Position numbers and translations under genes: made by a program
Assembly: GCA_963796455.1 (NCBI GenBank)
Contig: CAWCLO010000001.1
Coordinates: 1,120,001-1,184,000, forward strand
DNA: 64,000 bases
Direction of reading: 5' to 3'
Source of the DNA: Candidatus Sulfomarinibacteraceae bacterium
GTDB lineage: Bacteria; Acidobacteriota; Thermoanaerobaculia; Thermoanaerobaculales; Sulfomarinibacteraceae
Part shown: positions 1 through 64,000 of the stretch, one piece after another
How the letters are laid out: every line of letters starts with the position of its first letter
Position numbering within the stretch: position 1 is the first letter of the stretch
The notes under the pieces: model-generated
Seen by the model: only the letters and a program-made list of their open reading frames with translations
The model's database searches: none
What the model was told of the DNA's origin: nothing

Positions 1-2
1 CC

Positions 3-230
3 CTGATCGACGCCGAAGACGAACCCACCGGTTTTGAGGGTCTTCAGGCGGCAGAACCGACCGATGGTATGTATATCGATCCCAATGGGTCGCCGCTCTA
101 TCTCCTTGGCGGGTTGGTCGTGAAAACGCCGGAGGAGCTGATCGAGGGCCTTGGAGATGCCGCGAAAGAGCTGCTGGCTTCAACGGGAGACACCGAAGTG
201 ACCCTCCAGCGTCTCGGAAGAATATTCTGA
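3..230 (+). CDS. 3' end of a hypothetical protein (partial, runs off window)
   Basis: Open frame from position 3 (LIDAEDEPTGFEG...LQRLGRIF) ending TGA at 228-230, 3 nt before the next ATG. Confidence 0.6.
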   Translation: MIDAEDEPTGFEGLQAAEPTDGMYIDPNGSPLYLLGGLVVKTPEELIEGLGDAAKELLASTGDTEVTLQRLGRIF

Positions 231-233
231 CCG

Positions 234-878
234 ATGCTGCGACGCTCGATTCCAGCCCTGTTGTTTGCCCTGATCGCGGTACCAGCGATGTCAATCGCCC
301 AGACGTCGGAGTGGCGTCTCGGCGGTCGCGTCCTCTACGTTTCGGCGGAAGCGACCAGTGAAATCGTTGGCGACACCGGTTATCAACTCAAGCTCGACTC
401 CGGACCGGGAATCGAATTCGACGCAAACGTCATGTTTTCGGAGCGCTTCGGAGCCGAATTCTCGATTGGCACATCGGCTCACCGCCTGAAGGCCATCGAG
501 ACCGACTGTTGCAGTCTGGACGGCGGTCGGGTCTGGCTTGTGCCGATCACCGCGATCGCCCTCTACCACCATCCGATCTATGGCGAATGGGATCCCTACA
601 TCGGCCTCGGAGTCGGCTGGTATCCGCCCTTCTACTCGATTTCCGGCGATCTTCAGAATACCGATGTCGAACGGCTCGACTTCGATGGAGAAGTGGGTCT
701 CGCCTTTCAGATCGGTGTCAATTACCAGCTCGACAACCGGTGGTACGCCAATTTCAACCTGCGTTCGACACAGGTCGCTCTCGAGGCCCGGGTCACTTCG
801 TCTGGAACCGACTACCCGCCGGTGAAGCTGAATATCAACCCGTTCACCATCGGTTTGGGCATCGGCTACAAGTACTGA
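234..878 (+). CDS. ompW: OmpW-family outer membrane beta-barrel protein
   Basis: Signal peptide, alternating beta-strands, PYIGLGVG and C-terminal INPFTIGLGIGYKY aromatic terminus. Confidence 0.8.
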   Translation: MLRRSIPALLFALIAVPAMSIAQTSEWRLGGRVLYVSAEATSEIVGDTGYQLKLDSGPGIEFDANVMFSERFGAEFSIGTSAHRLKAIETDCCSLDGGRVWLVPITAIALYHHPIYGEWDPYIGLGVGWYPPFYSISGDLQNTDVERLDFDGEVGLAFQIGVNYQLDNRWYANFNLRSTQVALEARVTSSGTDYPPVKLNINPFTIGLGIGYKY

Positions 879-888
879 AGAAGGCCAG

Positions 889-923
889 AGGCTAAAGGCT
901 TTAGGCTGTAAGCTATAGGCTGT
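889..923. repeat. Degenerate heptamer left arm (AGGCTNN x5)
   Basis: AGGCTAA AGGCTTT AGGCTGT AAGCTAT AGGCTGT; roughly the reverse complement of the 1048-1217 array. Confidence 0.65.
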
Positions 924-935
924 TGTGGCTTTGAT

Positions 936-1000
936 TCTGTCGCCCCTTCAGGGCTGGTTATTCGGGGAGGGCACGGTACCTGGGGCTCGCGCCCCAAGGG
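936..1000. repeat. REP-like palindromic element (CGCCCCTTCAGGGCT ... CCTGGGGCTCGCGCCCCAAGG)
   Basis: Two short GC hairpins inside the inverted heptamer arms. Confidence 0.45.
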
Positions 1001-1070
1001 TGCCGCGACGGACAATTCCAATTCTCTGATCCGGAGGCTGTTCGGTCACAGCCTTTGTCCTAAAGCTGAA

Positions 1071-1217
1071 AGCTCATAGCCCATAGCTCATAGCCCATAG
1101 CCCATAGCTCATAGCCCATAGCCCATAGCTCATAGCCCATAGCCCATAGCTCATAGCCCATAGCTCATAGCCCATAGCCCATAGCCCATAGCTCATAGCC
1201 CATAGCCCATAGCCCAT
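1071..1217. repeat. Tandem heptamer array AGCYCAT x21
   Basis: 21 units counted: 14 AGCCCAT and 7 AGCTCAT. Confidence 0.97.
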
Positions 1218-1239
1218 AGGCTTTTTGATTGCCCTCGAG

Positions 1240-1761
1240 CTACTGAGCGACTCCCTCGTCGGCAAAATCACCCGGATCGTACGAATCGCCGTCGCCGGCC
1301 CTTTTCATCTGTTCGCGGACCATCTGCATATGCTCGACTTCTTCCTGCCGGAGTTCGGTAAAAAGCTCCCGAACCTCCGGGTCCTCGACTTCCGGCAACG
1401 CGCCATCGAAGAACTCGAAGGCCTTGGTTTCAGCCGCGAGCGCCACCGCGAGCGCATCCTGGATGGTCATGAAGGTCTTCGCCACCTCGTATCCGGGTGC
1501 CTCCACGTCCCACAGCAATGAGCTATCGACGTTGGTTTCCTGGTCGCCAAAGAGCTCGTTTCGTTTGGCCCGCAGTTCCTCGCCGTGCTTGGCCTCACAC
1601 CCGACCATGAAGCGGAAGAAGCGTGCCGCGTCGGCGGTGTTGTGAAGCTCGAGATTGTCCGCCAGTTCGCTATACCGCTGCTCAGCCTCGTCCTCGACCA
1701 GAATCGCCAGATCGAGGGCATCTTTGATCGACAAATTCGCGAATTCGATGTCAACGCTCAT
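1240..1761 (-). CDS. Rubrerythrin/ferritin-like di-iron protein
   Basis: Paired E...ExxH motifs (EDEAEQRY...EAKH; ETKAFEFF...EVEH). Confidence 0.85.
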   Translation of the reverse strand: MSVDIEFANLSIKDALDLAILVEDEAEQRYSELADNLELHNTADAARFFRFMVGCEAKHGEELRAKRNELFGDQETNVDSSLLWDVEAPGYEVAKTFMTIQDALAVALAAETKAFEFFDGALPEVEDPEVRELFTELRQEEVEHMQMVREQMKRAGDGDSYDPGDFADEGVAQ

Positions 1762-1835
1762 TTTCCTGCCTACTCCCTTGAAGCTGTCCCGAACATGAAT
1801 GACTCTTCCTCTTCACCCCACCGACCTCAGCCTGA

Positions 1836-2621
1836 TCAGCCGAGGATGACTCCCCGCTTGGAAGTCGCGATGAATTCCAACACGAAATCAACATCCTTCT
1901 GACCCGCAAGCTCCTCATGGGCTTTTTCGACGGCTTGTGAGAGGTTGAGCTTCGGACTGTGAAGCAGCCGCCAAAGCTGTTTCAGCGCCTTCCGGCGGTC
2001 CTCCGAAAAACCCTTGCGTTCGAGACCGATGGTATTGGGCCCGTAACATTTTGGAGGACGGTTGCCGACTGTGCTCATGAACGGTAGACAGTCCTTGGCG
2101 GCGGCCGTAAAACCACCCAGGAACGCGTATTCGCCGACTCTGGTGAATTGGTGAATCGCAGTGATTGCACCTATTGTCGCGAAGTCGGCGACATCCACGT
2201 GTCCGGCCAAGGTGGCGTTGTTGGCGAAGATGGTGTTCGAACCCACGTTGCAGTCGTGCGCGATGTGGACGTAAGCCATGAAGAGGCTCGAACTGCCGAT
2301 ACGGGTCAGCCCACCACCACCGGGCGTGCCCCTGTGGAGCGTGACAAATTCGCGAAATGTATTGCCGTCACCGATTTCGAGGCGGGTCGCCTCACCTTCG
2401 TATTTGAGGTCCTGAGGCGGTGCGCCGACCGAGCAATGGCTTTCGAATCGATTGCCCACGCCGACGGAGGTCCCGGTACCGAACCTGCAAAACGGTCCGA
2501 TCTCGCAATCGGCACCGATCTCGACTCCATTCTCGATGACAGTGTAGGGGCCCACCGACACGCCATCGGCGATGACCGCGCCGGGATCAATGACCGAGCT
2601 CGGATGAATATGCGCCGGCAT
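1836..2621 (-). CDS. lpxA: UDP-N-acetylglucosamine acyltransferase
   Basis: IHPSSVID start, hexapeptide repeats, PQDLKY, HIAHDC; ATG at 2621 overlaps the fabZ stop. Confidence 0.95.
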   Translation of the reverse strand: MPAHIHPSSVIDPGAVIADGVSVGPYTVIENGVEIGADCEIGPFCRFGTGTSVGVGNRFESHCSVGAPPQDLKYEGEATRLEIGDGNTFREFVTLHRGTPGGGGLTRIGSSSLFMAYVHIAHDCNVGSNTIFANNATLAGHVDVADFATIGAITAIHQFTRVGEYAFLGGFTAAAKDCLPFMSTVGNRPPKCYGPNTIGLERKGFSEDRRKALKQLWRLLHSPKLNLSQAVEKAHEELAGQKDVDFVLEFIATSKRGVILG

Positions 2622-3049
2622 CAGCGGTCCGCCACGGCGCACATCAGTTCAGCTTCGCACACTACGTCACCATCAACCGTGGCACGTCCTCGAATCTTGG
2701 CGAAGCCTCGTTTTTTTGCCATGAGTTGGATCTCGAAGGTCAATTGATCCCCCGGCACGACCGGTTTTCGGAATCTGCATTTGTCGATGCCGGTGAAATA
2801 GATCAACTTATCTCCGCGATCCTCCATAGCGCTCAGGAGAAGAAACCCTCCCGCCTGCGCCATCGCCTCGACGATCAGGACCCCAGGCATCACCGGCACA
2901 CCGGGGAAATGACCCAGGAAATGGGGTTCGTTGAACGTCACGTTCTTGATGGCCCGAATGGACTCCTCGTCCATCTCGACAATCCGGTCGATGAGCAGGA
3001 ACGGGTAACGATGGGGCATCACCGCAAGGATCTCGCCGATATCTCTCAT
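2621..3049 (-). CDS. fabZ: 3-hydroxyacyl-ACP dehydratase
   Basis: [31 protein letters not shown]; start set at ATG 3049. Confidence 0.95.
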
Positions 3050-4077
3050 GATTTCTCCTCCAACTCGGTGAGACGCCTCTCGAGCATTTTGACCGTGTCG
3101 CGCAATTTGCCGATACGCTGCACGTTGGCCTGTGTCTTGAGCCATTCGGCATGGGGCCGTCCCGGGTACCCGGAAAGTGTCACGCCGTCGGGCACGTCCT
3201 TGATGGCTACAGCACGGGCCGCGAGCACGACGCCGTTGCCGATCTTGAGGTGTCCCGAACACCCGGACTGACCGGCAAAAACCGTATGGTGCCCGATCTT
3301 GCTCGAACCCGAGATCCCGACCTGCGCCACCAACAGACAATGTTCGCCGATCTCGACGTTGTGGGCGATCTGGACGAGATTGTCGACCTTTGTGCCGCGA
3401 CCGATCCGGGTCTCGCCGAGCGCTGCGCGATCGACACAGACATTGGCGCCGAGCTCGACATCATCTTCGATCACGACGATGCCAACCTGTCGCACCTTGT
3501 GATGCACGCCCTCGACGGTGGCAAATCCGAAACCGTCGGCGCCGATCACCGTCCCGGAGTGGACGATGCATCGGTCGCCGAGTCGGCAGTGGTCCTCAAC
3601 GACCACCCTTGGATGGAGCCGGCAGTCTGAACCGACGACCACACCGCGGCCCAATATACAGCCCGCAGAGATGACGGTGTTGCTTCCGATGGAGGCACCA
3701 CCGCCAACGGTTGCGAGCGGGCCCACGGATGATCCATCGCCAACGACCGCATCTTCGGCCACAACCGCCGTTGGGTGAATTCCCGCGGGCGGCCGTTCGA
3801 TCGGATGGAAGACATCCACGGCCCTTGCCAAGGCCATGTACGGCTCCTTGCACACAAGAAGGTTGCGGTCCGGGAGCACGGCCGGATCCGCCACCAGAAT
3901 GGCGCCCGCCTTCGAGGCTCGAGCCTCCTCCACATATTTCGGATTGTGAAGAAAACTCAGATCATGAGCTTCCGCCGAATCGAGGGGACGCACCCCTCGA
4001 ATCAACACATCTCCATCACCGACCACCTCGGCCCCGAGATCGACCGCGAGGTCGCCAAGCCGAACCGACTGTGTCAC
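3046..4077 (-). CDS. lpxD: UDP-3-O-acylglucosamine N-acyltransferase
   Basis: Hexapeptide repeats, [19 protein letters not shown]. Confidence 0.95.
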
Positions 4078-4592
4078 TGGACGGTGTTGAACCTCTGAAT
4101 GACCTCGTCCGTGATATCGACCGTCTCATCGGCATACACCAGACCGGACTGGAATTTGTTGAAGATCATCGTGATCCCCTTTTCCTGACCGATCTGATTG
4201 ATGATTGGCAGAATCCTCTCTTCGAGTCCACCGAGCTCTCGCCGGCGTGCCTCTTCGAGCTCTCGCTTGGCATCATCCTCGAAACGACGGATGGCGATCG
4301 TCTTGTCCTCGAGCTCTTTGTTCATTTCCGCCAGGCGTTCCTCGGAAACGGTGAAACGCTGTTTGTTGAACTGGTCCTGAAGGTTGGCGAGGTCCTGCTG
4401 CAGGCCCTGGCCTTCCTGGACCTTGGCGTCGGACAGCACCTTCAGCTTCTGGATGGCTTGTTTGCCGGGATCGGACTCGGAAACTACCCGCTGAACATCG
4501 ATGACGGCGAGGCTGCCTTGCGCCGCCGCCGGAATCGCTATCGCCATCACGAGCGCGGCCACTGCCGCCACAAAACATTTCGAACGATACAT
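4074..4592 (-). CDS. skp: OmpH/Skp periplasmic chaperone
   Basis: Signal peptide, AVIDVQRV, helical body, DITDEVI end; GGAGG before ATG 4592; located between bamA and lpxD. Confidence 0.9.
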   Translation of the reverse strand: MYRSKCFVAAVAALVMAIAIPAAAQGSLAVIDVQRVVSESDPGKQAIQKLKVLSDAKVQEGQGLQQDLANLQDQFNKQRFTVSEERLAEMNKELEDKTIAIRRFEDDAKRELEEARRRELGGLEERILPIINQIGQEKGITMIFNKFQSGLVYADETVDITDEVIQRFNTVQ

Positions 4593-4608
4593 GAGGTCCT
4601 CCATATGC

Positions 4609-7029
4609 TTAAAATGTGGTCCCGATCGAGAACTGGAAATCACTCTGTTTCTCGTCCGGGTACGGGTCAAGATTGTAACCATAAATAAACCGAATGGGAG
4701 CCTGGAAGATGGGGAGGAAGATCCGGATCTCAGCACCGGTGGTCCGTCGCCAGAGACTGAAATCCCAGCCCTGCTCATCAACATAGGTATTGCCTGTATC
4801 AAAGAAGAGCACCAACTTGACCGGCCCGCCGATACGAAACTGATATTCGAAATTCAACTGCCAGTATCGATCTCCACCGATGCGAGATCCCCCGGGCGAG
4901 AGGAAGTAAAAACCCTCCTCGGTTCGGGGCAGGACCGAGTAATAGGGAATGCCGCGCAGCGATCGGTCACCGCCGAGGCGATACCGTTCGTAGATCGGGA
5001 TCTCCGAATTGTTGTAGGTGAGGAACTGTCCCGCCTCACCGTGGAAGGCCAGGGTGGCCTTTTTGCCCCACGGATGGAAAATCGTATAGCCGATCTCCGG
5101 TCGCACATAGTCGTAGTCGCCACCGAGGATTCCACCGGCCAGCCTCATCCTCAAATGGTAGGCTTTTCCCCTATTGGGGTCGAAAGGGTCATCCTTCGAG
5201 TCGAAATTGTATCCCGGGGTGAAGGAATGGGTCTTGCCGGTGAATTCCTCGAAGGCATATTCGAAGGACTGACCGTCGATCGGTGGGATGCTCGACGGCC
5301 GGTTGTGGCCGGAAGTCGGGTCGCCGATGGTTCCCCCCTGACTCACCACGAAGCGGGAATAATCATCCTGAAAGGACAGGATGCCAGACACCGACGAAAA
5401 GGGGCCGACCCCGAGACCGGTGGAGAGCGAAAAGCCCCTGGTGGTGCGTTCGTAGTCCGAGCGACCGGCGTTGGTCACTTTGATGCTGCTTTGATAGATC
5501 GAAGCACCCAGAAGAATCCGGCGATCCAGGAAATAGGGTTCGGTGTAACTCAGTGAATACAGGTCCGTGCGACGACCCAATTGCAGGGACACGCCGAGGG
5601 TGTTGCCCCGTCCCATGAGGTTCCGGGTGTTGAACTGCCCCTGGATGAAGAAACCGTCAAGCTCGGAGTAGCCGGCCCCGAACTGAATATCGTTGCGACC
5701 GACCTCATTGCCTCTGACCTTGACATTCACCTTTCGGTTCTCATCGTCAAAATCAAATTCGAGAGGCTCTTCTTCGAGTTTCCAGTAACCGAGGGCATTG
5801 ACCTTGAAAACCGAGGCCCGGAAAATGGCCATATTCATGTACTGACCCTCGGAAATTCGAAATTCACGGCGTAGAACCTTGTCACGGGTCGTCGTATTGC
5901 CGACGAACTCGAGCCGACCCAATCGGAACCGTTCACCCTCGAAGACATCGACGACCACATCGACGACATAGTCCTCGCCCTCACGCCGCGCGAAGGTCTG
6001 GTTGGTATATGCGTAGACGTAGCCCGAGTTGTGATAGCCCTCGCGGATCTTCTCCATTCCTTCCTCGATCACCTTGCGGTTGTACAACCCCCCTTCCTGG
6101 ACCGGGAAGACCGACTGGGTGAACTCGGGTCGGAAAATTTCCGCACCCTCCACCTTGAAAGACCCCAACGTATAAGCGGGGCCCTCCTCGACGGGAATGG
6201 TGATGTTCATTTGGTACTTCTTCTTTTTCAGGGTTTCGGCGTCGGGCTTTTTGGCAATCAACTCGATAACGGGCTCGCCGATCTTGACATCGATATAGCC
6301 CTTGTTGCCATAGAAGTTTCGCAGGTTGTCGCGATCTGTATCCCAGTTTTCCCGGGTGTAGATCAACTTCCCACCAAAGAAGTTGCGGAGGCTTTTTTGC
6401 TTGGTCTCCTCGAGCACCCCTCTCAGCTTCGAGTCCTTGAACACGGTGTTTCCAGCAAAATCAATGGAACTGATCTTGACCTTGCCACCCTCGTCGATGA
6501 AATAGGTGATCTGCTTTTTGTTGGCCGCCGCATCCGCCACTTCGTACCGGACCTGAGCCGAACGAAATCCGTCGGTATCGTAGACCTCCTTGATCGCAGA
6601 TTGGATGCGCCCCAATTGCGCCATCTTGAGCGGCACATTGCGTGGGATCTCCACACCTTTTTCATCGAGCTTGTCTTTGAGGTCGGCCGTCTTGATCTTC
6701 TTGTTGCCCTCGAAAAGAACGGTTGTGACAAAGGGCCGCTCGATGACCACGATGTACAAGTTGACCGTCCCGTCGCCGTTGTCCTCGGCATCAACCTGAA
6801 TGTCCTCGAACAGCCCTGAGTCCCACAGCCGCCGATAGCCGTCGGTGATCAACTCGATATCCACCGGATCCTCGGGTTCCAGCCCGAGATAGTAGGAAAC
6901 CGTATCGACAGTCAGGGTCACGCCGCCCTCGACAACGATGTCGCGAATGATCATCTCGCCCTCTTGCGCGGACGCACCGACCGCACCGAGGCACAGAAGA
7001 CAGACGAGCAGGGCAGTGGAAAGCCTCAC
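4609..7029 (-). CDS. bamA: Outer membrane protein assembly factor BamA
   Basis: POTRA repeats (GNTTTRDKVLRRE), LGGDRSLRG loop motif, C-terminal FQFSIGTTF. Confidence 0.95.
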   Translation of the reverse strand: MRLSTALLVCLLCLGAVGASAQEGEMIIRDIVVEGGVTLTVDTVSYYLGLEPEDPVDIELITDGYRRLWDSGLFEDIQVDAEDNGDGTVNLYIVVIERPFVTTVLFEGNKKIKTADLKDKLDEKGVEIPRNVPLKMAQLGRIQSAIKEVYDTDGFRSAQVRYEVADAAANKKQITYFIDEGGKVKISSIDFAGNTVFKDSKLRGVLEETKQKSLRNFFGGKLIYTRENWDTDRDNLRNFYGNKGYIDVKIGEPVIELIAKKPDAETLKKKKYQMNITIPVEEGPAYTLGSFKVEGAEIFRPEFTQSVFPVQEGGLYNRKVIEEGMEKIREGYHNSGYVYAYTNQTFARREGEDYVVDVVVDVFEGERFRLGRLEFVGNTTTRDKVLRREFRISEGQYMNMAIFRASVFKVNALGYWKLEEEPLEFDFDDENRKVNVKVRGNEVGRNDIQFGAGYSELDGFFIQGQFNTRNLMGRGNTLGVSLQLGRRTDLYSLSYTEPYFLDRRILLGASIYQSSIKVTNAGRSDYERTTRGFSLSTGLGVGPFSSVSGILSFQDDYSRFVVSQGGTIGDPTSGHNRPSSIPPIDGQSFEYAFEEFTGKTHSFTPGYNFDSKDDPFDPNRGKAYHLRMRLAGGILGGDYDYVRPEIGYTIFHPWGKKATLAFHGEAGQFLTYNNSEIPIYERYRLGGDRSLRGIPYYSVLPRTEEGFYFLSPGGSRIGGDRYWQLNFEYQFRIGGPVKLVLFFDTGNTYVDEQGWDFSLWRRTTGAEIRIFLPIFQAPIRFIYGYNLDPYPDEKQSDFQFSIGTTF

Positions 7030-9464
7030 GCGTTCCGCCCCTGGGTAACCACATCCCGACCCTTGGCTCGAACAACCGGCCGGTCTTCTTCAACCAGTAC
7101 CCGGATGTCGACATGATCCGTTGTCCGGTTCTGAATCAGGTAGTCCGCAACAGCGTCTTCGACCCACAACTTGACCAAACGGCGCAGAGGTCGCGCCCCC
7201 GCCTGCGGGTCCAGTCCGCATTGCGAGAACAACCAACCCGCCACCTCGGGCGCGAACTCGATCACCACGTTTTTCTTGGCCAGCACAGTCGCCGTCTCCT
7301 CGAGCAGGATGCGCGCCACATCCAGCATGCTTTTTTCATCGAGCGCTCCAAAGACAATGACCTCATCCAGACGATTGATGAACTCCGGCGGAAAGTGCCG
7401 TCGCAGTTCCCGGTCGACCAGATCGCGCACCTGAGAGCTTTCGATGCCGGCGCCGTCACCGGCAAATCCCATCCGATCACCTTCAACCAGCTCTCGCCCA
7501 CCGAGATTCGAGGTCATGATGATCAGGGCGTTTGTGAAATCGATGACGTTGCCGTAGTTGTCCGTCAATCTGCCGTCTTCCAGGACCTGGAGGAGCAGAT
7601 TGTAGACGTCGGGGTGCGCCTTTTCGATCTCGTCGAGCAGAACGACCGAATAGGGGTTGCGACGAACCTGCTCGGACAGCTGGCCTCCCTCTTCAAAACC
7701 GACATAGCCGGGGGGCGACCCGATCAGTCTCGAGACTGTATGTTTTTCCATGTACTCCGACATATCGAATCGCACGAAGCGCCGGGGATCCTGAAAGAGA
7801 AAACCCGCCAGTTGTCGCGCGACCTCGGTTTTGCCCACACCCGAAGGCCCAAGGAAAATAAAGGACCCGATCGGGCGATTCGGGCTCGCAACCCCGAGAC
7901 GGCTGCGGCGAATCGCCTTCGCAACCGCCTGGATCGCATCATCCTGACCGACAACCCGCTGACGAAGGATCTCCTCCATCCGTTGCAGGCGATCAGCCTC
8001 ATCTTCACCGATCGAACTCACCGGGATTCCCGTCCAGGACGCCACCACGTCTTCGATGTCGGCTCGTTCAACGACAATCTGCTCGGGCGGCTCATCGGCA
8101 TGGGTGGTCTCGAGCATCTCGAGCTCTTCGCGAAGCCGCAGTTCCTCTTCACGAAGATCGACGGCGCGCTCGAAATCCTTCAGCGAAATGGCCTCCTTCA
8201 TGCGGGCCACTACTTCGCGTATTTCGTGTTGCACCCGTCGCAGCGACGAGGTCGACGAGACCTGACGCAGTTTGACCCGTGCCCCCGCCTCGTCCAACAC
8301 ATCGATAGCCTTGTCGGGAAAGGCGCGGTCGGTGATATATCGACCGGCATGGGTCACGGCGGCCTTGATCGATTCCGCGGAGTAGCGGACGCCGTGAAAC
8401 TCCTCGTATCGACTCTGGACTCCTTCGAGAATGTTGACGGTTTCGTCTTCGCTTGGCTGTCGAATATTGACCGCCTGGAATCGGCGCGACAGCGCGCGGT
8501 CCTTTTCGACATACTTTCGGTATTCACGGACTGTGGTTGCACCGATACAGGTGATCTCGCCCCGCGACAGGGCCGGTTTGATGATGTTGGCCGCATCCAG
8601 GGATCCTTCGGCCGAACCGGTCCCGATCAAGGAGTGGATTTCATCGATGAAAATGATGATCTCGGGATGATCTTGAAGCTCTTTGAGCAGGCCTTTCAGC
8701 CGTTCTTCAAACTGACCACGATATTTGGTGCCGGCAACCAACAGCGACAGATCAAGGGCCAGAATCCGGCGATCGGCAAGCAGCATCGGGACCGATCCCT
8801 CGACGATACGGGTCGCCAGACCCTCGACGATGGCGGTCTTGCCGACTCCTGACTCTCCCAACAAGAGCGGGTTGTTCTTGGTCCGCCGGCTGAGAATCTG
8901 CACCATCCGTTCGACTTCCTGCTCACGACCGATCAAAGGATCGAAGGAACCGTCAACGGCGAGTGTCGTCAGATCACGCGAGTACTCGGCCATGTGCGGG
9001 GTGGCCTGGGCAGTGGCCTCGGCTTCGAGTTCGCGACCGCGGCGAACGACATCCTCCCGCAATTGGAAAAGGTCCAGACCGCGGGCATTGAGATACTGAG
9101 CCGCCGTCGAGCCTTCGACCCGCAGGAGGCCGAGGACGAGGTGCTCGGACCCAACGTTTGCGTGACCCATGCTCTCGGCTTCGTGAACCGCGAAGGCCAA
9201 CGCCTTCTTGGTTTCTTCGGCCAGGGGTAGATCCGGTGAAGTACTCACCCGCTCCAAGCTGACCCGGTCGCCGAGCAGTTCGTCGCGCAGTTCTCGAGCC
9301 ACAACGCCTTTGTCGGCGAGCAACTCGCCAAATTCAGGATCAGCCTCACGCAGCATACCCAGAAGGACGTGCTGCGTTCCGATCGACCGACTGCTCGAGC
9401 GACTCGCCTCGTAGCGAGCAAAGAACAGACTACGCCGTACGTGTTCGTTGAATCGTTCAAACAT
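7026..9464 (-). CDS. clpC: ATP-dependent Clp protease ATP-binding subunit (ClpC-type)
   Basis: MFERF Clp-N domain, two Walker A motifs (GESGVGKT, GPSGVGKT), UVR-like middle coiled coil. Confidence 0.92.
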   Translation of the reverse strand: MFERFNEHVRRSLFFARYEASRSSSRSIGTQHVLLGMLREADPEFGELLADKGVVARELRDELLGDRVSLERVSTSPDLPLAEETKKALAFAVHEAESMGHANVGSEHLVLGLLRVEGSTAAQYLNARGLDLFQLREDVVRRGRELEAEATAQATPHMAEYSRDLTTLAVDGSFDPLIGREQEVERMVQILSRRTKNNPLLLGESGVGKTAIVEGLATRIVEGSVPMLLADRRILALDLSLLVAGTKYRGQFEERLKGLLKELQDHPEIIIFIDEIHSLIGTGSAEGSLDAANIIKPALSRGEITCIGATTVREYRKYVEKDRALSRRFQAVNIRQPSEDETVNILEGVQSRYEEFHGVRYSAESIKAAVTHAGRYITDRAFPDKAIDVLDEAGARVKLRQVSSTSSLRRVQHEIREVVARMKEAISLKDFERAVDLREEELRLREELEMLETTHADEPPEQIVVERADIEDVVASWTGIPVSSIGEDEADRLQRMEEILRQRVVGQDDAIQAVAKAIRRSRLGVASPNRPIGSFIFLGPSGVGKTEVARQLAGFLFQDPRRFVRFDMSEYMEKHTVSRLIGSPPGYVGFEEGGQLSEQVRRNPYSVVLLDEIEKAHPDVYNLLLQVLEDGRLTDNYGNVIDFTNALIIMTSNLGGRELVEGDRMGFAGDGAGIESSQVRDLVDRELRRHFPPEFINRLDEVIVFGALDEKSMLDVARILLEETATVLAKKNVVIEFAPEVAGWLFSQCGLDPQAGARPLRRLVKLWVEDAVADYLIQNRTTDHVDIRVLVEEDRPVVRAKGRDVVTQGRNA

Positions 9465-10149
9465 ATTCGAAACGTTCGCCCGCAGGCGCTAGGCGAAAGA
9501 CGCCATCACACATGCGGGCCATCTCCTCGTCGTGGGTCACTATAATTGATGTCAATCCGGCCAGCAAATGCAGCTCACGGACCAGAGCGAAGACCTGCTC
9601 AGAGTTGGCGCGGTCGAGGTTGCCGGTGGGTTCGTCCGCGAGCAACAGTCTCGGCTTCATGGCGAGGGCCCTGGCAACTGCCACCCGTTGTTGCTCCCCG
9701 CCCGATAGCTGGTCGGGAAAGTGATGGGCACGAGCCTCGAGAGACACGGCCTCCAACAGCTCATCCGCCCGCGCACGCGCCGGCCCGGCGGCCTGGCCGT
9801 TGATGCGAAGAGGAAGCGCGATATTGTCGCGCGCATCGAGTTCGTCGAGCAGATAGTGGTGCTGAAAGACAAAACCGATCATCTCGTTGCGCAGCCGGGC
9901 TCGTTGTTCGCCGTCGAAATCACCAACTTCGCGGCCATCGAGGATCAGACTGCCTTCGTCCGGCCGGTCGAGCAGACCGACGATGTGGAGCAGGGTGCTC
10001 TTACCGACGCCGGACGGCCCGACCACTGCCAGAAGCTGACCCGATTGAAGATCGAAATCGAGCTTCTGCAACACCTCGACACGGGTGCTTCCCACGCCAA
10101 AGCCTTTTGTGACTCCACGCATCTCGACCAGCGGTCTGGACTCACTCAT
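9457..10149 (-). CDS. lolD: Lipoprotein-releasing ABC transporter ATPase
   Basis: GPSGVGKST, LSGGEQQR, DEPTGNLD. Confidence 0.85.
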   Translation of the reverse strand: MSESRPLVEMRGVTKGFGVGSTRVEVLQKLDFDLQSGQLLAVVGPSGVGKSTLLHIVGLLDRPDEGSLILDGREVGDFDGEQRARLRNEMIGFVFQHHYLLDELDARDNIALPLRINGQAAGPARARADELLEAVSLEARAHHFPDQLSGGEQQRVAVARALAMKPRLLLADEPTGNLDRANSEQVFALVRELHLLAGLTSIIVTHDEEMARMCDGVFRLAPAGERFEYV

Positions 10150-11323
10150 ATCTCAGCCCATCTGCCGGTTCGCGCCGTGCAATCAATCGAGAGGGCAGCC
10201 ACGACGCAGTGGCGGCCAAAGTGAGCGCCAAAGCCATCACCATTCCGACCATCAACGGATCGACCCGGAAGGGCACCGAAGAAACGACAAAAATGCCCCG
10301 CGGCAGGGGCAGCGCACCGGTGCGATCGAGGATGAGCGCCGTGGCGATTCCGAGTGAAGCACCAATAATCGAGCCGACCATGCCGATCCCGACGCCGAGG
10401 AAAAGAAACAGCCGGCGGAGCGCACTCGGCGACAAACCGATCCCGGCAAGGACCGAGAGATCAATTCTTTTTTCGGCCGCTATCATGGCGACATTACAGA
10501 GGAGATTGAGGGCGGCGACCACCAGCATCAATCCGACCGCAAGAAAAATCATCACTCTTTCAAGGGCGAGCGCCAGCAGGAGCGGTCGATGCAGCTCCTC
10601 GAGGTCAAGGACCCGTGCAGAGATACCCTCGTTTTCGATGACGGTTCGAAGCCTGGAACCAAGACGCCACGGATCATCGACATCGCGAAGCTCGAGGGCC
10701 TCGACGCGACCACCCCCCCACAGCAAGCGCTGCGCCGCTTCGAGCGGCAGCCGGATTGAACCGGCCTCCGCGCCGGGTTCAGTGGTCTGGACTGCAGCGA
10801 CCTCGGTCCGCACTCTGACCGGCAGCGGACCCATCGGCGTCAGACGGTGACGAGGAGAAATCACCTGAAGAATGTCGCCGCGGCCGACTCCCAGCCTCGC
10901 CGCCAAAACCCGGTCGATCGACACATCCAACGCGTCAGACCGGCCGACCACCGATGCCGGAACGGCATCCATGGCCGACGAAACAAGGCACGTACCGCGT
11001 ACAACCTGCACCATTTCCATCTGGCCGAACTCTTTTTGCAAGACCGAGGCCAACTTCTGCGGATCCTCGAGAAGACGGCCCTCGGCCGGGACAATCCGCG
11101 CGTGAGCCGCTTCGTTGACAATCTCCTGACGGATGCTGGATTGGAACCCATCCAGAAGCGAGAGGGTCACCACCAGGGCGAGCACTCCGAGACCGAGGCC
11201 CACCATAGAGATCAGGGTCACCGTTGCAACGTGGGTCCGGCGCCGGAGCCCGACCAGGTAGCGGCGTGCGAGGTGGAGCTCAGCGGACAAACTCACCACC
11301 AAACTGTCCGATTGCCCGGACAT
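10142..11323 (-). CDS. Lipoprotein-releasing ABC transporter permease (LolC/E)
   Basis: LARRYL N-terminus, TM helix, periplasmic domain, FtsX-type C-terminal TMs, PADGLRYE end. Confidence 0.85.
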   Translation of the reverse strand: MSGQSDSLVVSLSAELHLARRYLVGLRRRTHVATVTLISMVGLGLGVLALVVTLSLLDGFQSSIRQEIVNEAAHARIVPAEGRLLEDPQKLASVLQKEFGQMEMVQVVRGTCLVSSAMDAVPASVVGRSDALDVSIDRVLAARLGVGRGDILQVISPRHRLTPMGPLPVRVRTEVAAVQTTEPGAEAGSIRLPLEAAQRLLWGGGRVEALELRDVDDPWRLGSRLRTVIENEGISARVLDLEELHRPLLLALALERVMIFLAVGLMLVVAALNLLCNVAMIAAEKRIDLSVLAGIGLSPSALRRLFLFLGVGIGMVGSIIGASLGIATALILDRTGALPLPRGIFVVSSVPFRVDPLMVGMVMALALTLAATASWLPSRLIARREPADGLRYE

Positions 11324-11394
11324 CCGTCCGCCCGCACGGACATATCGAGGCGAGCCGGAAACCCGGCCCTGATTTTGGAATCAACTTCCTCACC

Positions 11395-12879
11395 TCAATC
11401 CCGCGGGCGCAGCTGCGGGAAGAGGATGGCATCGCGAATCGATTGCTGATTGGTCAATAACATGACCAAACGATCGATACCGATCCCTTCGCCACCGGCC
11501 GGGGGCATGCCATGTTCGATAGCAAGCACGAAATCCTCGTCCACCATGCCGTCTTGCTCGGCCGCCTGGGCTTCGAGCCGACGTCGCTGCTCGACGGGAT
11601 CGTTGAGCTCGGTAAAAGCATTCGCCACCTCGAGGCCACCGATAAAGAGCTCGAATCGTTCAACCACATCGGGATCGTCCGGGGTCGATTTGGCAAAGGG
11701 CGAGATCTCGCGCGGGAAATCCATGATGAAGGTGGGATTGATCATCAGCGACTCGGCGGTCATCTCGAAGAGCTCGGCGAAGAGATTGCCGTCGGAACGC
11801 TCATCGATGCGCTGCACTTCAAGCTTGCGCGCCGCCGCTTCCATCTTTGGCCGATCGGTCAGGTCATCCGGGCTCAAGTCAGAGTACTCGAGGATGGCAT
11901 CGCGCATACGCAGCCGGCGCCACGGTCGGTTGAAATCGATGGTGTGCTCGCCCCACTCCACCACCAGCCCACCGGTCACCTCTTCGACGACGCCGGTCAC
12001 CAGCTCTTCAGTGAGATCCATCATCATTTCGTAGTCCGCATATGCCCAGTAGAACTCGAGCATCGTGAACTCGGGATTGTGGCGAGTGGAGATCCCCTCG
12101 TTGCGGAAGTTTCGATTCAACTCGAAGACCCGCTCGAAGCCGCCGATCGTCAACCGCTTGAGGAAGAGCTCGGGTGCGATGCGGAGATAGAGCTCCAGAT
12201 CGAGGGTGTTGTGATGCGTCACGAAGGGCCGCGCAGTGGCGCCGCCCGGTATCGGTTGCATCATGGGCGTTTCGACCTCCATGAATCCCTTGTCCTCGAG
12301 CCGCCTCCTGATGGACGAAATCGTCCTCGATCGAGTTTCGAAGACCTCGCGGGAAGATGGGTTGGACAGAAGATCGAGATACCGTTGCCGCGCTCGCGCC
12401 TCGCGATCGGTCAAGCCATGATATTTCTCCGGCAGGGGCCGAAGGGACTTCGACAATATCTGGAGCTTTTTGACGGCGACGCTGAGTTCTCCGGCCCGGG
12501 TCCTGAAGACCGTCCCTTCAACACCAAGAAAATCGCCAAGATCGAGCAGCTTGAAGATCTGCCAGTCGAGTTCGTCGAGATCGTTCTTTCGCAGATAGAG
12601 CTGGATCTGACCGGCACCGTCCGAAAGATCACAGAACGAAACCTTTCCGTGGCCCCGAACCGCCACCAGACGACCGGCCAGCCGGACCTCAGGTTTCGCC
12701 GCCTCAAGCTCATCGGCGGTCTTTTCCTCGAACCGGGCACGCGATTCACTGACGGATTCCTCGACCCGATAACGACGGGGATAAGGATCCTGACCGAGCT
12801 CATAAAGAGCATCGAGCTTGGCTCGGCGGTTGGCTATCAGCTGTTCAACCGGTTGTTGGGCATCATCCTTGCTGTCCAC
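11395..12879 (-). CDS. lysS: Lysine-tRNA ligase (class II)
   Basis: YLRIAPELFLKRL, FRNEGISTRHNPEFT, GIGIDRL. Confidence 0.97.
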   Translation of the reverse strand: MDSKDDAQQPVEQLIANRRAKLDALYELGQDPYPRRYRVEESVSESRARFEEKTADELEAAKPEVRLAGRLVAVRGHGKVSFCDLSDGAGQIQLYLRKNDLDELDWQIFKLLDLGDFLGVEGTVFRTRAGELSVAVKKLQILSKSLRPLPEKYHGLTDREARARQRYLDLLSNPSSREVFETRSRTISSIRRRLEDKGFMEVETPMMQPIPGGATARPFVTHHNTLDLELYLRIAPELFLKRLTIGGFERVFELNRNFRNEGISTRHNPEFTMLEFYWAYADYEMMMDLTEELVTGVVEEVTGGLVVEWGEHTIDFNRPWRRLRMRDAILEYSDLSPDDLTDRPKMEAAARKLEVQRIDERSDGNLFAELFEMTAESLMINPTFIMDFPREISPFAKSTPDDPDVVERFELFIGGLEVANAFTELNDPVEQRRRLEAQAAEQDGMVDEDFVLAIEHGMPPAGGEGIGIDRLVMLLTNQQSIRDAILFPQLRPRD

Positions 12880-12965
12880 GCATCCTCCAACTGCTTCGTG
12901 CGGCGCGCTATTTTACCTCAGCATTTCGCCTTCGGCGAATTGCAGGGACCAATTTTTTCAACAAT

Positions 12966-13796
12966 TTACCGCTTGTTCTTTGCGTGCGCTGAGGCGCTGC
13001 CTTTTTTTGCCTTCGGGTCCTTCGGCGTTGGCCGCCGGCGTCGGGGAGGCCTGGGACGGCCCGGTTTTGCAGACGAGCGCCTCAATTCCTCGATTTCTTT
13101 TGCGCTCAAGGTGCGGAACTCACCAGCCTTCAGCGATTTGTCCCGCAAAGGGCCGATCGCGGTCCGCCGCAATCGTTGCACGTGGTGACCGGCGTGAAAA
13201 AACAACTCGCGAACCTCGTGGGTACGGCCCTCGCTGACCTCGACCCGCCACCAACTGCTCGATCCACCACGCCTCTTGGATTCGCAGCGCGCCGACAATG
13301 GCTTGACCCGACACCCTTCGATGACGGTGCCGGCCATCAACTTTTTGTATTCGGAGTCGCTGAGATCGCCGCGGATCTTGACCAGGTACTCGCGCACGAT
13401 CCCATGCCGCGGGTGGGCGACTTTTGCCGCCAGATCCCCATCGTTGGTGAGTATGATCAGGCCCTCGGAGTGATAGTCGAGCCGGCCGACCGGATAGACC
13501 CGCTCTCGGATCACTGGTCTGACGATGTCGATCACCGTGCGGCGCTGTTCGGGGTCATCACAGGTGGTCATCACCTCGCGGGGTTTGTAGACGAGAAAGT
13601 ACCGCAACTGCTCGGGAGCCTTGATTGCCCTGCCGTCAACCTTGATGTGAACCTCGGTCAGTTCGACCTTTTCCCCGGTCACAGCGACCCGCCCATCGAC
13701 GGTCACCCTGCCATCGGCGATCATCCGGTCGGCGTCGCGACGAGAGCACAGACCGGAACGCGCAATGATTTTCTGTAATCGTTCTTCTGCCATCAT
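12966..13796 (-). CDS. rluB: RsuA/RluB-family pseudouridine synthase
   Basis: ERLQKIIA S4 domain, PVGRLD catalytic motif, EGRTHEVR. Confidence 0.88.
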   Translation of the reverse strand: MMAEERLQKIIARSGLCSRRDADRMIADGRVTVDGRVAVTGEKVELTEVHIKVDGRAIKAPEQLRYFLVYKPREVMTTCDDPEQRRTVIDIVRPVIRERVYPVGRLDYHSEGLIILTNDGDLAAKVAHPRHGIVREYLVKIRGDLSDSEYKKLMAGTVIEGCRVKPLSARCESKRRGGSSSWWRVEVSEGRTHEVRELFFHAGHHVQRLRRTAIGPLRDKSLKAGEFRTLSAKEIEELRRSSAKPGRPRPPRRRRPTPKDPKAKKGSASAHAKNKR

Positions 13797-13867
13797 TCCC
13801 TCACACTGGGATTCTCCACCTCGCGGCGGGGTTGGTGATTGTAGCGCGAAGTCGGCGGGAAGGCTAT

Positions 13868-13951
13868 GGGGCTTGGGGCTTGGGGCTTGGGGCTTGGGGC
13901 TTGGGGCTTGGGGCTTGGGGCTTGGGGCTTGGGGCTTGGGGCTTGGGGCTT
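13868..13951. repeat. Tandem heptamer array GGGGCTT x12
   Basis: 12 perfect units; degenerate inverted partner CAAGCCC CAGGTCC CGGGTCT CGAGCCT at 13981-14008. Confidence 0.97.
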
Positions 13952-14031
13952 CAATGGATCGATCGCGTATCTGAGCATGTCAAGCCCCAGGTCCCGGGTC
14001 TCGAGCCTCTTGGCGTGGAATCGACTATCCT

Positions 14032-15297
14032 GTGATGGTCATGCCCTCCATCGACATCAACGCTCTCGACGGCGATCTGCTCTTGCGCGGCGTGTGGGAG
14101 GGTCTGGGCCGCCCGGAAATCCATCTGACGGGCGGGTATCTCCGCGACCGGCTGCTTGGCGGAAACAACTCGGACCTCGATCTCGTACTGCCCGGCACGA
14201 TCGACGACACCCACGGCCCCGCGAAGCGCCTGGCGGCCAGGCTCGACACATCGGCCCACATCCTCGGACGTGGAGAAAAGAGCGTCTGGAGGATTGAGAC
14301 CTCGGAAATCAATATTGAGCTCTGGCCCCTGGGCGACCTGAGCCTCGACGATGACATCAGGAGACGGGATTTCTCGATCAATGCGCTGGTTCGACCGCTG
14401 CCGGATGGGGCCATTGTGGATCGGGTTGGAGGCCTCGATGATCTTGGTGGCGGCGTGCTGCGAGCCATCTCAAAAAAGAATCTCGAGGAGGACCCCGTCC
14501 GGTTGCTGCGCGCGCCGCGCTTCCTCGCACAGCTCGACGGCTTCGAAATCGATAGCGAAAGCGCTCGGTGGATTCGGGATCTGACTCAACGACTCCATGA
14601 CGCGCCACGCGAAAGGGTCGGGACCGAACTCTCCAAGCTGGTGCGGGCGCCGGGAGCCGCTCGCGGTCTGCAGACCCTGGGTCAACTCGGTCTCCTGCTG
14701 CCGGCTGCTCCCGAAGGCTCGTCATGCGACGTCCGATGGCTCGACCGGAACCTCGATACGGTGCATCGATTGGTCATTCCGAAAATGCACCCCGTCCCCG
14801 CAGCCCTGCTCCAGGCCGGAGACTCCGCCCGGCTGGCACCTCTTTTTTTGGCATGGGGCACTCCCGATGAAAAATCATTAGCACCCTATGCGTGGCCGCG
14901 GGAGATTCGTCGACACGCCGTCCAGGCAGCAGAACTCCTCCAGCAGGCCCTCGCGACGGTCGGTGCCCCGATCAAGGACCGGAGGGCTATGATCCACATG
15001 GTTGGAACCGGTTTTCCGGCCGTACTGGCATTTGCCGCTGCCGTCCAACCCGACCATCCATGGCGCAGGTGGTGGCGGCTGTGGTTGGAGCGTGGGGCCG
15101 AACTGGTGTGTCCCTCAGCAATGCTCACCGGAAATGAAATCGCGGAGATCGTCGGTCTGAAGCCGGGGTCCGAGCTCGGCCGCGTGGTCAGATCTTTCAT
15201 CGAAGCCCAGGTGAGGGGCGAGTTTCGAAGCCGCGCGGGGAGTATCCGATGGCTGCGCGGCATGCTCGGAGAGCTTGGCCGACCAGGATCTCCATAA
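14032..15297 (+). CDS. cca: CCA-adding/poly(A) polymerase family nucleotidyltransferase
   Basis: GGYLRD, DLD, RRDFSINA, EDPVRLLR motifs. Confidence 0.85.
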   Translation: MMVMPSIDINALDGDLLLRGVWEGLGRPEIHLTGGYLRDRLLGGNNSDLDLVLPGTIDDTHGPAKRLAARLDTSAHILGRGEKSVWRIETSEINIELWPLGDLSLDDDIRRRDFSINALVRPLPDGAIVDRVGGLDDLGGGVLRAISKKNLEEDPVRLLRAPRFLAQLDGFEIDSESARWIRDLTQRLHDAPRERVGTELSKLVRAPGAARGLQTLGQLGLLLPAAPEGSSCDVRWLDRNLDTVHRLVIPKMHPVPAALLQAGDSARLAPLFLAWGTPDEKSLAPYAWPREIRRHAVQAAELLQQALATVGAPIKDRRAMIHMVGTGFPAVLAFAAAVQPDHPWRRWWRLWLERGAELVCPSAMLTGNEIAEIVGLKPGSELGRVVRSFIEAQVRGEFRSRAGSIRWLRGMLGELGRPGSP

Positions 15298-15318
15298 AAA
15301 ATACGCAAATCACCAGGA

Positions 15319-16632
15319 TCAGAGCGGGCTGACCCCTCTCAAAGAAGCCTGATCAGTCTCCGAGAGCCGGTTTTCGAATCGTCGCTTCTGCCTCTCGAAC
15401 CTCCGGGCCAGAACTCGAGCCACTGTTCGGTGTCCCGCCACCGAGAGGTGGTCGTCATTCTCCCGGATGACATTCTCGGCCCCGAGCAGCCTCATTTCGG
15501 CGATCGGATCAACGCAGATGATGCCGAGATCACGACAGATTTCGGCCACCCGGCGCGCGGGCTTACGAAAATCCAGATCCTGTTCCGATTCGATGACACC
15601 GAAATCGCGCATCTCCGCCAGTGCGTCCGGATAGGCAAACATCTGAAGCCGACCCGCGATATCGGAGCTCGTTGGAATGGTCACGACGACGAATTGAAAA
15701 CCCCGTTCATCCGAAAGATCCTTGAATCGGGAGAATACTTCCCGCAAAAGATCGAATGCCTCGTTCATCTTCGCCGAGTATTCCTTCCGGTACGTCGCGA
15801 CCTCGCCATCACGGTAGTGAAGCAGATCGACGCCCTGATCATCAAAGAGGGGCGGCCAGACACCAAAGGCCCCTCCATTGGATCCTGATTGCGCAAAGAA
15901 ATTGATCGATCGCCTGACCGACAATCCCTGGAGGTACGCGAAATGCGCCAGGGCGGAGCGCTGGCGGAGAATCTCCGATCCCCGTTTCAATGAGAGCGGT
16001 GAAACCCGCAGCAGGTGCTCATGAGCGATATTGAAATTGATGTCGTTGGCCATGAAAACACCCACGACGACGATGTCCGGCTTCATTCGCAGCAGTTGAT
16101 CCGCTACCAGGCGATATTCGCTCACGGTCGACATTCCGATGACACCCGCGTTGAGAACCTCGATGCCGTCGGTCTCGCCGACGAGCTCCCCGAAAACTGC
16201 AGGGAACGCCTCGTCGACAGCGACCCCGGCACCGTATGTCCCTGAATCACCGGCAAATATGACCCGCGTACAACCCGGTGATTTGGCGAAGGCCATGCGT
16301 TGACCCCTGATCTCGACCCCATCAGACAGGTCGGGGTCGAAAAACACGTCGTGGACCCAACTTTCCCTGGGAATTTGTCCGAGATTGCAGTCGAAAACCG
16401 TTCGTAGTCGTTCGTGTTCTCCCTGATACCCGACGATTCGCAACCCCAGTTCAGCGGCCAGAAGCCCGGCTGTCAGGCCCAGCATCGAGAGCGCGGCGAT
16501 GCCCACCGGGCCTGCCCGGCTTGCCTGTGAACCTCGCGCCCTGGTCCTCTTCCGCATGCCAGGCAGAGGAACACTGGTCGGCGCAGGTGAGGCCAACTCA
16601 GGTTCCTGCAATCGCTGATAGCGAGTATTCAT
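15319..16632 (-). CDS. Membrane-anchored SGNH/GDSL hydrolase-family protein
   Basis: TM segment, GDS, NAGVIG, ND and DxH (DDH) blocks. Confidence 0.75.
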   Translation of the reverse strand: MNTRYQRLQEPELASPAPTSVPLPGMRKRTRARGSQASRAGPVGIAALSMLGLTAGLLAAELGLRIVGYQGEHERLRTVFDCNLGQIPRESWVHDVFFDPDLSDGVEIRGQRMAFAKSPGCTRVIFAGDSGTYGAGVAVDEAFPAVFGELVGETDGIEVLNAGVIGMSTVSEYRLVADQLLRMKPDIVVVGVFMANDINFNIAHEHLLRVSPLSLKRGSEILRQRSALAHFAYLQGLSVRRSINFFAQSGSNGGAFGVWPPLFDDQGVDLLHYRDGEVATYRKEYSAKMNEAFDLLREVFSRFKDLSDERGFQFVVVTIPTSSDIAGRLQMFAYPDALAEMRDFGVIESEQDLDFRKPARRVAEICRDLGIICVDPIAEMRLLGAENVIRENDDHLSVAGHRTVARVLARRFERQKRRFENRLSETDQASLRGVSPL

Positions 16633-16815
16633 CTCTGAAAGACGGGCCGTCGAGCGAAAAAACGGCGACGTTACATCATGGGCACTACATGTGCTCCTTC
16701 GCTCAATTGTTCATTTTATCAGGTAAAAATCGGATCACGAGGGTTTTGCAACCGGGGAGAGCCGCCCTGTGAGCGACTACCAGCGCGGTTCCTGCGGATT
16801 CTCCGAGACAGAGCG

Positions 16816-17190
16816 TCAGGAAAACTCGAGTAATTCGACCGGCATGCCGTTGTGGAGAATCATCGCGACTCGCACTCCGCCCATCGGTGACGTGAGATCC
16901 CCGATCAGCTCTTTGCCCTCGATCGCCGCGTCGATGTCATCCACCTCGAAGGCGAGGTGAGGAACCGTCCGGACCAGTTCTGAAATCGGGCTATCCGGCT
17001 CGAAACGCATCCACTCCACCCCGTAGGGGCTGGAATCAAAACCGACCACGTGCATTCCGTACTCTTCAAGAAAGCGTTCCCCGGGCCGTACCTCGTCGGT
17101 CGGGATGCCCATGTGGTGGTATCGCCAACCCCACTCGGCGGTAGCCTGGGGCAATTCGTGCTCACGACGCGCTTTTTTTGATGCCGTCAT
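16816..17190 (-). CDS. VOC/glyoxalase-fold protein
   Basis: YHHMGIP, PHLAFEVDDI, PVELLE. Confidence 0.7.
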   Translation of the reverse strand: MTASKKARREHELPQATAEWGWRYHHMGIPTDEVRPGERFLEEYGMHVVGFDSSPYGVEWMRFEPDSPISELVRTVPHLAFEVDDIDAAIEGKELIGDLTSPMGGVRVAMILHNGMPVELLEFS

Positions 17191-17256
17191 GTCGACAATG
17201 ATGCCACAGGCGGCAGACTTTCTCCCCTTCCCCTGTCAGTCTCGGCGCCCGAGTTG

Positions 17257-17772
17257 CAGCGGCAGCGACAGTGTCCAGCGTCAGCGTCAGCGACAGCGGC
17301 AGCGGTCAGGAGTACAGGCGGCGAAGTGGCCACCACCGGGTCGTTCAAAAGAAGGGGTAGCCGGTGGGCGGCCGAGTCGGTAGAGACCGGTCGAATCACT
17401 GGAGAATCGCCTACGCCTCGGCGAAAGAGGTCGACAGCCACTTGCTACTCCTCGCCCACGCCGGAGCGATCAGCCCTAACGGAGCCAGTGAAGCGATGAA
17501 CGCCTTCGATCAAGTCCGTGCCATGACCTGGCGGCTGCTGAACCCGAAGAAGTGATTGCAGTCGCTGTCCCGGCCGCTGGTCGCTGCCGCTGACTCCTGT
17601 TCTCTGACGCTGTTCCCTGTCGCCGTCCCTGAACGATAGCCGACACCCTGTCTTGAACAAGAGTGATCCAGCATCTAGCATCCAGCATCGAGTATCGAAG
17701 GGCCGGACGGCTCTCCCTTTCCCCCCTTCTCCCTTTCTCCCTTTCCCTTTCCCCCCTGCCCTCTGCCCCCCT
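17257..17772. mobile_element. Composite STR-flanked cassette: (CAGCGD)n - conserved leader - four-helix-bundle remnant - (HCGCTG)n - TCTTG/CAAGA motif - (CCAGCAT)n - C/T-rich octamers
   Basis: Blocks shared with 36394-36623, 48742-49100, 59261-59680 and 34593-34817. Confidence 0.65.
17364..17555 (+). pseudogene. C-terminal fragment of a four-helix-bundle (23S rRNA IVP / TIGR02436-like) protein
   Basis: GRxGRDRxxHWRIAYASAKEVDSHL...FDQVRAMTWRL matches the family GR...IAxxSxxE pattern; N-terminal half absent. Confidence 0.7.
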
Positions 17773-17799
17773 GAACGGGGCGCGGGTAAAATACTGCGC

Positions 17800-19488
17800 A
17801 TGACATCCATACTCGCCGTTCTGGTGTGCTTCGCGGTCTATTTCGCGGGCTATCTCTTCTACTCCCGCTATCTGGCCGAAAAGCTCTTCACGCTGCGGCC
17901 CGATGCCGAAACACCGGCCCACGCGCTGCGCGACGGGATCGACTACGTCCCGACACCGCCATTGGTTCTCTTCGGCCACCACTACGCCTCGATCACCGGT
18001 CTCTCGCCCATGCTCGGACCGGCTATCGCCGTCGTCTGGGGCTGGCTCCCAGCCATGATCTGGGTGGTCTTCGGCTCGATCCTGATCGGCTGTGTTCACG
18101 ATTTCGGCGCGTTGGTGATCTCGGTGCGCGCCAAGGGACTCTCGATCGGCTCGATTGCCGAAGGCCTGATGGGCAAGCGCGCCAAGTCGCTGATGCACGC
18201 GATCATCTTTTTTGCCATTGCCCTGGCGATGGGCGTCTTCGCCTACGTGGTCGGGCTCTTGTTTTCAGCCTCCTACTACCCGGAATCGGTGGTCCCGTCC
18301 GGAGTGATCCTGGTCGCGGCGTTGATCATCGGGTGGCTGGTCCGGCGCAAGGGATTCCGCCTCGGCACATTGATCTCCATCGCCTTTGTGATCATCCTCG
18401 CAGTGGTCGTCGCCTCGCCCCACATGCCCGTCAAATGGGCGTCCTCCGGCGGTTGGACCTGGATTCTGCTCGCTTACGCCTGGCTCGCCTCGGTGCTCCC
18501 GGTGTGGTCCCTGCTCCAACCCCGTGATTTTCTCAACTCGCTGCTGCTCTACGTCGGTCTCGGTCTGACTTACATCGGCTTCTTTATCCTTCGTCCCGAG
18601 TTCGCCTCGCCCGTAATCGACACTCACCCGGTCGGTGCGCCACCGATGTACCCCTTTGTGTTCATCGTCATTGCGTGCGGCGCCGCCTCGGGCTTCCACT
18701 CGCTGGTTTCATCCGGAACCACCGCGAAACAGCTCGACCGCGAGCCCCAGGCGCGCCCCATCGGTTATGGGGCCATGATCGGAGAATCACTGCTCGGTCT
18801 GGCGGCGGTTCTCGCGTGTACCGCAGGTTTTGTGTCACCCACCGCCTGGCGCCACCACTACGCGGATTGGGGCTCGATCCAGGGTCTCGGCAACAGCATG
18901 TCGGCTTTCATCGAAGGGGCGACCCGGTTCGTCTCGGTAGTCGGCCTGCCCGAACAGACCGCCCGCACCCTGATCGCCGTAGTGGTGGTGAGTTTCGCGC
19001 TGACGACCCTCGATTCGGCCACCCGCCTCCTGCGCTACAACATCGAAGAAATTGCCACATCCATCAGATTCCAACCACTCCGGAACCGCTACCTCTCATC
19101 CACCCTGGCGGTGGCGGCGATTTCCTTTTTCGCCTTCTATCGAATTGAGGGGCAGTCGGCGGGACTGGTCCTGTGGCAACTGTTTGGATCGACCAACCAG
19201 CTCCTGGCCGGTCTTGCGCTGCTCACAGTGTCGCTGTATCTCCTGCAACGCGGCCGCCCGGCCCTCCCCTATCTGATTCCGATGTTCTTCATGATGATCA
19301 CGACCCTCATCGCCATGGCGATCAAGCTCCGCTCCTTCTGGGAGCAGGGCAATCAGACCCTGCTCGTTGTCGGTGGCATCATCACGGTCATCGCCTTGTG
19401 GTTGGTCGTTGAGGCGGTGCTCGCGATCCGGCGGTTCTCGCGCACGCCTCCGGTGGAAAGTCTGGATATCGAGCTTCCGGGGATGTAG
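17800..19488 (+). CDS. cstA: Carbon starvation protein A (peptide/pyruvate transporter)
   Basis: TPAH...DGIDYVP, LFGHHYASITG, IACGAASGFH, LFGSTNQLLA; start set at ATG 17800. Confidence 0.92.
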   Translation: MTSILAVLVCFAVYFAGYLFYSRYLAEKLFTLRPDAETPAHALRDGIDYVPTPPLVLFGHHYASITGLSPMLGPAIAVVWGWLPAMIWVVFGSILIGCVHDFGALVISVRAKGLSIGSIAEGLMGKRAKSLMHAIIFFAIALAMGVFAYVVGLLFSASYYPESVVPSGVILVAALIIGWLVRRKGFRLGTLISIAFVIILAVVVASPHMPVKWASSGGWTWILLAYAWLASVLPVWSLLQPRDFLNSLLLYVGLGLTYIGFFILRPEFASPVIDTHPVGAPPMYPFVFIVIACGAASGFHSLVSSGTTAKQLDREPQARPIGYGAMIGESLLGLAAVLACTAGFVSPTAWRHHYADWGSIQGLGNSMSAFIEGATRFVSVVGLPEQTARTLIAVVVVSFALTTLDSATRLLRYNIEEIATSIRFQPLRNRYLSSTLAVAAISFFAFYRIEGQSAGLVLWQLFGSTNQLLAGLALLTVSLYLLQRGRPALPYLIPMFFMMITTLIAMAIKLRSFWEQGNQTLLVVGGIITVIALWLVVEAVLAIRRFSRTPPVESLDIELPGM

Positions 19489-19776
19489 AGGATGCTGGAT
19501 GCGGAATCCGCCACCCAACCCATCCGATCCCGTTCCCGATCCCGCAAGCACGCAGGGGAGAAAGGGGGAAAGGGGGAAAGGGAGATCCATCTCAGACATG
19601 GCAGAGGGCAGAGGGGCAAGGGGGCAGAGGAGAAAGGGAGGCCGTCGGTCCGTTCTGTGGTTCACCTTCACATCGACAGCGATGTCCTCTCTGCGTTCAC
19701 CTGCGTGATCTGCGGTTTCTCCTGGGTTGTTCGGCGAAATCCGAAATCCGAAATCCGAAATTCCTAATTCCTAATC
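19489..19776. repeat. Intergenic STR mosaic (GATGCTG, CCCGWT, GGGRGAAA, GCAGAGGG, TCTGCGTNA, ATCCGAA)
   Basis: Read directly; 19630-19775 is homologous to 55333-55556. Confidence 0.8.
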
Positions 19777-19810
19777 AAAGGGCTCCGGCGACGACCGAAA
19801 TCTTCCGTCG

Positions 19811-20230
19811 TTACAGATCTGACGTTTCGGCGGTCTCCGGATCCGTCTGCCAACGATCCCAGAATGCGCTGCGCTCCGCGCCATCGTCGCCTTGAGCCAC
19901 GAGATCGTGCACGACATCGAAGGTTGCGGCCCAGCCGCCCGGGGGAAGCTCGTCACCGATCACCAGTGCGGTCGCCCGATTGGGGTTGGCGGGCTCTCCC
20001 ACCAGGACCACCGGATCATCGACCTCCCCGATCTCAGGGGCCCACAGGATGTGGGGGACAAAGGCGAGTTTTTCGTAAGTCCACAGATAATCATCGAGGA
20101 TCTGGCGTCGGCCGGCGTCAGCCACCCACACCACCACCCGGTCGTGTTCGCGGTGCAGTTGGTCGAGCAGATCGGCCAACTGCCGCGCACGCTTGGGACC
20201 ACGCAATGGATGGAGCACGAGACGGGTCAC
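19811..20230 (-). CDS. holC: DNA polymerase III chi subunit
   Basis: LDDYLWTY...FVPH motif, size about 140 aa. Confidence 0.75.
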
Positions 20231-20300
20231 AATTCGAGATTCTACAGCAGCGCCATTTTTTCACCTCTCCAGCGCCATTATTCGGTGTTATGTTTTGATC

Positions 20301-21611
20301 ATGAGCAGCACGAAAGACGACAATTTTGCCTACGTCATCCGCGGCGGGCAGCCTATTCACGGCACCCTGATCCCCGGTGGAAACAAGAATGCGGCCCTGC
20401 CGATGCTTGCAGCAACCCTGCTCGGCAACGGCCCGGTGGAACTCGGCAATGTGCCCGAGATCCGAGATGTGGGCGTCATGGTCGAGATCCTGGCCGAACT
20501 CGGCGCCACGGTCGAGAAAAGAGGGCCCGGCGTATGGTCGATCGACGGATCAACGGTGAAAATTCAAGCTGTACCGGCCACGCTGGCGTGCGAGATCCGC
20601 GCGTCATTCCTTCTCGCCGGCCCCTTGGTAGCGCGCCACGGTAGGGCTGAACTTCCTCGCCCGGGCGGCGATCGTATCGGCCGGAGGCCACTCGACACCC
20701 ACATCCACGCACTGGAAGCCCTGGGTGTCGATATCGAGATCTCGCCGGATCGATATCGGCTCCACGCCCCGGCCGGTCTGACCGGCACCGATATCTTCCT
20801 CGACGAAATGAGCGTGATGGCAACCGAAAACACCGTCATGGCGGCATCGGTGGCCAGCGGTACGACCACGATTCGAAACGCCGCATCCGAACCCCATGTG
20901 CAGGAGCTCTGTCACCTCATCAACGCCATGGGAGGCATGGTGCGTGGTGTCGGCACCAACACGCTCCTGGTGGAGGGACGACCGGATCTCGGCAGCTGTT
21001 CAGCGAAGATCGGCCCCGACCCGGTCGAGGTCGGGAGTTTTATCGGGCTCGCCGCAGTCACCGGAGGCGAACTCCGCATCGTCGATGCCGAACCCGAGAT
21101 CCACCATCGGATGACTGAACTGTGTTTTGGCCGCCTTGGCATCAAGTGGCGGGTGGTCGGCAACGATATCGTCGTCCCTGCTGATCAGGACCTCGTGGTA
21201 CAGGATGACGTCCATGGCGCCATCCCAAAAATCGACGACGGTCCCTGGCCGGCCTTCCCGGCCGACCTGACGTCGATCTCGGTGGTGCTTGCGACCCAAG
21301 CGCGGGGCACGATCCTGATCCACGAAAAAATGTTTGAAAGCCGTCTTTTCTGGGTCGACCGGCTGATCGCCATGGGCGCCCGGATCGTGCTCTGCGACCC
21401 CCATCGCGCGGTGGTTGTCGGACCGAGCAAACTCCACGGCCAGAACCTGGCCAGCCCGGACATCCGCGCCGGCATGGCCTTGGTGATCGCCGCCCTGGTG
21501 GCGGAGGGCGAAAGCGTCATCCACAACATTCGCCAGGTCGAACGCGGCTATCAGAATCTTCACCACCGGCTGCAGGGTCTCGGCGCGGACGTCGAGCGCA
21601 TCGAAGAATAA
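20301..21611 (+). CDS. murA: UDP-N-acetylglucosamine 1-carboxyvinyltransferase
   Basis: [33 protein letters not shown]; start set at ATG 20301. Confidence 0.95.
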
Positions 21612-21617
21612 TCGCCC

Positions 21618-23351
21618 TCACTCCGGAGAGTAGATCTCCGGTCGATCGGGATAGAAGCTCCGAAGCCTGTCGCTGAGTGCCGCGACCTCCTCCCTGCTGT
21701 TGTGGCGCCGCCGCTGAAAGACCGTCACCGTCACACCATCATCGAGCACAAAGCGCTCCGGCAATGGAGTGAATGCGAGCGCGATATCGGTCCCAGCGAG
21801 GAAACTGGCCGCCGGCTCACCCACCGTACGCTGATCTTCGGGGCGAAGATGGTATTGCACCGGGTGAGCAACCAGCACCACATCGGCCAACAACAGACCG
21901 CGCGGAAAACCGTCTCTGCGATCCACATGCGAGGCGCCGAGAATTTCACTCGGCGATCGGTAGGAGGTGCCCATGGAGAGATTCGAAAAACCGAGCACAT
22001 GGTCCGACAGTTTTTCGGAACTGGAAAGAACGTAGAGATGTCCTGTGCGGCCCGCAAAAACCTGATCCAGATAGGACAGCAGCCGTTGCACCTCGGCCAG
22101 ATCATTTCGGATTTGCGGACGGATGACATCAGCCGGCAGCATGGGAGTCAAATGCTTTCGCCAGCCCGATTTTGCGGGCGCAAAGACCGCAACGACCGTC
22201 ACCAGACCAACAGCAGTCAATGCAACGAGAAACGCCCGTTTTCTCTTTCGTCTGACTTGGGAGGCGATCTGGACGAGAGCAAGACCGATGATCAGGAGAA
22301 TCTGCGGCGAGTAGAGATACCAATGTTGCGGAGAATGATCCTGAATCCGCACCATGATGGCAAATGTGCACACAAGATGTGCCGCCAGCAGAATGCCTGT
22401 TCGCCGCATTTTCGGGTGCATGAGCAAGACCGCGAGACACCCCGCCAGCACCACCAGACCGACCAGACCGAATCGACCGACAATGGACGCCAACCGTTCC
22501 GAGAAGCCTTCGTGGCTGTAGGCGCTGAACCGATCGGAGTAGTCGGTCCGCATTCGGCTCACGACAATCGGCGCGGCCAGAGCCACTACCGTCAACCCGG
22601 TGCTCATCAGAACGATGGTCAGACCCCGAACCGCTTGCCAAAACCCTCGCAGGTCTTTCTCCGGGGATCGCGAGAATCTCCAGAGCGCATCGGCCGTCAA
22701 GACCACGATGAAGGCCAGACCCCAGATGCCCCACCAGCGACGGAACAGCACCAGGACCGCGAGCAAAACCCCGGCGAGCATCAATGTCCGGTAGCCCTGG
22801 GAAATGAGCCCCTTCTGCCAGATCAATCCGATCACCACCAACGCCAGCGCCACCCCCCCGATACCGAGATAGCCGATGTAGATCGGCTGCCACACGGTGG
22901 CCAGCAACCCGAAGGTCAATGGCGCAACCCAGGGTGGCGGACGCGGCCCGATCCGGGCCAGCGCAAAGATGAGGGCTGCCGCCGCGGCGAAGCCATAGAT
23001 GAGGACGATGGCCAGGAGGTAGACCAATCGCGATCCACCAAAAACCACCATCATCAGCGAAATCGGGACGGCCGGCAGAAGATTCACGTCATCGTTGGCA
23101 ATGGTATGGAGAACCGCCCCGACAGATGCTATGGGATCGTCTCGCATCAATTGGGCCAGGCTTCGGGAGTAGGACCAATAGGCCACCTGATCGGCGTGAT
23201 ACAAGGTCCGTTCAGTTTGCATGAACCAGACGCTGAAGACCGCGACCACGAGGATCATCGCGAGAATCGGAATCAGGAGATCAACCGCCGGTCGTCGAAA
23301 GCAACCGCCCAATCCAATTTCAGCGCGCTGTTCGCTCGCTAAACTCATCAT
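21618..23351 (-). CDS. Polytopic membrane protein, possible GT-C glycosyltransferase-like
   Basis: About 10 hydrophobic segments, acidic loop after first TM (YHADQVAY), soluble C-terminal domain. Confidence 0.6.
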   Translation of the reverse strand: MMSLASEQRAEIGLGGCFRRPAVDLLIPILAMILVVAVFSVWFMQTERTLYHADQVAYWSYSRSLAQLMRDDPIASVGAVLHTIANDDVNLLPAVPISLMMVVFGGSRLVYLLAIVLIYGFAAAAALIFALARIGPRPPPWVAPLTFGLLATVWQPIYIGYLGIGGVALALVVIGLIWQKGLISQGYRTLMLAGVLLAVLVLFRRWWGIWGLAFIVVLTADALWRFSRSPEKDLRGFWQAVRGLTIVLMSTGLTVVALAAPIVVSRMRTDYSDRFSAYSHEGFSERLASIVGRFGLVGLVVLAGCLAVLLMHPKMRRTGILLAAHLVCTFAIMVRIQDHSPQHWYLYSPQILLIIGLALVQIASQVRRKRKRAFLVALTAVGLVTVVAVFAPAKSGWRKHLTPMLPADVIRPQIRNDLAEVQRLLSYLDQVFAGRTGHLYVLSSSEKLSDHVLGFSNLSMGTSYRSPSEILGASHVDRRDGFPRGLLLADVVLVAHPVQYHLRPEDQRTVGEPAASFLAGTDIALAFTPLPERFVLDDGVTVTVFQRRRHNSREEVAALSDRLRSFYPDRPEIYSPE

Positions 23352-23475
23352 CGAAGCCTAATGCACAAATTCCGAAATACCTACCATCCAGCAACGGTCC
23401 TGAGCGCCGCGGGCAGCCTTGCGGCGCGAGGAAAAATCTCTGTTCCGTCGCTCGATTCAACAGGACCCACCGATC

Positions 23476-24615
23476 TCACGCACCCTTGAGGGCCGCCAGA
23501 AACTCTGCTCCGAGCTCCTCGAAACGCCAGCCTGAGAGGCCGCCGGCAACCAAATCCTCCGCTGTCGAAGAAGTCGTGCAGGACACAGCGAGCTCGTTCA
23601 GACACCCGCGCGGGCACAGAAGACCGGGTTGGATTTTGAGCGCCTCCGCCTTGGCGTCGCGCACTGCGGTCAGATCTTTGAGGCGCTGTCTGACCTCGGC
23701 CTTTGGCGACGGCGATCGCGGCGCCCTGACGAATTCCGGGGCGCGATCGGGACTCCCCACGAGGCGCAGGAGTTCTCTCCCCCAACGACGAACGGCCCGA
23801 GGTCCCAGGCCATCCATGTCCGCCAGCGCGTTCATATCAGCCGGCGGATCGGTTGCCATCGCCATCAAGACTTTGTTGCCGAGAATCTTGAAAGGCGGCA
23901 CGTCCTTCGACTGCGCCATACCATCCCGCCACTCGAAGAGAGAGAATATGCGGTCGCGGTCCGCCCCGCGCAACGCGCGTGCGCCTTTGATCCGCTCGAA
24001 AGCTGCAGGATCGGCCACCACCGGGGTATGGCGAACATCCTCCTGCCGACGGGATTCATCAACAGCCCAGTTCCAGCGATCCAATTCCTCGAGCCGAAGA
24101 CGAAGCCGTTCAACCAAGCTTTCGAGGTAGGCGGTGTCGGCGGCGGCATATTCCAGGAGTGGAGCGTTGAGAGGCCGGCGGCCCCAGTCGGCGCGTTGGT
24201 ATTTTTTTTCGAGAGCAACGCCCAGTTCTTTTTCGAGCAGTGCGGCCAGCCCGGTCTTCTCTTCGCCAAGCAGTTGCGCCATGAGCTGGGTATCGAGGAG
24301 GCCGGCGACGCGGGCGCCATAGTCGCGGTCGAGAATCCGCACGTCGTAGTCAGATCCGTGCATCAAGATCGGTATCGAACGGTCGCCGACAATCTCCCAC
24401 AGAGGCTGCAGATCACCCGCTTCGAATACCAGCGGATCGATGATGAAATGCTCATCGTCTGCCGAGAGCTGAATCAGACACACCTTGTGAAAATAGGAAT
24501 GCATCGAATCGGCTTCGGTGTCGAGGGCAAAGCGGCCGGCGCGCACGCAGCGCTCCACAGCGCGCCGGACACCCGCGGTCGAATCGATCCACTGGGGACG
24601 AATCCTGTCGGACAT
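23476..24615 (-). CDS. rnd: Ribonuclease D (3'-5' exonuclease + HRDC)
   Basis: ALDTEADS, DTQ, QRADWGRRPL, YAAAD; start set at ATG 24615. Confidence 0.9.
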   Translation of the reverse strand: MSDRIRPQWIDSTAGVRRAVERCVRAGRFALDTEADSMHSYFHKVCLIQLSADDEHFIIDPLVFEAGDLQPLWEIVGDRSIPILMHGSDYDVRILDRDYGARVAGLLDTQLMAQLLGEEKTGLAALLEKELGVALEKKYQRADWGRRPLNAPLLEYAAADTAYLESLVERLRLRLEELDRWNWAVDESRRQEDVRHTPVVADPAAFERIKGARALRGADRDRIFSLFEWRDGMAQSKDVPPFKILGNKVLMAMATDPPADMNALADMDGLGPRAVRRWGRELLRLVGSPDRAPEFVRAPRSPSPKAEVRQRLKDLTAVRDAKAEALKIQPGLLCPRGCLNELAVSCTTSSTAEDLVAGGLSGWRFEELGAEFLAALKGA

Positions 24616-24760
24616 GGAGGGGGATGGTAGCAGACCGGTCCCCATCTCGATGCTGGATGCTCGAACCGCCACATAGCAGAGGGGCGGAGGGGCAAGGGGG
24701 CAGAGGGAAAAAGGGGAACCTTTCGGCACCGGTTTCGCACGCACGCGAATGCCGCCTCCC

Positions 24761-24882
24761 GATGTCATCCTGAGCGGAGCCCCAAAGGGGCGCAGTCGAA
24801 GGATCTACGGCGCACACGGGAGAGACCCAAGACCGCAGATCCTTCGACTCGGCCGTCGGACGGCCTCGCTCAGGATGACATC
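24761..24882. repeat. REP doublet (REPIN-like) with 16-bp terminal inverted repeats
   Basis: GATGTCATCCTGAGCG...CGCTCAGGATGACATC with inner IR AGTCGAAGGATCT/AGATCCTTCGACT; second copy at 44748-44869. Confidence 0.88.
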
Positions 24883-24892
24883 TTGAACGACG

Positions 24893-25000
24893 GTTCCGAT
24901 CCCGAGCCCGATCCCGTTCCCGAAAGGGAGAAAGGGGGAAAGGGAGAAAGGGAGAAAGGGGAAAGGGGGAAAGGGGGAAAGGGGGAAGGGGAAGAGGGAG
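24893..25000. repeat. CCCGWT hexamers followed by a GGGRGAAA octamer array
   Basis: Read directly; shorter homologue at 44881-44937. Confidence 0.85.
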
Positions 25001-25040
25001 AACCGTACCGGAAGCTCTGTACATGATAAGGAGCGGGTGT

Positions 25041-25160
25041 CCTCTGCTCCTCTGCTCCTCTGCTCCTCTGCTCCTCTGCTCCTCTGCTCCTCTGCTCCTC
25101 TGCTCCTCTGCTCCTCTGCTCCTCTGCTCCTCTGCTCCTCTGCTCCTCTGCTCCTCTGCT
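25041..25160. repeat. Tandem octamer array CCTCTGCT x15
   Basis: 15 perfect units; degenerate inverted arm GCAGAGGG at about 24676-24707. Confidence 0.97.
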
Positions 25161-25215
25161 CGACGAACCCATCTCGATCACGGTCTCTTCAAGGGAATTC
25201 CGCTATGCTTCGGGC

Positions 25216-25980
25216 ATGGGCAAGGCCGATTGGGGAGTCGATCCGGAGTTTTTCGGACCAAGGCACGCACACCGTGAGAACCGCATCATCAGGCGTTTGG
25301 CAGCGGATGTACAACCCGGCCTCCACCTCGAATGTGCAGCCGGAGTCGGTTCGCTCTCGCTCTCTCTCGCCGAGAGAGGTCATACCGTCGTTGCGGTGGA
25401 CAGCTCCTTGAGATCTCTCGCCGCCGCCTTCGAGCGCGCACGGAGGGCAGGTCGGGGCAATCGGGTGCACCCCGTGGTGGCCGACATAACGAATCTCCCT
25501 TTCAAATCCTCGGTCTTTCCGACCGCCACATCAGCCGAGACTCTCGAACACATCGAGGCGGACGGCGCCGCTGTTGCCGAGATGGCCCGTGTTCTCTTCA
25601 CTGGAGGGTGGCTACTCGGGACCGTGCCCGCGGGAAAGACCCAGTGGTCCGAGTGGGATGACTGGGCCGGACACATTCGCCGCTATTCGCCTAACCAGAT
25701 GAAATCGCTGCTCGAAGGAGCGGGCTTCGAACCCGAGGTCACGATGTGGGGTTGGCCGACGCTCCGACTCTACGACACCGTCTTCCTCAGGAGGGTCAAT
25801 CGCAGACGATTGCAGGAACCCGGCTCGATCGAAGAGGACTCTTCTCTGAGACGAATTGCCCGCCTCGGCGAGCAACGATGGCTGGTGGGAGTCACCCGGG
25901 CGTTGTTCTCGCTTGATCGCCTCTTTGACGGCTGTCGGTGGGGAGTCGGGATCCTGTTCGCCGCGCAGAAGAAAGGCTGA
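25216..25980 (+). CDS. Class I SAM-dependent methyltransferase
   Basis: LECAAGVG motif I, ADITNLPF, ETLEHI. Confidence 0.85.
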   Translation: MGKADWGVDPEFFGPRHAHRENRIIRRLAADVQPGLHLECAAGVGSLSLSLAERGHTVVAVDSSLRSLAAAFERARRAGRGNRVHPVVADITNLPFKSSVFPTATSAETLEHIEADGAAVAEMARVLFTGGWLLGTVPAGKTQWSEWDDWAGHIRRYSPNQMKSLLEGAGFEPEVTMWGWPTLRLYDTVFLRRVNRRRLQEPGSIEEDSSLRRIARLGEQRWLVGVTRALFSLDRLFDGCRWGVGILFAAQKKG

Positions 25981-25982
25981 TC

Positions 25983-27548
25983 TCAGGGCGCAGGTCTGTA
26001 TCTGGAGGTCGGCCGCCGCACCCGGAGACCGCCGCTCTCGACCCATTGGCGACCGACCAGCGATCGACCCCAGGTATCGGTGAGCACGATCCGCAAAAGA
26101 TAGTCCGTGGCCGGATCCGCCCCCGACCAGGACGCGAACTCCTCTCCCTCTTCATTCGAATCGCCACGGCCGATTTCCTCCGGGTCTCCAGATCGTCGCG
26201 GCACCGCCTGCAACCGCCACAAAGCCATCTCCGGGCCGCCGTCCAGGCTGAAGAGCGCGGCCGTACCGAACAAGGAGACCGGTACGGACGAGGGACGAGA
26301 CGGTGGATTAACGAGAAAGAACACCCCGATGAGCCCGTGACCAGCCAGGGCCGGTGTCGTCGTGACCGCGGTCTGATCGGCAAACAGGCGGGCCCTGTCG
26401 TAGGCTCCAAAACGCGTGAATGCACCCGTGGGATCTTGAGGATAGGGCAGAACTTCGCTGTGATGGAGCTCGATCGTGCTGTCGTGGGTGGCTTCGATCG
26501 TCGAAGTGATCGTGGAGTCGTAGACAACGATCTGTGACTGGTCGCGCGATCCGAAGAAACCACCACTGCCATCGATGATTGAGTCCTCGACCCGGACCCT
26601 TGAAGATCCCAGACTGAGGATTTCGCCGACAACCGAATCGAGGACCACGATCCGCGCCTCGTCTTCCGGATACAGATTCCAGGTATCGATGGAGGCATCG
26701 ACGAGATGCAGTTCGCGGTCAAACTCGATCACTTCGTTCTGATAGTGGGCACCGTTGACAAGATCCGCGATCACCGCATCGTTTGGCAGGAAGAACCCGA
26801 CCACGACCCAGTTGTCCTCGGAGATATCACGGAGAGTAAGCTTGCTGCCGCTGCGGATCAGCATCGGCCACAGCAGGGTTTTACAACGGTCGAGAGTTAC
26901 CCGCTGCAGGATGCCCGACGAGCCCTCGGGGGGAAAGCTCCAGTGGTCGATCATACCCGGCATCGGCGGCGTGTAGATCGCCTCCGAATCCGCCGGGAAC
27001 TCCACCCAGACCCAGAGCACGCCGCCATCGTCGTCGCGTGGAACATCGGCCAGAACCATCACGGAATCATTCTGCACGATAACTTCGAAATTCCCGTTGA
27101 GCCGCCGTGCCTCGATGCGTGCTTTGTCGGCCGACACCAGTTGAACATCCCCGAAATCAGAGTCCTCGATCACCAACTCGGCGTCGCCGGCGACCACCAG
27201 AGCGTGTTGCACCTGATTGGGTACGCGATAGTCGCAATCAACGATTTCGACCGTCGCCCGATCGACAGCGGCCAGGGCGAACTGACCGTGGTAGATGTTC
27301 ATGAATTGGATGACCGAGTTCTCGAGGTGTATGGACGAATCCGCCACCGCCCAGATATTTCCGGTCACCCTCAGACCGGGATCGGCCACATCTCGAACCG
27401 TCAGCGATCCACCCGCGGCGACGATGACATTCTCCACGTCCGTCGGTTCGGTGATGACCACGTCGGTGACGATGATCCATAGGTCATCCGCGGAGGAATC
27501 ACCGGCGCCAACCAACGCGAGCACGGCCAACAAGAGATACTTTTTCAT
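25983..27548 (-). CDS. Secreted hypothetical protein, beta-helix-like
   Basis: MKKYLLLAV signal peptide, beta-rich V/I/D/S repeats, basic C-terminal tail. Confidence 0.7.
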   Translation of the reverse strand: MKKYLLLAVLALVGAGDSSADDLWIIVTDVVITEPTDVENVIVAAGGSLTVRDVADPGLRVTGNIWAVADSSIHLENSVIQFMNIYHGQFALAAVDRATVEIVDCDYRVPNQVQHALVVAGDAELVIEDSDFGDVQLVSADKARIEARRLNGNFEVIVQNDSVMVLADVPRDDDGGVLWVWVEFPADSEAIYTPPMPGMIDHWSFPPEGSSGILQRVTLDRCKTLLWPMLIRSGSKLTLRDISEDNWVVVGFFLPNDAVIADLVNGAHYQNEVIEFDRELHLVDASIDTWNLYPEDEARIVVLDSVVGEILSLGSSRVRVEDSIIDGSGGFFGSRDQSQIVVYDSTITSTIEATHDSTIELHHSEVLPYPQDPTGAFTRFGAYDRARLFADQTAVTTTPALAGHGLIGVFFLVNPPSRPSSVPVSLFGTAALFSLDGGPEMALWRLQAVPRRSGDPEEIGRGDSNEEGEEFASWSGADPATDYLLRIVLTDTWGRSLVGRQWVESGGLRVRRPTSRYRPAP

Positions 27549-27573
27549 GCAGGAACTCGTGCTCTTTATGGTA

Positions 27574-28299
27574 TCAGCCGTTTCGAAGCTCCCGAAGAAC
27601 TGCCTGCTGGTCTTCGGTCAGGCGTCTCGCCCCCTCGCGAAAGGTGAGAGCCGACAGCTGGTGGATATGCTTCTCGAGGAAACCATAGGTGAGCTGCGGC
27701 CGTTTCTTGCTGACATCACGCAGGATCCATCCTATGGCCTTTCGGATAAAAAACTCACGTTCGTGCAACATGGTTTCGGCAAAATCAGCAAAGAGCGAAA
27801 AATCTCCGCGGCCGGCCCGGAGCATCGGCAACTGAGAGAGCATCGAAGCTCGCCGGATCCAGAAATCTCCGTCCCTCGACCACCTCCGCAGTATTGAAAC
27901 CGCCTCCTCTGGATCTCCTTCGACCAGGGGCGCCGCAACCTTGGTACACAACCAGTCAACCAGGGCCCAGGTGTGGGAACACCGCAGCAGTTCTTCCACG
28001 AAAACGAGATCCGCCAATTCGAGACTGCCCGTTCGAGCCTCGAGCAGCGCAACCGCAACCGCCCTCAGCTCGTAAATCGGACGCTGCCACAGTCCTCGCG
28101 CCACCTCGATCAATAGACGCCGATCCAGCTCCGGATGACGATCGAGAAACTGGCGGCCCACCGTTCTCAGAGGTTTGGCCGCGACACCCACAAACTCGAG
28201 ATCACTCTTGAGGTACGCCTTGGCGCCGCTTGCTCTGGTTTTGTTTCCGACAGCCCTCAGTGCAGCAAGAAGTTCGTCAACCAGGAGTTCGGTATTCAT
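27574..28299 (-). CDS. alkD: DNA alkylation repair protein (AlkD-like)
   Basis: KAYLKS, WALVD, FWIRRAS, EFFIRKAIGWILR. Confidence 0.85.
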   Translation of the reverse strand: MNTELLVDELLAALRAVGNKTRASGAKAYLKSDLEFVGVAAKPLRTVGRQFLDRHPELDRRLLIEVARGLWQRPIYELRAVAVALLEARTGSLELADLVFVEELLRCSHTWALVDWLCTKVAAPLVEGDPEEAVSILRRWSRDGDFWIRRASMLSQLPMLRAGRGDFSLFADFAETMLHEREFFIRKAIGWILRDVSKKRPQLTYGFLEKHIHQLSALTFREGARRLTEDQQAVLRELRNG

Positions 28300-28302
28300 C
28301 CA

Positions 28303-29154
28303 CTACAGTCCGATCGAGCCAGCCCAATCGACAATCAACCTCGCCACCACCAGCGGCCGCTCCATCGGTACGAAGTGGCTGCTCTCGGACACCTCGATCA
28401 CCTGCGCGGTGGGTAAAATACGGCGCACCCGCTCGGCCGCTGCCGGGAGGAAGGTGTCGGATCGGGCACCTCGAATAAAAAGCATCGGGAGGTCGATTTT
28501 CCGGAGCTCGGGCCAGAGGTCGGCCGGCGTCATTTGGAAGATCCTGGTCTCCCAGGCCTTTGGATAACGGAGCTTTACTTCGCCACGACCGGTCGCTGCA
28601 AATGCTGACTGGATGTAGTCTTCAAGCACCTCCGGGTCCCAGCTCGAAAAAACCGGTTTCCCGGACCACGACCCGCGAACCTCGTCGAGATCGGCATAGG
28701 ACTCTCGTCGCCGCTGGGCGCCCCGGATCAAAGGCAGGCGGTGGCTGAATCCGAGTCCTTTGAAGACTCCCCAGAAGAGCGAGTGGAAACCGGTGAAAAC
28801 GACGGGGTCCACGAGAACCAGGGCGCGATACGGCCCCGGATCAGCCGCCGCGCCCAGGAGATGCAGGACACTTCCGAGGCTGTGCCCGACTGCCAGGGCG
28901 CCACCGATTTCGCGGCGCCTCATTTCAAGCATGAGATCCCCGGCAAGCTCCCGCCACGAGCTCACTGCCAGGGGATCGCTCCCGGGCCAGAGGGGACGGG
29001 CGGCAAAGCTTGCAACCGAAAAGGAACGGCCAAGCTCTTCGAACAGGAGTCGATAGGTTCCGGGTGGAAAACCGTTGGCGTGCCCGAACACGATCTGCCG
29101 CCCGCTCCCGGCCCAGTCGGTCCAGGCCTCGCGTGGAGCTGCGGTCTTCTGCAT
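28303..29154 (-). CDS. Alpha/beta hydrolase
   Basis: HANGF, GHSLG nucleophile elbow, SHFVPME. Confidence 0.88.
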   Translation of the reverse strand: MQKTAAPREAWTDWAGSGRQIVFGHANGFPPGTYRLLFEELGRSFSVASFAARPLWPGSDPLAVSSWRELAGDLMLEMRRREIGGALAVGHSLGSVLHLLGAAADPGPYRALVLVDPVVFTGFHSLFWGVFKGLGFSHRLPLIRGAQRRRESYADLDEVRGSWSGKPVFSSWDPEVLEDYIQSAFAATGRGEVKLRYPKAWETRIFQMTPADLWPELRKIDLPMLFIRGARSDTFLPAAAERVRRILPTAQVIEVSESSHFVPMERPLVVARLIVDWAGSIGL

Positions 29155-29171
29155 GGGTGCCTCGCCTCGAT

Positions 29172-30356
29172 TCAGATCACACCGAGCTCACGACCGACCT
29201 TTGCAAAGGCCGCAACCGCACGATCGAGGTGCTCCACCTCGTGGGCGGCAGAAATCTGGACCCGGATCCTCGCCTGGTCCCGCGGCACCACGGGAAAACT
29301 GAAGCCGATGACGTAGATGCCCTCCACGAGCATGGCGTCTGCGACCTGGGCGGCAAGGCGGGCGTCGTAGAGCATGACCGGCACGATCGCGGTCTCGCCA
29401 TCGAGCACGTCATAACCGAGTTTCGAGAGCTTGTCCCGGAAGTACCGGGTGTTCTCCATCAATTTGTCACGCAGGGCGGTGGTGGCCGAGAGCATCTGGA
29501 AGACCGCGATTCCGGCTGCCGCAAGCGACGGTGTCAGGGTGTTCGAAAAGAGGTATGGCCGCGAACGCTGGCGCAGCAGATCGATGATCTCCTGGCGACC
29601 CGTCGTATAGCCTCCCGATGCTCCTCCCAAAGCTTTGCCGAGAGTCGAGGTGATGATGTCGACCCTCCCCTGTACACCGCAGTGCTCGGGGGTTCCCCGA
29701 CCCGTTTCGCCGATATAGCCGGTTGCGTGAGAATCGTCCACCATGACCATCGCGCCGTAACGATCCGCCAGATCGCAGATCTGATCGAGCTTGACGAGAT
29801 AGCCGTCCATCGAAAAGACCCCATCGGTGGCAATGAGCCGGCGGCGGTGTCCCTGGGTCTTTTTCAAGATCTCTTCGAGCTCGGCCATATCGGAATTGGC
29901 ATAACGATATCTTTCCGCCTTGCACAGACGCACACCATCGATGATCGACGCGTGGTTGAGCTGGTCGGAGATGATGGCGTCTTCCGCACCCAGGATGGTC
30001 TCGAAGAGCCCAGCGTTGGCATCAAAGCACGATGAATAGAGGATTGTGTCCTCGGTCCCGTTAAAGGTCGAGATCTTGTCTTCGAGCTCTTTGTGGAGAT
30101 CCTGGGTACCGCAGATGAAGCGCACCGAGGCCATTCCGAAACCGCGTTCGTCAAGGGCCTTTTTGGCAAAATTGATGATCTCGGGGTTGTCGGCCAGACC
30201 CAGGTAGTTGTTCGCGCAGAAGTTGATCACCTCGCCCTGAGGGACCGAAATGGCAGCACTCTGGGGTGAAGAAATAACCCGTTCTTCCTTGTAGGTCCCC
30301 GCCTCCCGAATGCCGTCGAGCTCGTCCCGGAATCCATCCCGAAAGGTGTCAAACAT
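29172..30356 (-). CDS. kbl: Glycine C-acetyltransferase (2-amino-3-ketobutyrate CoA ligase)
   Basis: [42 protein letters not shown]. Confidence 0.95.
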
Positions 30357-30450
30357 CAGTGATCCTCCTCGCACGATTCATTGCAGGTGACGATGCCTCC
30401 ACGGATGGCGGCGAAAAACTCAGTTGCGGCGGTGCGACTGAATCGATGCC

Positions 30451-30795
30451 TCAGTTGGTCTGAAAACTCGCGACTGCCTCCGCCTCGTCGTCAAAGACCT
30501 CGAGCAGCGGCAACAACTGGGTCAGGAGCAGTGTCCGCTGCACCTGCGGCGCCGGGCGAAGCAGTTTGACCTCCGCGCCGAAGCGGTGGGCGAGTTTCCA
30601 GCTCGATACAACCTCGCCGATCCCGGAGCTGTCAATGATGGTGACCAGACGAAGGTTGAGCAGGATCTTTTTCCAATCCTCGGCAACCAGTTCGTTCATC
30701 ACATCGCGCAGGAGTTCGTCTCCCACGCCCATCACCAACCGTCCTTCGAGATCGACAATGATGACGTCTTCCACGTGGCGTACATCGACTTTCAT
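30451..30795 (-). CDS. STAS-domain anti-sigma factor antagonist
   Basis: IDSSGIGE phosphoacceptor motif, 114 aa. Confidence 0.88.
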   Translation of the reverse strand: MKVDVRHVEDVIIVDLEGRLVMGVGDELLRDVMNELVAEDWKKILLNLRLVTIIDSSGIGEVVSSWKLAHRFGAEVKLLRPAPQVQRTLLLTQLLPLLEVFDDEAEAVASFQTN

Positions 30796-30884
30796 GGTCG
30801 GTATTCTAGCTTGGATTCACCGGAAGTTGCCCGATTGACAACACGAGTCTTACGGGTCGGTCTTTGGTTTGTCCGAATCTCGGT

Positions 30885-31044
30885 TGGCCCGTGCCCGCGT
30901 CCGCGTCCGCGTCCGCGCCCGAATTGCAGCGGCAGCGGCACGATGCAGCGACAGATAGCAGCGTCCAGGAACGGCGAACAGGGGCGGTTATTCGGAGGCA
31001 GTTCGCTGTCGCAATCCGAGACTCTGTCCCGAACAAGAGTGAGC
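30885..31044. repeat. Collapsed STR cassette (CCGCGT, CAGCGD arms, CAAGAGTGA motif)
   Basis: GCGCCCGAATTGCAGCGGCAGCG matches 17245-17267; CTGTCCCGAACAAGAGTGAGC matches 17648-17668. Confidence 0.65.
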
Positions 31045-31079
31045 TCCGGTGAACGGGATTTCTGCGATCGACTCGAAGG

Positions 31080-32315
31080 TCAGCCCGGATTCAGCCCAGA
31101 TTCTTCCGCCCGATCCACCCGGTTGCGACCGGCAACCTTCGCGCGGTAGAGCGCCTCGTCCGCGACCCGCAACAGCTCGACGCTGTCCTGCGCGTCATTC
31201 GGGAAGCACGCAACCCCACCGCTGATCGTCACCTTGCCGAGTGGTTGGGTGCTACCCCCTTCAAAGGGGAACTCCTCGATCCTCTTGCGAACCATTCCCG
31301 CTGCTGTCATCGCCTGAGCCCGCGTGCGGCCCGGCATCACCAGGAGGAACTCTTCACCACCGAAACGGCCGAACACATCGTCGGTACGGACCGATTCCTT
31401 GACCAGCCCCGACAATTGCGACAACAGCCGATCGCCGGCCAGATGGCCGTTGGTGTCGTTGTAGACCTTGAAGTTATCAAGATCGAACATGAAGACCGAA
31501 ACAGGCATGCTCTTTTCACGGCCCTGGTGAATGGCGAGACCAAGCCGGGCCAGCAGGGCCCCCTTGTTGAAAATCTGAGTCAGCTTGTCGATATCGGCCT
31601 CGACCTCCTTCTTCTGATAGGCCTTGACGTTGACCCAGGTCAGGGCGCCAACCCGGGCAATCATCTCGAGGACGTCGCGCTCGGTATTGTGGTGTCGCTC
31701 GGGCCGGGAGATCGCGAGCACGCCGATGGTTTCATTTCCTGCCACCATGGGTGCGATGATGTCGTACTTGGGCTCGTTTGTGATGCGCGAGCGTTCGTAG
31801 CTCCACATCTGGTCTTCCTCGAAATCCTTGCGAACCATGACCTGCTGGCGTTCGGCCACGATTCCGACCTGACCCTCTCCAAAACGAAACTCCATGCCAT
31901 CCCGCAAGGTTCCTCGAGTCGATTGCAGCGCGGCAATTGTCAAACGCAGGGGATCGTCGGCGTCCGTCGAGGAGCCGCGGCGGACCAGAACGGCGGCCAC
32001 CTCGGGCCGGTAGATTCGAACGACGGCCTTGAGGAGTGCACCGGGGATCATCCGGGTCTGGCGCTCGGCGTGCATATCGGCCAGCAATTGCGCAAAGACC
32101 CTGAAGAAATCAACCAGGAAATTGAGGTCGGTCTCGAGACGGCGGAACCTTCTCGACGACTCCTCCCTGGATTCCTTGGTTTCCAATACCGCTCGATTGC
32201 GTTCGACAGTGCTCTTTCTCAGGGCCACCAGCAGCGCAATCACGATCAGCGCCAACGCCAGCACCACAAGCACCGCTGCCTGCGCCATCGGCGGCCACTG
32301 GGCGATATCGGTCAA
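31080..32315 (-). CDS. Membrane-anchored GAF-GGDEF diguanylate cyclase
   Basis: TM helix, GAF-like region, DLDNFK, GGEEF with upstream RxxD; TTG start at 32315 after GGAGG. Confidence 0.88.
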   Translation of the reverse strand: MTDIAQWPPMAQAAVLVVLALALIVIALLVALRKSTVERNRAVLETKESREESSRRFRRLETDLNFLVDFFRVFAQLLADMHAERQTRMIPGALLKAVVRIYRPEVAAVLVRRGSSTDADDPLRLTIAALQSTRGTLRDGMEFRFGEGQVGIVAERQQVMVRKDFEEDQMWSYERSRITNEPKYDIIAPMVAGNETIGVLAISRPERHHNTERDVLEMIARVGALTWVNVKAYQKKEVEADIDKLTQIFNKGALLARLGLAIHQGREKSMPVSVFMFDLDNFKVYNDTNGHLAGDRLLSQLSGLVKESVRTDDVFGRFGGEEFLLVMPGRTRAQAMTAAGMVRKRIEEFPFEGGSTQPLGKVTISGGVACFPNDAQDSVELLRVADEALYRAKVAGRNRVDRAEESGLNPG

Positions 32316-32465
32316 ACGCAAACCTCCCAAACGCTCGAACCCGGACGAAACGGGTCGCGGACTCGTTTCGATCCAAAAAACTGGTCCATCGATTGTACAC
32401 CTGATCAACGGTGGGTCGCCCGTCGGAATCGCGCTCCGGACGGTCGAACGGCTTCGCGCCGGCCA

Positions 32466-33449
32466 TCAATTCCTATCGGTTGCGGGTATCCGAAGCAACA
32501 GAGTCTGCTGTTCTCCGAGAGGAGGCACGGGGGCGTCGATGACCCCTGTGACCGCACTGTCGGAGACCAGCCACAGCGCGTCCTCCCCGTCGATCGCGAT
32601 GCCCTCGATGTTGTTGGACCAGCCCCTTGCAGGATATCCCCTCATCAAAGTGGTCAGGTCGAGCAAAACCTCCGTGCTCCCCGTCTCGAGATCCACGTCG
32701 ATGATTTCGTAGCGTTCACCCGGATACTGGGTCTTGAGCGCAATCAAGCGCCCCTGTCGCCAGGCGAGCCCGGTCAACCGCCAGTTGCAGTCCTCGAGTT
32801 CGACCCGTGTCGGTTGACCGTCCAGAAGGAGTTGATCGCCATCCCTTTGCAAAGGAAATATAGTCGAAAAACAACCATCTGACTCGTTGCCGCTCCGTTC
32901 CAACAAAAGCAGGATCCGACCGGTCCGAGCGTCAAATTCGATGCCCTCGAATCCGATTTTTCCACCTTCGACCTCGAGCCCTTCCAGATGGAGCCGCCTG
33001 GCCCCCACGCGCGACTCGGATGGCAGATCGGCAATTGTGCTGTTGTCTCCCATCCTGATTTCATAAACGGCCGCGTGGGCCTCGTCGCACAAGAAAATCG
33101 ACGAACCGGCCACGGCAATTCCCTCGAGCTCTGCGTGGCGAGGAACATCCAGACGCACAACCCGAGCGTCGGGGTCGGTCGTAGCGTCGATGACGAGCAA
33201 CCTCGCATACTTTTCTGAAGGCAGGACGAGCAGACCGGAGACCATTGCCAATCCCGAAGCCTCCAGTTCGTAGTCTTGAGCAAAGGACGGATCGTCGGCC
33301 CTCCAGACAATCTCCTCGGCAAGGTCTACATCCCACGCGACACCACGGCCCATCCGATCCTGCACCGTCGTACTGCACCCCGTTGCCGTGGCGACCAGGG
33401 CCAAGACCGCCAACAAGTTCGGGCGCCTGATCAGTGTCCTGATTCCCAT
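32466..33449 (-). CDS. Putative lipoprotein, beta-propeller (SdiA-regulated/phytase-like)
   Basis: Lipobox ATGC, repeated EASGL/ELEGIA/FEGIE/NIEGIA blades. Confidence 0.65.
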   Translation of the reverse strand: MGIRTLIRRPNLLAVLALVATATGCSTTVQDRMGRGVAWDVDLAEEIVWRADDPSFAQDYELEASGLAMVSGLLVLPSEKYARLLVIDATTDPDARVVRLDVPRHAELEGIAVAGSSIFLCDEAHAAVYEIRMGDNSTIADLPSESRVGARRLHLEGLEVEGGKIGFEGIEFDARTGRILLLLERSGNESDGCFSTIFPLQRDGDQLLLDGQPTRVELEDCNWRLTGLAWRQGRLIALKTQYPGERYEIIDVDLETGSTEVLLDLTTLMRGYPARGWSNNIEGIAIDGEDALWLVSDSAVTGVIDAPVPPLGEQQTLLLRIPATDRN

Positions 33450-33450
33450 A

Positions 33451-34566
33451 TCAAACTCCATCGTGGCCCCGAGCCGCCGCCCGATCGGGGACAAGGGCTC
33501 GAAGCTCTTCTGCAGAGGCGCCGCAGATGCCGTGTTCGGTAATCAATCCGGTGACCAGTCTCGAAGGCGTCACATCAAATGCAAAATTCGCGGCGCGGCA
33601 ACTCGGCGGCGAGATCTTCACCGTTCGGACCTCACCGTCTTCTGCCAAACCGGACACCTGAGTCACTTCATCCGGTGATCGTTCTTCGATCGGGATCTCT
33701 TCGAGCCCGTCATGGGCGGCCCAGTCGATGGTCGTCGATGGCAGTGCCACATAGAAGGGCACGTCATTGTCGGCCGCCGCCAGGGCCTTCAGATAAGTGC
33801 CGATCTTGTTGGCCACATCGCCTGAAGCCGTCGTCCGATCGGTCCCGACGATGCACAGATCGACCATGCCGTGCTGCATCAGATGGCCACCCGCATTGTC
33901 CGTGACCAGGGTATGGGGCACTCCGTGAGAACCGAGTTCATAGGCGGTGAGCGCGGCCCCCTGATTCCTGGGACGGGTTTCATCGACCCATACGTGGATC
34001 GGAATGCCGGCATCGTGGGCCATATAGATCGGTGCCAGGGCGGTGCCCCAGTCCACCGTCGCCAACCAACCGGCATTGCAGTGGGTGAGCACGTTCAGCG
34101 GCGCCTTCCGTCCATCGCCGGCCAATCGTCGAAGAAGGGACAGTCCATGCTCGCCGATGCCCCTGCAGATCGCGACATCATCATCACAGATCCGGGCGGC
34201 GGTCTTCCACGCGGTCTCTCCACGTTCGGATTCTGAGACGCCATCGAGAGCTCGTCGGACTTCTTCGAGGGCCCAGCGAAGATTCACCGCGGTCGGTCGG
34301 GTGGCAGCCAGGACATCCAGGGCGGTCTCGAGACCTTGATCGGATGGGTCTCGCTGGAGGGCCAGCGCCATACCATAGGCCGCGGTCGCGCCGATCAATG
34401 GGGCACCGCGGACCCGCATTGAGGAAATGGCCTCCGCCGCATCCTCAAGGGTCTGCAGGCCTTTGGTCGAAAAAACATGGGGCAGCAGGGTCTGGTCGAT
34501 GATCTCCACCGATCGCCCGTCATCCGACCGCCAGATGGTCCGGTACCAGGTTTCACCAATTCGCAT
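33451..34566 (-). CDS. mtnA: Methylthioribose-1-phosphate isomerase
   Basis: [44 protein letters not shown]. Confidence 0.95.
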
Positions 34567-34592
34567 GAGGAGCAGTATAGGGGTTCGAAGCT

Positions 34593-34817
34593 GGATGCAG
34601 GATGCAGGATGCAGGATGCAGGATCCTGGATCCTGGATGACTCTTGCCCAAGACAAGGTCATGGACAACGATCAGGGACAGCGACGGCGAACACTGATCG
34701 CTGTCCCTGTTCGCCGATTCCTGTCGCCGACGCTGCCACTGGACACTGCCCCTGCAGCCCGAGTTTCGGTCCGCACTGATCCAGCATCGACCATCGAGAA
34801 TCGAGTATCAAGCATCC
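34593..34817. repeat. Nested inverted STR cassette: (GGATGCA)4/(GGATCCT)2 ... CAGCGA/TCGCTG core ... (CCAGCAT-like)n
   Basis: Same outer arms and TCTTG-N2-CAAGA motif as 59261-59680, with the centre deleted. Confidence 0.78.
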
Positions 34818-34920
34818 GATCGCGTAGTCATGAGGCTGACCACTCGCGATCAAGTCGGGCAGGCGTATACTGCACGGGCGCGCAATCAATCAAATATGAC
34901 GCGCACAAAAAGGAGGGTTC

Positions 34921-36261
34921 ATGATGAGAAAAACGACTCTACTCATCTTGATGCTCGCGGTCGTCGTGACCTGGTCCTGCGCCAAGCAGGATGCAGTCGA
35001 CCAGGCAGCAGATCCGGCGGAAGAAGCCTATGCAGCGCTTCGGACCGCGCTGGGCGACGCGGAGACTGCTGAGCAAAAAACAACACTCTACGAGGCATAC
35101 CTCGCCGAGTATCCGGACACCGATCGGAGCGGCGGTCTGGCAGGTGCAATCGCCTACTACCGCGGCCACGAAATGAATGATCCCGAGGGCGCGTACGCGG
35201 TTCTCGATTCAGCGCTTTCGAATATCGAGGATCCTGAACAACGCTTTCAGGTCGCGATGGAGGCGCTGAGTTTTGCCGACATGGTAGAGGTCCCCTACTC
35301 GGCAGCCGATGTCGCCGGGGCCCTGGCCGCGGTCCGGCCCCTGGACTACAGCGAAAACCAGTCGGTCGCCACGACTGCGGCCGATCTCGAGGAGTGGGCC
35401 GTGGCGGACAGCCACGCCCAGACCGCCGCCGCGCTGGCCACTCCCGCGAACTACCAGGCTGACTACCCGGATCGAGAATTCACCGAAGACCAACTCGCCA
35501 CACGAGCCGGTAGGCGGTACGCGGAATCGCTCGCCTACGCGGGTTGGGCGCAATACAACATGGGCCAACTCGATGAGGCCTTCGCACGATTTGCGGCCGC
35601 CGACGAAGCCGGAAGCGTCAGCTACACGGGCGTGCCGAACACCCCGCTCTATGAGTTCTGGGGACGCGCAGCCCTTGCCGAGGGAGAAATCGACAGCGCA
35701 ATTGAATTGCTCGGTGCACAGGCGCTCTTTGGCGAGGACGGCTCGCAAGCCATGCCGTATCTGCGCGAGGCCTACGTCGCCAAAAACGGCGACGAGAACG
35801 GCTTCGACGAATTCCTGTGGGCAACCCGCAACGAACTCGCAACCGATGTCGACGATTTCGAGCTGCTCGATTACGAAGGCAACCCGTATCGCCTTTCGGA
35901 TGAAGGCGACAAAGTGGTTCTGTTGGCGTTCTGGTTCCCCACGTGAGGCGGCTGCCGCGTGGAGTTGCCACGCCTGCAACCGTTGTATGAGAAGTACAAG
36001 GACCAGGGTTTTGAAGTCGTCGCTGTGGAAGCCAAATACGACCGCGAACGCGCTCTCAAGTTCATCGAAGAGAACGGCCTCACCTACACCATGCTCGAAA
36101 ACGCCAAGGATGATGCCGACGTTGTCAGCAACATCTTCAAGGTTCGCGCATTCCCGTCGTCCTTTTTGATCGATCGAGACGGCAAGGTGATGTACTTCCA
36201 TCTCGGTTTCGAAGCCGGAGACGAAGAGCACATCGAAGAGGAGATTCTGACGCTTCTGTAG
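34921..36261 (+). CDS. Selenocysteine-containing lipoprotein: TPR-like region + TlpA/redoxin domain (UGGC)
   Basis: ORFs 34921-35946 and 35959-36261 are in the same frame; read-through gives KVVLLAFWFPT-U-GGCRVELPRLQ; lipobox TWSC; downstream hairpin. Confidence 0.88.
35950..35981 (+). promoter_or_regulatory. Putative bacterial SECIS element
   Basis: GCGTGG-AGTTG-CCACGC stem-loop starting 11 nt after the TGA, with lower stem GGCTGC/GCAACC. Confidence 0.65.
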
Positions 36262-36282
36262 CCTCCGATTGATTCATTACTC

Positions 36283-36313
36283 ACCCCCACCCTCGTGGTG
36301 GGGGTTTGTTTTT
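36283..36313 (+). terminator. Rho-independent terminator
   Basis: ACCCCCACC-CTCGT-GGTGGGGGT followed by TTGTTTTT. Confidence 0.8.
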
Positions 36314-36393
36314 GGCATTTCCTGTTCGCGGTTGACCCGTACCCGTACCCGTTCCGGCTCCCGTGCCCAAATCGAAGCGACAACCACAGTATC

Positions 36394-36623
36394 CAGCGGC
36401 AGCGACAGGGCTCAGAGACAGCGATCAGCGACAGGAAACAGCGATCAGTGTTCAGCGGCAGCGGTCAGGGGCCGCGACGGCGTGGCCATCTCCGGGTTGT
36501 TCAACAGAAGGGAAAGCTTTTGTGGTGCAGGCGTCTCGCCTGCACACCGTGCGGCCGAGAAGGCCGCACCTCAATAGCCGCGGTCCCGAAGAAGTGCGCG
36601 CTGAACGCTGTCGCTGAACCCTG
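36394..36623. mobile_element. STR-flanked cassette with a REP doublet in place of the four-helix-bundle ORF
   Basis: (CAGCGD)n, leader TCAGG...GTGGCC...CCGGG..GTTCAACAGAAGG, REP 36521-36574, tail CCCGAAGAAGTG, (CGCTG)n. Confidence 0.7.
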
Positions 36624-36784
36624 TACGAGACGCTGCCTCGGCACGAGTGTTCGAGTTTTGACCTTGTGCGAAGGCCATTCGATAGCGCGAGCGAATCCGG
36701 CCCTGATGGGAATGGTCTCGGGAAAATCGGTTCATCTCCCACGAATTTGGTGCCCCCATCTCACGGCTGCGCCATAATTGCTCT

Positions 36785-37207
36785 ATGCCCCGCATCAATC
36801 ACGCCCTCGTGATCGACGACGACGAAATCCGTTTCGAGTTCGCCCGGAGTTCCGGGCCCGGCGGTCAGAACGTCAACAAGGTGGAAACCAAGGTTCGCCT
36901 TCTCTTTGACGTGGCGGATTCTCCTTCGCTGAACGCCGCGCAACGGGCGAGGATCGAAGACAAGCTGTCGACACGCATCACCAAGGTCGGCGTCCTCTAT
37001 ATTTCATCGCAGCGCCACCGCACCCGTGAAGCCAACCGTAAGGCCACGATCGAGAAGTTCGTGGAGTTGTTGGCCGGCGCCCTCGCAGTCGAGAAACCGA
37101 GGAAGAAAACGAGGATCTCGAAAACCCAGAAGGCGAAGCGCCTCGAATCGAAGAAACGAAAATCCCGCAAAAAGGCGATGCGCTCACGACCCGACGAGGA
37201 CTATTGA
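36785..37207 (+). CDS. arfB: Alternative ribosome rescue factor B (peptidyl-tRNA hydrolase)
   Basis: RSSGPGGQNVNKV and basic C-terminal tail. Confidence 0.92.
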   Translation: MPRINHALVIDDDEIRFEFARSSGPGGQNVNKVETKVRLLFDVADSPSLNAAQRARIEDKLSTRITKVGVLYISSQRHRTREANRKATIEKFVELLAGALAVEKPRKKTRISKTQKAKRLESKKRKSRKKAMRSRPDEDY

Positions 37208-37258
37208 CGCAGCCACGTGAACAGATCGGAGTAGGGAGATTTTCCACCATCGCAACGG

Positions 37259-37460
37259 AGAGACCGCAGATCACGCAGATGAGCGCAGATCGCCGGACAC
37301 TCGCCTGGACGTTGGTTGGCACCAGGACATCGCAACCACGAAGGCACGAAGACACCAAGACGGACACAAAGGAAATCCTCCGTGAGTTTCTTCGTGCCTT
37401 TGTGTCTTTGTGTTTGCGACGTGGCGGGAGGGGCTCTAGGACAGGGAACGGCAACGGACC
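37259..37460. repeat. STR mosaic: CGCAGATNA nonamers; inverted CACGAAGR / CTTCGTGC octamers
   Basis: ACCGCAGATCACGCAGATGAGCGCAGAT; CACGAAGGCACGAAGACAC ... CTTCGTGCCTTTGTGTCTTTGTG. Confidence 0.75.
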
Positions 37461-37718
37461 TTATTCGAGGCCCAACGCGGCGAAGGTCGAGGAGCCCCCC
37501 CGGAATCCGATGGAGACCCGCTCGTGATCAACCACCACCGGCAGGCGGTGCTCCCAGCAAAGACCGCGCAACCGGCCCATCTCATGTGGTTCTAGGGTGA
37601 GATTGATCTCGCGGAAGACGACCCCGCGGCGTTCAAAGTCGCGACACAGAGCGCTGCAGTGAGGACAACCCTCGGCGGTGAAGACCAGGAGGGTGTCGAG
37701 AGCGGCCACCCTAGCCAA
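37461..37718 (-). CDS. Small glutaredoxin-like protein (CPHC)
   Basis: VFTAEGCPHC, LPVVVD, VSIGF; start may be GTG 37709. Confidence 0.75.
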   Translation of the reverse strand: MARVAALDTLLVFTAEGCPHCSALCRDFERRGVVFREINLTLEPHEMGRLRGLCWEHRLPVVVDHERVSIGFRGGSSTFAALGLE

Positions 37719-37726
37719 CCGCCGGT

Positions 37727-37847
37727 TTCGAATTCGGAGTTCGGAGTTCGGAGTTCGAAGTTGGGCAACGCATCCACCGGAGATTCAAACGCTGACGTGA
37801 GGTTTTCGGGCGGGATTTTCGAATTCCGAATTCCGAATTCCGAACTC
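37727..37847. repeat. Inverted heptamer arms (TTCGGAG)n ... (TTCCGAA)n
   Basis: About 4 units on each side around a 55-nt spacer. Confidence 0.85.
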
Positions 37848-38846
37848 TCAACTCTCGTCCTCACCCACGTCTTGCACATCTTCCACAAGTTGTGAAAGAT
37901 CCGCCATCCCCGGTTCCATATCGCGCAGAACCCTGGGATCGTCGCGCCAACGCGGGTGGACCTTGACCCGCAGACCGAGGTAGATCTTGGTCTGGAAGAT
38001 CTTCTCCAACTCCTCGCGCGCATCGCGCCCGATCTCGCGGATCATGCTCCCACCTTTGCCGATGACGATGCCCTTCTGGCTCTTGCGCTCGACATAGATC
38101 ATGGCTTCGAGATGGAGCAGATTGCCGCTTTCATCGAAGAGGTCGACAATCACTCCCGTGGTGTAGGGCAGCTCGTTCCGGGTCCGGTGGAGGAGTTTTT
38201 CGCGAATCACCTCAGCGACAAAAAACTTTTCGGTCTGCGTGCTGGTCAATTCCACCGGATAAAGCGGCGGCCCCTCGGGAAGACGGGTTGAGAGCTCATC
38301 GAGCAGAACATCGAGACCATCTCCCTCGAGGGCCGATATCGGCAGCACGGCGGCATCCGGTCTCTTTTCGTGGTAGCGGGCGATCAACGGCAGCAGGTCG
38401 TGTTTTGCACGGACGAGGTCGGTCTTGGTCAGCACACCGATCACCGGTGGCCGAACAGGTTTCAGAAGCTCGAAGAGATACTCCTCGCCTCCCCCCCACT
38501 CGATGGTGGAATCCACCATGTGCAGAATCACATCCACCTCTTCGAGAGCCGACCGCACCTCCTGCATCATCCGTGAGTTCATTCGGTGCAGCGGTTTGTG
38601 AACACCCGGCAGATCGAAGAATACGATCTGGCCCCGTTCATCCGTCAAGATGCCGATAATTCGATTGCGGGTCGTCTGGGGTTTGTCGGATACGATCGCA
38701 ACCTTGTCACCAACCACGGCGTTGAGCAGGGTGCTCTTGCCGGCGTTCGGCCGGCCGACCAGAGCGACGGTCCCGGAATGGATCTCGGTCTTCGACGATC
38801 GATCATCTCCATCTGGCACTCGACGAATCCCGTTCTCCGACCCCAT
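37848..38846 (-). CDS. era: GTPase Era
   Basis: GRPNAGKST, KPQTTR, KH domain with SQKGIVIGKGG. Confidence 0.95.
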   Translation of the reverse strand: MGSENGIRRVPDGDDRSSKTEIHSGTVALVGRPNAGKSTLLNAVVGDKVAIVSDKPQTTRNRIIGILTDERGQIVFFDLPGVHKPLHRMNSRMMQEVRSALEEVDVILHMVDSTIEWGGGEEYLFELLKPVRPPVIGVLTKTDLVRAKHDLLPLIARYHEKRPDAAVLPISALEGDGLDVLLDELSTRLPEGPPLYPVELTSTQTEKFFVAEVIREKLLHRTRNELPYTTGVIVDLFDESGNLLHLEAMIYVERKSQKGIVIGKGGSMIREIGRDAREELEKIFQTKIYLGLRVKVHPRWRDDPRVLRDMEPGMADLSQLVEDVQDVGEDES

Positions 38847-38852
38847 CGTCGT

Positions 38853-40118
38853 TCACTCCGCCAGATCGGGGTCGGCGTCCTGAACCAGACGACGCACGGT
38901 CACACTGACGATGCGTCGCTCGTCCATCTCATCGACCGTGAATCGAAGACCGTTGATATCGTCCACAACCTCGGTCCCGGTTTCAGGGACCGTACCGTGG
39001 CGGGCAAAAACCAGCCCCCCGACCGTATCGACATCGTCTTCGTCGACAACGGCATCGATCAGATCGCCGAGCACCTCGAGCGGCGCTCTTCCTTGCAGCC
39101 TGAAGAGCCCCGGACTGATCTCCTGGACCTCTGGCGGCTCCCTGGGGTCGAGCTCATCCTGAATCTCGCCGACGATCTCCTCGAGGATGTCCTCCAGCGT
39201 CACGAGGCCCGAGGTTCCACCGTACTCATCAACGACAATAGCCATCTGTTGCCGCCGACTCTGAAAATCGCGCAGCAATTCTCCCAGGGCCTTGGTCTCC
39301 GGCACGACGAGACACTCACGCGCGAGTTCCCTCACCCCGGGTTCGGATCCGCGAAGCCCGTGTTTGACGAGATTTTTGACGTGAACCACACCGATGATGC
39401 GATCAACCGTCTCGTGATAGATCGGAATCCTGCTTTTGTGGGTCGCCGCAAACACCTCGAGCAGCTCGCGATAGCTATCGGTGTCGGCCACCGCCACCAT
39501 CTCGGTTCGCGGCGTCATCACCTCGCGGACGACGGTATCGAAGAAATCCACCAAGGACTCGACGATTTCTCCTTCTTCACCCTCGAAAATGCCGGCCGCC
39601 TCCCCCGCCTCGAGGTAGGCCTGAATCTCGGCATCGGTGGCCTCCTCCTCCTCGTCCTCGGGCGGAGGCCCCATGGCCGAAGGACGAAGACGCACCGACA
39701 AACCAACCAAAGGGGCCATCAGCGGCTTGACCGAACGCAACAGCATCGTCGCGGCGTCTTCCGAAAAGGGGCGTACCAGGATCCGCACGAAAAAGAGCAG
39801 CACCAGGGGCAGCAGGACCGCGATGAGAACCGGATGGTAGCTTGCCAACCCTGGAAACAGGAACACCACCAGCCACACGATCGTGAGGCCGGCGATCTGC
39901 AGCCAACGCAGCACATCGATCACGCGTGAGAGATGAACACCGGACGCAGTTCCGATGAGACTGGGATGCTCTTCGAGGATGCCCTGAAAACGGACGTTGC
40001 CAAATTTGAGGAGCGATCGCAGCAACAATTCGATGACCACGACCAGCAAGCCAAAAATGGTGCCGATGAGGACCAGGGTCACGGGGTGGGACAACCAGGC
40101 TGTCAGTCCCGCCGTCAT
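38853..40118 (-). CDS. Hemolysin/CorC-family CNNM-CBS protein
   Basis: TM region, VREVMTPR, VVDEYGGTSGLVTLEDILEEIVGEI, CorC C-terminal domain. Confidence 0.88.
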   Translation of the reverse strand: MTAGLTAWLSHPVTLVLIGTIFGLLVVVIELLLRSLLKFGNVRFQGILEEHPSLIGTASGVHLSRVIDVLRWLQIAGLTIVWLVVFLFPGLASYHPVLIAVLLPLVLLFFVRILVRPFSEDAATMLLRSVKPLMAPLVGLSVRLRPSAMGPPPEDEEEEATDAEIQAYLEAGEAAGIFEGEEGEIVESLVDFFDTVVREVMTPRTEMVAVADTDSYRELLEVFAATHKSRIPIYHETVDRIIGVVHVKNLVKHGLRGSEPGVRELARECLVVPETKALGELLRDFQSRRQQMAIVVDEYGGTSGLVTLEDILEEIVGEIQDELDPREPPEVQEISPGLFRLQGRAPLEVLGDLIDAVVDEDDVDTVGGLVFARHGTVPETGTEVVDDINGLRFTVDEMDERRIVSVTVRRLVQDADPDLAE

Positions 40119-40540
40119 GGAAATATTTCTTTTCGCAGCTGAAGTTCGATCGTATTCATTTCTCCCCGGTCTCGCTGATGATCATAGCCGAGAAGATGCA
40201 AAGTGCCATGGAGAGCCAGCTCCGAAAGCTCGCGAAGCTCACCATGACCCAGCTCATCGGCCTGTCTCCGAACCGCGTCGAGCGAAATCACGATCTCGCC
40301 GAGCAGGCGCCTTCCCGACGGCAGCAGAGCTCCATCGGGAAATGACAGCACATCAGTTGCGGCATCGATGTTTCTGTATTGGCGGTTGAGTTCACGAATC
40401 CGATCGTCACCGGTCATCAGAAGATGGACCTCCGAATCAGCCTCTCCACGCGCGGCCAGGCATCGCCCGATCACCCGCCGAAGCTCACTGGCCGTTGGTC
40501 GTGCCGGTCTTCTCTCCCACCTGATGTGGACCCGAGTCAC
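40115..40540 (-). CDS. ybeY: rRNA maturation endoribonuclease YbeY
   Basis: TDVLSFP, HGTLHLLGYDH. Confidence 0.93.
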   Translation of the reverse strand: MTRVHIRWERRPARPTASELRRVIGRCLAARGEADSEVHLLMTGDDRIRELNRQYRNIDAATDVLSFPDGALLPSGRRLLGEIVISLDAVRRQADELGHGELRELSELALHGTLHLLGYDHQRDRGEMNTIELQLRKEIFP

Positions 40541-42818
40541 GCGTGCTCCGTTTCCTGTTGAAATCGAATCCTGGGTAATCGATTCGATGATGGTACATAT
40601 TGGTCAACACCCAAAGGAAGGCCGACGCCACTTTGTCGAGTTCCGAAAATGTCAGGTCGCAGTTGTCGAGTTGATCGTCCTCGAGCGCATTCGAAAATAT
40701 TTTGTCGATCATGGCCTGGATCTTGGCCGGGCTCGGTGTCTCGATCGTCCGTGCGGCCGCTTCGACCGCGTCGGCAAGCAGCAGGATCCCCATCTCCTTG
40801 GTGTGCGGCCTCGGTCCGGGATACCGGTATTCACTTTCACGAATCTCTGTCCGGTCATCAGTCCGATGCTCGAGAGCCTTATTGTAGAAATACCGGATCA
40901 GTTTAGTGCCGTGATGGGTGGCGATGCCCTGGCGGATCGGCAACGGCAACTTGGATTCCCGAGCCATCTCCAGGCCTTCTTTGACGTGGCTCTGAATGAC
41001 CAATGCCGACATTGAAGGAACCAGATCGTCGTGCGGATTGCCGTTGCGTTGATTTTCGACGAAGTACTCCGGTTTCACCAGTTTTCCGATGTCGTGGTAG
41101 TAGGCACAGACCCTCAACAACAGCGCATTTGCTCCCACCGCGTCGGCCCCGGCTTCAACCAGATTGCTCACCGCAAGCGAGTGTTGATAGGTCCCGGGCG
41201 CCTCGAGAGACAATCGTTTGAGGAGCGGCAGATTCTGATTCGAGAGCTCGAGGAGGCGGGTGTCGGTCGTGATGCCGAAAACCCCCTCGAGAGCGGGCAA
41301 CAGGAAGGAGACAACGCCAACCGACAACGGACCGCCGATAAAGGCGCAGATGGCGGCAATACCCACGGCAGCCACCGAATCCGGGACCCCCTGATAGAGC
41401 TGGATCGCGAGCATGACCGCCACGTTTGCAGCGCCGACCACCAGACCGACCCGGCTCAGGGATGCGCGGTCCTTGGACCGTTCGGCCGCGAGAGCCCCGA
41501 CCACACCGGAGGCCACCGCAAAGATCGCGAGCATGAAATCGCCGCCAAGCATCATCCCGACAATCACCGCCGAGCAGGCCGCAAAGATCAGCGCCGGCTG
41601 AAGACCGAGCAGAATCAGGACGGTGACCGGCCCGGCCGCAAATGGCAGGGCCCACAAATAGACCTCGACAATCGACAGCGCCGGTCCCTGGGCGTTAAAG
41701 GCAATGGCATTGACCAGGTAAAGGGCAAGACGATGGGCGAGCGTAAAGAGCACGAGGAGGATATAGATCATCGACAGCCGCGGGCCGAGTTCGGCGGGAA
41801 CACTGATCCGACCCAGGACCAACCACCAACCGATCATCATCAGGACCAGGAGCAGTGCAATGCCCGCAATTTTGGCCCCGGTTGCCACGTCTCGACTCTC
41901 TCGTTGAAAGACCCGCAGCGTTTCCGCCACTTCGTCGGTGACCGTATCTCCCCTCCGCACCAGCACCTGCCCACGACGAAGATCTCGTGATCTCGGGACA
42001 ACATTTTCGGCGGCATCGCGTCGCCGCTGCTCCGTTTCGGCGCGGTTGTACACCAGATTCGAGCCGAGGTTGGCTTCGAGGAAGACCAGCATTGGTTTGA
42101 TCCACCGCCGCGCGACCGCCGGCCGTTCGAGCAGCCGCGCCTGGAGGAGAGGCTCGAGCCCGGAGCGAACATCCACTGCGGTGGACAATCGATCCAGATC
42201 GGCAACCTGTTCGCTTCCGGAGGAAAGATTTCGTACCGCAACGCCACGTTCGCCGCGGCGTTCCAGGGCCCGCCGGTCATCGACGATCCGCGCCTGATAG
42301 GCCAGGCTCACCACCTCGATCAGCGACGTCTCGAGTTGTTCGGCACAACCGGAGTTTTCGAGGATTCGCCGAATCGAACCGGTTTCGCGCAGGTCGGTGA
42401 AGGCTTCCATTCCGGCAACATTGTCCTGCGGGAATTGCAGCAGATTCCGGCAGGCCTCGAAGAGCACCCGGATCTCGTCTTCGAGTTCGATTCGCAGCCT
42501 GGGTTCGAGATCGTAGACCGGCAGCACCGATTCGCTCGCATCGCGGCGGGCAGCTTCGGTGGCCGCTTCATCAGGAAGGGTGATGTCCACGGGGATCACC
42601 AGATCAAAGGTCGCCACATCACCCGGCTGCCAGTCGGGTGGACCGCTTCCAACCCGCGGCAGCAGCAGCCATGTACAGCACACGGTGGCCACAAATGCCC
42701 ACACCATCGGTTTCTCGAGCAAACCGTCCCACCACCCGGCGCGCACCTCGAGACCACGTTGGATCCGGGTCCCAGAAGCCCTGGGTTCCGATTGGGGCCT
42801 GCCGTTGCCCTTCTTCAT
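40485..42818 (-). CDS. 7TM-HD phosphohydrolase (PgpH-like)
   Basis: Extracytoplasmic domain, 7 TMs, APGTYQHS, YYHDIGK, YRYPGPRP; ATG 42818 overlaps the phoH stop. Confidence 0.88.
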   Translation of the reverse strand: MKKGNGRPQSEPRASGTRIQRGLEVRAGWWDGLLEKPMVWAFVATVCCTWLLLPRVGSGPPDWQPGDVATFDLVIPVDITLPDEAATEAARRDASESVLPVYDLEPRLRIELEDEIRVLFEACRNLLQFPQDNVAGMEAFTDLRETGSIRRILENSGCAEQLETSLIEVVSLAYQARIVDDRRALERRGERGVAVRNLSSGSEQVADLDRLSTAVDVRSGLEPLLQARLLERPAVARRWIKPMLVFLEANLGSNLVYNRAETEQRRRDAAENVVPRSRDLRRGQVLVRRGDTVTDEVAETLRVFQRESRDVATGAKIAGIALLLVLMMIGWWLVLGRISVPAELGPRLSMIYILLVLFTLAHRLALYLVNAIAFNAQGPALSIVEVYLWALPFAAGPVTVLILLGLQPALIFAACSAVIVGMMLGGDFMLAIFAVASGVVGALAAERSKDRASLSRVGLVVGAANVAVMLAIQLYQGVPDSVAAVGIAAICAFIGGPLSVGVVSFLLPALEGVFGITTDTRLLELSNQNLPLLKRLSLEAPGTYQHSLAVSNLVEAGADAVGANALLLRVCAYYHDIGKLVKPEYFVENQRNGNPHDDLVPSMSALVIQSHVKEGLEMARESKLPLPIRQGIATHHGTKLIRYFYNKALEHRTDDRTEIRESEYRYPGPRPHTKEMGILLLADAVEAAARTIETPSPAKIQAMIDKIFSNALEDDQLDNCDLTFSELDKVASAFLWVLTNMYHHRIDYPGFDFNRKRSTRDSGPHQVGEKTGTTNGQ

Positions 42819-43786
42819 TTGGATTCCCGGTCCTTCTGTCGCGTCCTGTTTTCCCACCGCTCATAACCATCGACCACACGCTGTACGAGGCGGTGGCGGA
42901 CCACGTCTCGATGGGTGAACGTGACAAAGGCAAATCCATCCGTGCCTTGAAATATCTGCAGCGCTTCAACAAGACCCGATGATTTCGCAAAGGGGAGATC
43001 GATCTGGGTCACGTCCCCGGTGACCACCACTTTCGATTCGTAACCCATCCGCGTCAGAAACATCTTCATCTGTTCGTGGGTAGTGTTCTGTGCTTCGTCG
43101 AGGATGATGAACGCGTCATTCAAGGTCCTTCCGCGCATGAACGCCAACGGCGCGATCTCGATGATCTGGCGTTCGAGGAGCTTGCACACTTTTTCGTAAC
43201 CCAGAATGTCATAGAGGGCATCGTATACCGGCCTCAAATAGGGGTTGATCTTTTCCACCAGATCGCCTGGAAGGAAACCGAGCCGCTCACCAGCCTCGAC
43301 GGCCGGCCTCACCAGAACAATTCGGCGGACCTGCTTGTCCATCAGAGCCGCAGCAGCCAAGGCCACCGCGAGATAGGTCTTGCCGGTGCCTGCCGGACCG
43401 GTCACGAAAACACAGTCGTGGGAGTGGGCCGATCGGATAAAAAGCCGCTGGTTCAGGTTTCGCGGCATGACGTATCGCCTCAGGGAGGCGGGAACCGATG
43501 CATCCAGGAAAAACTCGATCAGATCGGTCTCCGGGTCCTCCTCGAGGACGCGAACGCCGGTGCGGAATTCTTCCTTCGTCATCGCGCCGCCTGAAGACAA
43601 CATGCGATCAAAGGACTCGAGCACCCGCCGGGCGATGTGCTCTGCCTCCTCCTCGCCGGACAGCTGGATCTCCGTCCCACGGGCACTGACCGACACCCCG
43701 AGCCGTTCTTCGAGGTACCGCAGGTGCTCGTCCCTGGTTCCGAAGAGATGTTCGAGGTTTTTCTCACTAACGGTCAAATGCGACAT
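42815..43786 (-). CDS. phoH: PhoH-family ATPase
   Basis: GPAGTGKTYLA, RPAVEAGERLGFLPGD, LDEAQN. Confidence 0.93.
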   Translation of the reverse strand: MSHLTVSEKNLEHLFGTRDEHLRYLEERLGVSVSARGTEIQLSGEEEAEHIARRVLESFDRMLSSGGAMTKEEFRTGVRVLEEDPETDLIEFFLDASVPASLRRYVMPRNLNQRLFIRSAHSHDCVFVTGPAGTGKTYLAVALAAAALMDKQVRRIVLVRPAVEAGERLGFLPGDLVEKINPYLRPVYDALYDILGYEKVCKLLERQIIEIAPLAFMRGRTLNDAFIILDEAQNTTHEQMKMFLTRMGYESKVVVTGDVTQIDLPFAKSSGLVEALQIFQGTDGFAFVTFTHRDVVRHRLVQRVVDGYERWENRTRQKDRESK

Positions 43787-43942
43787 CAAACAGACGCTCC
43801 CCGCCCATCAACCACTATGGTCGACTGTGGCCATTATTCGTATTACTGGGGTCATCGCTATCCACGGACAGGCCTATCTCGCTCCCTGTAAATCACCTCG
43901 TACGAGGCCGCGATAGCCGGCGCTTCCATCCACAAGGACATG

Positions 43943-43951
43943 ATTGTAGCA
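43943..43951 (-). promoter_or_regulatory. Putative extended -10 promoter (TGcTACAAT) upstream of the phoH operon
   Basis: Reverse complement of ATTGTAGCA, about 160 nt upstream of phoH. Confidence 0.4.
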
Positions 43952-43991
43952 AGTGAAAGCAAAATTCAGCGGTGATCTCTGCCCGAATCCG

Positions 43992-44540
43992 TCAATCTGT
44001 GGATCCCGGATGCCACTCGGGATCGGATACTCCCGCACGGTGATTGAGAAAACGGGCGCAAACAAAGAACGCATCGGAGACCCTGTTGAGATAGGGGATC
44101 ACCCCTTCGGGCAAGCCGCCGTCGCGATTCGAGAGGGCCAGCACCCTTCGTTCGGCTCGTCGGCACACCGTCCGTGCCACGTGAGCCAGGGCTGCGGCGC
44201 GGCAGCCACCGGGGAGGATAAATGCCCGGAGCGTGTCAAGCTCCGAATCCATCGCATCGATCCACTCTTCGATCGGTCCGACCGCCCAGGATTCCGGCGG
44301 ATGTTCGACCCGTCCTTTCGGATCGGCGAGCACGGCACCGACCGCAAAGAGGGCACGCTGGCATTCTTGAATCGGTTCCGCAACAATTTGAGGTACATCC
44401 TCCACCAAAAGGAGACCAAGCATGGAATTGAGTTCATCAATCGTTCCGTAGGACTCGATTCGCAGATCGTCCTTCTGTACGCGCCCGCCGGAGAGCAGTG
44501 AGGTCTCTCCTTCGTCACCTGTTTTTGTGTAGACCTTCAT
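43992..44540 (-). CDS. pduO: Cob(I)alamin adenosyltransferase (PduO-type)
   Basis: MKVYTKTGDEGET, YGTIDELNS, ARTVCRRAER, YLNRVSD. Confidence 0.92.
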   Translation of the reverse strand: MKVYTKTGDEGETSLLSGGRVQKDDLRIESYGTIDELNSMLGLLLVEDVPQIVAEPIQECQRALFAVGAVLADPKGRVEHPPESWAVGPIEEWIDAMDSELDTLRAFILPGGCRAAALAHVARTVCRRAERRVLALSNRDGGLPEGVIPYLNRVSDAFFVCARFLNHRAGVSDPEWHPGSTD

Positions 44541-44570
44541 GGGGGCATTCTACCCGGTTTCAAGCCGTGG

Positions 44571-45017
44571 CAGCCCGAGCCCGAGCCAGGCAGAGGTGCA
44601 GAGGAGCGGAGGGGCCTAGCGCCCATCGCTATCGGAATCGCTATCGACGGTAAGATCGACCCACCAATCGGCGGAGAGGAAAAACGGCAAGTGAGAAAAT
44701 GAGAACCACTCGGCAAGGATTTCTCCTGAATGGAAACGTCGCCTCCCGATGTCATCCTGAGCGGAGCCCCACAGGGGCGGAGTCGAAGGATCTATGAGAT
44801 GGAACGGAGCCATCCCAGACCGCAGATCCTTCGACTCCGCGCTCGAAGCGCTGCGCTCAGGATGACATCTTGAACGACAGTTCCGTTCCCGATCCCGATC
44901 CCGAAAGGGAGAAAGGGGGAAAGGGAGAAAGGGAGAACCGTATCGGAAGTTCTGTTCGTAATAAGGAGTGGGCATTCCAAATTCCGAATTCCGAATTCCG
45001 AATTCTTCCTCTGCACC
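44571..45017. repeat. STR mosaic with REP doublet (44748-44869)
   Basis: 44740-44972 is homologous to 24753-25037; ends in (ATTCCGA)n. Confidence 0.85.
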
Positions 45018-45956
45018 TCAGTCCTCCTCCCCCGACCACTTGAATCGGTAGTCGAAACGGAACGAGGTTGCGGGAACCGACCCGGTGAGGGTGTGCGAGC
45101 TTTTGTGACGGATGATGTGGAGGGTGAGCTCCTCATCCGGCTCGTAGCTCCGAAGGATCCGCATCGCGTGCTCCGGGCTCGTGACCTCGCGGTCACCGAT
45201 TCGCAGGATCACGTCGCCACTTTCCAGACCCAAGGTCTCTTCGCCCTCCGGACCCCGGACCACCAGGACCCCTTTATCGGATCCGAAGTACTCACCAAGC
45301 TCCGGGTTGACCGCGGCAAGTTCCATATCGAACCAGCCACGAGGCAGAAACCATGGTTCGGCGGTCTGGCCGGCGAGAACCGGCGCGGCGTGAAAATCGA
45401 AATCCGAGAGGCCCGTGAATCCCGCCGCAAGCCTGGGGCTGAAATCGACCTTCCGGGCGATCATGGTCGCCTCGTGTCCATCACCATCGCGCAGATAGCG
45501 AAGGGTCACCGCGTCCCCCTCAGCGAGTTCGTGCGATCTCTTCACGAGTTCACGAGACGCCTCCGCCGCAATAGTTCGAGCGTCCCCGTCGGTCGTCGAG
45601 AGCGGTTCACCGTTCCAGTGGGTGACGACGTCGCCCGACCTGAGACCCGCCTCTTCCGCCGGAGAGCCCGGTGTGACACCGAGGATCACGGCACCGGGGT
45701 CGGTCTCACCGGGCCATGAGAATCCACCCTTGATGACGATTCCGAGTCCGGGCCGGTTCATGTCAGCCCGGGAAAGGAATTCTCCATAGACCCATTTCTT
45801 CGGCGAGTACTGGATCCGGATTTCATCAACCGCATCGCGGAGCGCCTTGTGGGCATCCTTTGGATCATCGGTAGACTCTTCGTCGGCAAACCCGACACCG
45901 CTTACTGAGATTGCGGCGAGGCACAAAAAAACTGAAAAAACAGACATCCTTTTCAT
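45018..45956 (-). CDS. Exported two-PDZ-domain protein
   Basis: Signal peptide; GVTPGSPAEEAGLRSGDVV and LGLESGDVILRIG PDZ motifs; no protease domain seen. Confidence 0.8.
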   Translation of the reverse strand: MKRMSVFSVFLCLAAISVSGVGFADEESTDDPKDAHKALRDAVDEIRIQYSPKKWVYGEFLSRADMNRPGLGIVIKGGFSWPGETDPGAVILGVTPGSPAEEAGLRSGDVVTHWNGEPLSTTDGDARTIAAEASRELVKRSHELAEGDAVTLRYLRDGDGHEATMIARKVDFSPRLAAGFTGLSDFDFHAAPVLAGQTAEPWFLPRGWFDMELAAVNPELGEYFGSDKGVLVVRGPEGEETLGLESGDVILRIGDREVTSPEHAMRILRSYEPDEELTLHIIRHKSSHTLTGSVPATSFRFDYRFKWSGEED

Positions 45957-46585
45957 GGTTGACTCCCTTCGTAGTGAAAGACGGCGTAACCCACGCCCTC
46001 ATCCGCCCCGTTGCCGGCCCGCGCGGCAACCAGGGCGTCGAGAAGCTCGACGCGGTGACTCCAGAGGGCGACGGCCCGTTCGCCATCGTCCCCGACCGCG
46101 CCCCGGTCCAATGTCATATCAAGGTGCGCGATTCGATCTTCGAGGTCGACGATGACCGCGGCCCTCCGCGCGCTCATCACCTGGCGCCGAAGCGCCGGAT
46201 CTCTGAGAACCTGCTCGAGGTCGTTCGATGCGGCCGCCAGTCCCTCGATGGCGAGCTGCCGGTCGGCGTCCCGGCTTACGGTCGTCGAAGTCGGTATCGG
46301 CGAACGCACGAGCGCAATGGCGGCGATGACCGCGATCACAGAAGCCGCGACCGCGGCGATCCGCCGGGCGAGAGAACGCCTGCGCTCCGCGACGACCCGA
46401 CGCCGGATCTCCGGCCACAAATCGTGTTCGAAAGCCGCTGGAGGGAGGGAGCGCAACGCAGAGTTCACGGACTTCAGCTCGTCGAGCCCGTCCTGACAAC
46501 GCGGGCACGAAGCGACGTGGCGCTCCACATCGACGGGACCCTCACCGTCCCGCAGTGCCAACAGTTCTTCCAGCTTCGGATGCAT
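45953..46585 (-). CDS. Putative zinc-binding anti-sigma factor
   Basis: HVASCPRC (HxxxCxxC), single TM, directly downstream of the ECF sigma. Confidence 0.8.
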   Translation of the reverse strand: MHPKLEELLALRDGEGPVDVERHVASCPRCQDGLDELKSVNSALRSLPPAAFEHDLWPEIRRRVVAERRRSLARRIAAVAASVIAVIAAIALVRSPIPTSTTVSRDADRQLAIEGLAAASNDLEQVLRDPALRRQVMSARRAAVIVDLEDRIAHLDMTLDRGAVGDDGERAVALWSHRVELLDALVAARAGNGADEGVGYAVFHYEGSQP

Positions 46586-47159
46586 CTCCGGTCCCTTCAG
46601 TTCGTGCCAATGCCACGCGCAGGCGCGAATGCGCCCGTGACAGCTGCGATTTCGAAAATGATATGGATCTGCCGAAACAATCGGCAATCTCCCGGTGCGT
46701 CAAGCCCTCAACATCGTGCAGCCAGACCACGACGCGGGCCTCGTCAGGCAGGGCTGCGAGCGCTCGTTCGAGATCGATTCGCCGCCAGCTCCTCCCCCCG
46801 TCGATGTTCACCTGGAGATCGCGATCCAGAATCCCGGTGTCCACCGACTCAAGCGCCACCGATTTCATCCGCCGCCGTTTTCTCTGCGACGTCAGCGCCT
46901 TGGAGACGGTGATCCGCCGCAACCAGGCGCCAAAAGCCCCGTCGCCACGAAATGAGGCCAGACTGCGGATGACCTCGAGAAAAGTCTCCTGCACAACCTC
47001 CTCGGCCTCGTGCATCGAGCCGCAAATCCGCAACGCCAAGGTCGAAACCGGTAACGAATAGAGTCGATACATGGCCTCCAACGCGTCGAGATCACCCCGC
47101 CGCGCCCGCGCCAGGTGCATCTCGTCGATCACCGCAAAAAAACCGGTTCTGCCTGCCAT
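46542..47159 (-). CDS. ECF RNA polymerase sigma factor
   Basis: AEEVVQETF, FGAWLRRI, LHDVEGLTHREIA, SKSQLSRA; start set at ATG 47159. Confidence 0.88.
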   Translation of the reverse strand: MAGRTGFFAVIDEMHLARARRGDLDALEAMYRLYSLPVSTLALRICGSMHEAEEVVQETFLEVIRSLASFRGDGAFGAWLRRITVSKALTSQRKRRRMKSVALESVDTGILDRDLQVNIDGGRSWRRIDLERALAALPDEARVVVWLHDVEGLTHREIADCFGRSISFSKSQLSRAHSRLRVALARTEGTGDASEAGRTVGTAGR

Positions 47160-47298
47160 CACCCCAATAGGATGCACGGTCGGGCCAAAGGGTCGCAAGT
47201 CGCCCGTTGTCAGACGTAGTTTTGCTATCGAGCGGGGGGACTGGGTGGTGCAGTAGGCCTGTGTGATAAATTTGAGGTAGTTCGAAAGAGATGGAGGA

Positions 47299-48750
47299 GT
47301 GTCGGTGGAGCTCAAAGAGCTGCTCATGTTCATGACCAAAAAGGGTGCGTCTGACCTTCACATCAAACCGATGCGGCCGCCGCTGCTGAGGATTCAAGGT
47401 CGACTCATACCGATCAAGGCGGACCCGCTCAAACCGGACGAGGTCGAGGACATGCTCGGGAGTATCCTCAAACCCGCCCAGAAGGAGCGCTTTGCCACCA
47501 GCCAGGCCGTGGATATGGGTTACGGCGTTCCTGGAGTCGCACGCTTTCGCTGCAACATGTATATGCAGCGCGGAACCATGGCGGCGGTCTTTCGACGCGT
47601 GCCATTCGAAATCCAGAGCGCTGACAAGCTCAATCTCCCCGAGGTCATCAACTCCTTTACCGAATACCCCGGCGGTCTGGTGCTCATCACCGGCCCGACG
47701 GGCTCCGGAAAATCAACCTCGTTGGCAGCAATGATCAACCTCATCGCCAAGGCTCGCCAGTGCCATGTCGTGACCATTGAAGACCCGATCGAGTTTCTTT
47801 TTCAGGATGACAAGGCGACGATTTCGCAGCGCGAGGTGGGGACCGACACCCCAACCTTTCACGAGGCGCTCAGAAACTGCATGCGCCAGGACCCCGATGT
47901 CATCATGGTTGGTGAGATGCGCGATCCGGAGACCATGGCGACCGCGATCACCGCAGCGGAGACCGGCCATCTGGTCTTTTCCACCCTTCACACCAACAGT
48001 GCCGCCCAGACTGTCGACCGGATCATCGATTCGTACCCGGCCGACCAACAGACCCAGATCCGAGGCCAACTCGCCCTCGTCCTGAGGGCGATCGTTTCCA
48101 TGCAGTTGGTGGAGAACAAGGACGGGACCGAACGGCTGCCGGCCTGTGAGATCCTCATCAACTCACCAAAGATCTCGAAACACATCGAAAACGGAGAGAT
48201 CAAGGAAATTTTCGAGGAGATGGAAAACTCCGTCAATTTCTACCGCATGCAGAGCATGAACCAGTCGTTGATCGCACTCCTCGCCCACAGCCAGATCACC
48301 TACGAACAGGCGATCGACGCCTCGGCAGATCCCGATGACCTGTCGCTCAAGCTGAGGGAGATGTTTCCAAATATCGAGGAGCAATTCAGGGAGGGTGAGA
48401 TGTCCCCGTCACCAGCAGATTTTTCGCAGATCACCGAACTGCTTGAAACCAAGCAGATGTATGAAGAGACCGAAGAACGCCACCGCGTGAAAATGGGCGA
48501 GAAGGACGAACAGATCGAAACCCTCGAAAGTGATTTGGCGGCCTTGCGCGAGCAACTTCAGCAAACCGCCGAGAGCACCGACGGATTGCGGCGCGAGGCC
48601 GAGATCGCCCGTTCCGAAGTGCAGCGGGCACGGGAAGAATCGCAGCAGAAGATCAATGCCCTCAACGAGCGGATCCGCGAACTCAACCAGCAACTTCAGG
48701 GCGAAAATGGCGCCGGTGGTAAGGGTTCCTCGGGCTTCTTCAAGCGCTGA
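47299..48750 (+). CDS. pilT: PilT/PilU-family ATPase with C-terminal coiled-coil extension
   Basis: ASDLH, GPTGSGKST, TIEDPIE, RQDPDVIMVGEMRD, AETGHLVFSTLHT. Confidence 0.85.
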   Translation: MSVELKELLMFMTKKGASDLHIKPMRPPLLRIQGRLIPIKADPLKPDEVEDMLGSILKPAQKERFATSQAVDMGYGVPGVARFRCNMYMQRGTMAAVFRRVPFEIQSADKLNLPEVINSFTEYPGGLVLITGPTGSGKSTSLAAMINLIAKARQCHVVTIEDPIEFLFQDDKATISQREVGTDTPTFHEALRNCMRQDPDVIMVGEMRDPETMATAITAAETGHLVFSTLHTNSAAQTVDRIIDSYPADQQTQIRGQLALVLRAIVSMQLVENKDGTERLPACEILINSPKISKHIENGEIKEIFEEMENSVNFYRMQSMNQSLIALLAHSQITYEQAIDASADPDDLSLKLREMFPNIEEQFREGEMSPSPADFSQITELLETKQMYEETEERHRVKMGEKDEQIETLESDLAALREQLQQTAESTDGLRREAEIARSEVQRAREESQQKINALNERIRELNQQLQGENGAGGKGSSGFFKR

Positions 48751-48806
48751 ACGCATTCGATCAGGTCCGTGCCATGACATGGCGACTGTTAAACCCGACG
48801 AAGTGA
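48742..48806 (+). pseudogene. Second four-helix-bundle 3' remnant (ALNAFDQVRAMTWRLLNPTK*)
   Basis: Colinear with 17491-17555. Confidence 0.75.
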
Positions 48807-49100
48807 ATGCTGTTCGCTGTCGCTGCCCCGGCCGCTGGTCGTTGCCGCTGACTCCTGTTCGCCGACGCTGTCCCTCGCTGTCCCTGATCACCATCCGCGA
48901 AGCTGTTTTGGACAAGAGCGATCCAGCATCCAGTATCGAGTACAGGGTATCGAGCGACTATACGGTTCTCCCTTTCTCCTCCGCACCCGTGCCCCTCTGC
49001 CCCTCTGCCTTTTCCTCCAAGGTAACTTGCAGGAACGGGTTCGAGATCGGAGAGGTCGGTCTCCCTTTCTCCCCTTCTCCCTTTCCCCCTTTCTCCCTTA
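48807..49100. repeat. Right half of the STR cassette (HCGCTG, CAAGA motif, CCAGCAT, CCCCTCTG, CCCTTTCT)
   Basis: Colinear with 17556-17772. Confidence 0.85.
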
Positions 49101-49136
49101 CTCCTCACTGCGCTATCATGACCCGCCGGGGGAGCT

Positions 49137-50492
49137 GTGGTCGAAGACTTTGCCGAACGCGAACTGATCGAGGAGCTGCAAGCCCTTCTTCACGATGGCG
49201 AAGAAGAGGCTCTGCAGATATTTCTCCGCCTGGTTCGCCCCGAGGACATCGCCGAATGGCTTGATCTGTTATCGGTCGATGCTCGGCAACAGATCCTCGG
49301 TGCCCTCGATCATGAAGCGGCCGGTACCGTTCTCAACGACACCACACCATTGATTCGCGCAGAGCTCGTCGAAGAAATCGAACCCAGACGTCTGGCTCGC
49401 ATTGCCGAGGCGCTGCCCGCGGACGAGGCTGCAGATCTGATCGGTGAACTCGAAACCGACGATTACGAGCGGGTTCTCCATCATATTTCCACCGAGGACG
49501 AAGAAGTCCTCCGTCACCTGCTCACTTATCCTGAGGACACCGCCGGCGGCATCATGAATCCGGAGGTGGTGGCCCTCCGACCCGAAGAAACGGTTGATGA
49601 CGCCATAAGTTTCCTACGAACCGCGGAGGCGGAGACCGTCACCGCAGCTGTTTATGTCGTTGACAACGAAGGACGGCTGCAGGGATTTGTCCGGTTGCGC
49701 CGGATGGTCACCGCCCGCCCTGCGACGAAACTTGGCGACATCATGTCCACCGATGTGATCTCGGTGCAGGTGGACACCGATCAGGAAGAGGTCGCCGACC
49801 TGGTCGACAAGTATGACTTCATGGCCATGCCCGTGGTCGATGAAAACAACCGATTGATGGGCGCGGTAACGGTTGACGACGTTCTCGACGTGATCGAAGA
49901 GGAAGCAACCGAGGACATCTACAAGATGGCCGGTTCGTCGGTCGAGGAGGAGGAGTCGGCATCGATTCTCCACGTCGCACGCTACCGTTTGCCCTGGTTG
50001 CTCGTTTGCCTGGCGGGAACGCAGGTTTCTTCCTTTGTTCTCGTTTTCGCTGCAAGGGAAGTCAGCCTCTATGCCCAGATGTCCGTCTTTACTGCAGCCA
50101 TTATGGCGATGGCCGGTAATACCTCCCTGCAAAGTTCGACCACAACGGTGCGCCGCCTCGCCCTCGATACGCTTCCGAGAGCTCGCTTTTTGAGCCACAT
50201 CCTGCGCGAAATCGCGGTCGCTCTTTTGATGGGTGTGATTTGCGGCGCGGTCGCTTCGGCGCTTGCCCTGTTGCTTCACAACAATCCGCTGATCGGATTC
50301 GCCCTGGGCCCGGCAATGGCCATTGGAATGTCGGCCGCGAGTCTCCTGGGAACCGCCATGCCGATGGTCCTGGACATCGCCGGTGTCGATCCGGCGATAG
50401 CATCAGGCCCTCTGGTTTCAACCATCAACGACTCACTGGCATTGACCGTGTACTTTTTGGTAGCGACAGGGCTGTTGTTGGTGATCGGTTGA
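49137..50492 (+). CDS. mgtE: Magnesium transporter MgtE
   Basis: YPEDTAGGIM, CBS pair, RLPWL, AGNTSLQS, DPAIASGP. Confidence 0.93.
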   Translation: MVEDFAERELIEELQALLHDGEEEALQIFLRLVRPEDIAEWLDLLSVDARQQILGALDHEAAGTVLNDTTPLIRAELVEEIEPRRLARIAEALPADEAADLIGELETDDYERVLHHISTEDEEVLRHLLTYPEDTAGGIMNPEVVALRPEETVDDAISFLRTAEAETVTAAVYVVDNEGRLQGFVRLRRMVTARPATKLGDIMSTDVISVQVDTDQEEVADLVDKYDFMAMPVVDENNRLMGAVTVDDVLDVIEEEATEDIYKMAGSSVEEEESASILHVARYRLPWLLVCLAGTQVSSFVLVFAAREVSLYAQMSVFTAAIMAMAGNTSLQSSTTTVRRLALDTLPRARFLSHILREIAVALLMGVICGAVASALALLLHNNPLIGFALGPAMAIGMSAASLLGTAMPMVLDIAGVDPAIASGPLVSTINDSLALTVYFLVATGLLLVIG

Positions 50493-50606
50493 GACGCTAA
50501 CAGGACCGTTCTCGCAGTCGCAATCGGCATCCAACCCGCCTGGCCAACACCAATCTGACATGCCGATAGCGACAGCACCCTCATCCTGAAGGGGAGTCGC
50601 GAATCC

Positions 50607-51887
50607 TCAGACCGTGACCAACGACTCCACGGCCGAAGGGTAACCAAAGAAATAGCCCTGTTGCAGCTCGATCCCGAGTTCCTGAAGGACTCGGACCTCG
50701 TCCTCTGTCTCGACGCCTTCGGCAATCACGAGGGACTGGCTGTCCTCGGCAAATCGGATGATCGCCGACACCAGGTTTCTTTTGATGGGTTCGTCGGGCA
50801 GATCGCGGACCAGCATTTTGTCGAGTTTGATGAAATCCGGCTGCAGATCCGCGAGCACGTGGAGGGCGCTGTAGCCCGTTCCCATATCGTCGATCGCGAT
50901 CCGAAATCCGTGTTTTCGAAGTTCGGCGATCCGCTCACGAAGACGGGCCGCACTTTCGGCGTAGGTGCGTTCGGTGATTTCGAGAACACACTCGCTCGGC
51001 GACCGGCCGGCCTCTTCGAGTCGGCCCCGTAACCCCGTCCCCTCCGATTCGATGAATTCGAGTCCGAGCATGGAGAGATTGAGAAACAGGACCGCGCCCT
51101 CGGGAAGTCGGCAAGCGTTGCTCAGGGCCCGCTCCACGCACAGCAGTTCAACCTCGCCGAGCATCCCAGCTCTTTCGGTGAACCCAAAGAGATTGTCGGC
51201 TGATTCGAGATAACTTCCTTCGGGCCCCCGGCTCAGCGCCTCGAAGCCGAGAATCTCTCGATCGGGCAGCCGGACAATCGGTTGAAACAATGTGTGGACC
51301 GTCCGATCACGGAGTATCCGGCGGACCTCACCGAGACGGGCCTGATCGAGCGCCTCACCTCGACGGTGGAAATCTTGTCGAGCTTCGAGGATACCGTTGT
51401 AGATGGTGCGCTCGACACGCAGCGCGGGCCGCATCTTGATGACGCCCTGACCGACTCTGACGGATACCCGTTCCGTCTCGCCGGTCTCGTCGGTGATCGA
51501 GATGCCGTCGATGAGCGAATCGTGCAGCCTGCCCGCTTCCATGTGATCGGAGAGAATGACAAGGAAAATGTCACCCCGCACGTTTTCCTGGCACAACAAG
51601 CTTCCCGATTCCGAGGTTGCCTCGAGGAGGCCGCTCAAATGTCCGGCAACACTGCGGAGCACGGCGTCGTATCGTTCCCAGCCGACGATCCGTTCGAGAT
51701 GCTGCTCATGTTCGATACGAACGAGCATCACCTGCAGGGTCTCCCGCTCATCCAGCATTCTCCGGATCCGATCGATCACCACGGGAAGTGTCGGAAGCTT
51801 GGTGACCGGATCGAAGAGGCTGGCTCGGTACTGAAGAATCCTCGTCTGCAGTTCGACCGGATCGGTGTTCTTGAAACTGCTATTCAC
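50607..51887 (-). CDS. EAL-domain c-di-GMP phosphodiesterase with degenerate GGDEF-like N-terminus
   Basis: FQPIV, EALSRG, LEITE, AIDDMGTGYS, IKLD, AEGVE, QGY; GTG start 51887 overlaps the RR stop. Confidence 0.85.
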   Translation of the reverse strand: MNSSFKNTDPVELQTRILQYRASLFDPVTKLPTLPVVIDRIRRMLDERETLQVMLVRIEHEQHLERIVGWERYDAVLRSVAGHLSGLLEATSESGSLLCQENVRGDIFLVILSDHMEAGRLHDSLIDGISITDETGETERVSVRVGQGVIKMRPALRVERTIYNGILEARQDFHRRGEALDQARLGEVRRILRDRTVHTLFQPIVRLPDREILGFEALSRGPEGSYLESADNLFGFTERAGMLGEVELLCVERALSNACRLPEGAVLFLNLSMLGLEFIESEGTGLRGRLEEAGRSPSECVLEITERTYAESAARLRERIAELRKHGFRIAIDDMGTGYSALHVLADLQPDFIKLDKMLVRDLPDEPIKRNLVSAIIRFAEDSQSLVIAEGVETEDEVRVLQELGIELQQGYFFGYPSAVESLVTV

Positions 51888-52266
51888 TCGGTTCGCCTTG
51901 GGAAACTGCCAGGAGTTGACGAACCTGGCGAACCAGCTCACGAGGAGAGAATGGCTTGCAGATATACGCGTTGGCACCGAGTTGCAGCGTTCCAAGCTGA
52001 TCCTGATGCCCGCTGCGGGCGCTGACCACGAGGACGGGCACATCGACACCGTTCGGATCGAGGCGCAGGAGTTTGAGCAGCTCCATGCCATCGAGGTCGG
52101 GCATCATCAGATCGAGTAAAACGAGATCCGGAGGATCGGCGAGCAACCGCGCGAGCGCCGAGCGCCCATCGGTGTCCGTGTCGACCTCAAAACCGTCGGC
52201 GCGGAGGATAGTCGCGAGGAGGTCGACCATATCCGGTTCATCATCAACAACGAAAAGACGCGTCAT
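51880..52266 (-). CDS. Single-domain response regulator
   Basis: VVDDE, LDLMMPDLDG, SA, KPF. Confidence 0.92.
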   Translation of the reverse strand: MTRLFVVDDEPDMVDLLATILRADGFEVDTDTDGRSALARLLADPPDLVLLDLMMPDLDGMELLKLLRLDPNGVDVPVLVVSARSGHQDQLGTLQLGANAYICKPFSPRELVRQVRQLLAVSQGEPSE

Positions 52267-52284
52267 CAAACCTCCCTCCCGGTG

Positions 52285-53862
52285 TTATTGCACGTCACGC
52301 GCGGCTTCCACTTTAGCAGAGGTGGGGCCCCCGGCGAGTCTTTCTCCACCCGCCCCGATCGTCGGCAACCAGACAAAAAAGGTCGAACCGACCCCGGGCT
52401 CACTCTCCGCCCAGACCGACCCGAGATGGGCCTCGACGATGCTTCGGACCAAGGAGAGCCCGAGACCCATGCCACCAAATCTGCGGCGAGAGCTCGGATC
52501 AACCTGGTGGAATCGATCGAAGATCCGAACCAACTCCGTGTGCGGTATGCCGACACCGCTATCCTGCACCCTCACCAGAACCCCGTCCCGGTCTTCGTGA
52601 CGCCGGCGTTCTGCGATCACCAGCACCGAACCGGTATTCGCGCAGAACTTGACCGCGTTGTCGAAGAGATTCAGAAAGATGCGTTCGATCTGTTCGACAT
52701 TTGCCTCGAGACGCGGGAGATCCGATTCCACCCGAAGCGCGAGGTCCATTCCACGTCCTTCGATCCGAGGCTGAAAAGTGTCCGCAACACCCTCCAGGAG
52801 CAATTTGAGATCAACCTCTTCTCGTTGCGCGTCGAGGGCGGTAAACCGATCCAGGTGCGCCAGCTGAACGAGTTCTTCCACACGCAAGGAAAGTCGCTGG
52901 ACGTTTTTCTGACAAATCGTCACCGCACGGTGGGCTTCATCGGGCATGCTTCCGAGGCCACCGTCCGACATCAACTCCAGATAGCCGCGAAGGGCGGTGA
53001 GCGGTGTCTTGAGCTCGTGCGACACATTGGCCACGAGATCGGCCTTGGTTTGATCGAGAGTTTCCAGCTCGCGGTTGGCCTCTCGAAGCCTGTGGATATT
53101 GGCGACCAGCTCGTCTGCCATCAAATTGAAGCCTTCGGCGAGCTCACCGATCTCGTCCGGGGAGTCGACCAACACCCGCTCATCAAGGTTTCCCGCCTGA
53201 AGTCGCTCGACACCTTCCCGCAAACGTTCGACGCCACGGGTGATGCCACCTGCCAGCCGCACCGACGACCACTGGGTCAGACCAAGGCCAATGGCAAGAA
53301 TGAGCGCCGACAGCCAAAGTGATGATCGCAACTGTCGATCCACGTTGTAATAGCTGAAGGTCCCGATTACCGAATAGTGGTGTCCTCCCCAGGGCATCAC
53401 CACCGGCGACACCACCCGGTAGACGCGCCGCCCGTCTCTCCCAACGATGCGAACCGCGGTAATTTCGAGACCCGAGATCGCGCGCAGCAATTCCCGGTCG
53501 GAAATGACCGGTGGGTTGCCTCCATCACCGTAAACAGCGACATTCGCAGCGTCCGCCTGGAGCTTCACCCGCCCGCGCACATCGACGACCTCGAGCCGTT
53601 CCACATCGCGGTTGAGTTCGCGCATTTCGACCACTTCCTGATCGAGCATGCCGCGGCCGGAGGACTCGAAGAAGACGACCTGATCAACCAGTCGATCACT
53701 GACCAGCGACGCATAGGTCAGGGCCGAGGCCTCCATATTCTGTTGCACGGCACGGTGGCGGAACACCACCAGCACAAGGGCGCTCAGGACCAGACTGCCC
53801 ACGACCGCAAAAGCGATGTAGCGGGCGATCCGCGTCTGCAGTCGGCCGTTCTTAGCCGGCAT
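52285..53862 (-). CDS. HAMP-domain sensor histidine kinase
   Basis: Two TMs, DEIGELA HAMP, SHELKTPL H-box, NAVKF, DSGVGI, GMGLGL. Confidence 0.93.
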   Translation of the reverse strand: MPAKNGRLQTRIARYIAFAVVGSLVLSALVLVVFRHRAVQQNMEASALTYASLVSDRLVDQVVFFESSGRGMLDQEVVEMRELNRDVERLEVVDVRGRVKLQADAANVAVYGDGGNPPVISDRELLRAISGLEITAVRIVGRDGRRVYRVVSPVVMPWGGHHYSVIGTFSYYNVDRQLRSSLWLSALILAIGLGLTQWSSVRLAGGITRGVERLREGVERLQAGNLDERVLVDSPDEIGELAEGFNLMADELVANIHRLREANRELETLDQTKADLVANVSHELKTPLTALRGYLELMSDGGLGSMPDEAHRAVTICQKNVQRLSLRVEELVQLAHLDRFTALDAQREEVDLKLLLEGVADTFQPRIEGRGMDLALRVESDLPRLEANVEQIERIFLNLFDNAVKFCANTGSVLVIAERRRHEDRDGVLVRVQDSGVGIPHTELVRIFDRFHQVDPSSRRRFGGMGLGLSLVRSIVEAHLGSVWAESEPGVGSTFFVWLPTIGAGGERLAGGPTSAKVEAARDVQ

Positions 53863-54170
53863 GACTCACCGGCTTTCCGCTGTGCGAAAGCGGGGTGGCG
53901 TGGCCACGGGGTTCTGTCTCCTTCCGCTGCAGCACCAATGGTGAGAAGCCCGGTCTTCGAATCACGGCAGTGCCACCGCCGGCTCGAAACCAACCAACAC
54001 GTCCTGGCTCGCCATCTCAGTCCATTCCAATCCGCCGAAAGAATGAGTCCGCCACACACAAGACATCACCGCGCGAGCATTTGAAAACTGCAAACGGGCC
54101 CAAGCTGTCAACCTGCGTGCGTCAATTCGATCATACCCTGCGTAACGCGCAACGGCCGACTGGACTGGTG

Positions 54171-55070
54171 TCATTCGAGGTTTTGAACCTGTTCCCGAAC
54201 TCTTTCGGCGGCAGTCTTGGCATCAACCAATCGGTCAGCGACACCGATTTCACGGCACTTCGAACCGAGAGTGTTGAGCTCCCGGTGGATCTCCTGGCAC
54301 ATGAAGTCCAATGTCCGGCCGACGACCCCTCCAGCCGCCAGTCGTTCGGCAAAGGTCTCAAAATGAGCTCGAAGTCGAACCACCTCTTCAGCCACATCGG
54401 CACGATCGGCAAGGAGGGCGGCCTCCTGCGCCACTCGCTCGGGATCGACCACCGTTCCGGGCTTCAAGAGCTCGGCAATACGCTCCCCGGTGCGTTCCAG
54501 GACCCGGCTGCGAAACTCCGGCATCTGAGGCTCGAACCAATCCACAAACGAGGTCACCAATGCCAATTCGGTGCGAATCTGGAGAGCCAGCTGTTCACCC
54601 TCCCGCAGACGCATAGCGACCGCTTCGTCGACCGCCGAATCCACGACCCCTCGCAGGGCAAGCCGTTCCTCATCGTCGAGAATCGTCTCTGGTGCGGAAA
54701 TCGTGATTAGACCGGGTACTGCGAGCACATCGGCAGCGCTGAGCGGCTGAGGTGCAGAGCCTTCCGGCGAGTCGATCCGCCCCAACTGGTTGAGGACATC
54801 CTGAATCGCGTCGGCATTGACCTTCACAGCAACAGCTGGAGCGCTGTTCCATTCCAGATTGAGCTGGGCGGTCACCCGGCCTCGCTGGAATCGATCGGCG
54901 ACCGAGGACCGGGTCAGCGCCTCGATCTCGGGGGCCTCTTCCCTGAGGTTTGTCTTCACCTGTATGTCCAGATACCGGTGGTTGACGGAGCGGACGACGA
55001 TCCCCGCACCGAGGCGATCTGAAAGCCGGCCCCTCGCCCGACCAAAACCTGTCATGCTCGCCAGAGTCAT
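54171..55070 (-). CDS. yicC: YicC/YloC-family endoribonuclease
   Basis: SMTGFG, RSVNHRYLD, GRTLDF, EIHRELNTLGSK, REQVQNLE. Confidence 0.92.
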   Translation of the reverse strand: MTLASMTGFGRARGRLSDRLGAGIVVRSVNHRYLDIQVKTNLREEAPEIEALTRSSVADRFQRGRVTAQLNLEWNSAPAVAVKVNADAIQDVLNQLGRIDSPEGSAPQPLSAADVLAVPGLITISAPETILDDEERLALRGVVDSAVDEAVAMRLREGEQLALQIRTELALVTSFVDWFEPQMPEFRSRVLERTGERIAELLKPGTVVDPERVAQEAALLADRADVAEEVVRLRAHFETFAERLAAGGVVGRTLDFMCQEIHRELNTLGSKCREIGVADRLVDAKTAAERVREQVQNLE

Positions 55071-55150
55071 CCTGCCTCCTTTTTCACTGAGCGTACGGAT
55101 CAGAATACAGGTTCTGAGGCTCTGGATCGAGCAGAAAATCTGCTCCGCAC

Positions 55151-55557
55151 GATACTCGATGCTGGATGCTCGATACTGGATGCTGGATGCTGGATGCTGG
55201 ATGCTGGATTCCGATCCAGGATGGCAGAGGAGCACGGGAGCGGAGGGGCAGAGGACCGCTCGGCATCTTCGCTGTCGCTATCGGGATCGCTATCGCTATC
55301 GAACGGCTGCGGTGGATACCTTTCCTGAAAGGGAGAAAGGGAGACAGTAGGTCCGCTCTTTTCGATCGCCACCACATCGACAACGATTCCGAATGTGAAT
55401 CTTATCTGCGTAGATCCTTCGACTCGGTCGCGAAGCTCCTTCGCTCAGGATGACATTCGGCCAGTGGTGCCACGGCCAACACAGCCTCATGTCATCTGCG
55501 TGATCTGCGGTTTCTCATGGGATGTTCGGCGAATTCCGAAATCCGAATTCCTAATTT
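55151..55557. repeat. STR mosaic: (GATGCTG)n, GCAGAGG, ATCGCT, GGGAGAAA, half REP (55412-55456), TCTGCG nonamers, (TTCCGAA)n
   Basis: Read directly; homology to 19630-19775 and to the REP at 24837-24882. Confidence 0.85.
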
Positions 55558-56166
55558 TCAAAATTCTGGTTCGCGTTTCTCGAGAAAGGCCCGTGCTCCT
55601 TCGGCCGGGTCGCCGGAGGCAAAGAGCAATCGAAAGGTGGCCAATTCCAGGGCGAGGCCGGCGCTGCCGGTCGCCGACGAGCGGATGAGATCGCGCACCG
55701 ACGTCAAAGCCGGCACCGAAGAGGCGGTGGGCAAGGGCAGCGGATCGCCGGTGGGGATCACCGCCTCCGCCAATCCAATCGTGGCCGCCTCGGTTGCTGC
55801 CACGTCGGCAGTATCGAGCAGACCACGGAACAGAGCACGGCGCCCACGCCGAGTGAGTGCCCAGAGAACGCCCGGATTGGGCGCCGCCGAACTCAGCGAG
55901 AGCCTGAGAATCGCGTCCGGTCGGAGGTAGACGAGGTCAGAACACAGAGCCACCTCCAGCGCGGGAGATGCCACCGTCCCGGCGACATCGGCCACCGTGA
56001 CGGCACGGCTACGGGTCCAGGGTTCAAGGTCACCCCATGCGATGGCCTCACCGTCACCGCCCTGACGGAACTCGGTAATCAAATAACCCGGTTCAAGGGA
56101 GAGATCGACCAGATCGCGGAGCTGCCGTGCCGGATCGAGATCGTGATTCCAACGAGCTGGATTCAT
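55558..56166 (-). CDS. Degenerate enoyl-CoA hydratase/crotonase-like protein
   Basis: ALCSDL, EAATIGL and C-terminal D.AEGARAFLEKREPEF; glycine oxyanion motifs not recognisable. Confidence 0.6.
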   Translation of the reverse strand: MNPARWNHDLDPARQLRDLVDLSLEPGYLITEFRQGGDGEAIAWGDLEPWTRSRAVTVADVAGTVASPALEVALCSDLVYLRPDAILRLSLSSAAPNPGVLWALTRRGRRALFRGLLDTADVAATEAATIGLAEAVIPTGDPLPLPTASSVPALTSVRDLIRSSATGSAGLALELATFRLLFASGDPAEGARAFLEKREPEF

Positions 56167-56489
56167 GTCCCAAAGTGTAGCCCGGATATCCGAAAGAGCA
56201 GGCGATCGAGATCATCAATTCTGGGGCCTGGAGATGATCTTACGGAAAGCCGGAGGCGGTGACGACGAAAATTTGATCCAGCAATTGTGATATCGAGACG
56301 ACGCCCGACCTTGCGGTCGCACCCGGCACGTTCTCGGGCCGGATTGCGTTGCGGAATCGACTCCGCCCCACACCCCGTTTCCGCGTCTAGCAACCTTCAT
56401 GCCCAAAACACGATTCAAACTCGGCACGCGTCAAAGAAATCTCTTTTAAATACATGCATTGAAATCACTTAACTCAATTCTGAAGAATA

Positions 56490-56498
56490 TGTTACAAT
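56490..56498 (+). promoter_or_regulatory. Putative extended -10 promoter (TGtTACAAT) for pepA in an AT-rich tract
   Basis: AT-rich 56430-56500; GGAGG RBS at about 56520. Confidence 0.45.
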
Positions 56499-56538
56499 AC
56501 GCGGCCGAATCGAAAACAGGGAGGAATCACCTCACTTT

Positions 56539-58029
56539 ATGGCAGATCTGCACCAGTTCCGTACAGCCCCCGAAGAACCCCTCGATTGTATTTACATCCT
56601 GCAGGGCACCGGTAAGGATCCCATCGGGGATCTCGAGTTCTCAGCCAAGGAAAGAAAGTCTCTGCGAGCCAAGGCCAAGGCACTTGGCCCCCAAGGCGAA
56701 GCGGGCGAGATCATTTCGGGCGAGTGTCCCCTGGATATTGCGCACCGGATGACCTTTGTCGGTGTCGGCGACGAGAAGAAGATCACTCATTCGACCATGC
56801 GCAAGGCCCTCAACACGGTCATGCAGCAAGCGACGAAGAACCGCGAATACCAGATCGGCCTCGCCGTTCCGGTGCGGGTCCACGGCCTCTCGGAGGCCGA
56901 CTCACGCCTCTTTGCGCTGCGTGAGGCTTCGATCTCGGACTACACCTACGATGTCTTCAAATCAAAAAAGAATGAGTTCGAGAAGATCGATGGTCTCCAC
57001 ATCTTCCCGCTCGCAAAAGAGACCGAGGAGTTGCTCGAAGAGCGGCTTCAAAGGGTTCGCCTGCTGAGAACCTCGCAGCAGCTTGCTCGCGATCTCGGAA
57101 ATCGCCCCGCAAACGATCTCACCCCGGAAGCTTTCGGCGTCGCCGCCAAAGAGATGGCCGAAGAGGTCAGCGGTCTTCGGGTCACGATCATGGGAATGAA
57201 AGAGCTGCTCAAAGACAAAATGGGCGGCATCCTCGGTGTGAGCCAGGGCTCGGCCGAGGAACCACGGATGATCGTGATCGAGCACCGTCCAAAAAAACCG
57301 AAAAAATCGATTGTGCTGATCGGCAAGGGCGTGACCTTTGATTCCGGTGGAATCTCCCTCAAACCCTCCAAGGGCATGGGGTGGATGAAGTACGACATGT
57401 GTGGCGCTGCCACCGTGATGGGTGTGATGAGGGCAGTCGCCGACCTCGATCTGCCGATCAAGGTCGTCGGCCTGATTCCGGCGGTCGAAAACCTGCCCTC
57501 AGGCACCGCCATCAAACCGGGCGACGTGCTGACCATGGCCAGCGGCAAGACCGTTGAAGTCGACAACACCGATGCGGAAGGCCGTTTGATCCTGGCCGAC
57601 GCCCTGCATTTTTCCGCTCGCTTCAACCCCGACATCGTCATCGACTATGCGACTCTCACCGGGGCCTGTGTGGTTGCTCTGGGTCATGAAGCCGCCGGAC
57701 TCATGGGCAACGACGATGACCTCCTTGAAACCCTGAAAAAGATCGGTGAGGGCGTTGGAGAACGAGTCTGGCCGATGCCGCTCTACGAGGAGTATCTGAG
57801 CTACCTCAAGAGCGATTGGGCAGATCTCAAGAACGCCGGCAGCCGCTGGGGCGGTTCCTTGACGGCGGGCTGCTTCCTGGAACAGTTTGTTCCCGAGAAG
57901 GTCAGTTGGGCGCACCTCGATATCGCGGGGGTCGCGTACAACGAGCACGAGCACAACGGTCTTCCGACCGGGGCTTCAGGCTTTGGAGTTGTTTTGACGG
58001 TCAACTTCCTCGAGCAACTGTTGAAGTAG
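56539..58029 (+). CDS. pepA: Leucyl aminopeptidase (M17)
   Basis: GKGVTFDSGG, MKYDMCG, NTDAEGRL, ATLTGA, WAHLDIAG. Confidence 0.95.
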   Translation: MADLHQFRTAPEEPLDCIYILQGTGKDPIGDLEFSAKERKSLRAKAKALGPQGEAGEIISGECPLDIAHRMTFVGVGDEKKITHSTMRKALNTVMQQATKNREYQIGLAVPVRVHGLSEADSRLFALREASISDYTYDVFKSKKNEFEKIDGLHIFPLAKETEELLEERLQRVRLLRTSQQLARDLGNRPANDLTPEAFGVAAKEMAEEVSGLRVTIMGMKELLKDKMGGILGVSQGSAEEPRMIVIEHRPKKPKKSIVLIGKGVTFDSGGISLKPSKGMGWMKYDMCGAATVMGVMRAVADLDLPIKVVGLIPAVENLPSGTAIKPGDVLTMASGKTVEVDNTDAEGRLILADALHFSARFNPDIVIDYATLTGACVVALGHEAAGLMGNDDDLLETLKKIGEGVGERVWPMPLYEEYLSYLKSDWADLKNAGSRWGGSLTAGCFLEQFVPEKVSWAHLDIAGVAYNEHEHNGLPTGASGFGVVLTVNFLEQLLK

Positions 58030-58055
58030 CAGTGCCGATCCAAATCGGAGAAACC

Positions 58056-58082
58056 AAACGCCGCGGTCGACGCGGCGTTTTT
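58056..58082 (+). terminator. Rho-independent terminator-like hairpin
   Basis: AAACGCCGCG-GTCGA-CGCGGCGTTT-TT. Confidence 0.6.
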
Positions 58083-58099
58083 CCGTTGCCGGGGGGGCC

Positions 58100-59242
58100 G
58101 TGAACACGCCGCTGGCTATGCCCTCATCTCTGAAAATCGGACCTATCGAAGTATCACCACCGGTTGTTCTCGCACCGATGGCCGGGGTCACAAACTATCC
58201 CTTTCGAACCATCTGTCGCCGCTACGGTGCCGGTCTCTACATCAGCGAGATGATTACCGCCAGGCCGCTGGTGGACGGCCACGAAAAGACCCTCAAATTG
58301 GCCGACTTCGGCCCCGGTGAAAGCCCCCGCAGCCTGCAACTCTACGGAGTCGATCCACACTACGTGGGTGAAGCGGTCTCCAGGCTGGTCGGAGAGGGAC
58401 GCATCGACCATCTCGACCTCAATTTCGGCTGCCCGGTCCGCAAGGTGACCCGCAAGGGAGGCGGTGCCGCAATCCCCGCCAAACCCCGTCTGTTGACCGC
58501 CATAATTCGCGCTGCGGTTCGCGCGGCAGGCGAGGTTCCGGTGACCATCAAGTTCAGAAAAGGCATCGATGACGACCACCTCTCGTACCTCGAATCGGGA
58601 CACATCGCCGAGAGTGAAGGCTGCGCCGGCGTCACCCTGCACGCCAGGACCGCAGCCCAACTCTATGACGGCCGGGCCGATTGGGACGCGATCGGCGAGC
58701 TCAAACAGGCTCTTTCCACAATTCCTGTGATCGGCAACGGCGACATCTGGGTGGCCGCCGACGCCATGAGAATGGTGCGCCAAACCCAGTGTGACGGCGT
58801 CGCCATCGGCCGCGGTTGTCTCGGCCGGCCCTGGCTCTTCCAGGACCTCGACGACGCATTTTGCGGCCGAGAGCCCCGCACTCCCCCTGATTTTGGAGAA
58901 GTTGCGGATCTCATGATCGAACACCTTCACATGCTCGCGGAGTGGTTCAACGAGTCGCAGGCGATCCGAGGTTTTCGCAAACACGCCGGTTGGTATACGA
59001 GAGGTTTTGCTTCCAGCGCGCAACTTCGCGACCGGCTGATGCGGGTGCAATCGGTGTCGGAATTCGAAAACGTGGTCGCAACCGTCGACCGTTCGTTGCC
59101 CTATCCACAATCAGCCCATCTGGTCCGCCGCGGCAAACGCAGCGGAACCCAGAAAGTTGTCCTTCCCAACGGATTCTGGGACGACCCGAACGACGCCACC
59201 CCTCCAGATGCCGAGGCGGAACAGAACATCTCCGGGGGCTGA
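58100..59242 (+). CDS. dusB: tRNA dihydrouridine synthase DusB
   Basis: LAPMAGVT, DLNFGCP, LHART, IGNGDI, IGRG. Confidence 0.92.
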   Translation: MNTPLAMPSSLKIGPIEVSPPVVLAPMAGVTNYPFRTICRRYGAGLYISEMITARPLVDGHEKTLKLADFGPGESPRSLQLYGVDPHYVGEAVSRLVGEGRIDHLDLNFGCPVRKVTRKGGGAAIPAKPRLLTAIIRAAVRAAGEVPVTIKFRKGIDDDHLSYLESGHIAESEGCAGVTLHARTAAQLYDGRADWDAIGELKQALSTIPVIGNGDIWVAADAMRMVRQTQCDGVAIGRGCLGRPWLFQDLDDAFCGREPRTPPDFGEVADLMIEHLHMLAEWFNESQAIRGFRKHAGWYTRGFASSAQLRDRLMRVQSVSEFENVVATVDRSLPYPQSAHLVRRGKRSGTQKVVLPNGFWDDPNDATPPDAEAEQNISGG

Positions 59243-59260
59243 AGTCCACACGGTCACTCA

Positions 59261-59682
59261 GATGGCAGATACCAGATGCTGGATGCTGGATCACTCTTGT
59301 CCAAGACAGAATCTCGGAAAGCTTTCAGGGACAGCGACAGAGAACGGTAGACAGCGTCAGCGAACAGGAATCAGCGGCAGCGATCAGGAGTCCAGGCGAC
59401 GAAGTGGCCTCCTCCGGGTGGTTCAACAGAAGGAAAAGCCGTTGTGGTGTCGGCGTCTCGCCTGCACACCGTGCGGCCGAGACGGCCGCACCACAAAGGC
59501 CGGAGCCCGAAGAAGTGAATGCTGTTCGCTGTCCCGGCCGCTGATCGCTGTCGCTGATGACTGACCGCTGCCGCTGAATACTGTTCGCCGACCCTGTCCC
59601 TGCCGCTGTTCGCTGTCCCGGAACGCTGTCATCGCCAATAGTGATCCAGCATCTGGTATCTAGTATCCAGCATCGAGCATCA
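59261..59682. mobile_element. Most complete nested STR cassette: (GATGCTG)n - TCTTG/CAAGA - (CAGCGD)n - leader - REP doublet - tail - (HCGCTG)n - (CCAGCAT)n
   Basis: All blocks read directly and shared with the 17.3, 34.6, 36.4 and 48.8 kb copies. Confidence 0.75.
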
Positions 59683-59877
59683 CGAATCGGAAGGGTGTAC
59701 CGGAAGCATCGACTTTCCGTTGCGATCGCAACTCCCAATATCCTGACCCTCTACCACGCAATCGCAGTTTGGTCCGCCACAGGAGCCCTTGAGGCTTCGA
59801 CCGGTCACCAGCACACCGATCACCATCACCAGAACAGAGACCGCAAAAAAAAGGAATGTCAGGACGATGGTCGACAT
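59680..59877 (-). CDS. nqrM: Na+-NQR maturation protein NqrM
   Basis: Single TM, LKGSCGG plus three further Cys, downstream of apbE. Confidence 0.8.
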   Translation of the reverse strand: MSTIVLTFLFFAVSVLVMVIGVLVTGRSLKGSCGGPNCDCVVEGQDIGSCDRNGKSMLPVHPSDS

Positions 59878-59891
59878 CAAAGCACCTCGAA

Positions 59892-60965
59892 TCAGAGAAC
59901 AGGTTCCGGAGCCGGTAAATTCTCCACCAGGGCATTCCAGACGGATGTCCGTTTTTCTTCAAACTCGTTCTCACCGGTCCGGAGGAGGAAGAGCGCCGGG
60001 AGATCGAGGCTCTCGGCGAGACTGAATCCCTCGTCGGGGCCCAGAACCTCAAGTGCCGTCGCAATGGCATCAGCGGTCATGCAGGACGCATGAACGACCG
60101 AAACCGAAGCCAGATCATGGGTGATCGGCCTGCCGGTTCTTGGATCGATGGTGTGGGAAACCCGCCGGCCATCCCGGAAGAAAAAATTCCGATAGTCCCC
60201 GGAGGTTGCAAGGGCGAGGTCGGCAAGAGGGATGGCCACATGCACTGCGCGACCACCGGAATCGGGCCGTTCGATGCCGATGCGCCACACCTCGTCTCGC
60301 CCATTGCGCCCTCGAGTCGCGACCTCGCCACCGATTTCCACCATGTACCGCGCAATCCCCGAGTCATAAATTGCGGCTGCCACCTGGTCGACCGCAAAGC
60401 CCTTGGCAATGGCCGAAAGATCGATCCGGCACTCGGGCCTACTCTTCCTGACGGTGTTCGAGCTTTCGTCAACCTGGAGTTGTTGGAATCCGGTGAAAAA
60501 CAATAGATCGAGCAACGTCTCGTCGTCGGGGCTTTCCGTCGCGCCGCCCGGGCCAAAGCCCCAGGCATCCACCAGGGGCCCGACGGTGATGTCGAAGGCC
60601 CCACCGGTGAGGCGCGAAACCCGCTGGGCTTCCGCCACAACCACCGCAAAGTCCCTCGAGGCCGGGAAGACCTCGACGCCGTGGCGATTGAAGACATTGA
60701 TCTCCGAATCCGCACGATAGGTTGACATGGCGCGATCCACCCGATCGATCACATCACGGACAAGCGCCGCAAGCTCGGTTTTGACCGCCGTCCCTTCACC
60801 CTCAGCAACGACCTTGACCGTGAATGTGGTGCCGAACGCAGGACCTGTCACGACCCATTGATCGACATCGGCACTGCGGTCCGGTTGGCGGAACAACACC
60901 ACCAGAAACAACGCAGCGACGAAAACAGCCGGAACGATGAAGCGTCGCGGAGAAAGAGAAGACAT
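59892..60965 (-). CDS. apbE: FAD:protein FMN transferase ApbE
   Basis: GAFDITVGPLV, DLSAIAKG, ATSGDYR, HTIDPRTG, ADAIAT. Confidence 0.93.
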   Translation of the reverse strand: MSSLSPRRFIVPAVFVAALFLVVLFRQPDRSADVDQWVVTGPAFGTTFTVKVVAEGEGTAVKTELAALVRDVIDRVDRAMSTYRADSEINVFNRHGVEVFPASRDFAVVVAEAQRVSRLTGGAFDITVGPLVDAWGFGPGGATESPDDETLLDLLFFTGFQQLQVDESSNTVRKSRPECRIDLSAIAKGFAVDQVAAAIYDSGIARYMVEIGGEVATRGRNGRDEVWRIGIERPDSGGRAVHVAIPLADLALATSGDYRNFFFRDGRRVSHTIDPRTGRPITHDLASVSVVHASCMTADAIATALEVLGPDEGFSLAESLDLPALFLLRTGENEFEEKRTSVWNALVENLPAPEPVL

Positions 60966-60999
60966 CGCCGACCTCTATTCGGGATCCCGGCCCTTGAAC

Positions 61000-62226
61000 T
61001 CAGCCGCCGAAATCGTCGAGCAGGATATTCTCGGGTTCGACCCCGAGATCGAGCAACATGTTGACCACCGCCTGGTTCATCATGGGTGGGCCGCACATAT
61101 AGTACTCGACGTCCTCAGGAGCGGGGTGTTCCTTGAGGTAGTTGTCATAGACCACCTGGTGGATGAATCCCTTGTCTCCGTTCCAATCATCCTCCGGGAG
61201 CGGATCGGACAATGCCAGATGCCAATCGAAGTTCTCGTTGTCTGCGTCGATGCTGTCGAAGTGTTCCTGGTAGAAGGCTTCGCGCAGACTGCGCGCGCCG
61301 TACCAGAACGAAACCTTGCGATCGGTGCGGAGCCGCAAGAACTGGTCGAAGATATGCGATCGCATGGGCGCCATGCCGGCGCCACCGCCGATGAACACCA
61401 TCTCGTTGGCGGTGTCCCTGGCGAAGAACTCGCCAAACGGGCCCGAAATAGTGACCTCATCCCCCGGTTTGAGGCTGAAGATATACGACGACATGATGCC
61501 CGGTGGCACATCCGGCATATTGGGCGGCGGTGAGGCGATCCGGACATTGAGCATGATGATGTCCTTCTCCTCCGGATAGCTCGCCATCGAGTAGGCCCGA
61601 CTCACCCCTTCGTCGACCTTCGACACAAAGCGCCACATGTCGAACTTGTCCCAATCTTCGCGGTATTCGTCCTCGATTTCGAAGTCGGCATACCGGACTT
61701 CGTGGGGCGGACACTCGATCTGGATGTAACCCCCGGCACGGAAGGGCACTTCTTCACCCTCGGGAAGTTCGAGGACCAACTCTTTGATAAACGTTGCGAC
61801 GTTGTGGTTCGAACGGACCTTGCAGACCCATTTGCGAACGCTGAAGATCGCAGGTTCCACCTCGATCTTCATGTCCTGTTTGACCTTGACCTGACACGAG
61901 AGTCGAACCCCGGCCCGCGCCTCGCCACGACTGACGTGGGACGTTTCGGTCGGCAACAGCGCGCCGCCGCCTTCCAGCACCTCGACCTTGCAGACGCCAC
62001 AGGTTCCTTTTCCGCCACACGCTGATGGGATAAAGATCTTCTGCGCACCGAGCGTGTTGAGAAGGGTGTCGCCCGCCGCGGTGACGATCGCCTTGTCGGG
62101 GTCGTCATTGACGGTGATCGTCACATCCCCGGAGGCCACGAGCTTGGATTTGGCGATCATCAGGACCACCACCAAGGCCACGATGACGATTACGAAAACG
62201 GCGACTCCGAGGACGATTGTGACCAT
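61000..62226 (-). CDS. nqrF: Na+-translocating NADH:quinone reductase subunit F
   Basis: [47 protein letters not shown]. Confidence 0.96.
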
Positions 62227-62238
62227 CAATTCACCTGC

Positions 62239-62856
62239 CTACAGCTGGATCCCAGAAAACGCCATGAAGCCGATCGCCATCAACCCGGTCACCAGAAATG
62301 TAATGCCCAGACCGCGCAACGCGGGCGGGACGTTGGAATAGACCATTTTTTCTCGGATCGCGGCCAGGGCGACGATCGCGAGCCAGAACCCGAAACCCGA
62401 GCCGAAACCGAAGACACCGCTTTCAGCCAGAGTGTAGTCGCGCTCGACCATAAACAGGGATCCTCCGAGAATCGCGCAGTTGACCGCGATCAGGGGGAGA
62501 AACACCCCGAGCGCCGCGTAGAGTTTTGGTGCATAGCGGTCGAGGGTCATTTCGACGATCTGCACCGACGCGGCGATCGATCCGATGAAAGCCAGGAACC
62601 GGACAAAACTGAGGTCAACACCGGCCCATGCTGGGTTCAACCACGTCAGTGCACCTTCTTTGAGGAGGTAGTTGTAGACGAGGTTGTTGAGCGGAGTGGT
62701 CACCGTCAGTACGAAGGTCACCGCCGCGCCGAGCCCGAGCGCCGTGTCGACCCTCTTCGACACCGCGAGGAACGAGCACATGCCGAGGAAGAAGGCGAGC
62801 GCCATGTTCTCGACAAAGATCGCCTTGACCGCGAGGCTGAGGTAGTGTTCAAGCAT
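62239..62856 (-). CDS. nqrE: Na+-NQR subunit E
   Basis: [28 protein letters not shown]. Confidence 0.95.
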
Positions 62857-62857
62857 C

Positions 62858-63478
62858 TCAGTCCTCCTGCAATTCGGGCTTCCACGTGCGCAGGAGCCAG
62901 ATCAATATCCCGATGATGAAAAACGCCCCCGGCGCCAGTACGAAGAGTCCATTCGGTTGGTACCAGCCTCCGTCGGTAACAAGAGGCAGCACCTGGAATC
63001 CAAACAACTTCCCGGAGCCGATCAGTTCGCGCAGAAACCCGACCACAATCAGGATCAAGCTGTAGCCGAGCCCGTTGCCGAGGCCATCGAGCAGGCTGTC
63101 GAAGGGAGGGTTCTGCATTGCATAGGCTTCCGCCCGACCCATCACGATGCAATTGGTGATGATCAACCCGACAAAGACCGAGAGTTGTTTGGAGATATCA
63201 AAGAAAAACGCCTGCAGAATCTGATCGGTGACGATCACCAGAGAAGCGATGACCGTTAACTGCACGATGATTCGGATCGACGGCGGAATCAGGTTTCGGA
63301 TGATGGAGATGATGAGGTTTGAGAGGGACATCACGGCGATCACCGCGATCGACATCACCACGGATGTCTCGAGTTTGGTGGTGACCGCCAGCGCCGAACA
63401 GATACCCAGTACCTGAGCGGTAATCGGGTTGTCATTGAACAGAGGGTCGAGGAGGGCGCTCTTCTGCTTCGAGTTCAT
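62858..63478 (-). CDS. nqrD: Na+-NQR subunit D
   Basis: [26 protein letters not shown]. Confidence 0.95.
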
Positions 63479-64000
63479 CGGCTGTCCCCCTCGCCACGGA
63501 GATTCTCGAGATAGGGATCAAAACCGTTTTCGCCTAGCCAGAACTGGACCAGATTGGTAACGCCACGAGCCGTCAGCGTCGAACCCGAAAGCCCGTCGAC
63601 CCGGTACGGGTCCTCGTCCACAGATCCGGCAACGCCCTTCATGACTTCGATCGCCGGTTCCCAGTTCTCATCATATGCCTGGCGACCGACCCACAGCGCC
63701 TTCCAACTCGGATTGTCAACCTCTCCACCAAGCCCGGGCGTCTCCCCATGCTCGTAAAAGGTGATGCCCTCGATGGTCGTCGTATCGGACCCGAGAGCCA
63801 GGTATCCGTAGAGTGTCGACCACAGACCCTTCCCTTCAACAGGAAGAATCAGCGACCGGATTTCGCCGTCCTCGAGACGCTGATACACCAGCGCCTTTTC
63901 AGGCAACCGGGTCAGCCCGGCATTATTGGTCGGCGCCGTCTCGCTCAGGGCGGGGTCCCGGGTTGCTTTCCGCTGGTCATACGCAGCGGCATCCATCTCG
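63475..64000 (-). CDS. nqrC: Na+-NQR subunit C (5' end outside window)
   Basis: [33 protein letters not shown]-attachment motif. Confidence 0.93.

Follow-up and report, generated by a model that had tools for sequence, protein, structure and literature searches.

Short intergenic repeats in a Candidatus Sulfomarinibacteraceae genome are mirror-image arms of small, mostly gene-less cassettes

Introduction

Why are the spacers of a bacterial genome built from many different short tandem repeats, and what put them there? The question is raised by a stretch of 64,000 nt from Candidatus Sulfomarinibacteraceae bacterium (GCA_963796455.1 CAWCLO010000001.1:1120001-1184000), hereafter the window. The original prediction, made from this sequence alone, had placed named arrays at 13 sites of the window, and we confirmed every one of them at its coordinates.

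Results

Repeat arrays across the genome

Genome-wide, with 17 word families, 1,306 of 1,346 arrays lie in intergenic DNA, and three shuffles of the intergenic DNA gave 0, 1 and 0 arrays. Convergent spacers are enriched for arrays or hairpins (189/407, compared with ~20% of other spacers), at a median distance of 36 bp after the stop codon. Identical words, ends and hairpins recur in independent genomes and in contigs of four public runs, ruling out an assembly artefact. Slippage alone is no explanation of the arrays, as had been argued. The repeats of the window are confirmed as part of a real, genome-wide system. Its elements are as follows (a dot marks features without a strand).

889..1219 (.): gene-less hairpin between the convergent ompW and rubrerythrin genes; AGGCTRT left arm 889-921, single-copy loop, ATAGCCC x21 right arm 1071-1219; related words flank intact four-helix-bundle genes (C1:983149; L047, L054)
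13862..13951 (.): lone left arm, GGGGCTT x12.7; the word flanks four-helix-bundle genes in L046 and L051
17248..17665 (+): CAGCG cassette with an internal deletion; left arm 17256-17305, leader start 17331-17375, four-helix-bundle gene (3' half only) 17369-17555, right arm to 17632, IS4-type right end 17648-17665
17666..17770 (.): right-arm cluster; CAGCATC target array 17666-17698, then TCTCCCTT and CCTCTGC right arms
19490..19775 (.): composite spacer; left arms GATGCTG, CCCGAT, GGAGAAAG and GCAGAGG, right arms of other families (CGCAGAT, TTCGGA, GGAATTA); linkers common to 55.2 kb
24649..25161 (.): composite spacer; left arms GATGCTG and GCAGAGG, REP-doublet module 24761-24882, CCCGAT and GGAGAAAG arrays, TCCTCTGC x15 right arm
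30836..31041 (+): gutted CAGCG element; shell linker remnant, CCGCGT array, CAGCG arms, IS4-type right end 31024-31041
34593..34817 (.): gutted CAGCG element; GATGCWG array, IS4-type end 34639-34656, gutted CAGCG arms, worn end 34761-34778, CAGCATC array
36309..36624 (+): CAGCG element with a REP hairpin (36516-36574) in place of the gene; remnants are the leader start 36487-36503 and gene tail 36585-36597
37265..37413 (.): gene-less arms; CGCAGATNA left arm, CACGAAGR left and right arms
37727..37844 (.): TTCGGAR/ATTCCGA hairpin with no gene, following era; kept in relatives, with words swapped; z -2.1
44572..45005 (.): composite spacer; left arms GCAGAGG and ATCGCT, REP-doublet module 44748-44869, CCCGAT and GGAGAAAG arrays, ATTCCGA right arm
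48742..49104 (+): four-helix-bundle 3' tail (48742-48806) with CGCTG right arm, IS4-type right end 48903-48920, CAGCATC array and more right arms
55150..55556 (.): composite spacer; left arms GATGCTG x7, GCAGAGG, ATCGCT and GGAGAAAG, half REP, right arms CGCAGAT and TTCGGA
59275..59681 (+): REP-carrying CAGCG element; GATGCTG array, IS4-type end 59292-59309, CAGCG left arm, leader start, REP hairpin 59442-59500, gene tail 59506-59518, right arm, worn end 59626-59643, CAGCATC array; z -10.5

The repeats are arms of gene cassettes

Most of the repeat words, here or in relatives, are the arms of one of two genes: a four-helix-bundle gene of PF05635, a family that includes the solved structure 2GSC, or a GxxExxY gene. 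In the source genome, words flank four single intact four-helix-bundle genes and three GxxExxY loci, the latter bounded by CGCAGATNA, CACAGAG and CGCAAAGAA arms. At the relatives' loci the word of the left array recurs inverted downstream in 34 of 40. GATGCTG arrays directly flank four-helix-bundle genes as inverted arms (L049, L053), and genome G004 has 45 matches, many of them shell-less. The short intergenic repeats are mirror-image arms of small cassettes, most of which are now gene-less. The anticipated cargo between the arms therefore exists, as these two genes, and repeated insertion, decay and pile-up of cassettes in the same spacers is borne out. Decay is not the whole story: at two gene ends a gene-less hairpin is kept while its word changes. 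The single GIY-YIG match, considered as a further cargo, lies in a 668-aa frame with no cassette.

We saw no fixed ends on shell-less cassettes or on the REP module. The copies in the window lie between protein genes, and all 63 full copies between called genes, rather than in rRNA. No Rfam family, CRISPR included, matches the window at gathering score. Reverse transcriptase (PF00078) has no match in the 90.5%-complete genome, which does not qualify as carrying a diversity-generating retroelement.

In spacers holding both arms of one family, the left word leads in 104 cases, 1 is mixed and none is reversed; this holds for each of the four gene orientations. The families overlap slightly here, and the 'left' word was defined from the window or from gene flanks. 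The semi-palindromic TTCGGA family, tallied separately, gave 23 left-first, 3 mixed and 7 reversed. The predicted fixed polarity thus stands (104/105 paired spacers, TTCGGA aside), but its independence from gene orientation is trivial: a word followed by its reverse complement reads identically on the other strand, so only the fixed choice of word carries information. Left words of the GATGCTG family keep a position bias, 84 of 89 lying in the left half.

Nesting fared less evenly. Among 236 spacers holding left and right arms, 126 contain a left and a right arm of one family, against a mean of 53 and a maximum of 73 in shuffles, which leaves 110, such as those at 19.5 and 55.2 kb, with unmatched families only. 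Bracketing is often absent, and since 152/270 ends of the shell described below touch GATGCWG arrays, much apparent nesting is insertion into arrays.

One cassette travels in an IS4-type shell

The CAGCG cassette sits in an IS4Sa-type shell with 18-bp ends and a 9-bp target duplication. The source genome has 270 such ends, including 74 pairs of 303-887 bp; 30 pairs hold a full gene and 44 are gene-less, and 33 of the 63 full four-helix-bundle genes lie outside any detected end pair. The match between flanks peaks at 9 bp (0.77 against a shuffled maximum of 0.57, n=74) and is also raised at the 23 non-array sites (0.66 against 0.43). The duplications are worn, with 18% mismatch. Against a background of 5% (269 of 5,000 random intergenic 23-mers), 152 of the 270 ends touch GATGCWG arrays, and the target consensus, ATSCWGSAT, is one array unit plus AT. 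Array and shell also occur apart: G015 and G031 have 263 and 190 array matches and 0 ends, and G034 has 32 ends and 2 matches. The GATGCWG arrays around the shell are its target, not its ends. The inverted GATGCWG/CAGCATC flanks that had been noted at 34.6 and 59.3 kb are real, and both complete window elements have them; genome-wide, however, 28 of the 32 pairs that could be fully classified have direct flanks around the shell.

A parent element is present in a relative (L023, genome G017). It is 1,411 bp long, has the same ends as the shell and encodes an IS4 transposase (PF01609 and PF14294; NF033592, E 1.4e-74) with the YREK motif, read as Y-KD-R-WQI-E-LFFKAL-K. Its CA------T ends and size fit the IS4Sa range of 1,150-1,750 bp; the subgroup is assigned by motif, ends, size and target duplication rather than by phylogeny. 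The tabulated IS4Sa features, in the accessible text of PMC2266710, are these ends and this size, an 8-10 bp repeat and YREK. A perfect 9-bp duplication flanks 8 of 41 related IS loci; the parent copy itself has no matching duplication (4/9). An end-pair scan to 6 kb, a protein search and a PF01609 search found no cognate transposase in the 90.5%-complete assembly. The sole PF01609 match, at C7:291107, is not matched by the parent protein.

With IS ends, no transposase inside, many copies and a target duplication, the shell is a MITE or mobile insertion cassette. For this layer of the system, the view that no standard IS/MITE class applies must accordingly be dropped: the mobile unit resolved best is an ordinary non-autonomous member of the IS4 family, bounded by terminal inverted repeats and flanked by a 9-bp target duplication. 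In relatives a second shell puts the same cassette into AACGTT arrays, which have a period of 7-8 around an 8-bp duplication; no parent of this GG(C/T)TCATCCGG shell was found among 30 loci. Shell and cargo are separable: the shell is found with other cargo, and the same cassette without a shell or in the second one.

REP hairpins occur in this system as modules. The REP-doublet module has 55 genome copies, and in 44 of them the left side is joined to a GGAGAAAG-type end. Modules are joined at arrays and also tandemly repeated. Two REP types, which we take to be of the CGTC type, have 233 and 120 matches in the genome, and the REP of 36309..36624 also flanks a Y1 transposase match at C1:952.7k.

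Cassette copies are mosaic and hairpins persist

The CAGCG cassette gene is present in at least 63 full copies, of which 55 are intact and all different. These are under purifying selection (dN/dS 0.14; singleton pN/pS 0.40) and are fine-scale mosaics: linkage among them falls from r2 0.125 within 15 bp to 0.024 beyond 60 bp, whereas permutation gave a maximum difference of 0.019 and 0 of 15 clonal simulations decayed. The mosaic signal is weaker in G006, and in G008 it does not reach significance. The datable bursts, in G008, G006 and the source genome, all sit in transposon shells.

At two orthologous gene ends, era and dus, the gene-less hairpin is kept while its word is swapped, between species ~75% identical. 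At the era end (37727..37844), 18 of the 21 loci that could be scored in relatives have both arms of the hairpin, and left and right arms of different words co-occur at one orthologous site. Filled and empty alleles exist among relatives, as had been anticipated: the 34.6-kb site is empty in most and carries the same shell in G006. At the dus-end site (59275..59681), G018 has an intact cassette without a shell, and G034 has the shell with other cargo. Public runs contained no contig spanning this site, and their contigs, compared over 56500-61000, gave no firm empty allele from a close strain; one joins 59291 to 59658 with only 24 letters on the short side, and the best runs share 0.26 of words.

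Among leader pairs, 13 of 39 are changed on both sides. A G-U wobble test of strand gave 21 versus 16 loci in relatives and 38 versus 16 in source-genome copies, which are non-independent, and does not show which strand folds. Arms belonging to one copy show no better pairing than crossed arms do. The keeping of hairpins at gene ends while words turn over points to a structural RNA role, and some are probably retained as RNase III-type processing or stability signals.

Discussion

Taken together, our results favour a layered explanation, which we regard as reasonably probable. A four-helix-bundle or GxxExxY gene between an array and its reverse complement would be a cassette of the intervening-sequence (IVS) type, and most such cassettes would have lost the gene. 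An IS4Sa-type shell would have captured one of them and amplified it, inserting mainly into GATGCWG arrays, with a transposase presumably supplied in trans by an IS now absent from the assembly. Shell-less cassettes and linker modules may move by recombination at arrays. The arms likely act as recombination swap points, and may spread and be exchanged by short-tract recombination. Such recombination is supported by the mosaic copies, the modules joined at arrays and the arms of different words at one site. As RNA, the arms would fold into hairpins that RNase III could cut. Counting against the explanation are the lack of a cognate transposase or reverse transcriptase in the 90.5%-complete genome, the unmatched flanks of the parent copy, the 33 of 63 full genes outside end pairs and the inverted flanks of both complete window elements.

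Three other explanations deserve weight. The Avd-related four-helix-bundle protein could itself be a mobility or conversion factor that binds cassette RNA, writes the arms with a host or borrowed polymerase and drives homing, the IS shells merely hitch-hiking. PF05635 does resemble Avd (available text of PMC10053308), 55 of 63 copies have stayed intact and distinct under constraint (dN/dS 0.14, singleton pN/pS 0.40) despite worn duplications, and many of the 45 matches in G004 have no shell. We nevertheless consider this unlikely, as the genome yields no reverse transcriptase, the datable bursts are in shells, gene-less shells multiply too (44/74 pairs) and unrelated GxxExxY genes are packaged identically. 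It is still less probable that the hairpins are simply host terminators or mRNA processing stems, arising by slippage and selection for pairing, on which genes and transposons happen to land. Such an origin would suit the enrichment in convergent spacers (189/407 against ~20%), the 36-bp median after the stop and the hairpins kept across species at era and dus, but it leaves unexplained the fixed vocabulary common to gene-bearing cassettes, the word-first polarity and the shared linkers. As later host use of existing arms it is partly compatible with the layered explanation.

Least probable of all, and very doubtful, is that the arrays are transposition footprints. On this view the two 9-bp duplications left by excision are rejoined at the AT that they share, so that each cycle lengthens the array by one heptamer, and 8-bp duplications yield the AACGTT arrays. 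The consensus of one unit plus AT fits this, as does the 7-8 period of AACGTT arrays around an 8-bp duplication. However, GATGCTG arrays are plentiful in shell-less genomes and scarce in shell-bearing G034, lie as inverted arms right beside four-helix-bundle genes (L049, L053) and keep their bias (84/89 left words in the left half), and most array families have no shell. The shell-free arrays and gene-flanking arms lead us to reject footprints as the origin of arrays; they may still lengthen them.

The layered explanation has precedents in part. The accessible text of PMC4990558 describes 23S rRNA IVSs (S23p / PF05635 / TIGR02436) with the same protein family, a gene enclosed by complementary terminal arms, heptamers repeated in tandem at the 5' arm (in Coxiella burnetii, at the RNase III site) and a poor or hidden ribosome-binding site. 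Here, in contrast, the cassettes are in mRNA spacers, in dozens of copies with many words and GxxExxY as a second cargo, and the gene is under purifying selection where the Coxiella ORF is reported there as decaying. RNase III excision without ligation belongs to the rRNA elements; here RNase III cutting is a prediction. IS4-family mobile insertion cassettes and MITEs, such as MIC231 (a title cited in PMC6542083), likewise have IS4 ends without a transposase, a passenger and a 9-bp duplication, but here the passenger is an IVS-type cassette or REP doublet and the shell strongly prefers one tandem-repeat family. Insertion sequences that target REPs likewise find in a dispersed intergenic repeat both a hot spot for transposition and a safe site (PMC1525189, accessible text); our target differs in being a heptamer array, itself the arm of another cassette, and in sister species another shell targets another array family.

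Intergenic heptamer arrays with inverted pairs, conserved positions and unexplained origin are described in Xanthomonas, with 70-75 inverted pairs, and Nostoc (PMC4692102), and as TAACTGA in Beggiatoaceae (PMC4679880). In the available text of both papers each genome has one word, unlike the at least 17 words and mosaic stacking here, and neither 'four-helix-bundle' nor 'S23' occurs (0 matches). REP/BIME mosaics with CGTC-tagged and RAYT-associated REPs (PMC3733652, available text) resemble our two REP types, one of them beside a Y1 transposase match; here, though, REPs are passengers or modules, and the repeat arms are not REP palindromes. The freely available article texts searched contained no description of repeat-armed four-helix-bundle cassettes outside rRNA or of the combined system.

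The system links the S23p/four-helix-bundle IVS gene, intergenic heptamer repeats and cargo-bearing MITEs in one testable set of genomes. The IS4 shell with its 9-bp duplication is a demonstrated DNA route for the old idea of a mobile IVS gene, and there are two transposon shells, each with one repeat word as its target. The 55 intact, distinct alleles, with linkage lost beyond ~60 bp, amount to a natural mutational scan of a functionally uncharacterized protein. A broader reading, which we hold only tentatively and think improbable, is that the repeat-armed four-helix-bundle and GxxExxY cassettes are transposase-free homing elements. Every hairpin without a gene would then be a landing pad, its arms and loop overwritten by arriving cassettes in very short recombination tracts with the help of the Avd-like protein; hosts would retain the hairpins for RNase III processing, and IS elements would have specialized on single words as safe targets. 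If it were true, rRNA intervening sequences and the unexplained heptamer repeats of bacteria would be special cases of one system.

Repeat arrays and their arrangement

The window spans G000:C1:1120001-1184000. The genome (G000; 5.02 Mb, 60% GC, 90.5% complete) carries 1,895 arrays of period 5-10, and 1,650 of these are non-coding although a simple gene caller puts the genome at 84% coding. Arrays of 17 word families number 1,346, of which 1,306 lie between genes; shuffled controls gave 0, 1 and 0 arrays. TRF, with 90 rows in the window, recovered the arrays at every intergenic site named in the original prediction, with the words it had given, flanked by ordinary housekeeping genes. Arrays start a median of 36 bp downstream of a stop codon (n = 455) and occupy 189/407 convergent, 105/543 divergent and 294/1,486 co-directional spacers. 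Identical features in relatives' assemblies argue against an assembly artefact. In contigs from four public runs, the 59.2-59.7 kb repeat is much deeper than its flanks, and no contig spans the 59.3-kb site.

The predicted fixed polarity holds: in spacers with both arms of one family the left word comes first in 104, with 1 mixed and 0 reversed (for the near-palindromic TTCGGA family, 23 left-first, 3 mixed and 7 reversed). Its independence of gene orientation was also observed but is uninformative, since any inverted pair has it automatically. Nesting was borne out in part. All left arms precede all right arms in 204 of 236 two-armed spacers, but a same-family pair occurs in only 126 (shuffle mean, 53).

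Cassettes between inverted arms

The first layer consists of cassettes, most now gene-less, with a four-helix-bundle (PF05635) or GxxExxY gene between inverted arrays. PF05635 has 76 matches in the whole genome, 67 above cut-off, and the protein matches structure 2GSC. Arms of four single four-helix-bundle genes are GCAGAGGAG, GGGGCTAT, GGAATTA and ATCGCT; those at three GxxExxY loci are CACAGAG, CGCAAAGAA and CGCAGATNA. Among 40 loci examined from the strongest PF05635 loci in relatives (150 listed of 310 matches), a word of the left array recurs inverted downstream in 34. No intact gene was found between GGAGAAAG or CACGAAGR arms in this genome or the relatives' loci examined. Features are as follows (G, relatives' genomes; C, contigs; L, loci in relatives).

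Window 17369-17555: 3' half of a four-helix-bundle gene (six-frame reading)
Window 48742-48806: four-helix-bundle gene tail (six-frame reading)
L049, L053: GATGCTG inverted downstream of the PF05635 gene
L046, L051: GGGGCTT, likewise
L070, L072, L075: TTCGGAA, likewise
L078: CCCGTT, likewise
Window 17331-17375 and L083:1365-1503: covarying leader hairpin over the ribosome-binding site, conserved in the four-helix-bundle subfamily with CAGCG arms

The leader of the CAGCG-type gene would form a nested hairpin over a GGAGG site, with both sides changed in 13 of 39 pairs across 20 relatives' copies. The window's partial leader copy has no Rfam match. In some copies (L036, L089, L096) the inner hairpin is swapped or missing. 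Predicted folding gave z -10.5 for the 59.3-kb element and -2.1 for the era hairpin (37.8 kb); a G-U strand test on the arms favoured neither strand clearly as the folding strand. No reverse transcriptase was found in this 90.5%-complete genome.

A REP hairpin stands in place of the gene in dozens of copies (e.g. window 36516-36574 and 59442-59500), and also flanks a Y1/RAYT-type transposase match at G000:C1:952500-953300. G000:C7:285302-286618 and four similar copies encode a 438-aa protein family, a candidate IS91-type transposase.

These cassettes have the layout found in the 23S intervening sequence of Coxiella: there, complementary terminal arms enclose an S23p gene, tandem GACAGAT heptamers lie upstream of that gene, and the first heptamer holds an RNase III site (PMC4990558). 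PF05635 is described as resembling Avd in PMC10053308. We infer, rather than observe, how this layer spreads and functions.

An IS4-type shell around the CAGCG cassette

CAGCG arms surround 63 full-length copies of one gene, and outside them lie conserved 18-bp inverted ends. Genome-wide there are 270 such ends and 74 pairs <1.3 kb, 30 with the full gene inside. Comparing the two flanks of a pair gave the closest agreement at a length of 9 bp (0.77 vs shuffled maximum 0.57; at 23 non-array sites, 0.66 vs 0.43). Targets share a palindromic consensus, ATSCWGSAT, and 152/270 ends adjoin a GATGCWG array, compared with 269/5,000 random intergenic 23-mers. Of the 32 pairs with both flanks classified, 28 have GATGCWG flanks that continue in one direction across the shell (a further 42 pairs have a flank unclassified).

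Within the order, 12 of 119 genomes share this end motif. In G017 the ends enclose a 1,411-bp element coding an IS4 transposase with a YREK motif, which fits the IS4Sa subgroup as set out in Table 1 of PMC2266710. This autonomous parent (L023:1461-2871, G017:C434) has repeat arrays on both sides, and relatives with identical ends occur in many phyla. Perfect 9-bp duplications flank 8 of 41 loci related to it; the parent copy has none at its own flanks. No cognate transposase was found in the 90.5%-complete genome under study. Together, the data demonstrate that the second layer is an IS4 mobile cassette.

GATGCWG/CAGCATC arrays had been taken as element ends. They are instead targets, the true ends being the 18-bp repeats; the misreading arose because both complete window elements (34.6 and 59.3 kb) have inverted GATGCWG flanks, a minority kind. 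Because genomes that lack the first shell (G015, G031) have many of these arrays and shell-bearing G034 has few, the arrays are pre-existing targets. REPs play this part for other IS (PMC1525189).

Shell and cargo are separate units. Inside the first shell lie REP doublets in G008, G032, G033 and G034 and the CAGCG cassette at 26 of 30 loci in G006; the cassette occurs without this shell in G018 and many G004 copies. In G005, G008, G014 and G016 a second shell holds the cassette, inside AACGTT arrays, with GG(C/T)TCATCCGG ends, an apparent 8-bp duplication (NAACGTTN) and no transposase. Its junction occurs in 17 of 77 genomes; no parent IS was found among 30 loci.

L087-L112, L232-L278: second shell (G005, G008, G014, G016, G017, G059-G064)

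At L025 and L026 (G059, G063), in another genus, the first shell is flanked by a perfect 9-bp duplication and contains CAGCG arms together with the leader and the beginning of the gene. Such sequences suggest transfer of the first shell with the cassette start between genera.

Selection and mosaicism

By our own rule 55 of the 63 genes are intact, no two identical; two further copies, not counted, start with GTG. With pS 0.27, pN 0.045, dN/dS 0.14 and singleton pN/pS 0.40, the copies are under purifying selection. They also appear to be mosaics: linkage (r2) drops from 0.16 for sites no more than 6 bp apart to ~0.02 beyond 60 bp, a decay reproduced neither by site permutation nor by 15 clonal simulations; it is weaker in G006 and non-significant in G008, both young bursts. 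Ten of the 16 intact G008 genes do not differ at any informative site, as a recent burst would leave them. Private gene change is 0.4% per site vs 18% mismatch between duplications, though these are different measures and the second is raised by array slippage.

Arrays would act as joints for short-tract recombination among copies. The mosaic pattern is read from assemblies, and polishing chimeras may be its source. A REP-doublet module occurs 55 times with arrays at its joints, sometimes in tandem, and no ends of its own were seen; it is triplicated head-to-tail, again with arrays at the joints, at G000:C4:880581-881132 and C5:63065-63781.

Orthologous sites and known systems

Genes are 73-76% identical to those of relatives. 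Downstream of dus (59.3 kb), 19 relatives could be scored: 18 have arrays there, and in 12 of them these make up a simple hairpin with no gene, with words including TTCTCAA, CAGTGAT, GAGTTTT and AATTTTG; G018 has an intact cassette there and G034 the shell. At the era site both arms are kept in 18 of 21 scorable loci, where GAATTCG, GAATTAG, GAGTTTT and GAATTTT interchange and the two sides often differ. In most relatives the divergent 34.6-kb spacer is short and lacks arrays; in G006 the same shell fills it, in line with the filled and empty sites predicted. Therefore some hairpins persist with changing words, and other sites are either filled or empty. Also seen at these sites, the two ORFs being absent from the 100-aa ORF list, were:

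L014, L015 (G008:C23, G032:C7): 3.4-3.9 kb insert in the dus hairpin site, with a kinase/TPR-like gene
Window 37461-37709: small glutaredoxin-like ORF after era, conserved in relatives
Window ~59700-59890, minus strand: short Cys-rich ORF after apbE, kept in relatives

Inverted heptamer pairs are reported in Xanthomonas (PMC4692102) and TAACTGA arrays in Beggiatoaceae (PMC4679880); the available parts of both report no gene link, whereas the arrays here are tied to cassette genes. No published account of the combined system was found in the main text of openly accessible papers. The system combines two known kinds, an IVS-type cassette and an IS4 mobile cassette.

Follow-up and report, generated by a model that had tools for sequence, protein, structure and literature searches.

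A probable IS4-ended cassette remnant with a repeat-armed four-helix-bundle gene as cargo in a Candidatus Sulfomarinibacteraceae genome

We describe a short locus in a window of 64,000 nucleotides (the whole stretch of DNA analysed here) from a Candidatus Sulfomarinibacteraceae genome, which is probably a doubly deleted copy of a cassette of about 850 bp with IS4-type ends; the cassette carries arm, leader and gene as cargo, and a DDE transposase of the IS4Sa-like kind, supplied in trans, is its likely means of movement. The gene belongs to the PF05635/TIGR02436 proteins, of which we know the solved fold and the likeness to Avd, a retroelement helper, and know of no function.

Results

Layout of the window locus

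The features that survive at the locus are as follows.

17247..17256, + strand: trace of the left shell, the junction motif CCCGAGTTG; the ~120-nt end and its terminal inverted repeat are absent here
17257..17304, + strand: left arm, degenerate (CAGCGN)n
17305..17375, + strand: 5' half of the leader
17328-17347, + strand: 5' arm of the outer stem; its partner arm, with the RBS, is deleted
17369..17375, + strand: deletion junction with 7-bp microhomology CGGCCGA; 262 bp lost
17370..17555, + strand: C-terminal half of the four-helix-bundle gene, from about codon 57 of about 117, with no RBS and no native start
17556..17632, + strand: right arm, degenerate (NCGCTG)n, the left arm inverted
17648..17665, - strand: terminal inverted repeat of the IS4-type shell, with 1 mismatch to the family motif
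17666..17698, + strand: target, an ATCCAGC heptamer array; bases 1-9 of it agree with the target consensus AT-N5-AT

The inverted CAGCG arms that an earlier note had described around the ORF were confirmed, with seven CAGCG in the left arm (17257, 17263, 17276, 17282, 17288, 17294 and 17300) and five CGCTG in the right (within 17563-17612). The window has 5 clusters of this density (at least 5 CAGCG in 50 nt); 200 shuffles produced none. The two arms pair with each other in the predicted folds of the window copy and of one intact copy, for which the unshuffled sequences alone were folded. Just 5' of the left arm, intact copies read CCCGAATTG. The ORF of the window copy (17364-17555) encodes 63 aa, and membership of the intervening-sequence protein family, proposed in the earlier note from the motif pattern, held when this fragment was run against the profiles: it matched TIGR02436 at 24.2 bits (E 2.9e-5, cut-off 24) and, below the cut-off of 33.8, PF05635 at 23 bits (E 9.9e-5, profile positions 56-104 of 106). 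The same note had extended the unit to 17697; the element in fact stops at 17665 and the target array takes up the rest. The repeat at 17648-17665 is the counterpart of the transposase-upstream end in autonomous elements. It is the sole end at the locus, an unpaired right-type (short) end, and a target duplication is thus unassessable there. A glyoxalase-like gene lies on one side of the copy and cstA on the other.

The deletion and the leader

Intact copies carry 262 extra bases after the CGGCCGA at 17369-17375, comprising the rest of a long hairpin, a GGAGG and the ATG. Two CGGCCGA motifs, located at the inner stem's foot and at codons 56-58, bounded the bases missing here, and the GTG at 17364 is leader sequence that the deletion fused to codon 57. 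The intact leader forms a nested hairpin of about 150 nt with the RBS in its 3' arm (z -6.4, one congener copy folded with RNA parameters), and compensatory changes were found in 18 of 50 stem pairs across 13 leaders. The AGAAGG at 17350-17355, read in the earlier note as the Shine-Dalgarno sequence, is therefore not one, because the real RBS, the GGAGG of intact copies, lies within the stretch removed between the two motifs. Nor are the 50 nt described there the whole leader, half of the hairpin being deleted here. With one end lost and 262 bp gone, the window copy is dead, and neither mobility nor gene expression is to be expected from such a sequence.

The same CGGCCGA junction was present at 9 genome loci. 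The possibility that the deleted form is one amplified subfamily was not supported: placing the 10 deleted rows on a tree takes 10 label changes, and 0% of the bootstrap trees join them; this tree covers the 3' half, is weak and built from mosaic copies, has starred branches compatible with a single origin, and includes 2 of the 10 deleted rows cut out of register. Because of the weak tree and the mosaic copies, recurrent deletion and spread by conversion could not be told apart. In some congener copies (L003, L004, L006 and L287) a second, unrelated stretch of about 150 nt substitutes for the inner leader hairpin, with the outer stem ends retained.

Fold of the cargo protein

The intact cargo protein scored 55.3 bits against PF05635 (cut-off 33.8). 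Modelled from its single sequence, it is predicted to be a four-helix bundle, with a pLDDT of 87 for the best of five models and 44-54 for the others; we know of no catalytic role for this fold. Foldseek matched the model to 2GSC (Xcc0516; E 1e-5, TM 0.82), to BT_0352 (2RLD; TM 0.79-0.82) and to Avd (4DWL; TM 0.78, with 8% identity and E 0.098), so that the fold likeness to Avd suggested in the earlier note is borne out by the structure model. The PDB entries 2GSC and 2RLD contain five chains each, and Xcc0516 is described as a homopentamer ring (PMC4990558). The cargo protein would be expected, like Xcc0516 and Avd, to form a pentamer that binds nucleic acids.

Ends and target of the cassette family

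The genome contained 70 PF05635 matches, of which 4 are other types and the remainder one close family. A leader-plus-gene query found 62 loci with at least 480 of its 517 bases covered, and among the 65 near-full copies 58 had an open ORF, 6 a frameshift and 1 a stop. An intact cassette measures about 850 bp, has a gene of about 117 codons downstream of GGAGG and encloses no transposase. Full-length copies carry the same leader and arms, as the earlier note had anticipated, and its picture of a multi-copy mobile unit lacking a transposase of its own was likewise upheld. Its composition of that unit, arm-leader-ORF-arm, had to be given up for the mobile unit here, which is bounded by IS4-type repeats with 9-bp duplications. 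These 18-bp terminal inverted repeats lie outside the arms, in an end of about 120 nt beginning CACTGCTGTCCAAAACAG and a short end terminating CTGTCTTGGACAAGAGTG, and this position of the repeats and duplications rules out the CAGCG arms as the ends of the element.

Both repeats had at most 3 mismatches in 71 of 89 paired ends. Across these 71 paired copies, the identity of the 9-bp flanks was 0.778 compared with 0.512 under shuffled pairing, and 21 flanks were perfect versus 2.4; the identity peaked at 9 only, with no peak at lengths 3-8 or 10-14. Since most copies lie within heptamer arrays, the test was redone on the 20 of 71 with non-periodic flanks, in which 6.45 of 9 bases matched versus 2.81, a value reached by 0 of 5000 shuffles. 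These flanks rule out a 2-bp duplication in a period-7 array posing as 9 bp. Fewer than 8 of the 9 duplication bases matched in 33 of the 71 copies. A GATGCWG-type heptamer, a pattern picked post hoc from the flanks, adjoined 139 of 213 ends versus 0.17% of random places.

No empty site at base resolution was found; one congener keeps the flanking gene pair without the gene, with an unalignable spacer. The contigs from four public sequencing runs gave no joint cleanly excising a copy, and an intact copy had no gathering-level match in Rfam. A literature search, which left most subscription papers outside its reach, turned up no publication describing four-helix-bundle genes that are repeat-armed or carried by an IS.

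Partner transposase of the IS4 family

The earlier note saw no recognisable transposase, and indeed none lies inside the unit; a recognisable family nevertheless exists, because the mobile unit is bounded by IS4-type repeats with 9-bp duplications, and these ends point to IS4 (NF033592, L257). In a metagenome scan, which covered 119 of 120 loci and omitted a single one labelled as gut, 12 loci had both ends about 1.36-1.53 kb apart, enclosing an ORF of 386-410 aa, and the two of these ORFs that were profiled matched NF033592 at 264 and 241 bits (cut-off 115). A congener element (L257) of 1411 bp holds a single ORF of 402 aa with PF01609, PF14294 (DUF4372) and a Y-2-R-3-E-6-K motif; its ends agree with those of the cassette at 18 of 18 and 14 of 18 positions, and heptamer arrays flank it. 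The IS4Sa subgroup is described as having CA------T ends, 8-10 bp repeats and a size of 1150-1750 bp (PMC2266710). The CA------T ends, size and duplication length of the partner element fit this subgroup, to which it is assigned from these features alone.

A cognate transposase was found neither in this 90.5%-complete assembly nor in the two shell-richest congeners, and tblastn was blank. PF14294 occurred in 1 of 31 genomes, NF033592 in 1 of 5, and the partner transposase in 1 of 30 relatives; it was found neither among the 112 genome-collection loci listed nor in five pattern-bearing genomes, plasmids or viral contigs, the metagenome scan being the only one of these scans to yield it. The sole PF01609 gene of the genome (C7:291074-292135) was rejected as the partner, its 18-bp perfect ends being unlike those of the cassette. 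A perfect 9-bp duplication was seen in only 1 of 13 transposase-bearing elements (L142), and collapsed repeat assembly may explain this scarcity at autonomous copies.

Shells without the gene and genes without the shell

Of 30 relatives, 3 had the long shell end and 15 the gene. Near-identical gene-bearing copies occur in one congener; in a second, the shells are 311 bp long and contain a REP-like palindrome but neither gene nor arms. In the genome collection, 311-bp shells without gene or CAGCG occurred at 5 loci, 4 of them with perfect 9-bp repeats; at least 8 of 9 duplication bases matched in 12 of 14 further gene-less shells and in 6 of 10 gene-bearing loci. This genome itself holds 72 gene-less copies that keep the 5' leader arm and have a REP-like pair where the gene would be.

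At 20 gene loci from nine other congeners, leader and arms were retained and IS4 ends were found at none. In three congeners (L259-L266, L275, L286-L305) the core sits in a second shell, whose ends GG(C/T)TCATCCGGAATT lie inside AACGTT heptamer arrays; these ends numbered 6, 16 and 28 in the three genomes versus 0 in this genome, and 12 closed gene-bearing elements of this kind measured 800-940 bp. The flanks of the second shell suggest a 2-bp CG duplication or none. Its transposase was not found, the sole match in 301 genomes being inside an ordinary gene. Among 52 copies, 3 had the core in reverse orientation with respect to the shell.

The earlier note had offered the gene as cargo or driver of the repeat system. 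Because gene-less and arm-less shells exist and the core also sits in a second, unrelated shell, the gene is cargo rather than engine: the first alternative stands for the jumping step, in which these ends move even when gene and arms are missing, and the role of driver of jumping does not. Gene-less copies multiply too, and the protein is therefore dispensable in cis for jumping.

The same IS4-type end was also found on short elements from several other phyla. Such elements (L024, L032, L040, L082, L093; L023, L055, L095; Thermodesulfovibrionales, Poribacteria) hold other repeat units, and the IS group seems linked to simple repeats across phyla because the Thermodesulfovibrionales and Poribacteria elements enclose repeat arrays. 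In line with the link between protein type and repeat unit raised in the earlier note, all four other PF05635 genes (C4:1278094, C1:983149, C9:2726 and C10:733004) have inverted arms of a different unit each, namely GCAGAGGA, GGCTAT-type, AGGAATT and ATCGCT. These units also build many gene-less arrays in the window.

Selection and mosaicism

Among 59 indel-free copies, dN was 0.049 and dS 0.348 (dN/dS 0.14). Non-synonymous and synonymous variants stood at 59:136 among those shared between copies and at 71:37 among those in a single copy (Fisher p 4e-9), with a neutral expectation of 2.5-3.1 to 1. The gene and its leader are under purifying selection across copies. Third positions had a diversity of 0.215 and the shell end one of 0.18, compared with 0.063 at first positions, 0.041 at second positions and 0.069 in the leader. 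Because the shell end, unlike the other three classes, matches third positions in diversity, the gene was probably inside the shell when selection acted on it.

The copies are mosaic, linkage r2 falling from 0.134 (up to 10 bases) to about 0.025 (beyond 80) while four-gamete pairs rose from 54% to 77%. Deleted copies had 1.67 private non-synonymous changes per copy versus 0.58, and their ratio to synonymous changes was not significantly different (p 0.26). The puzzle is that the cargo is conserved though 72 gene-less copies spread too. A purely passive passenger would be expected to drift, which the shared variants do not. The explanation that we tentatively prefer is weak cell-level selection on a shared subunit pool, in which missense subunits may be harmful and nulls harmless.

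Other copies and repeats in the window and the genome

That the window holds several decayed copies, as stated in the earlier note, was confirmed at five further places.

30850..31041, + strand: shell and arm remnants, core gone
34639..34780, + strand: short shell remnant with both arm types, within a GATGCAG / ATCCAGC array
36300..36650, + strand: second gene-less REP-core copy with decayed ends
48742..48920, + strand: 3' remnant, comprising the final codons, the right arm and the terminal repeat, with the heptamer array after it
59292..59643, + strand: gene-less copy in which a REP-like palindrome pair replaces the gene, flanked by two right-type ends

Further repeats were observed. A REP-like palindrome GATGTCATCCTGAGCG joined to long TCCTCTGC arrays occurs genome-wide (C1:931688-932224, C4:234653-235486, C3:260050-260665; window 25040-25161). 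Two gene copies of 97% identity with short inverted ends lie at C4:1143372-1144476 and C4:1146349-1147449; we take them to be REP-associated tyrosine-transposase-like, and the pair is a candidate source of the REP cargo. A multi-copy, apparently gene-less element of 500-900 bp with nested palindromes and repeat arms of 8-10 bases is found at C1:2036-2763, C1:620254-621141, C4:791263-792256 and about 20 more places. An element of 1.8 kb has three copies (C6:37094-38933, C7:279899-281563 and C7:285081-286913), whose frame, by its motifs, presumably resembles an IS91-type rolling-circle transposase. The cassette copies at C3:12441 and C4:339030 are interrupted by a second IS with ends TGTTACCCATGTC, which we assume to be IS481-like. 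At 13793-13978 of the window, a GGCTTGG x12.7 array forms a (PKPQAPS)n pseudo-ORF between two genes.

Discussion

In the scenario that we favour, an IS4 element would have dropped its transposase and acquired a pre-existing repeat-armed four-helix-bundle core. A cognate transposase, since lost or unassembled, may then have amplified the cassette into intergenic simple-repeat arrays. Recombination between copies would shuffle alleles, flip the core between its inverted arms and, probably aided by the leader hairpin, delete 262 bp at the 7-bp microhomology.

A rather unlikely alternative is that the core itself is selfish and encodes a protein that drives its spread, perhaps by attaching to the arms or the fold-back leader and so helping the core to recombine into repeat arrays, with the IS shells only later vehicles; this is compatible with a shell derived from IS4. 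It would account for the same core in two unrelated shells and at loci with no recognised shell, for the inverted repeat arms around each of the four other PF05635 types and for the preserved leader stem, with its compensatory changes in 18 of 50 pairs over 13 sequences, and selection on shared but hardly on single-copy variants would be that of a gene mattering to spreading lineages. It has to contend with IS-like ends in all high-copy cases examined, with the 72 copies that multiplied without the gene, with the lack of any shown insertion bounded by arms alone, and with a fold that matches Xcc0516, BT_0352 and Avd and, to our knowledge, has no catalytic role. The opposite possibility, to which we also give a low probability, is that the gene is a neutral passenger whose low dN/dS was inherited from old functional alleles mixed in by recombination before or after capture. 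Heavy mosaicism and private changes that are nearly neutral speak for it, as do the many deleted forms and the 7 broken copies among the 65 near-full ones, whereas the shell-end diversity of 0.18, near the third-position value of 0.215, suggests divergence inside the shell while non-synonymous sites stayed low.

We think it doubtful that the leader hairpin is a fold-back promoter on single-stranded DNA, by which the gene would be expressed only on single-strand entry, resident copies would be silent and selection would act at transfer. Promoters of this kind are known, as in Frpo of the F plasmid (PMC9849209). On the bottom strand, 12 of 13 leaders (L268 read by eye) have TTGACA-like + 16-17 nt + TA in their 5' arm, the TA recurs in 59 of the 61 genome copies with the site read, a stable fold-back stem is predicted with RNA parameters, fold-back would put the gene downstream on the template, and single-copy variants are near-neutral; however, just 1 of the 13 leaders has the final T that a canonical -10 box would end in, viral contigs hold no relative of the cargo protein, and the same stem as RNA buries the RBS (z -6.4), which accounts for the pairing equally well. 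Combining these ideas is a long shot: repeat-armed four-helix-bundle genes would form a class of selfish cassettes that have repeatedly joined unrelated IS ends and insert into simple-repeat arrays built by their kin. A fold-back promoter would activate them only in DNA arriving as a single strand, and there an Avd-like pentamer would aid establishment or recombination. If true, this would explain the selection on spreading lineages, the silent resident copies and rRNA intervening sequences as one landing site. Membership of a DGR or of a 23S rRNA intervening sequence, which the family name and the fold could suggest, is extremely improbable. The locus is neither, because the assembly has 0 matches to the reverse transcriptase profile PF00078 and its sole 23S gene (C10:140644-143654) contains none of the listed copies, the locus lying instead between the glyoxalase-like gene and cstA.

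The IS4-ended cassette remains our preferred reading. It places a PF05635/TIGR02436 gene of about 65 copies in a setting with defined ends, a target, a transposase family, natural null, deleted and gene-less controls, and purifying selection, and makes the role of the protein for its carrier DNA testable in the laboratory. An IS4-type element homing to short tandem repeats also helps to explain the nested repeat piles of the genome.

Comparison with known systems

The cargo protein has its four-helix bundle in common with Xcc0516, BT_0352 and Avd, but it is only 8% identical to Avd, and this assembly has no reverse transcriptase. The gene-in-stem layout recalls the 23S intervening sequences with an S23p ORF in Coxiella and Leptospira (PMC4990558). 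Unlike these, the cassette is intergenic and outside rRNA, and has repeat-built arms, an extra leader hairpin of 150 nt and IS ends.

IS4Sa-like elements with a DUF4372 transposase (NF033592) have CA------T ends, a 9-bp duplication and near-identical terminal repeats as in the cassette, which differs in having no transposase gene. The closest counterpart in layout is MIC231, with IS231/IS4 ends, which likewise combines IS ends, a target duplication and a passenger gene with no internal transposase, and the MIC/MITE class also includes gene-less miniature forms and expected activation in trans (PMC3129680, PMC2266710). In contrast to MIC231, the present cassette has IS4Sa-like ends, about 65 copies of a repeat-armed four-helix-bundle gene, a strong preference for heptamer arrays and recombining mosaics; for the IS4Sa subgroup, a 2008 survey reports no modular forms (PMC2266710). 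The cassette has the MIC/MITE features that were tested, namely shared IS ends, a fixed 9-bp duplication and no internal transposase, except that no cognate transposase was found in the same 90.5%-complete assembly. The copy in the window is no more than a dead remnant, and the arrangement from which it descends is a variant of the mobile insertion cassette kind.
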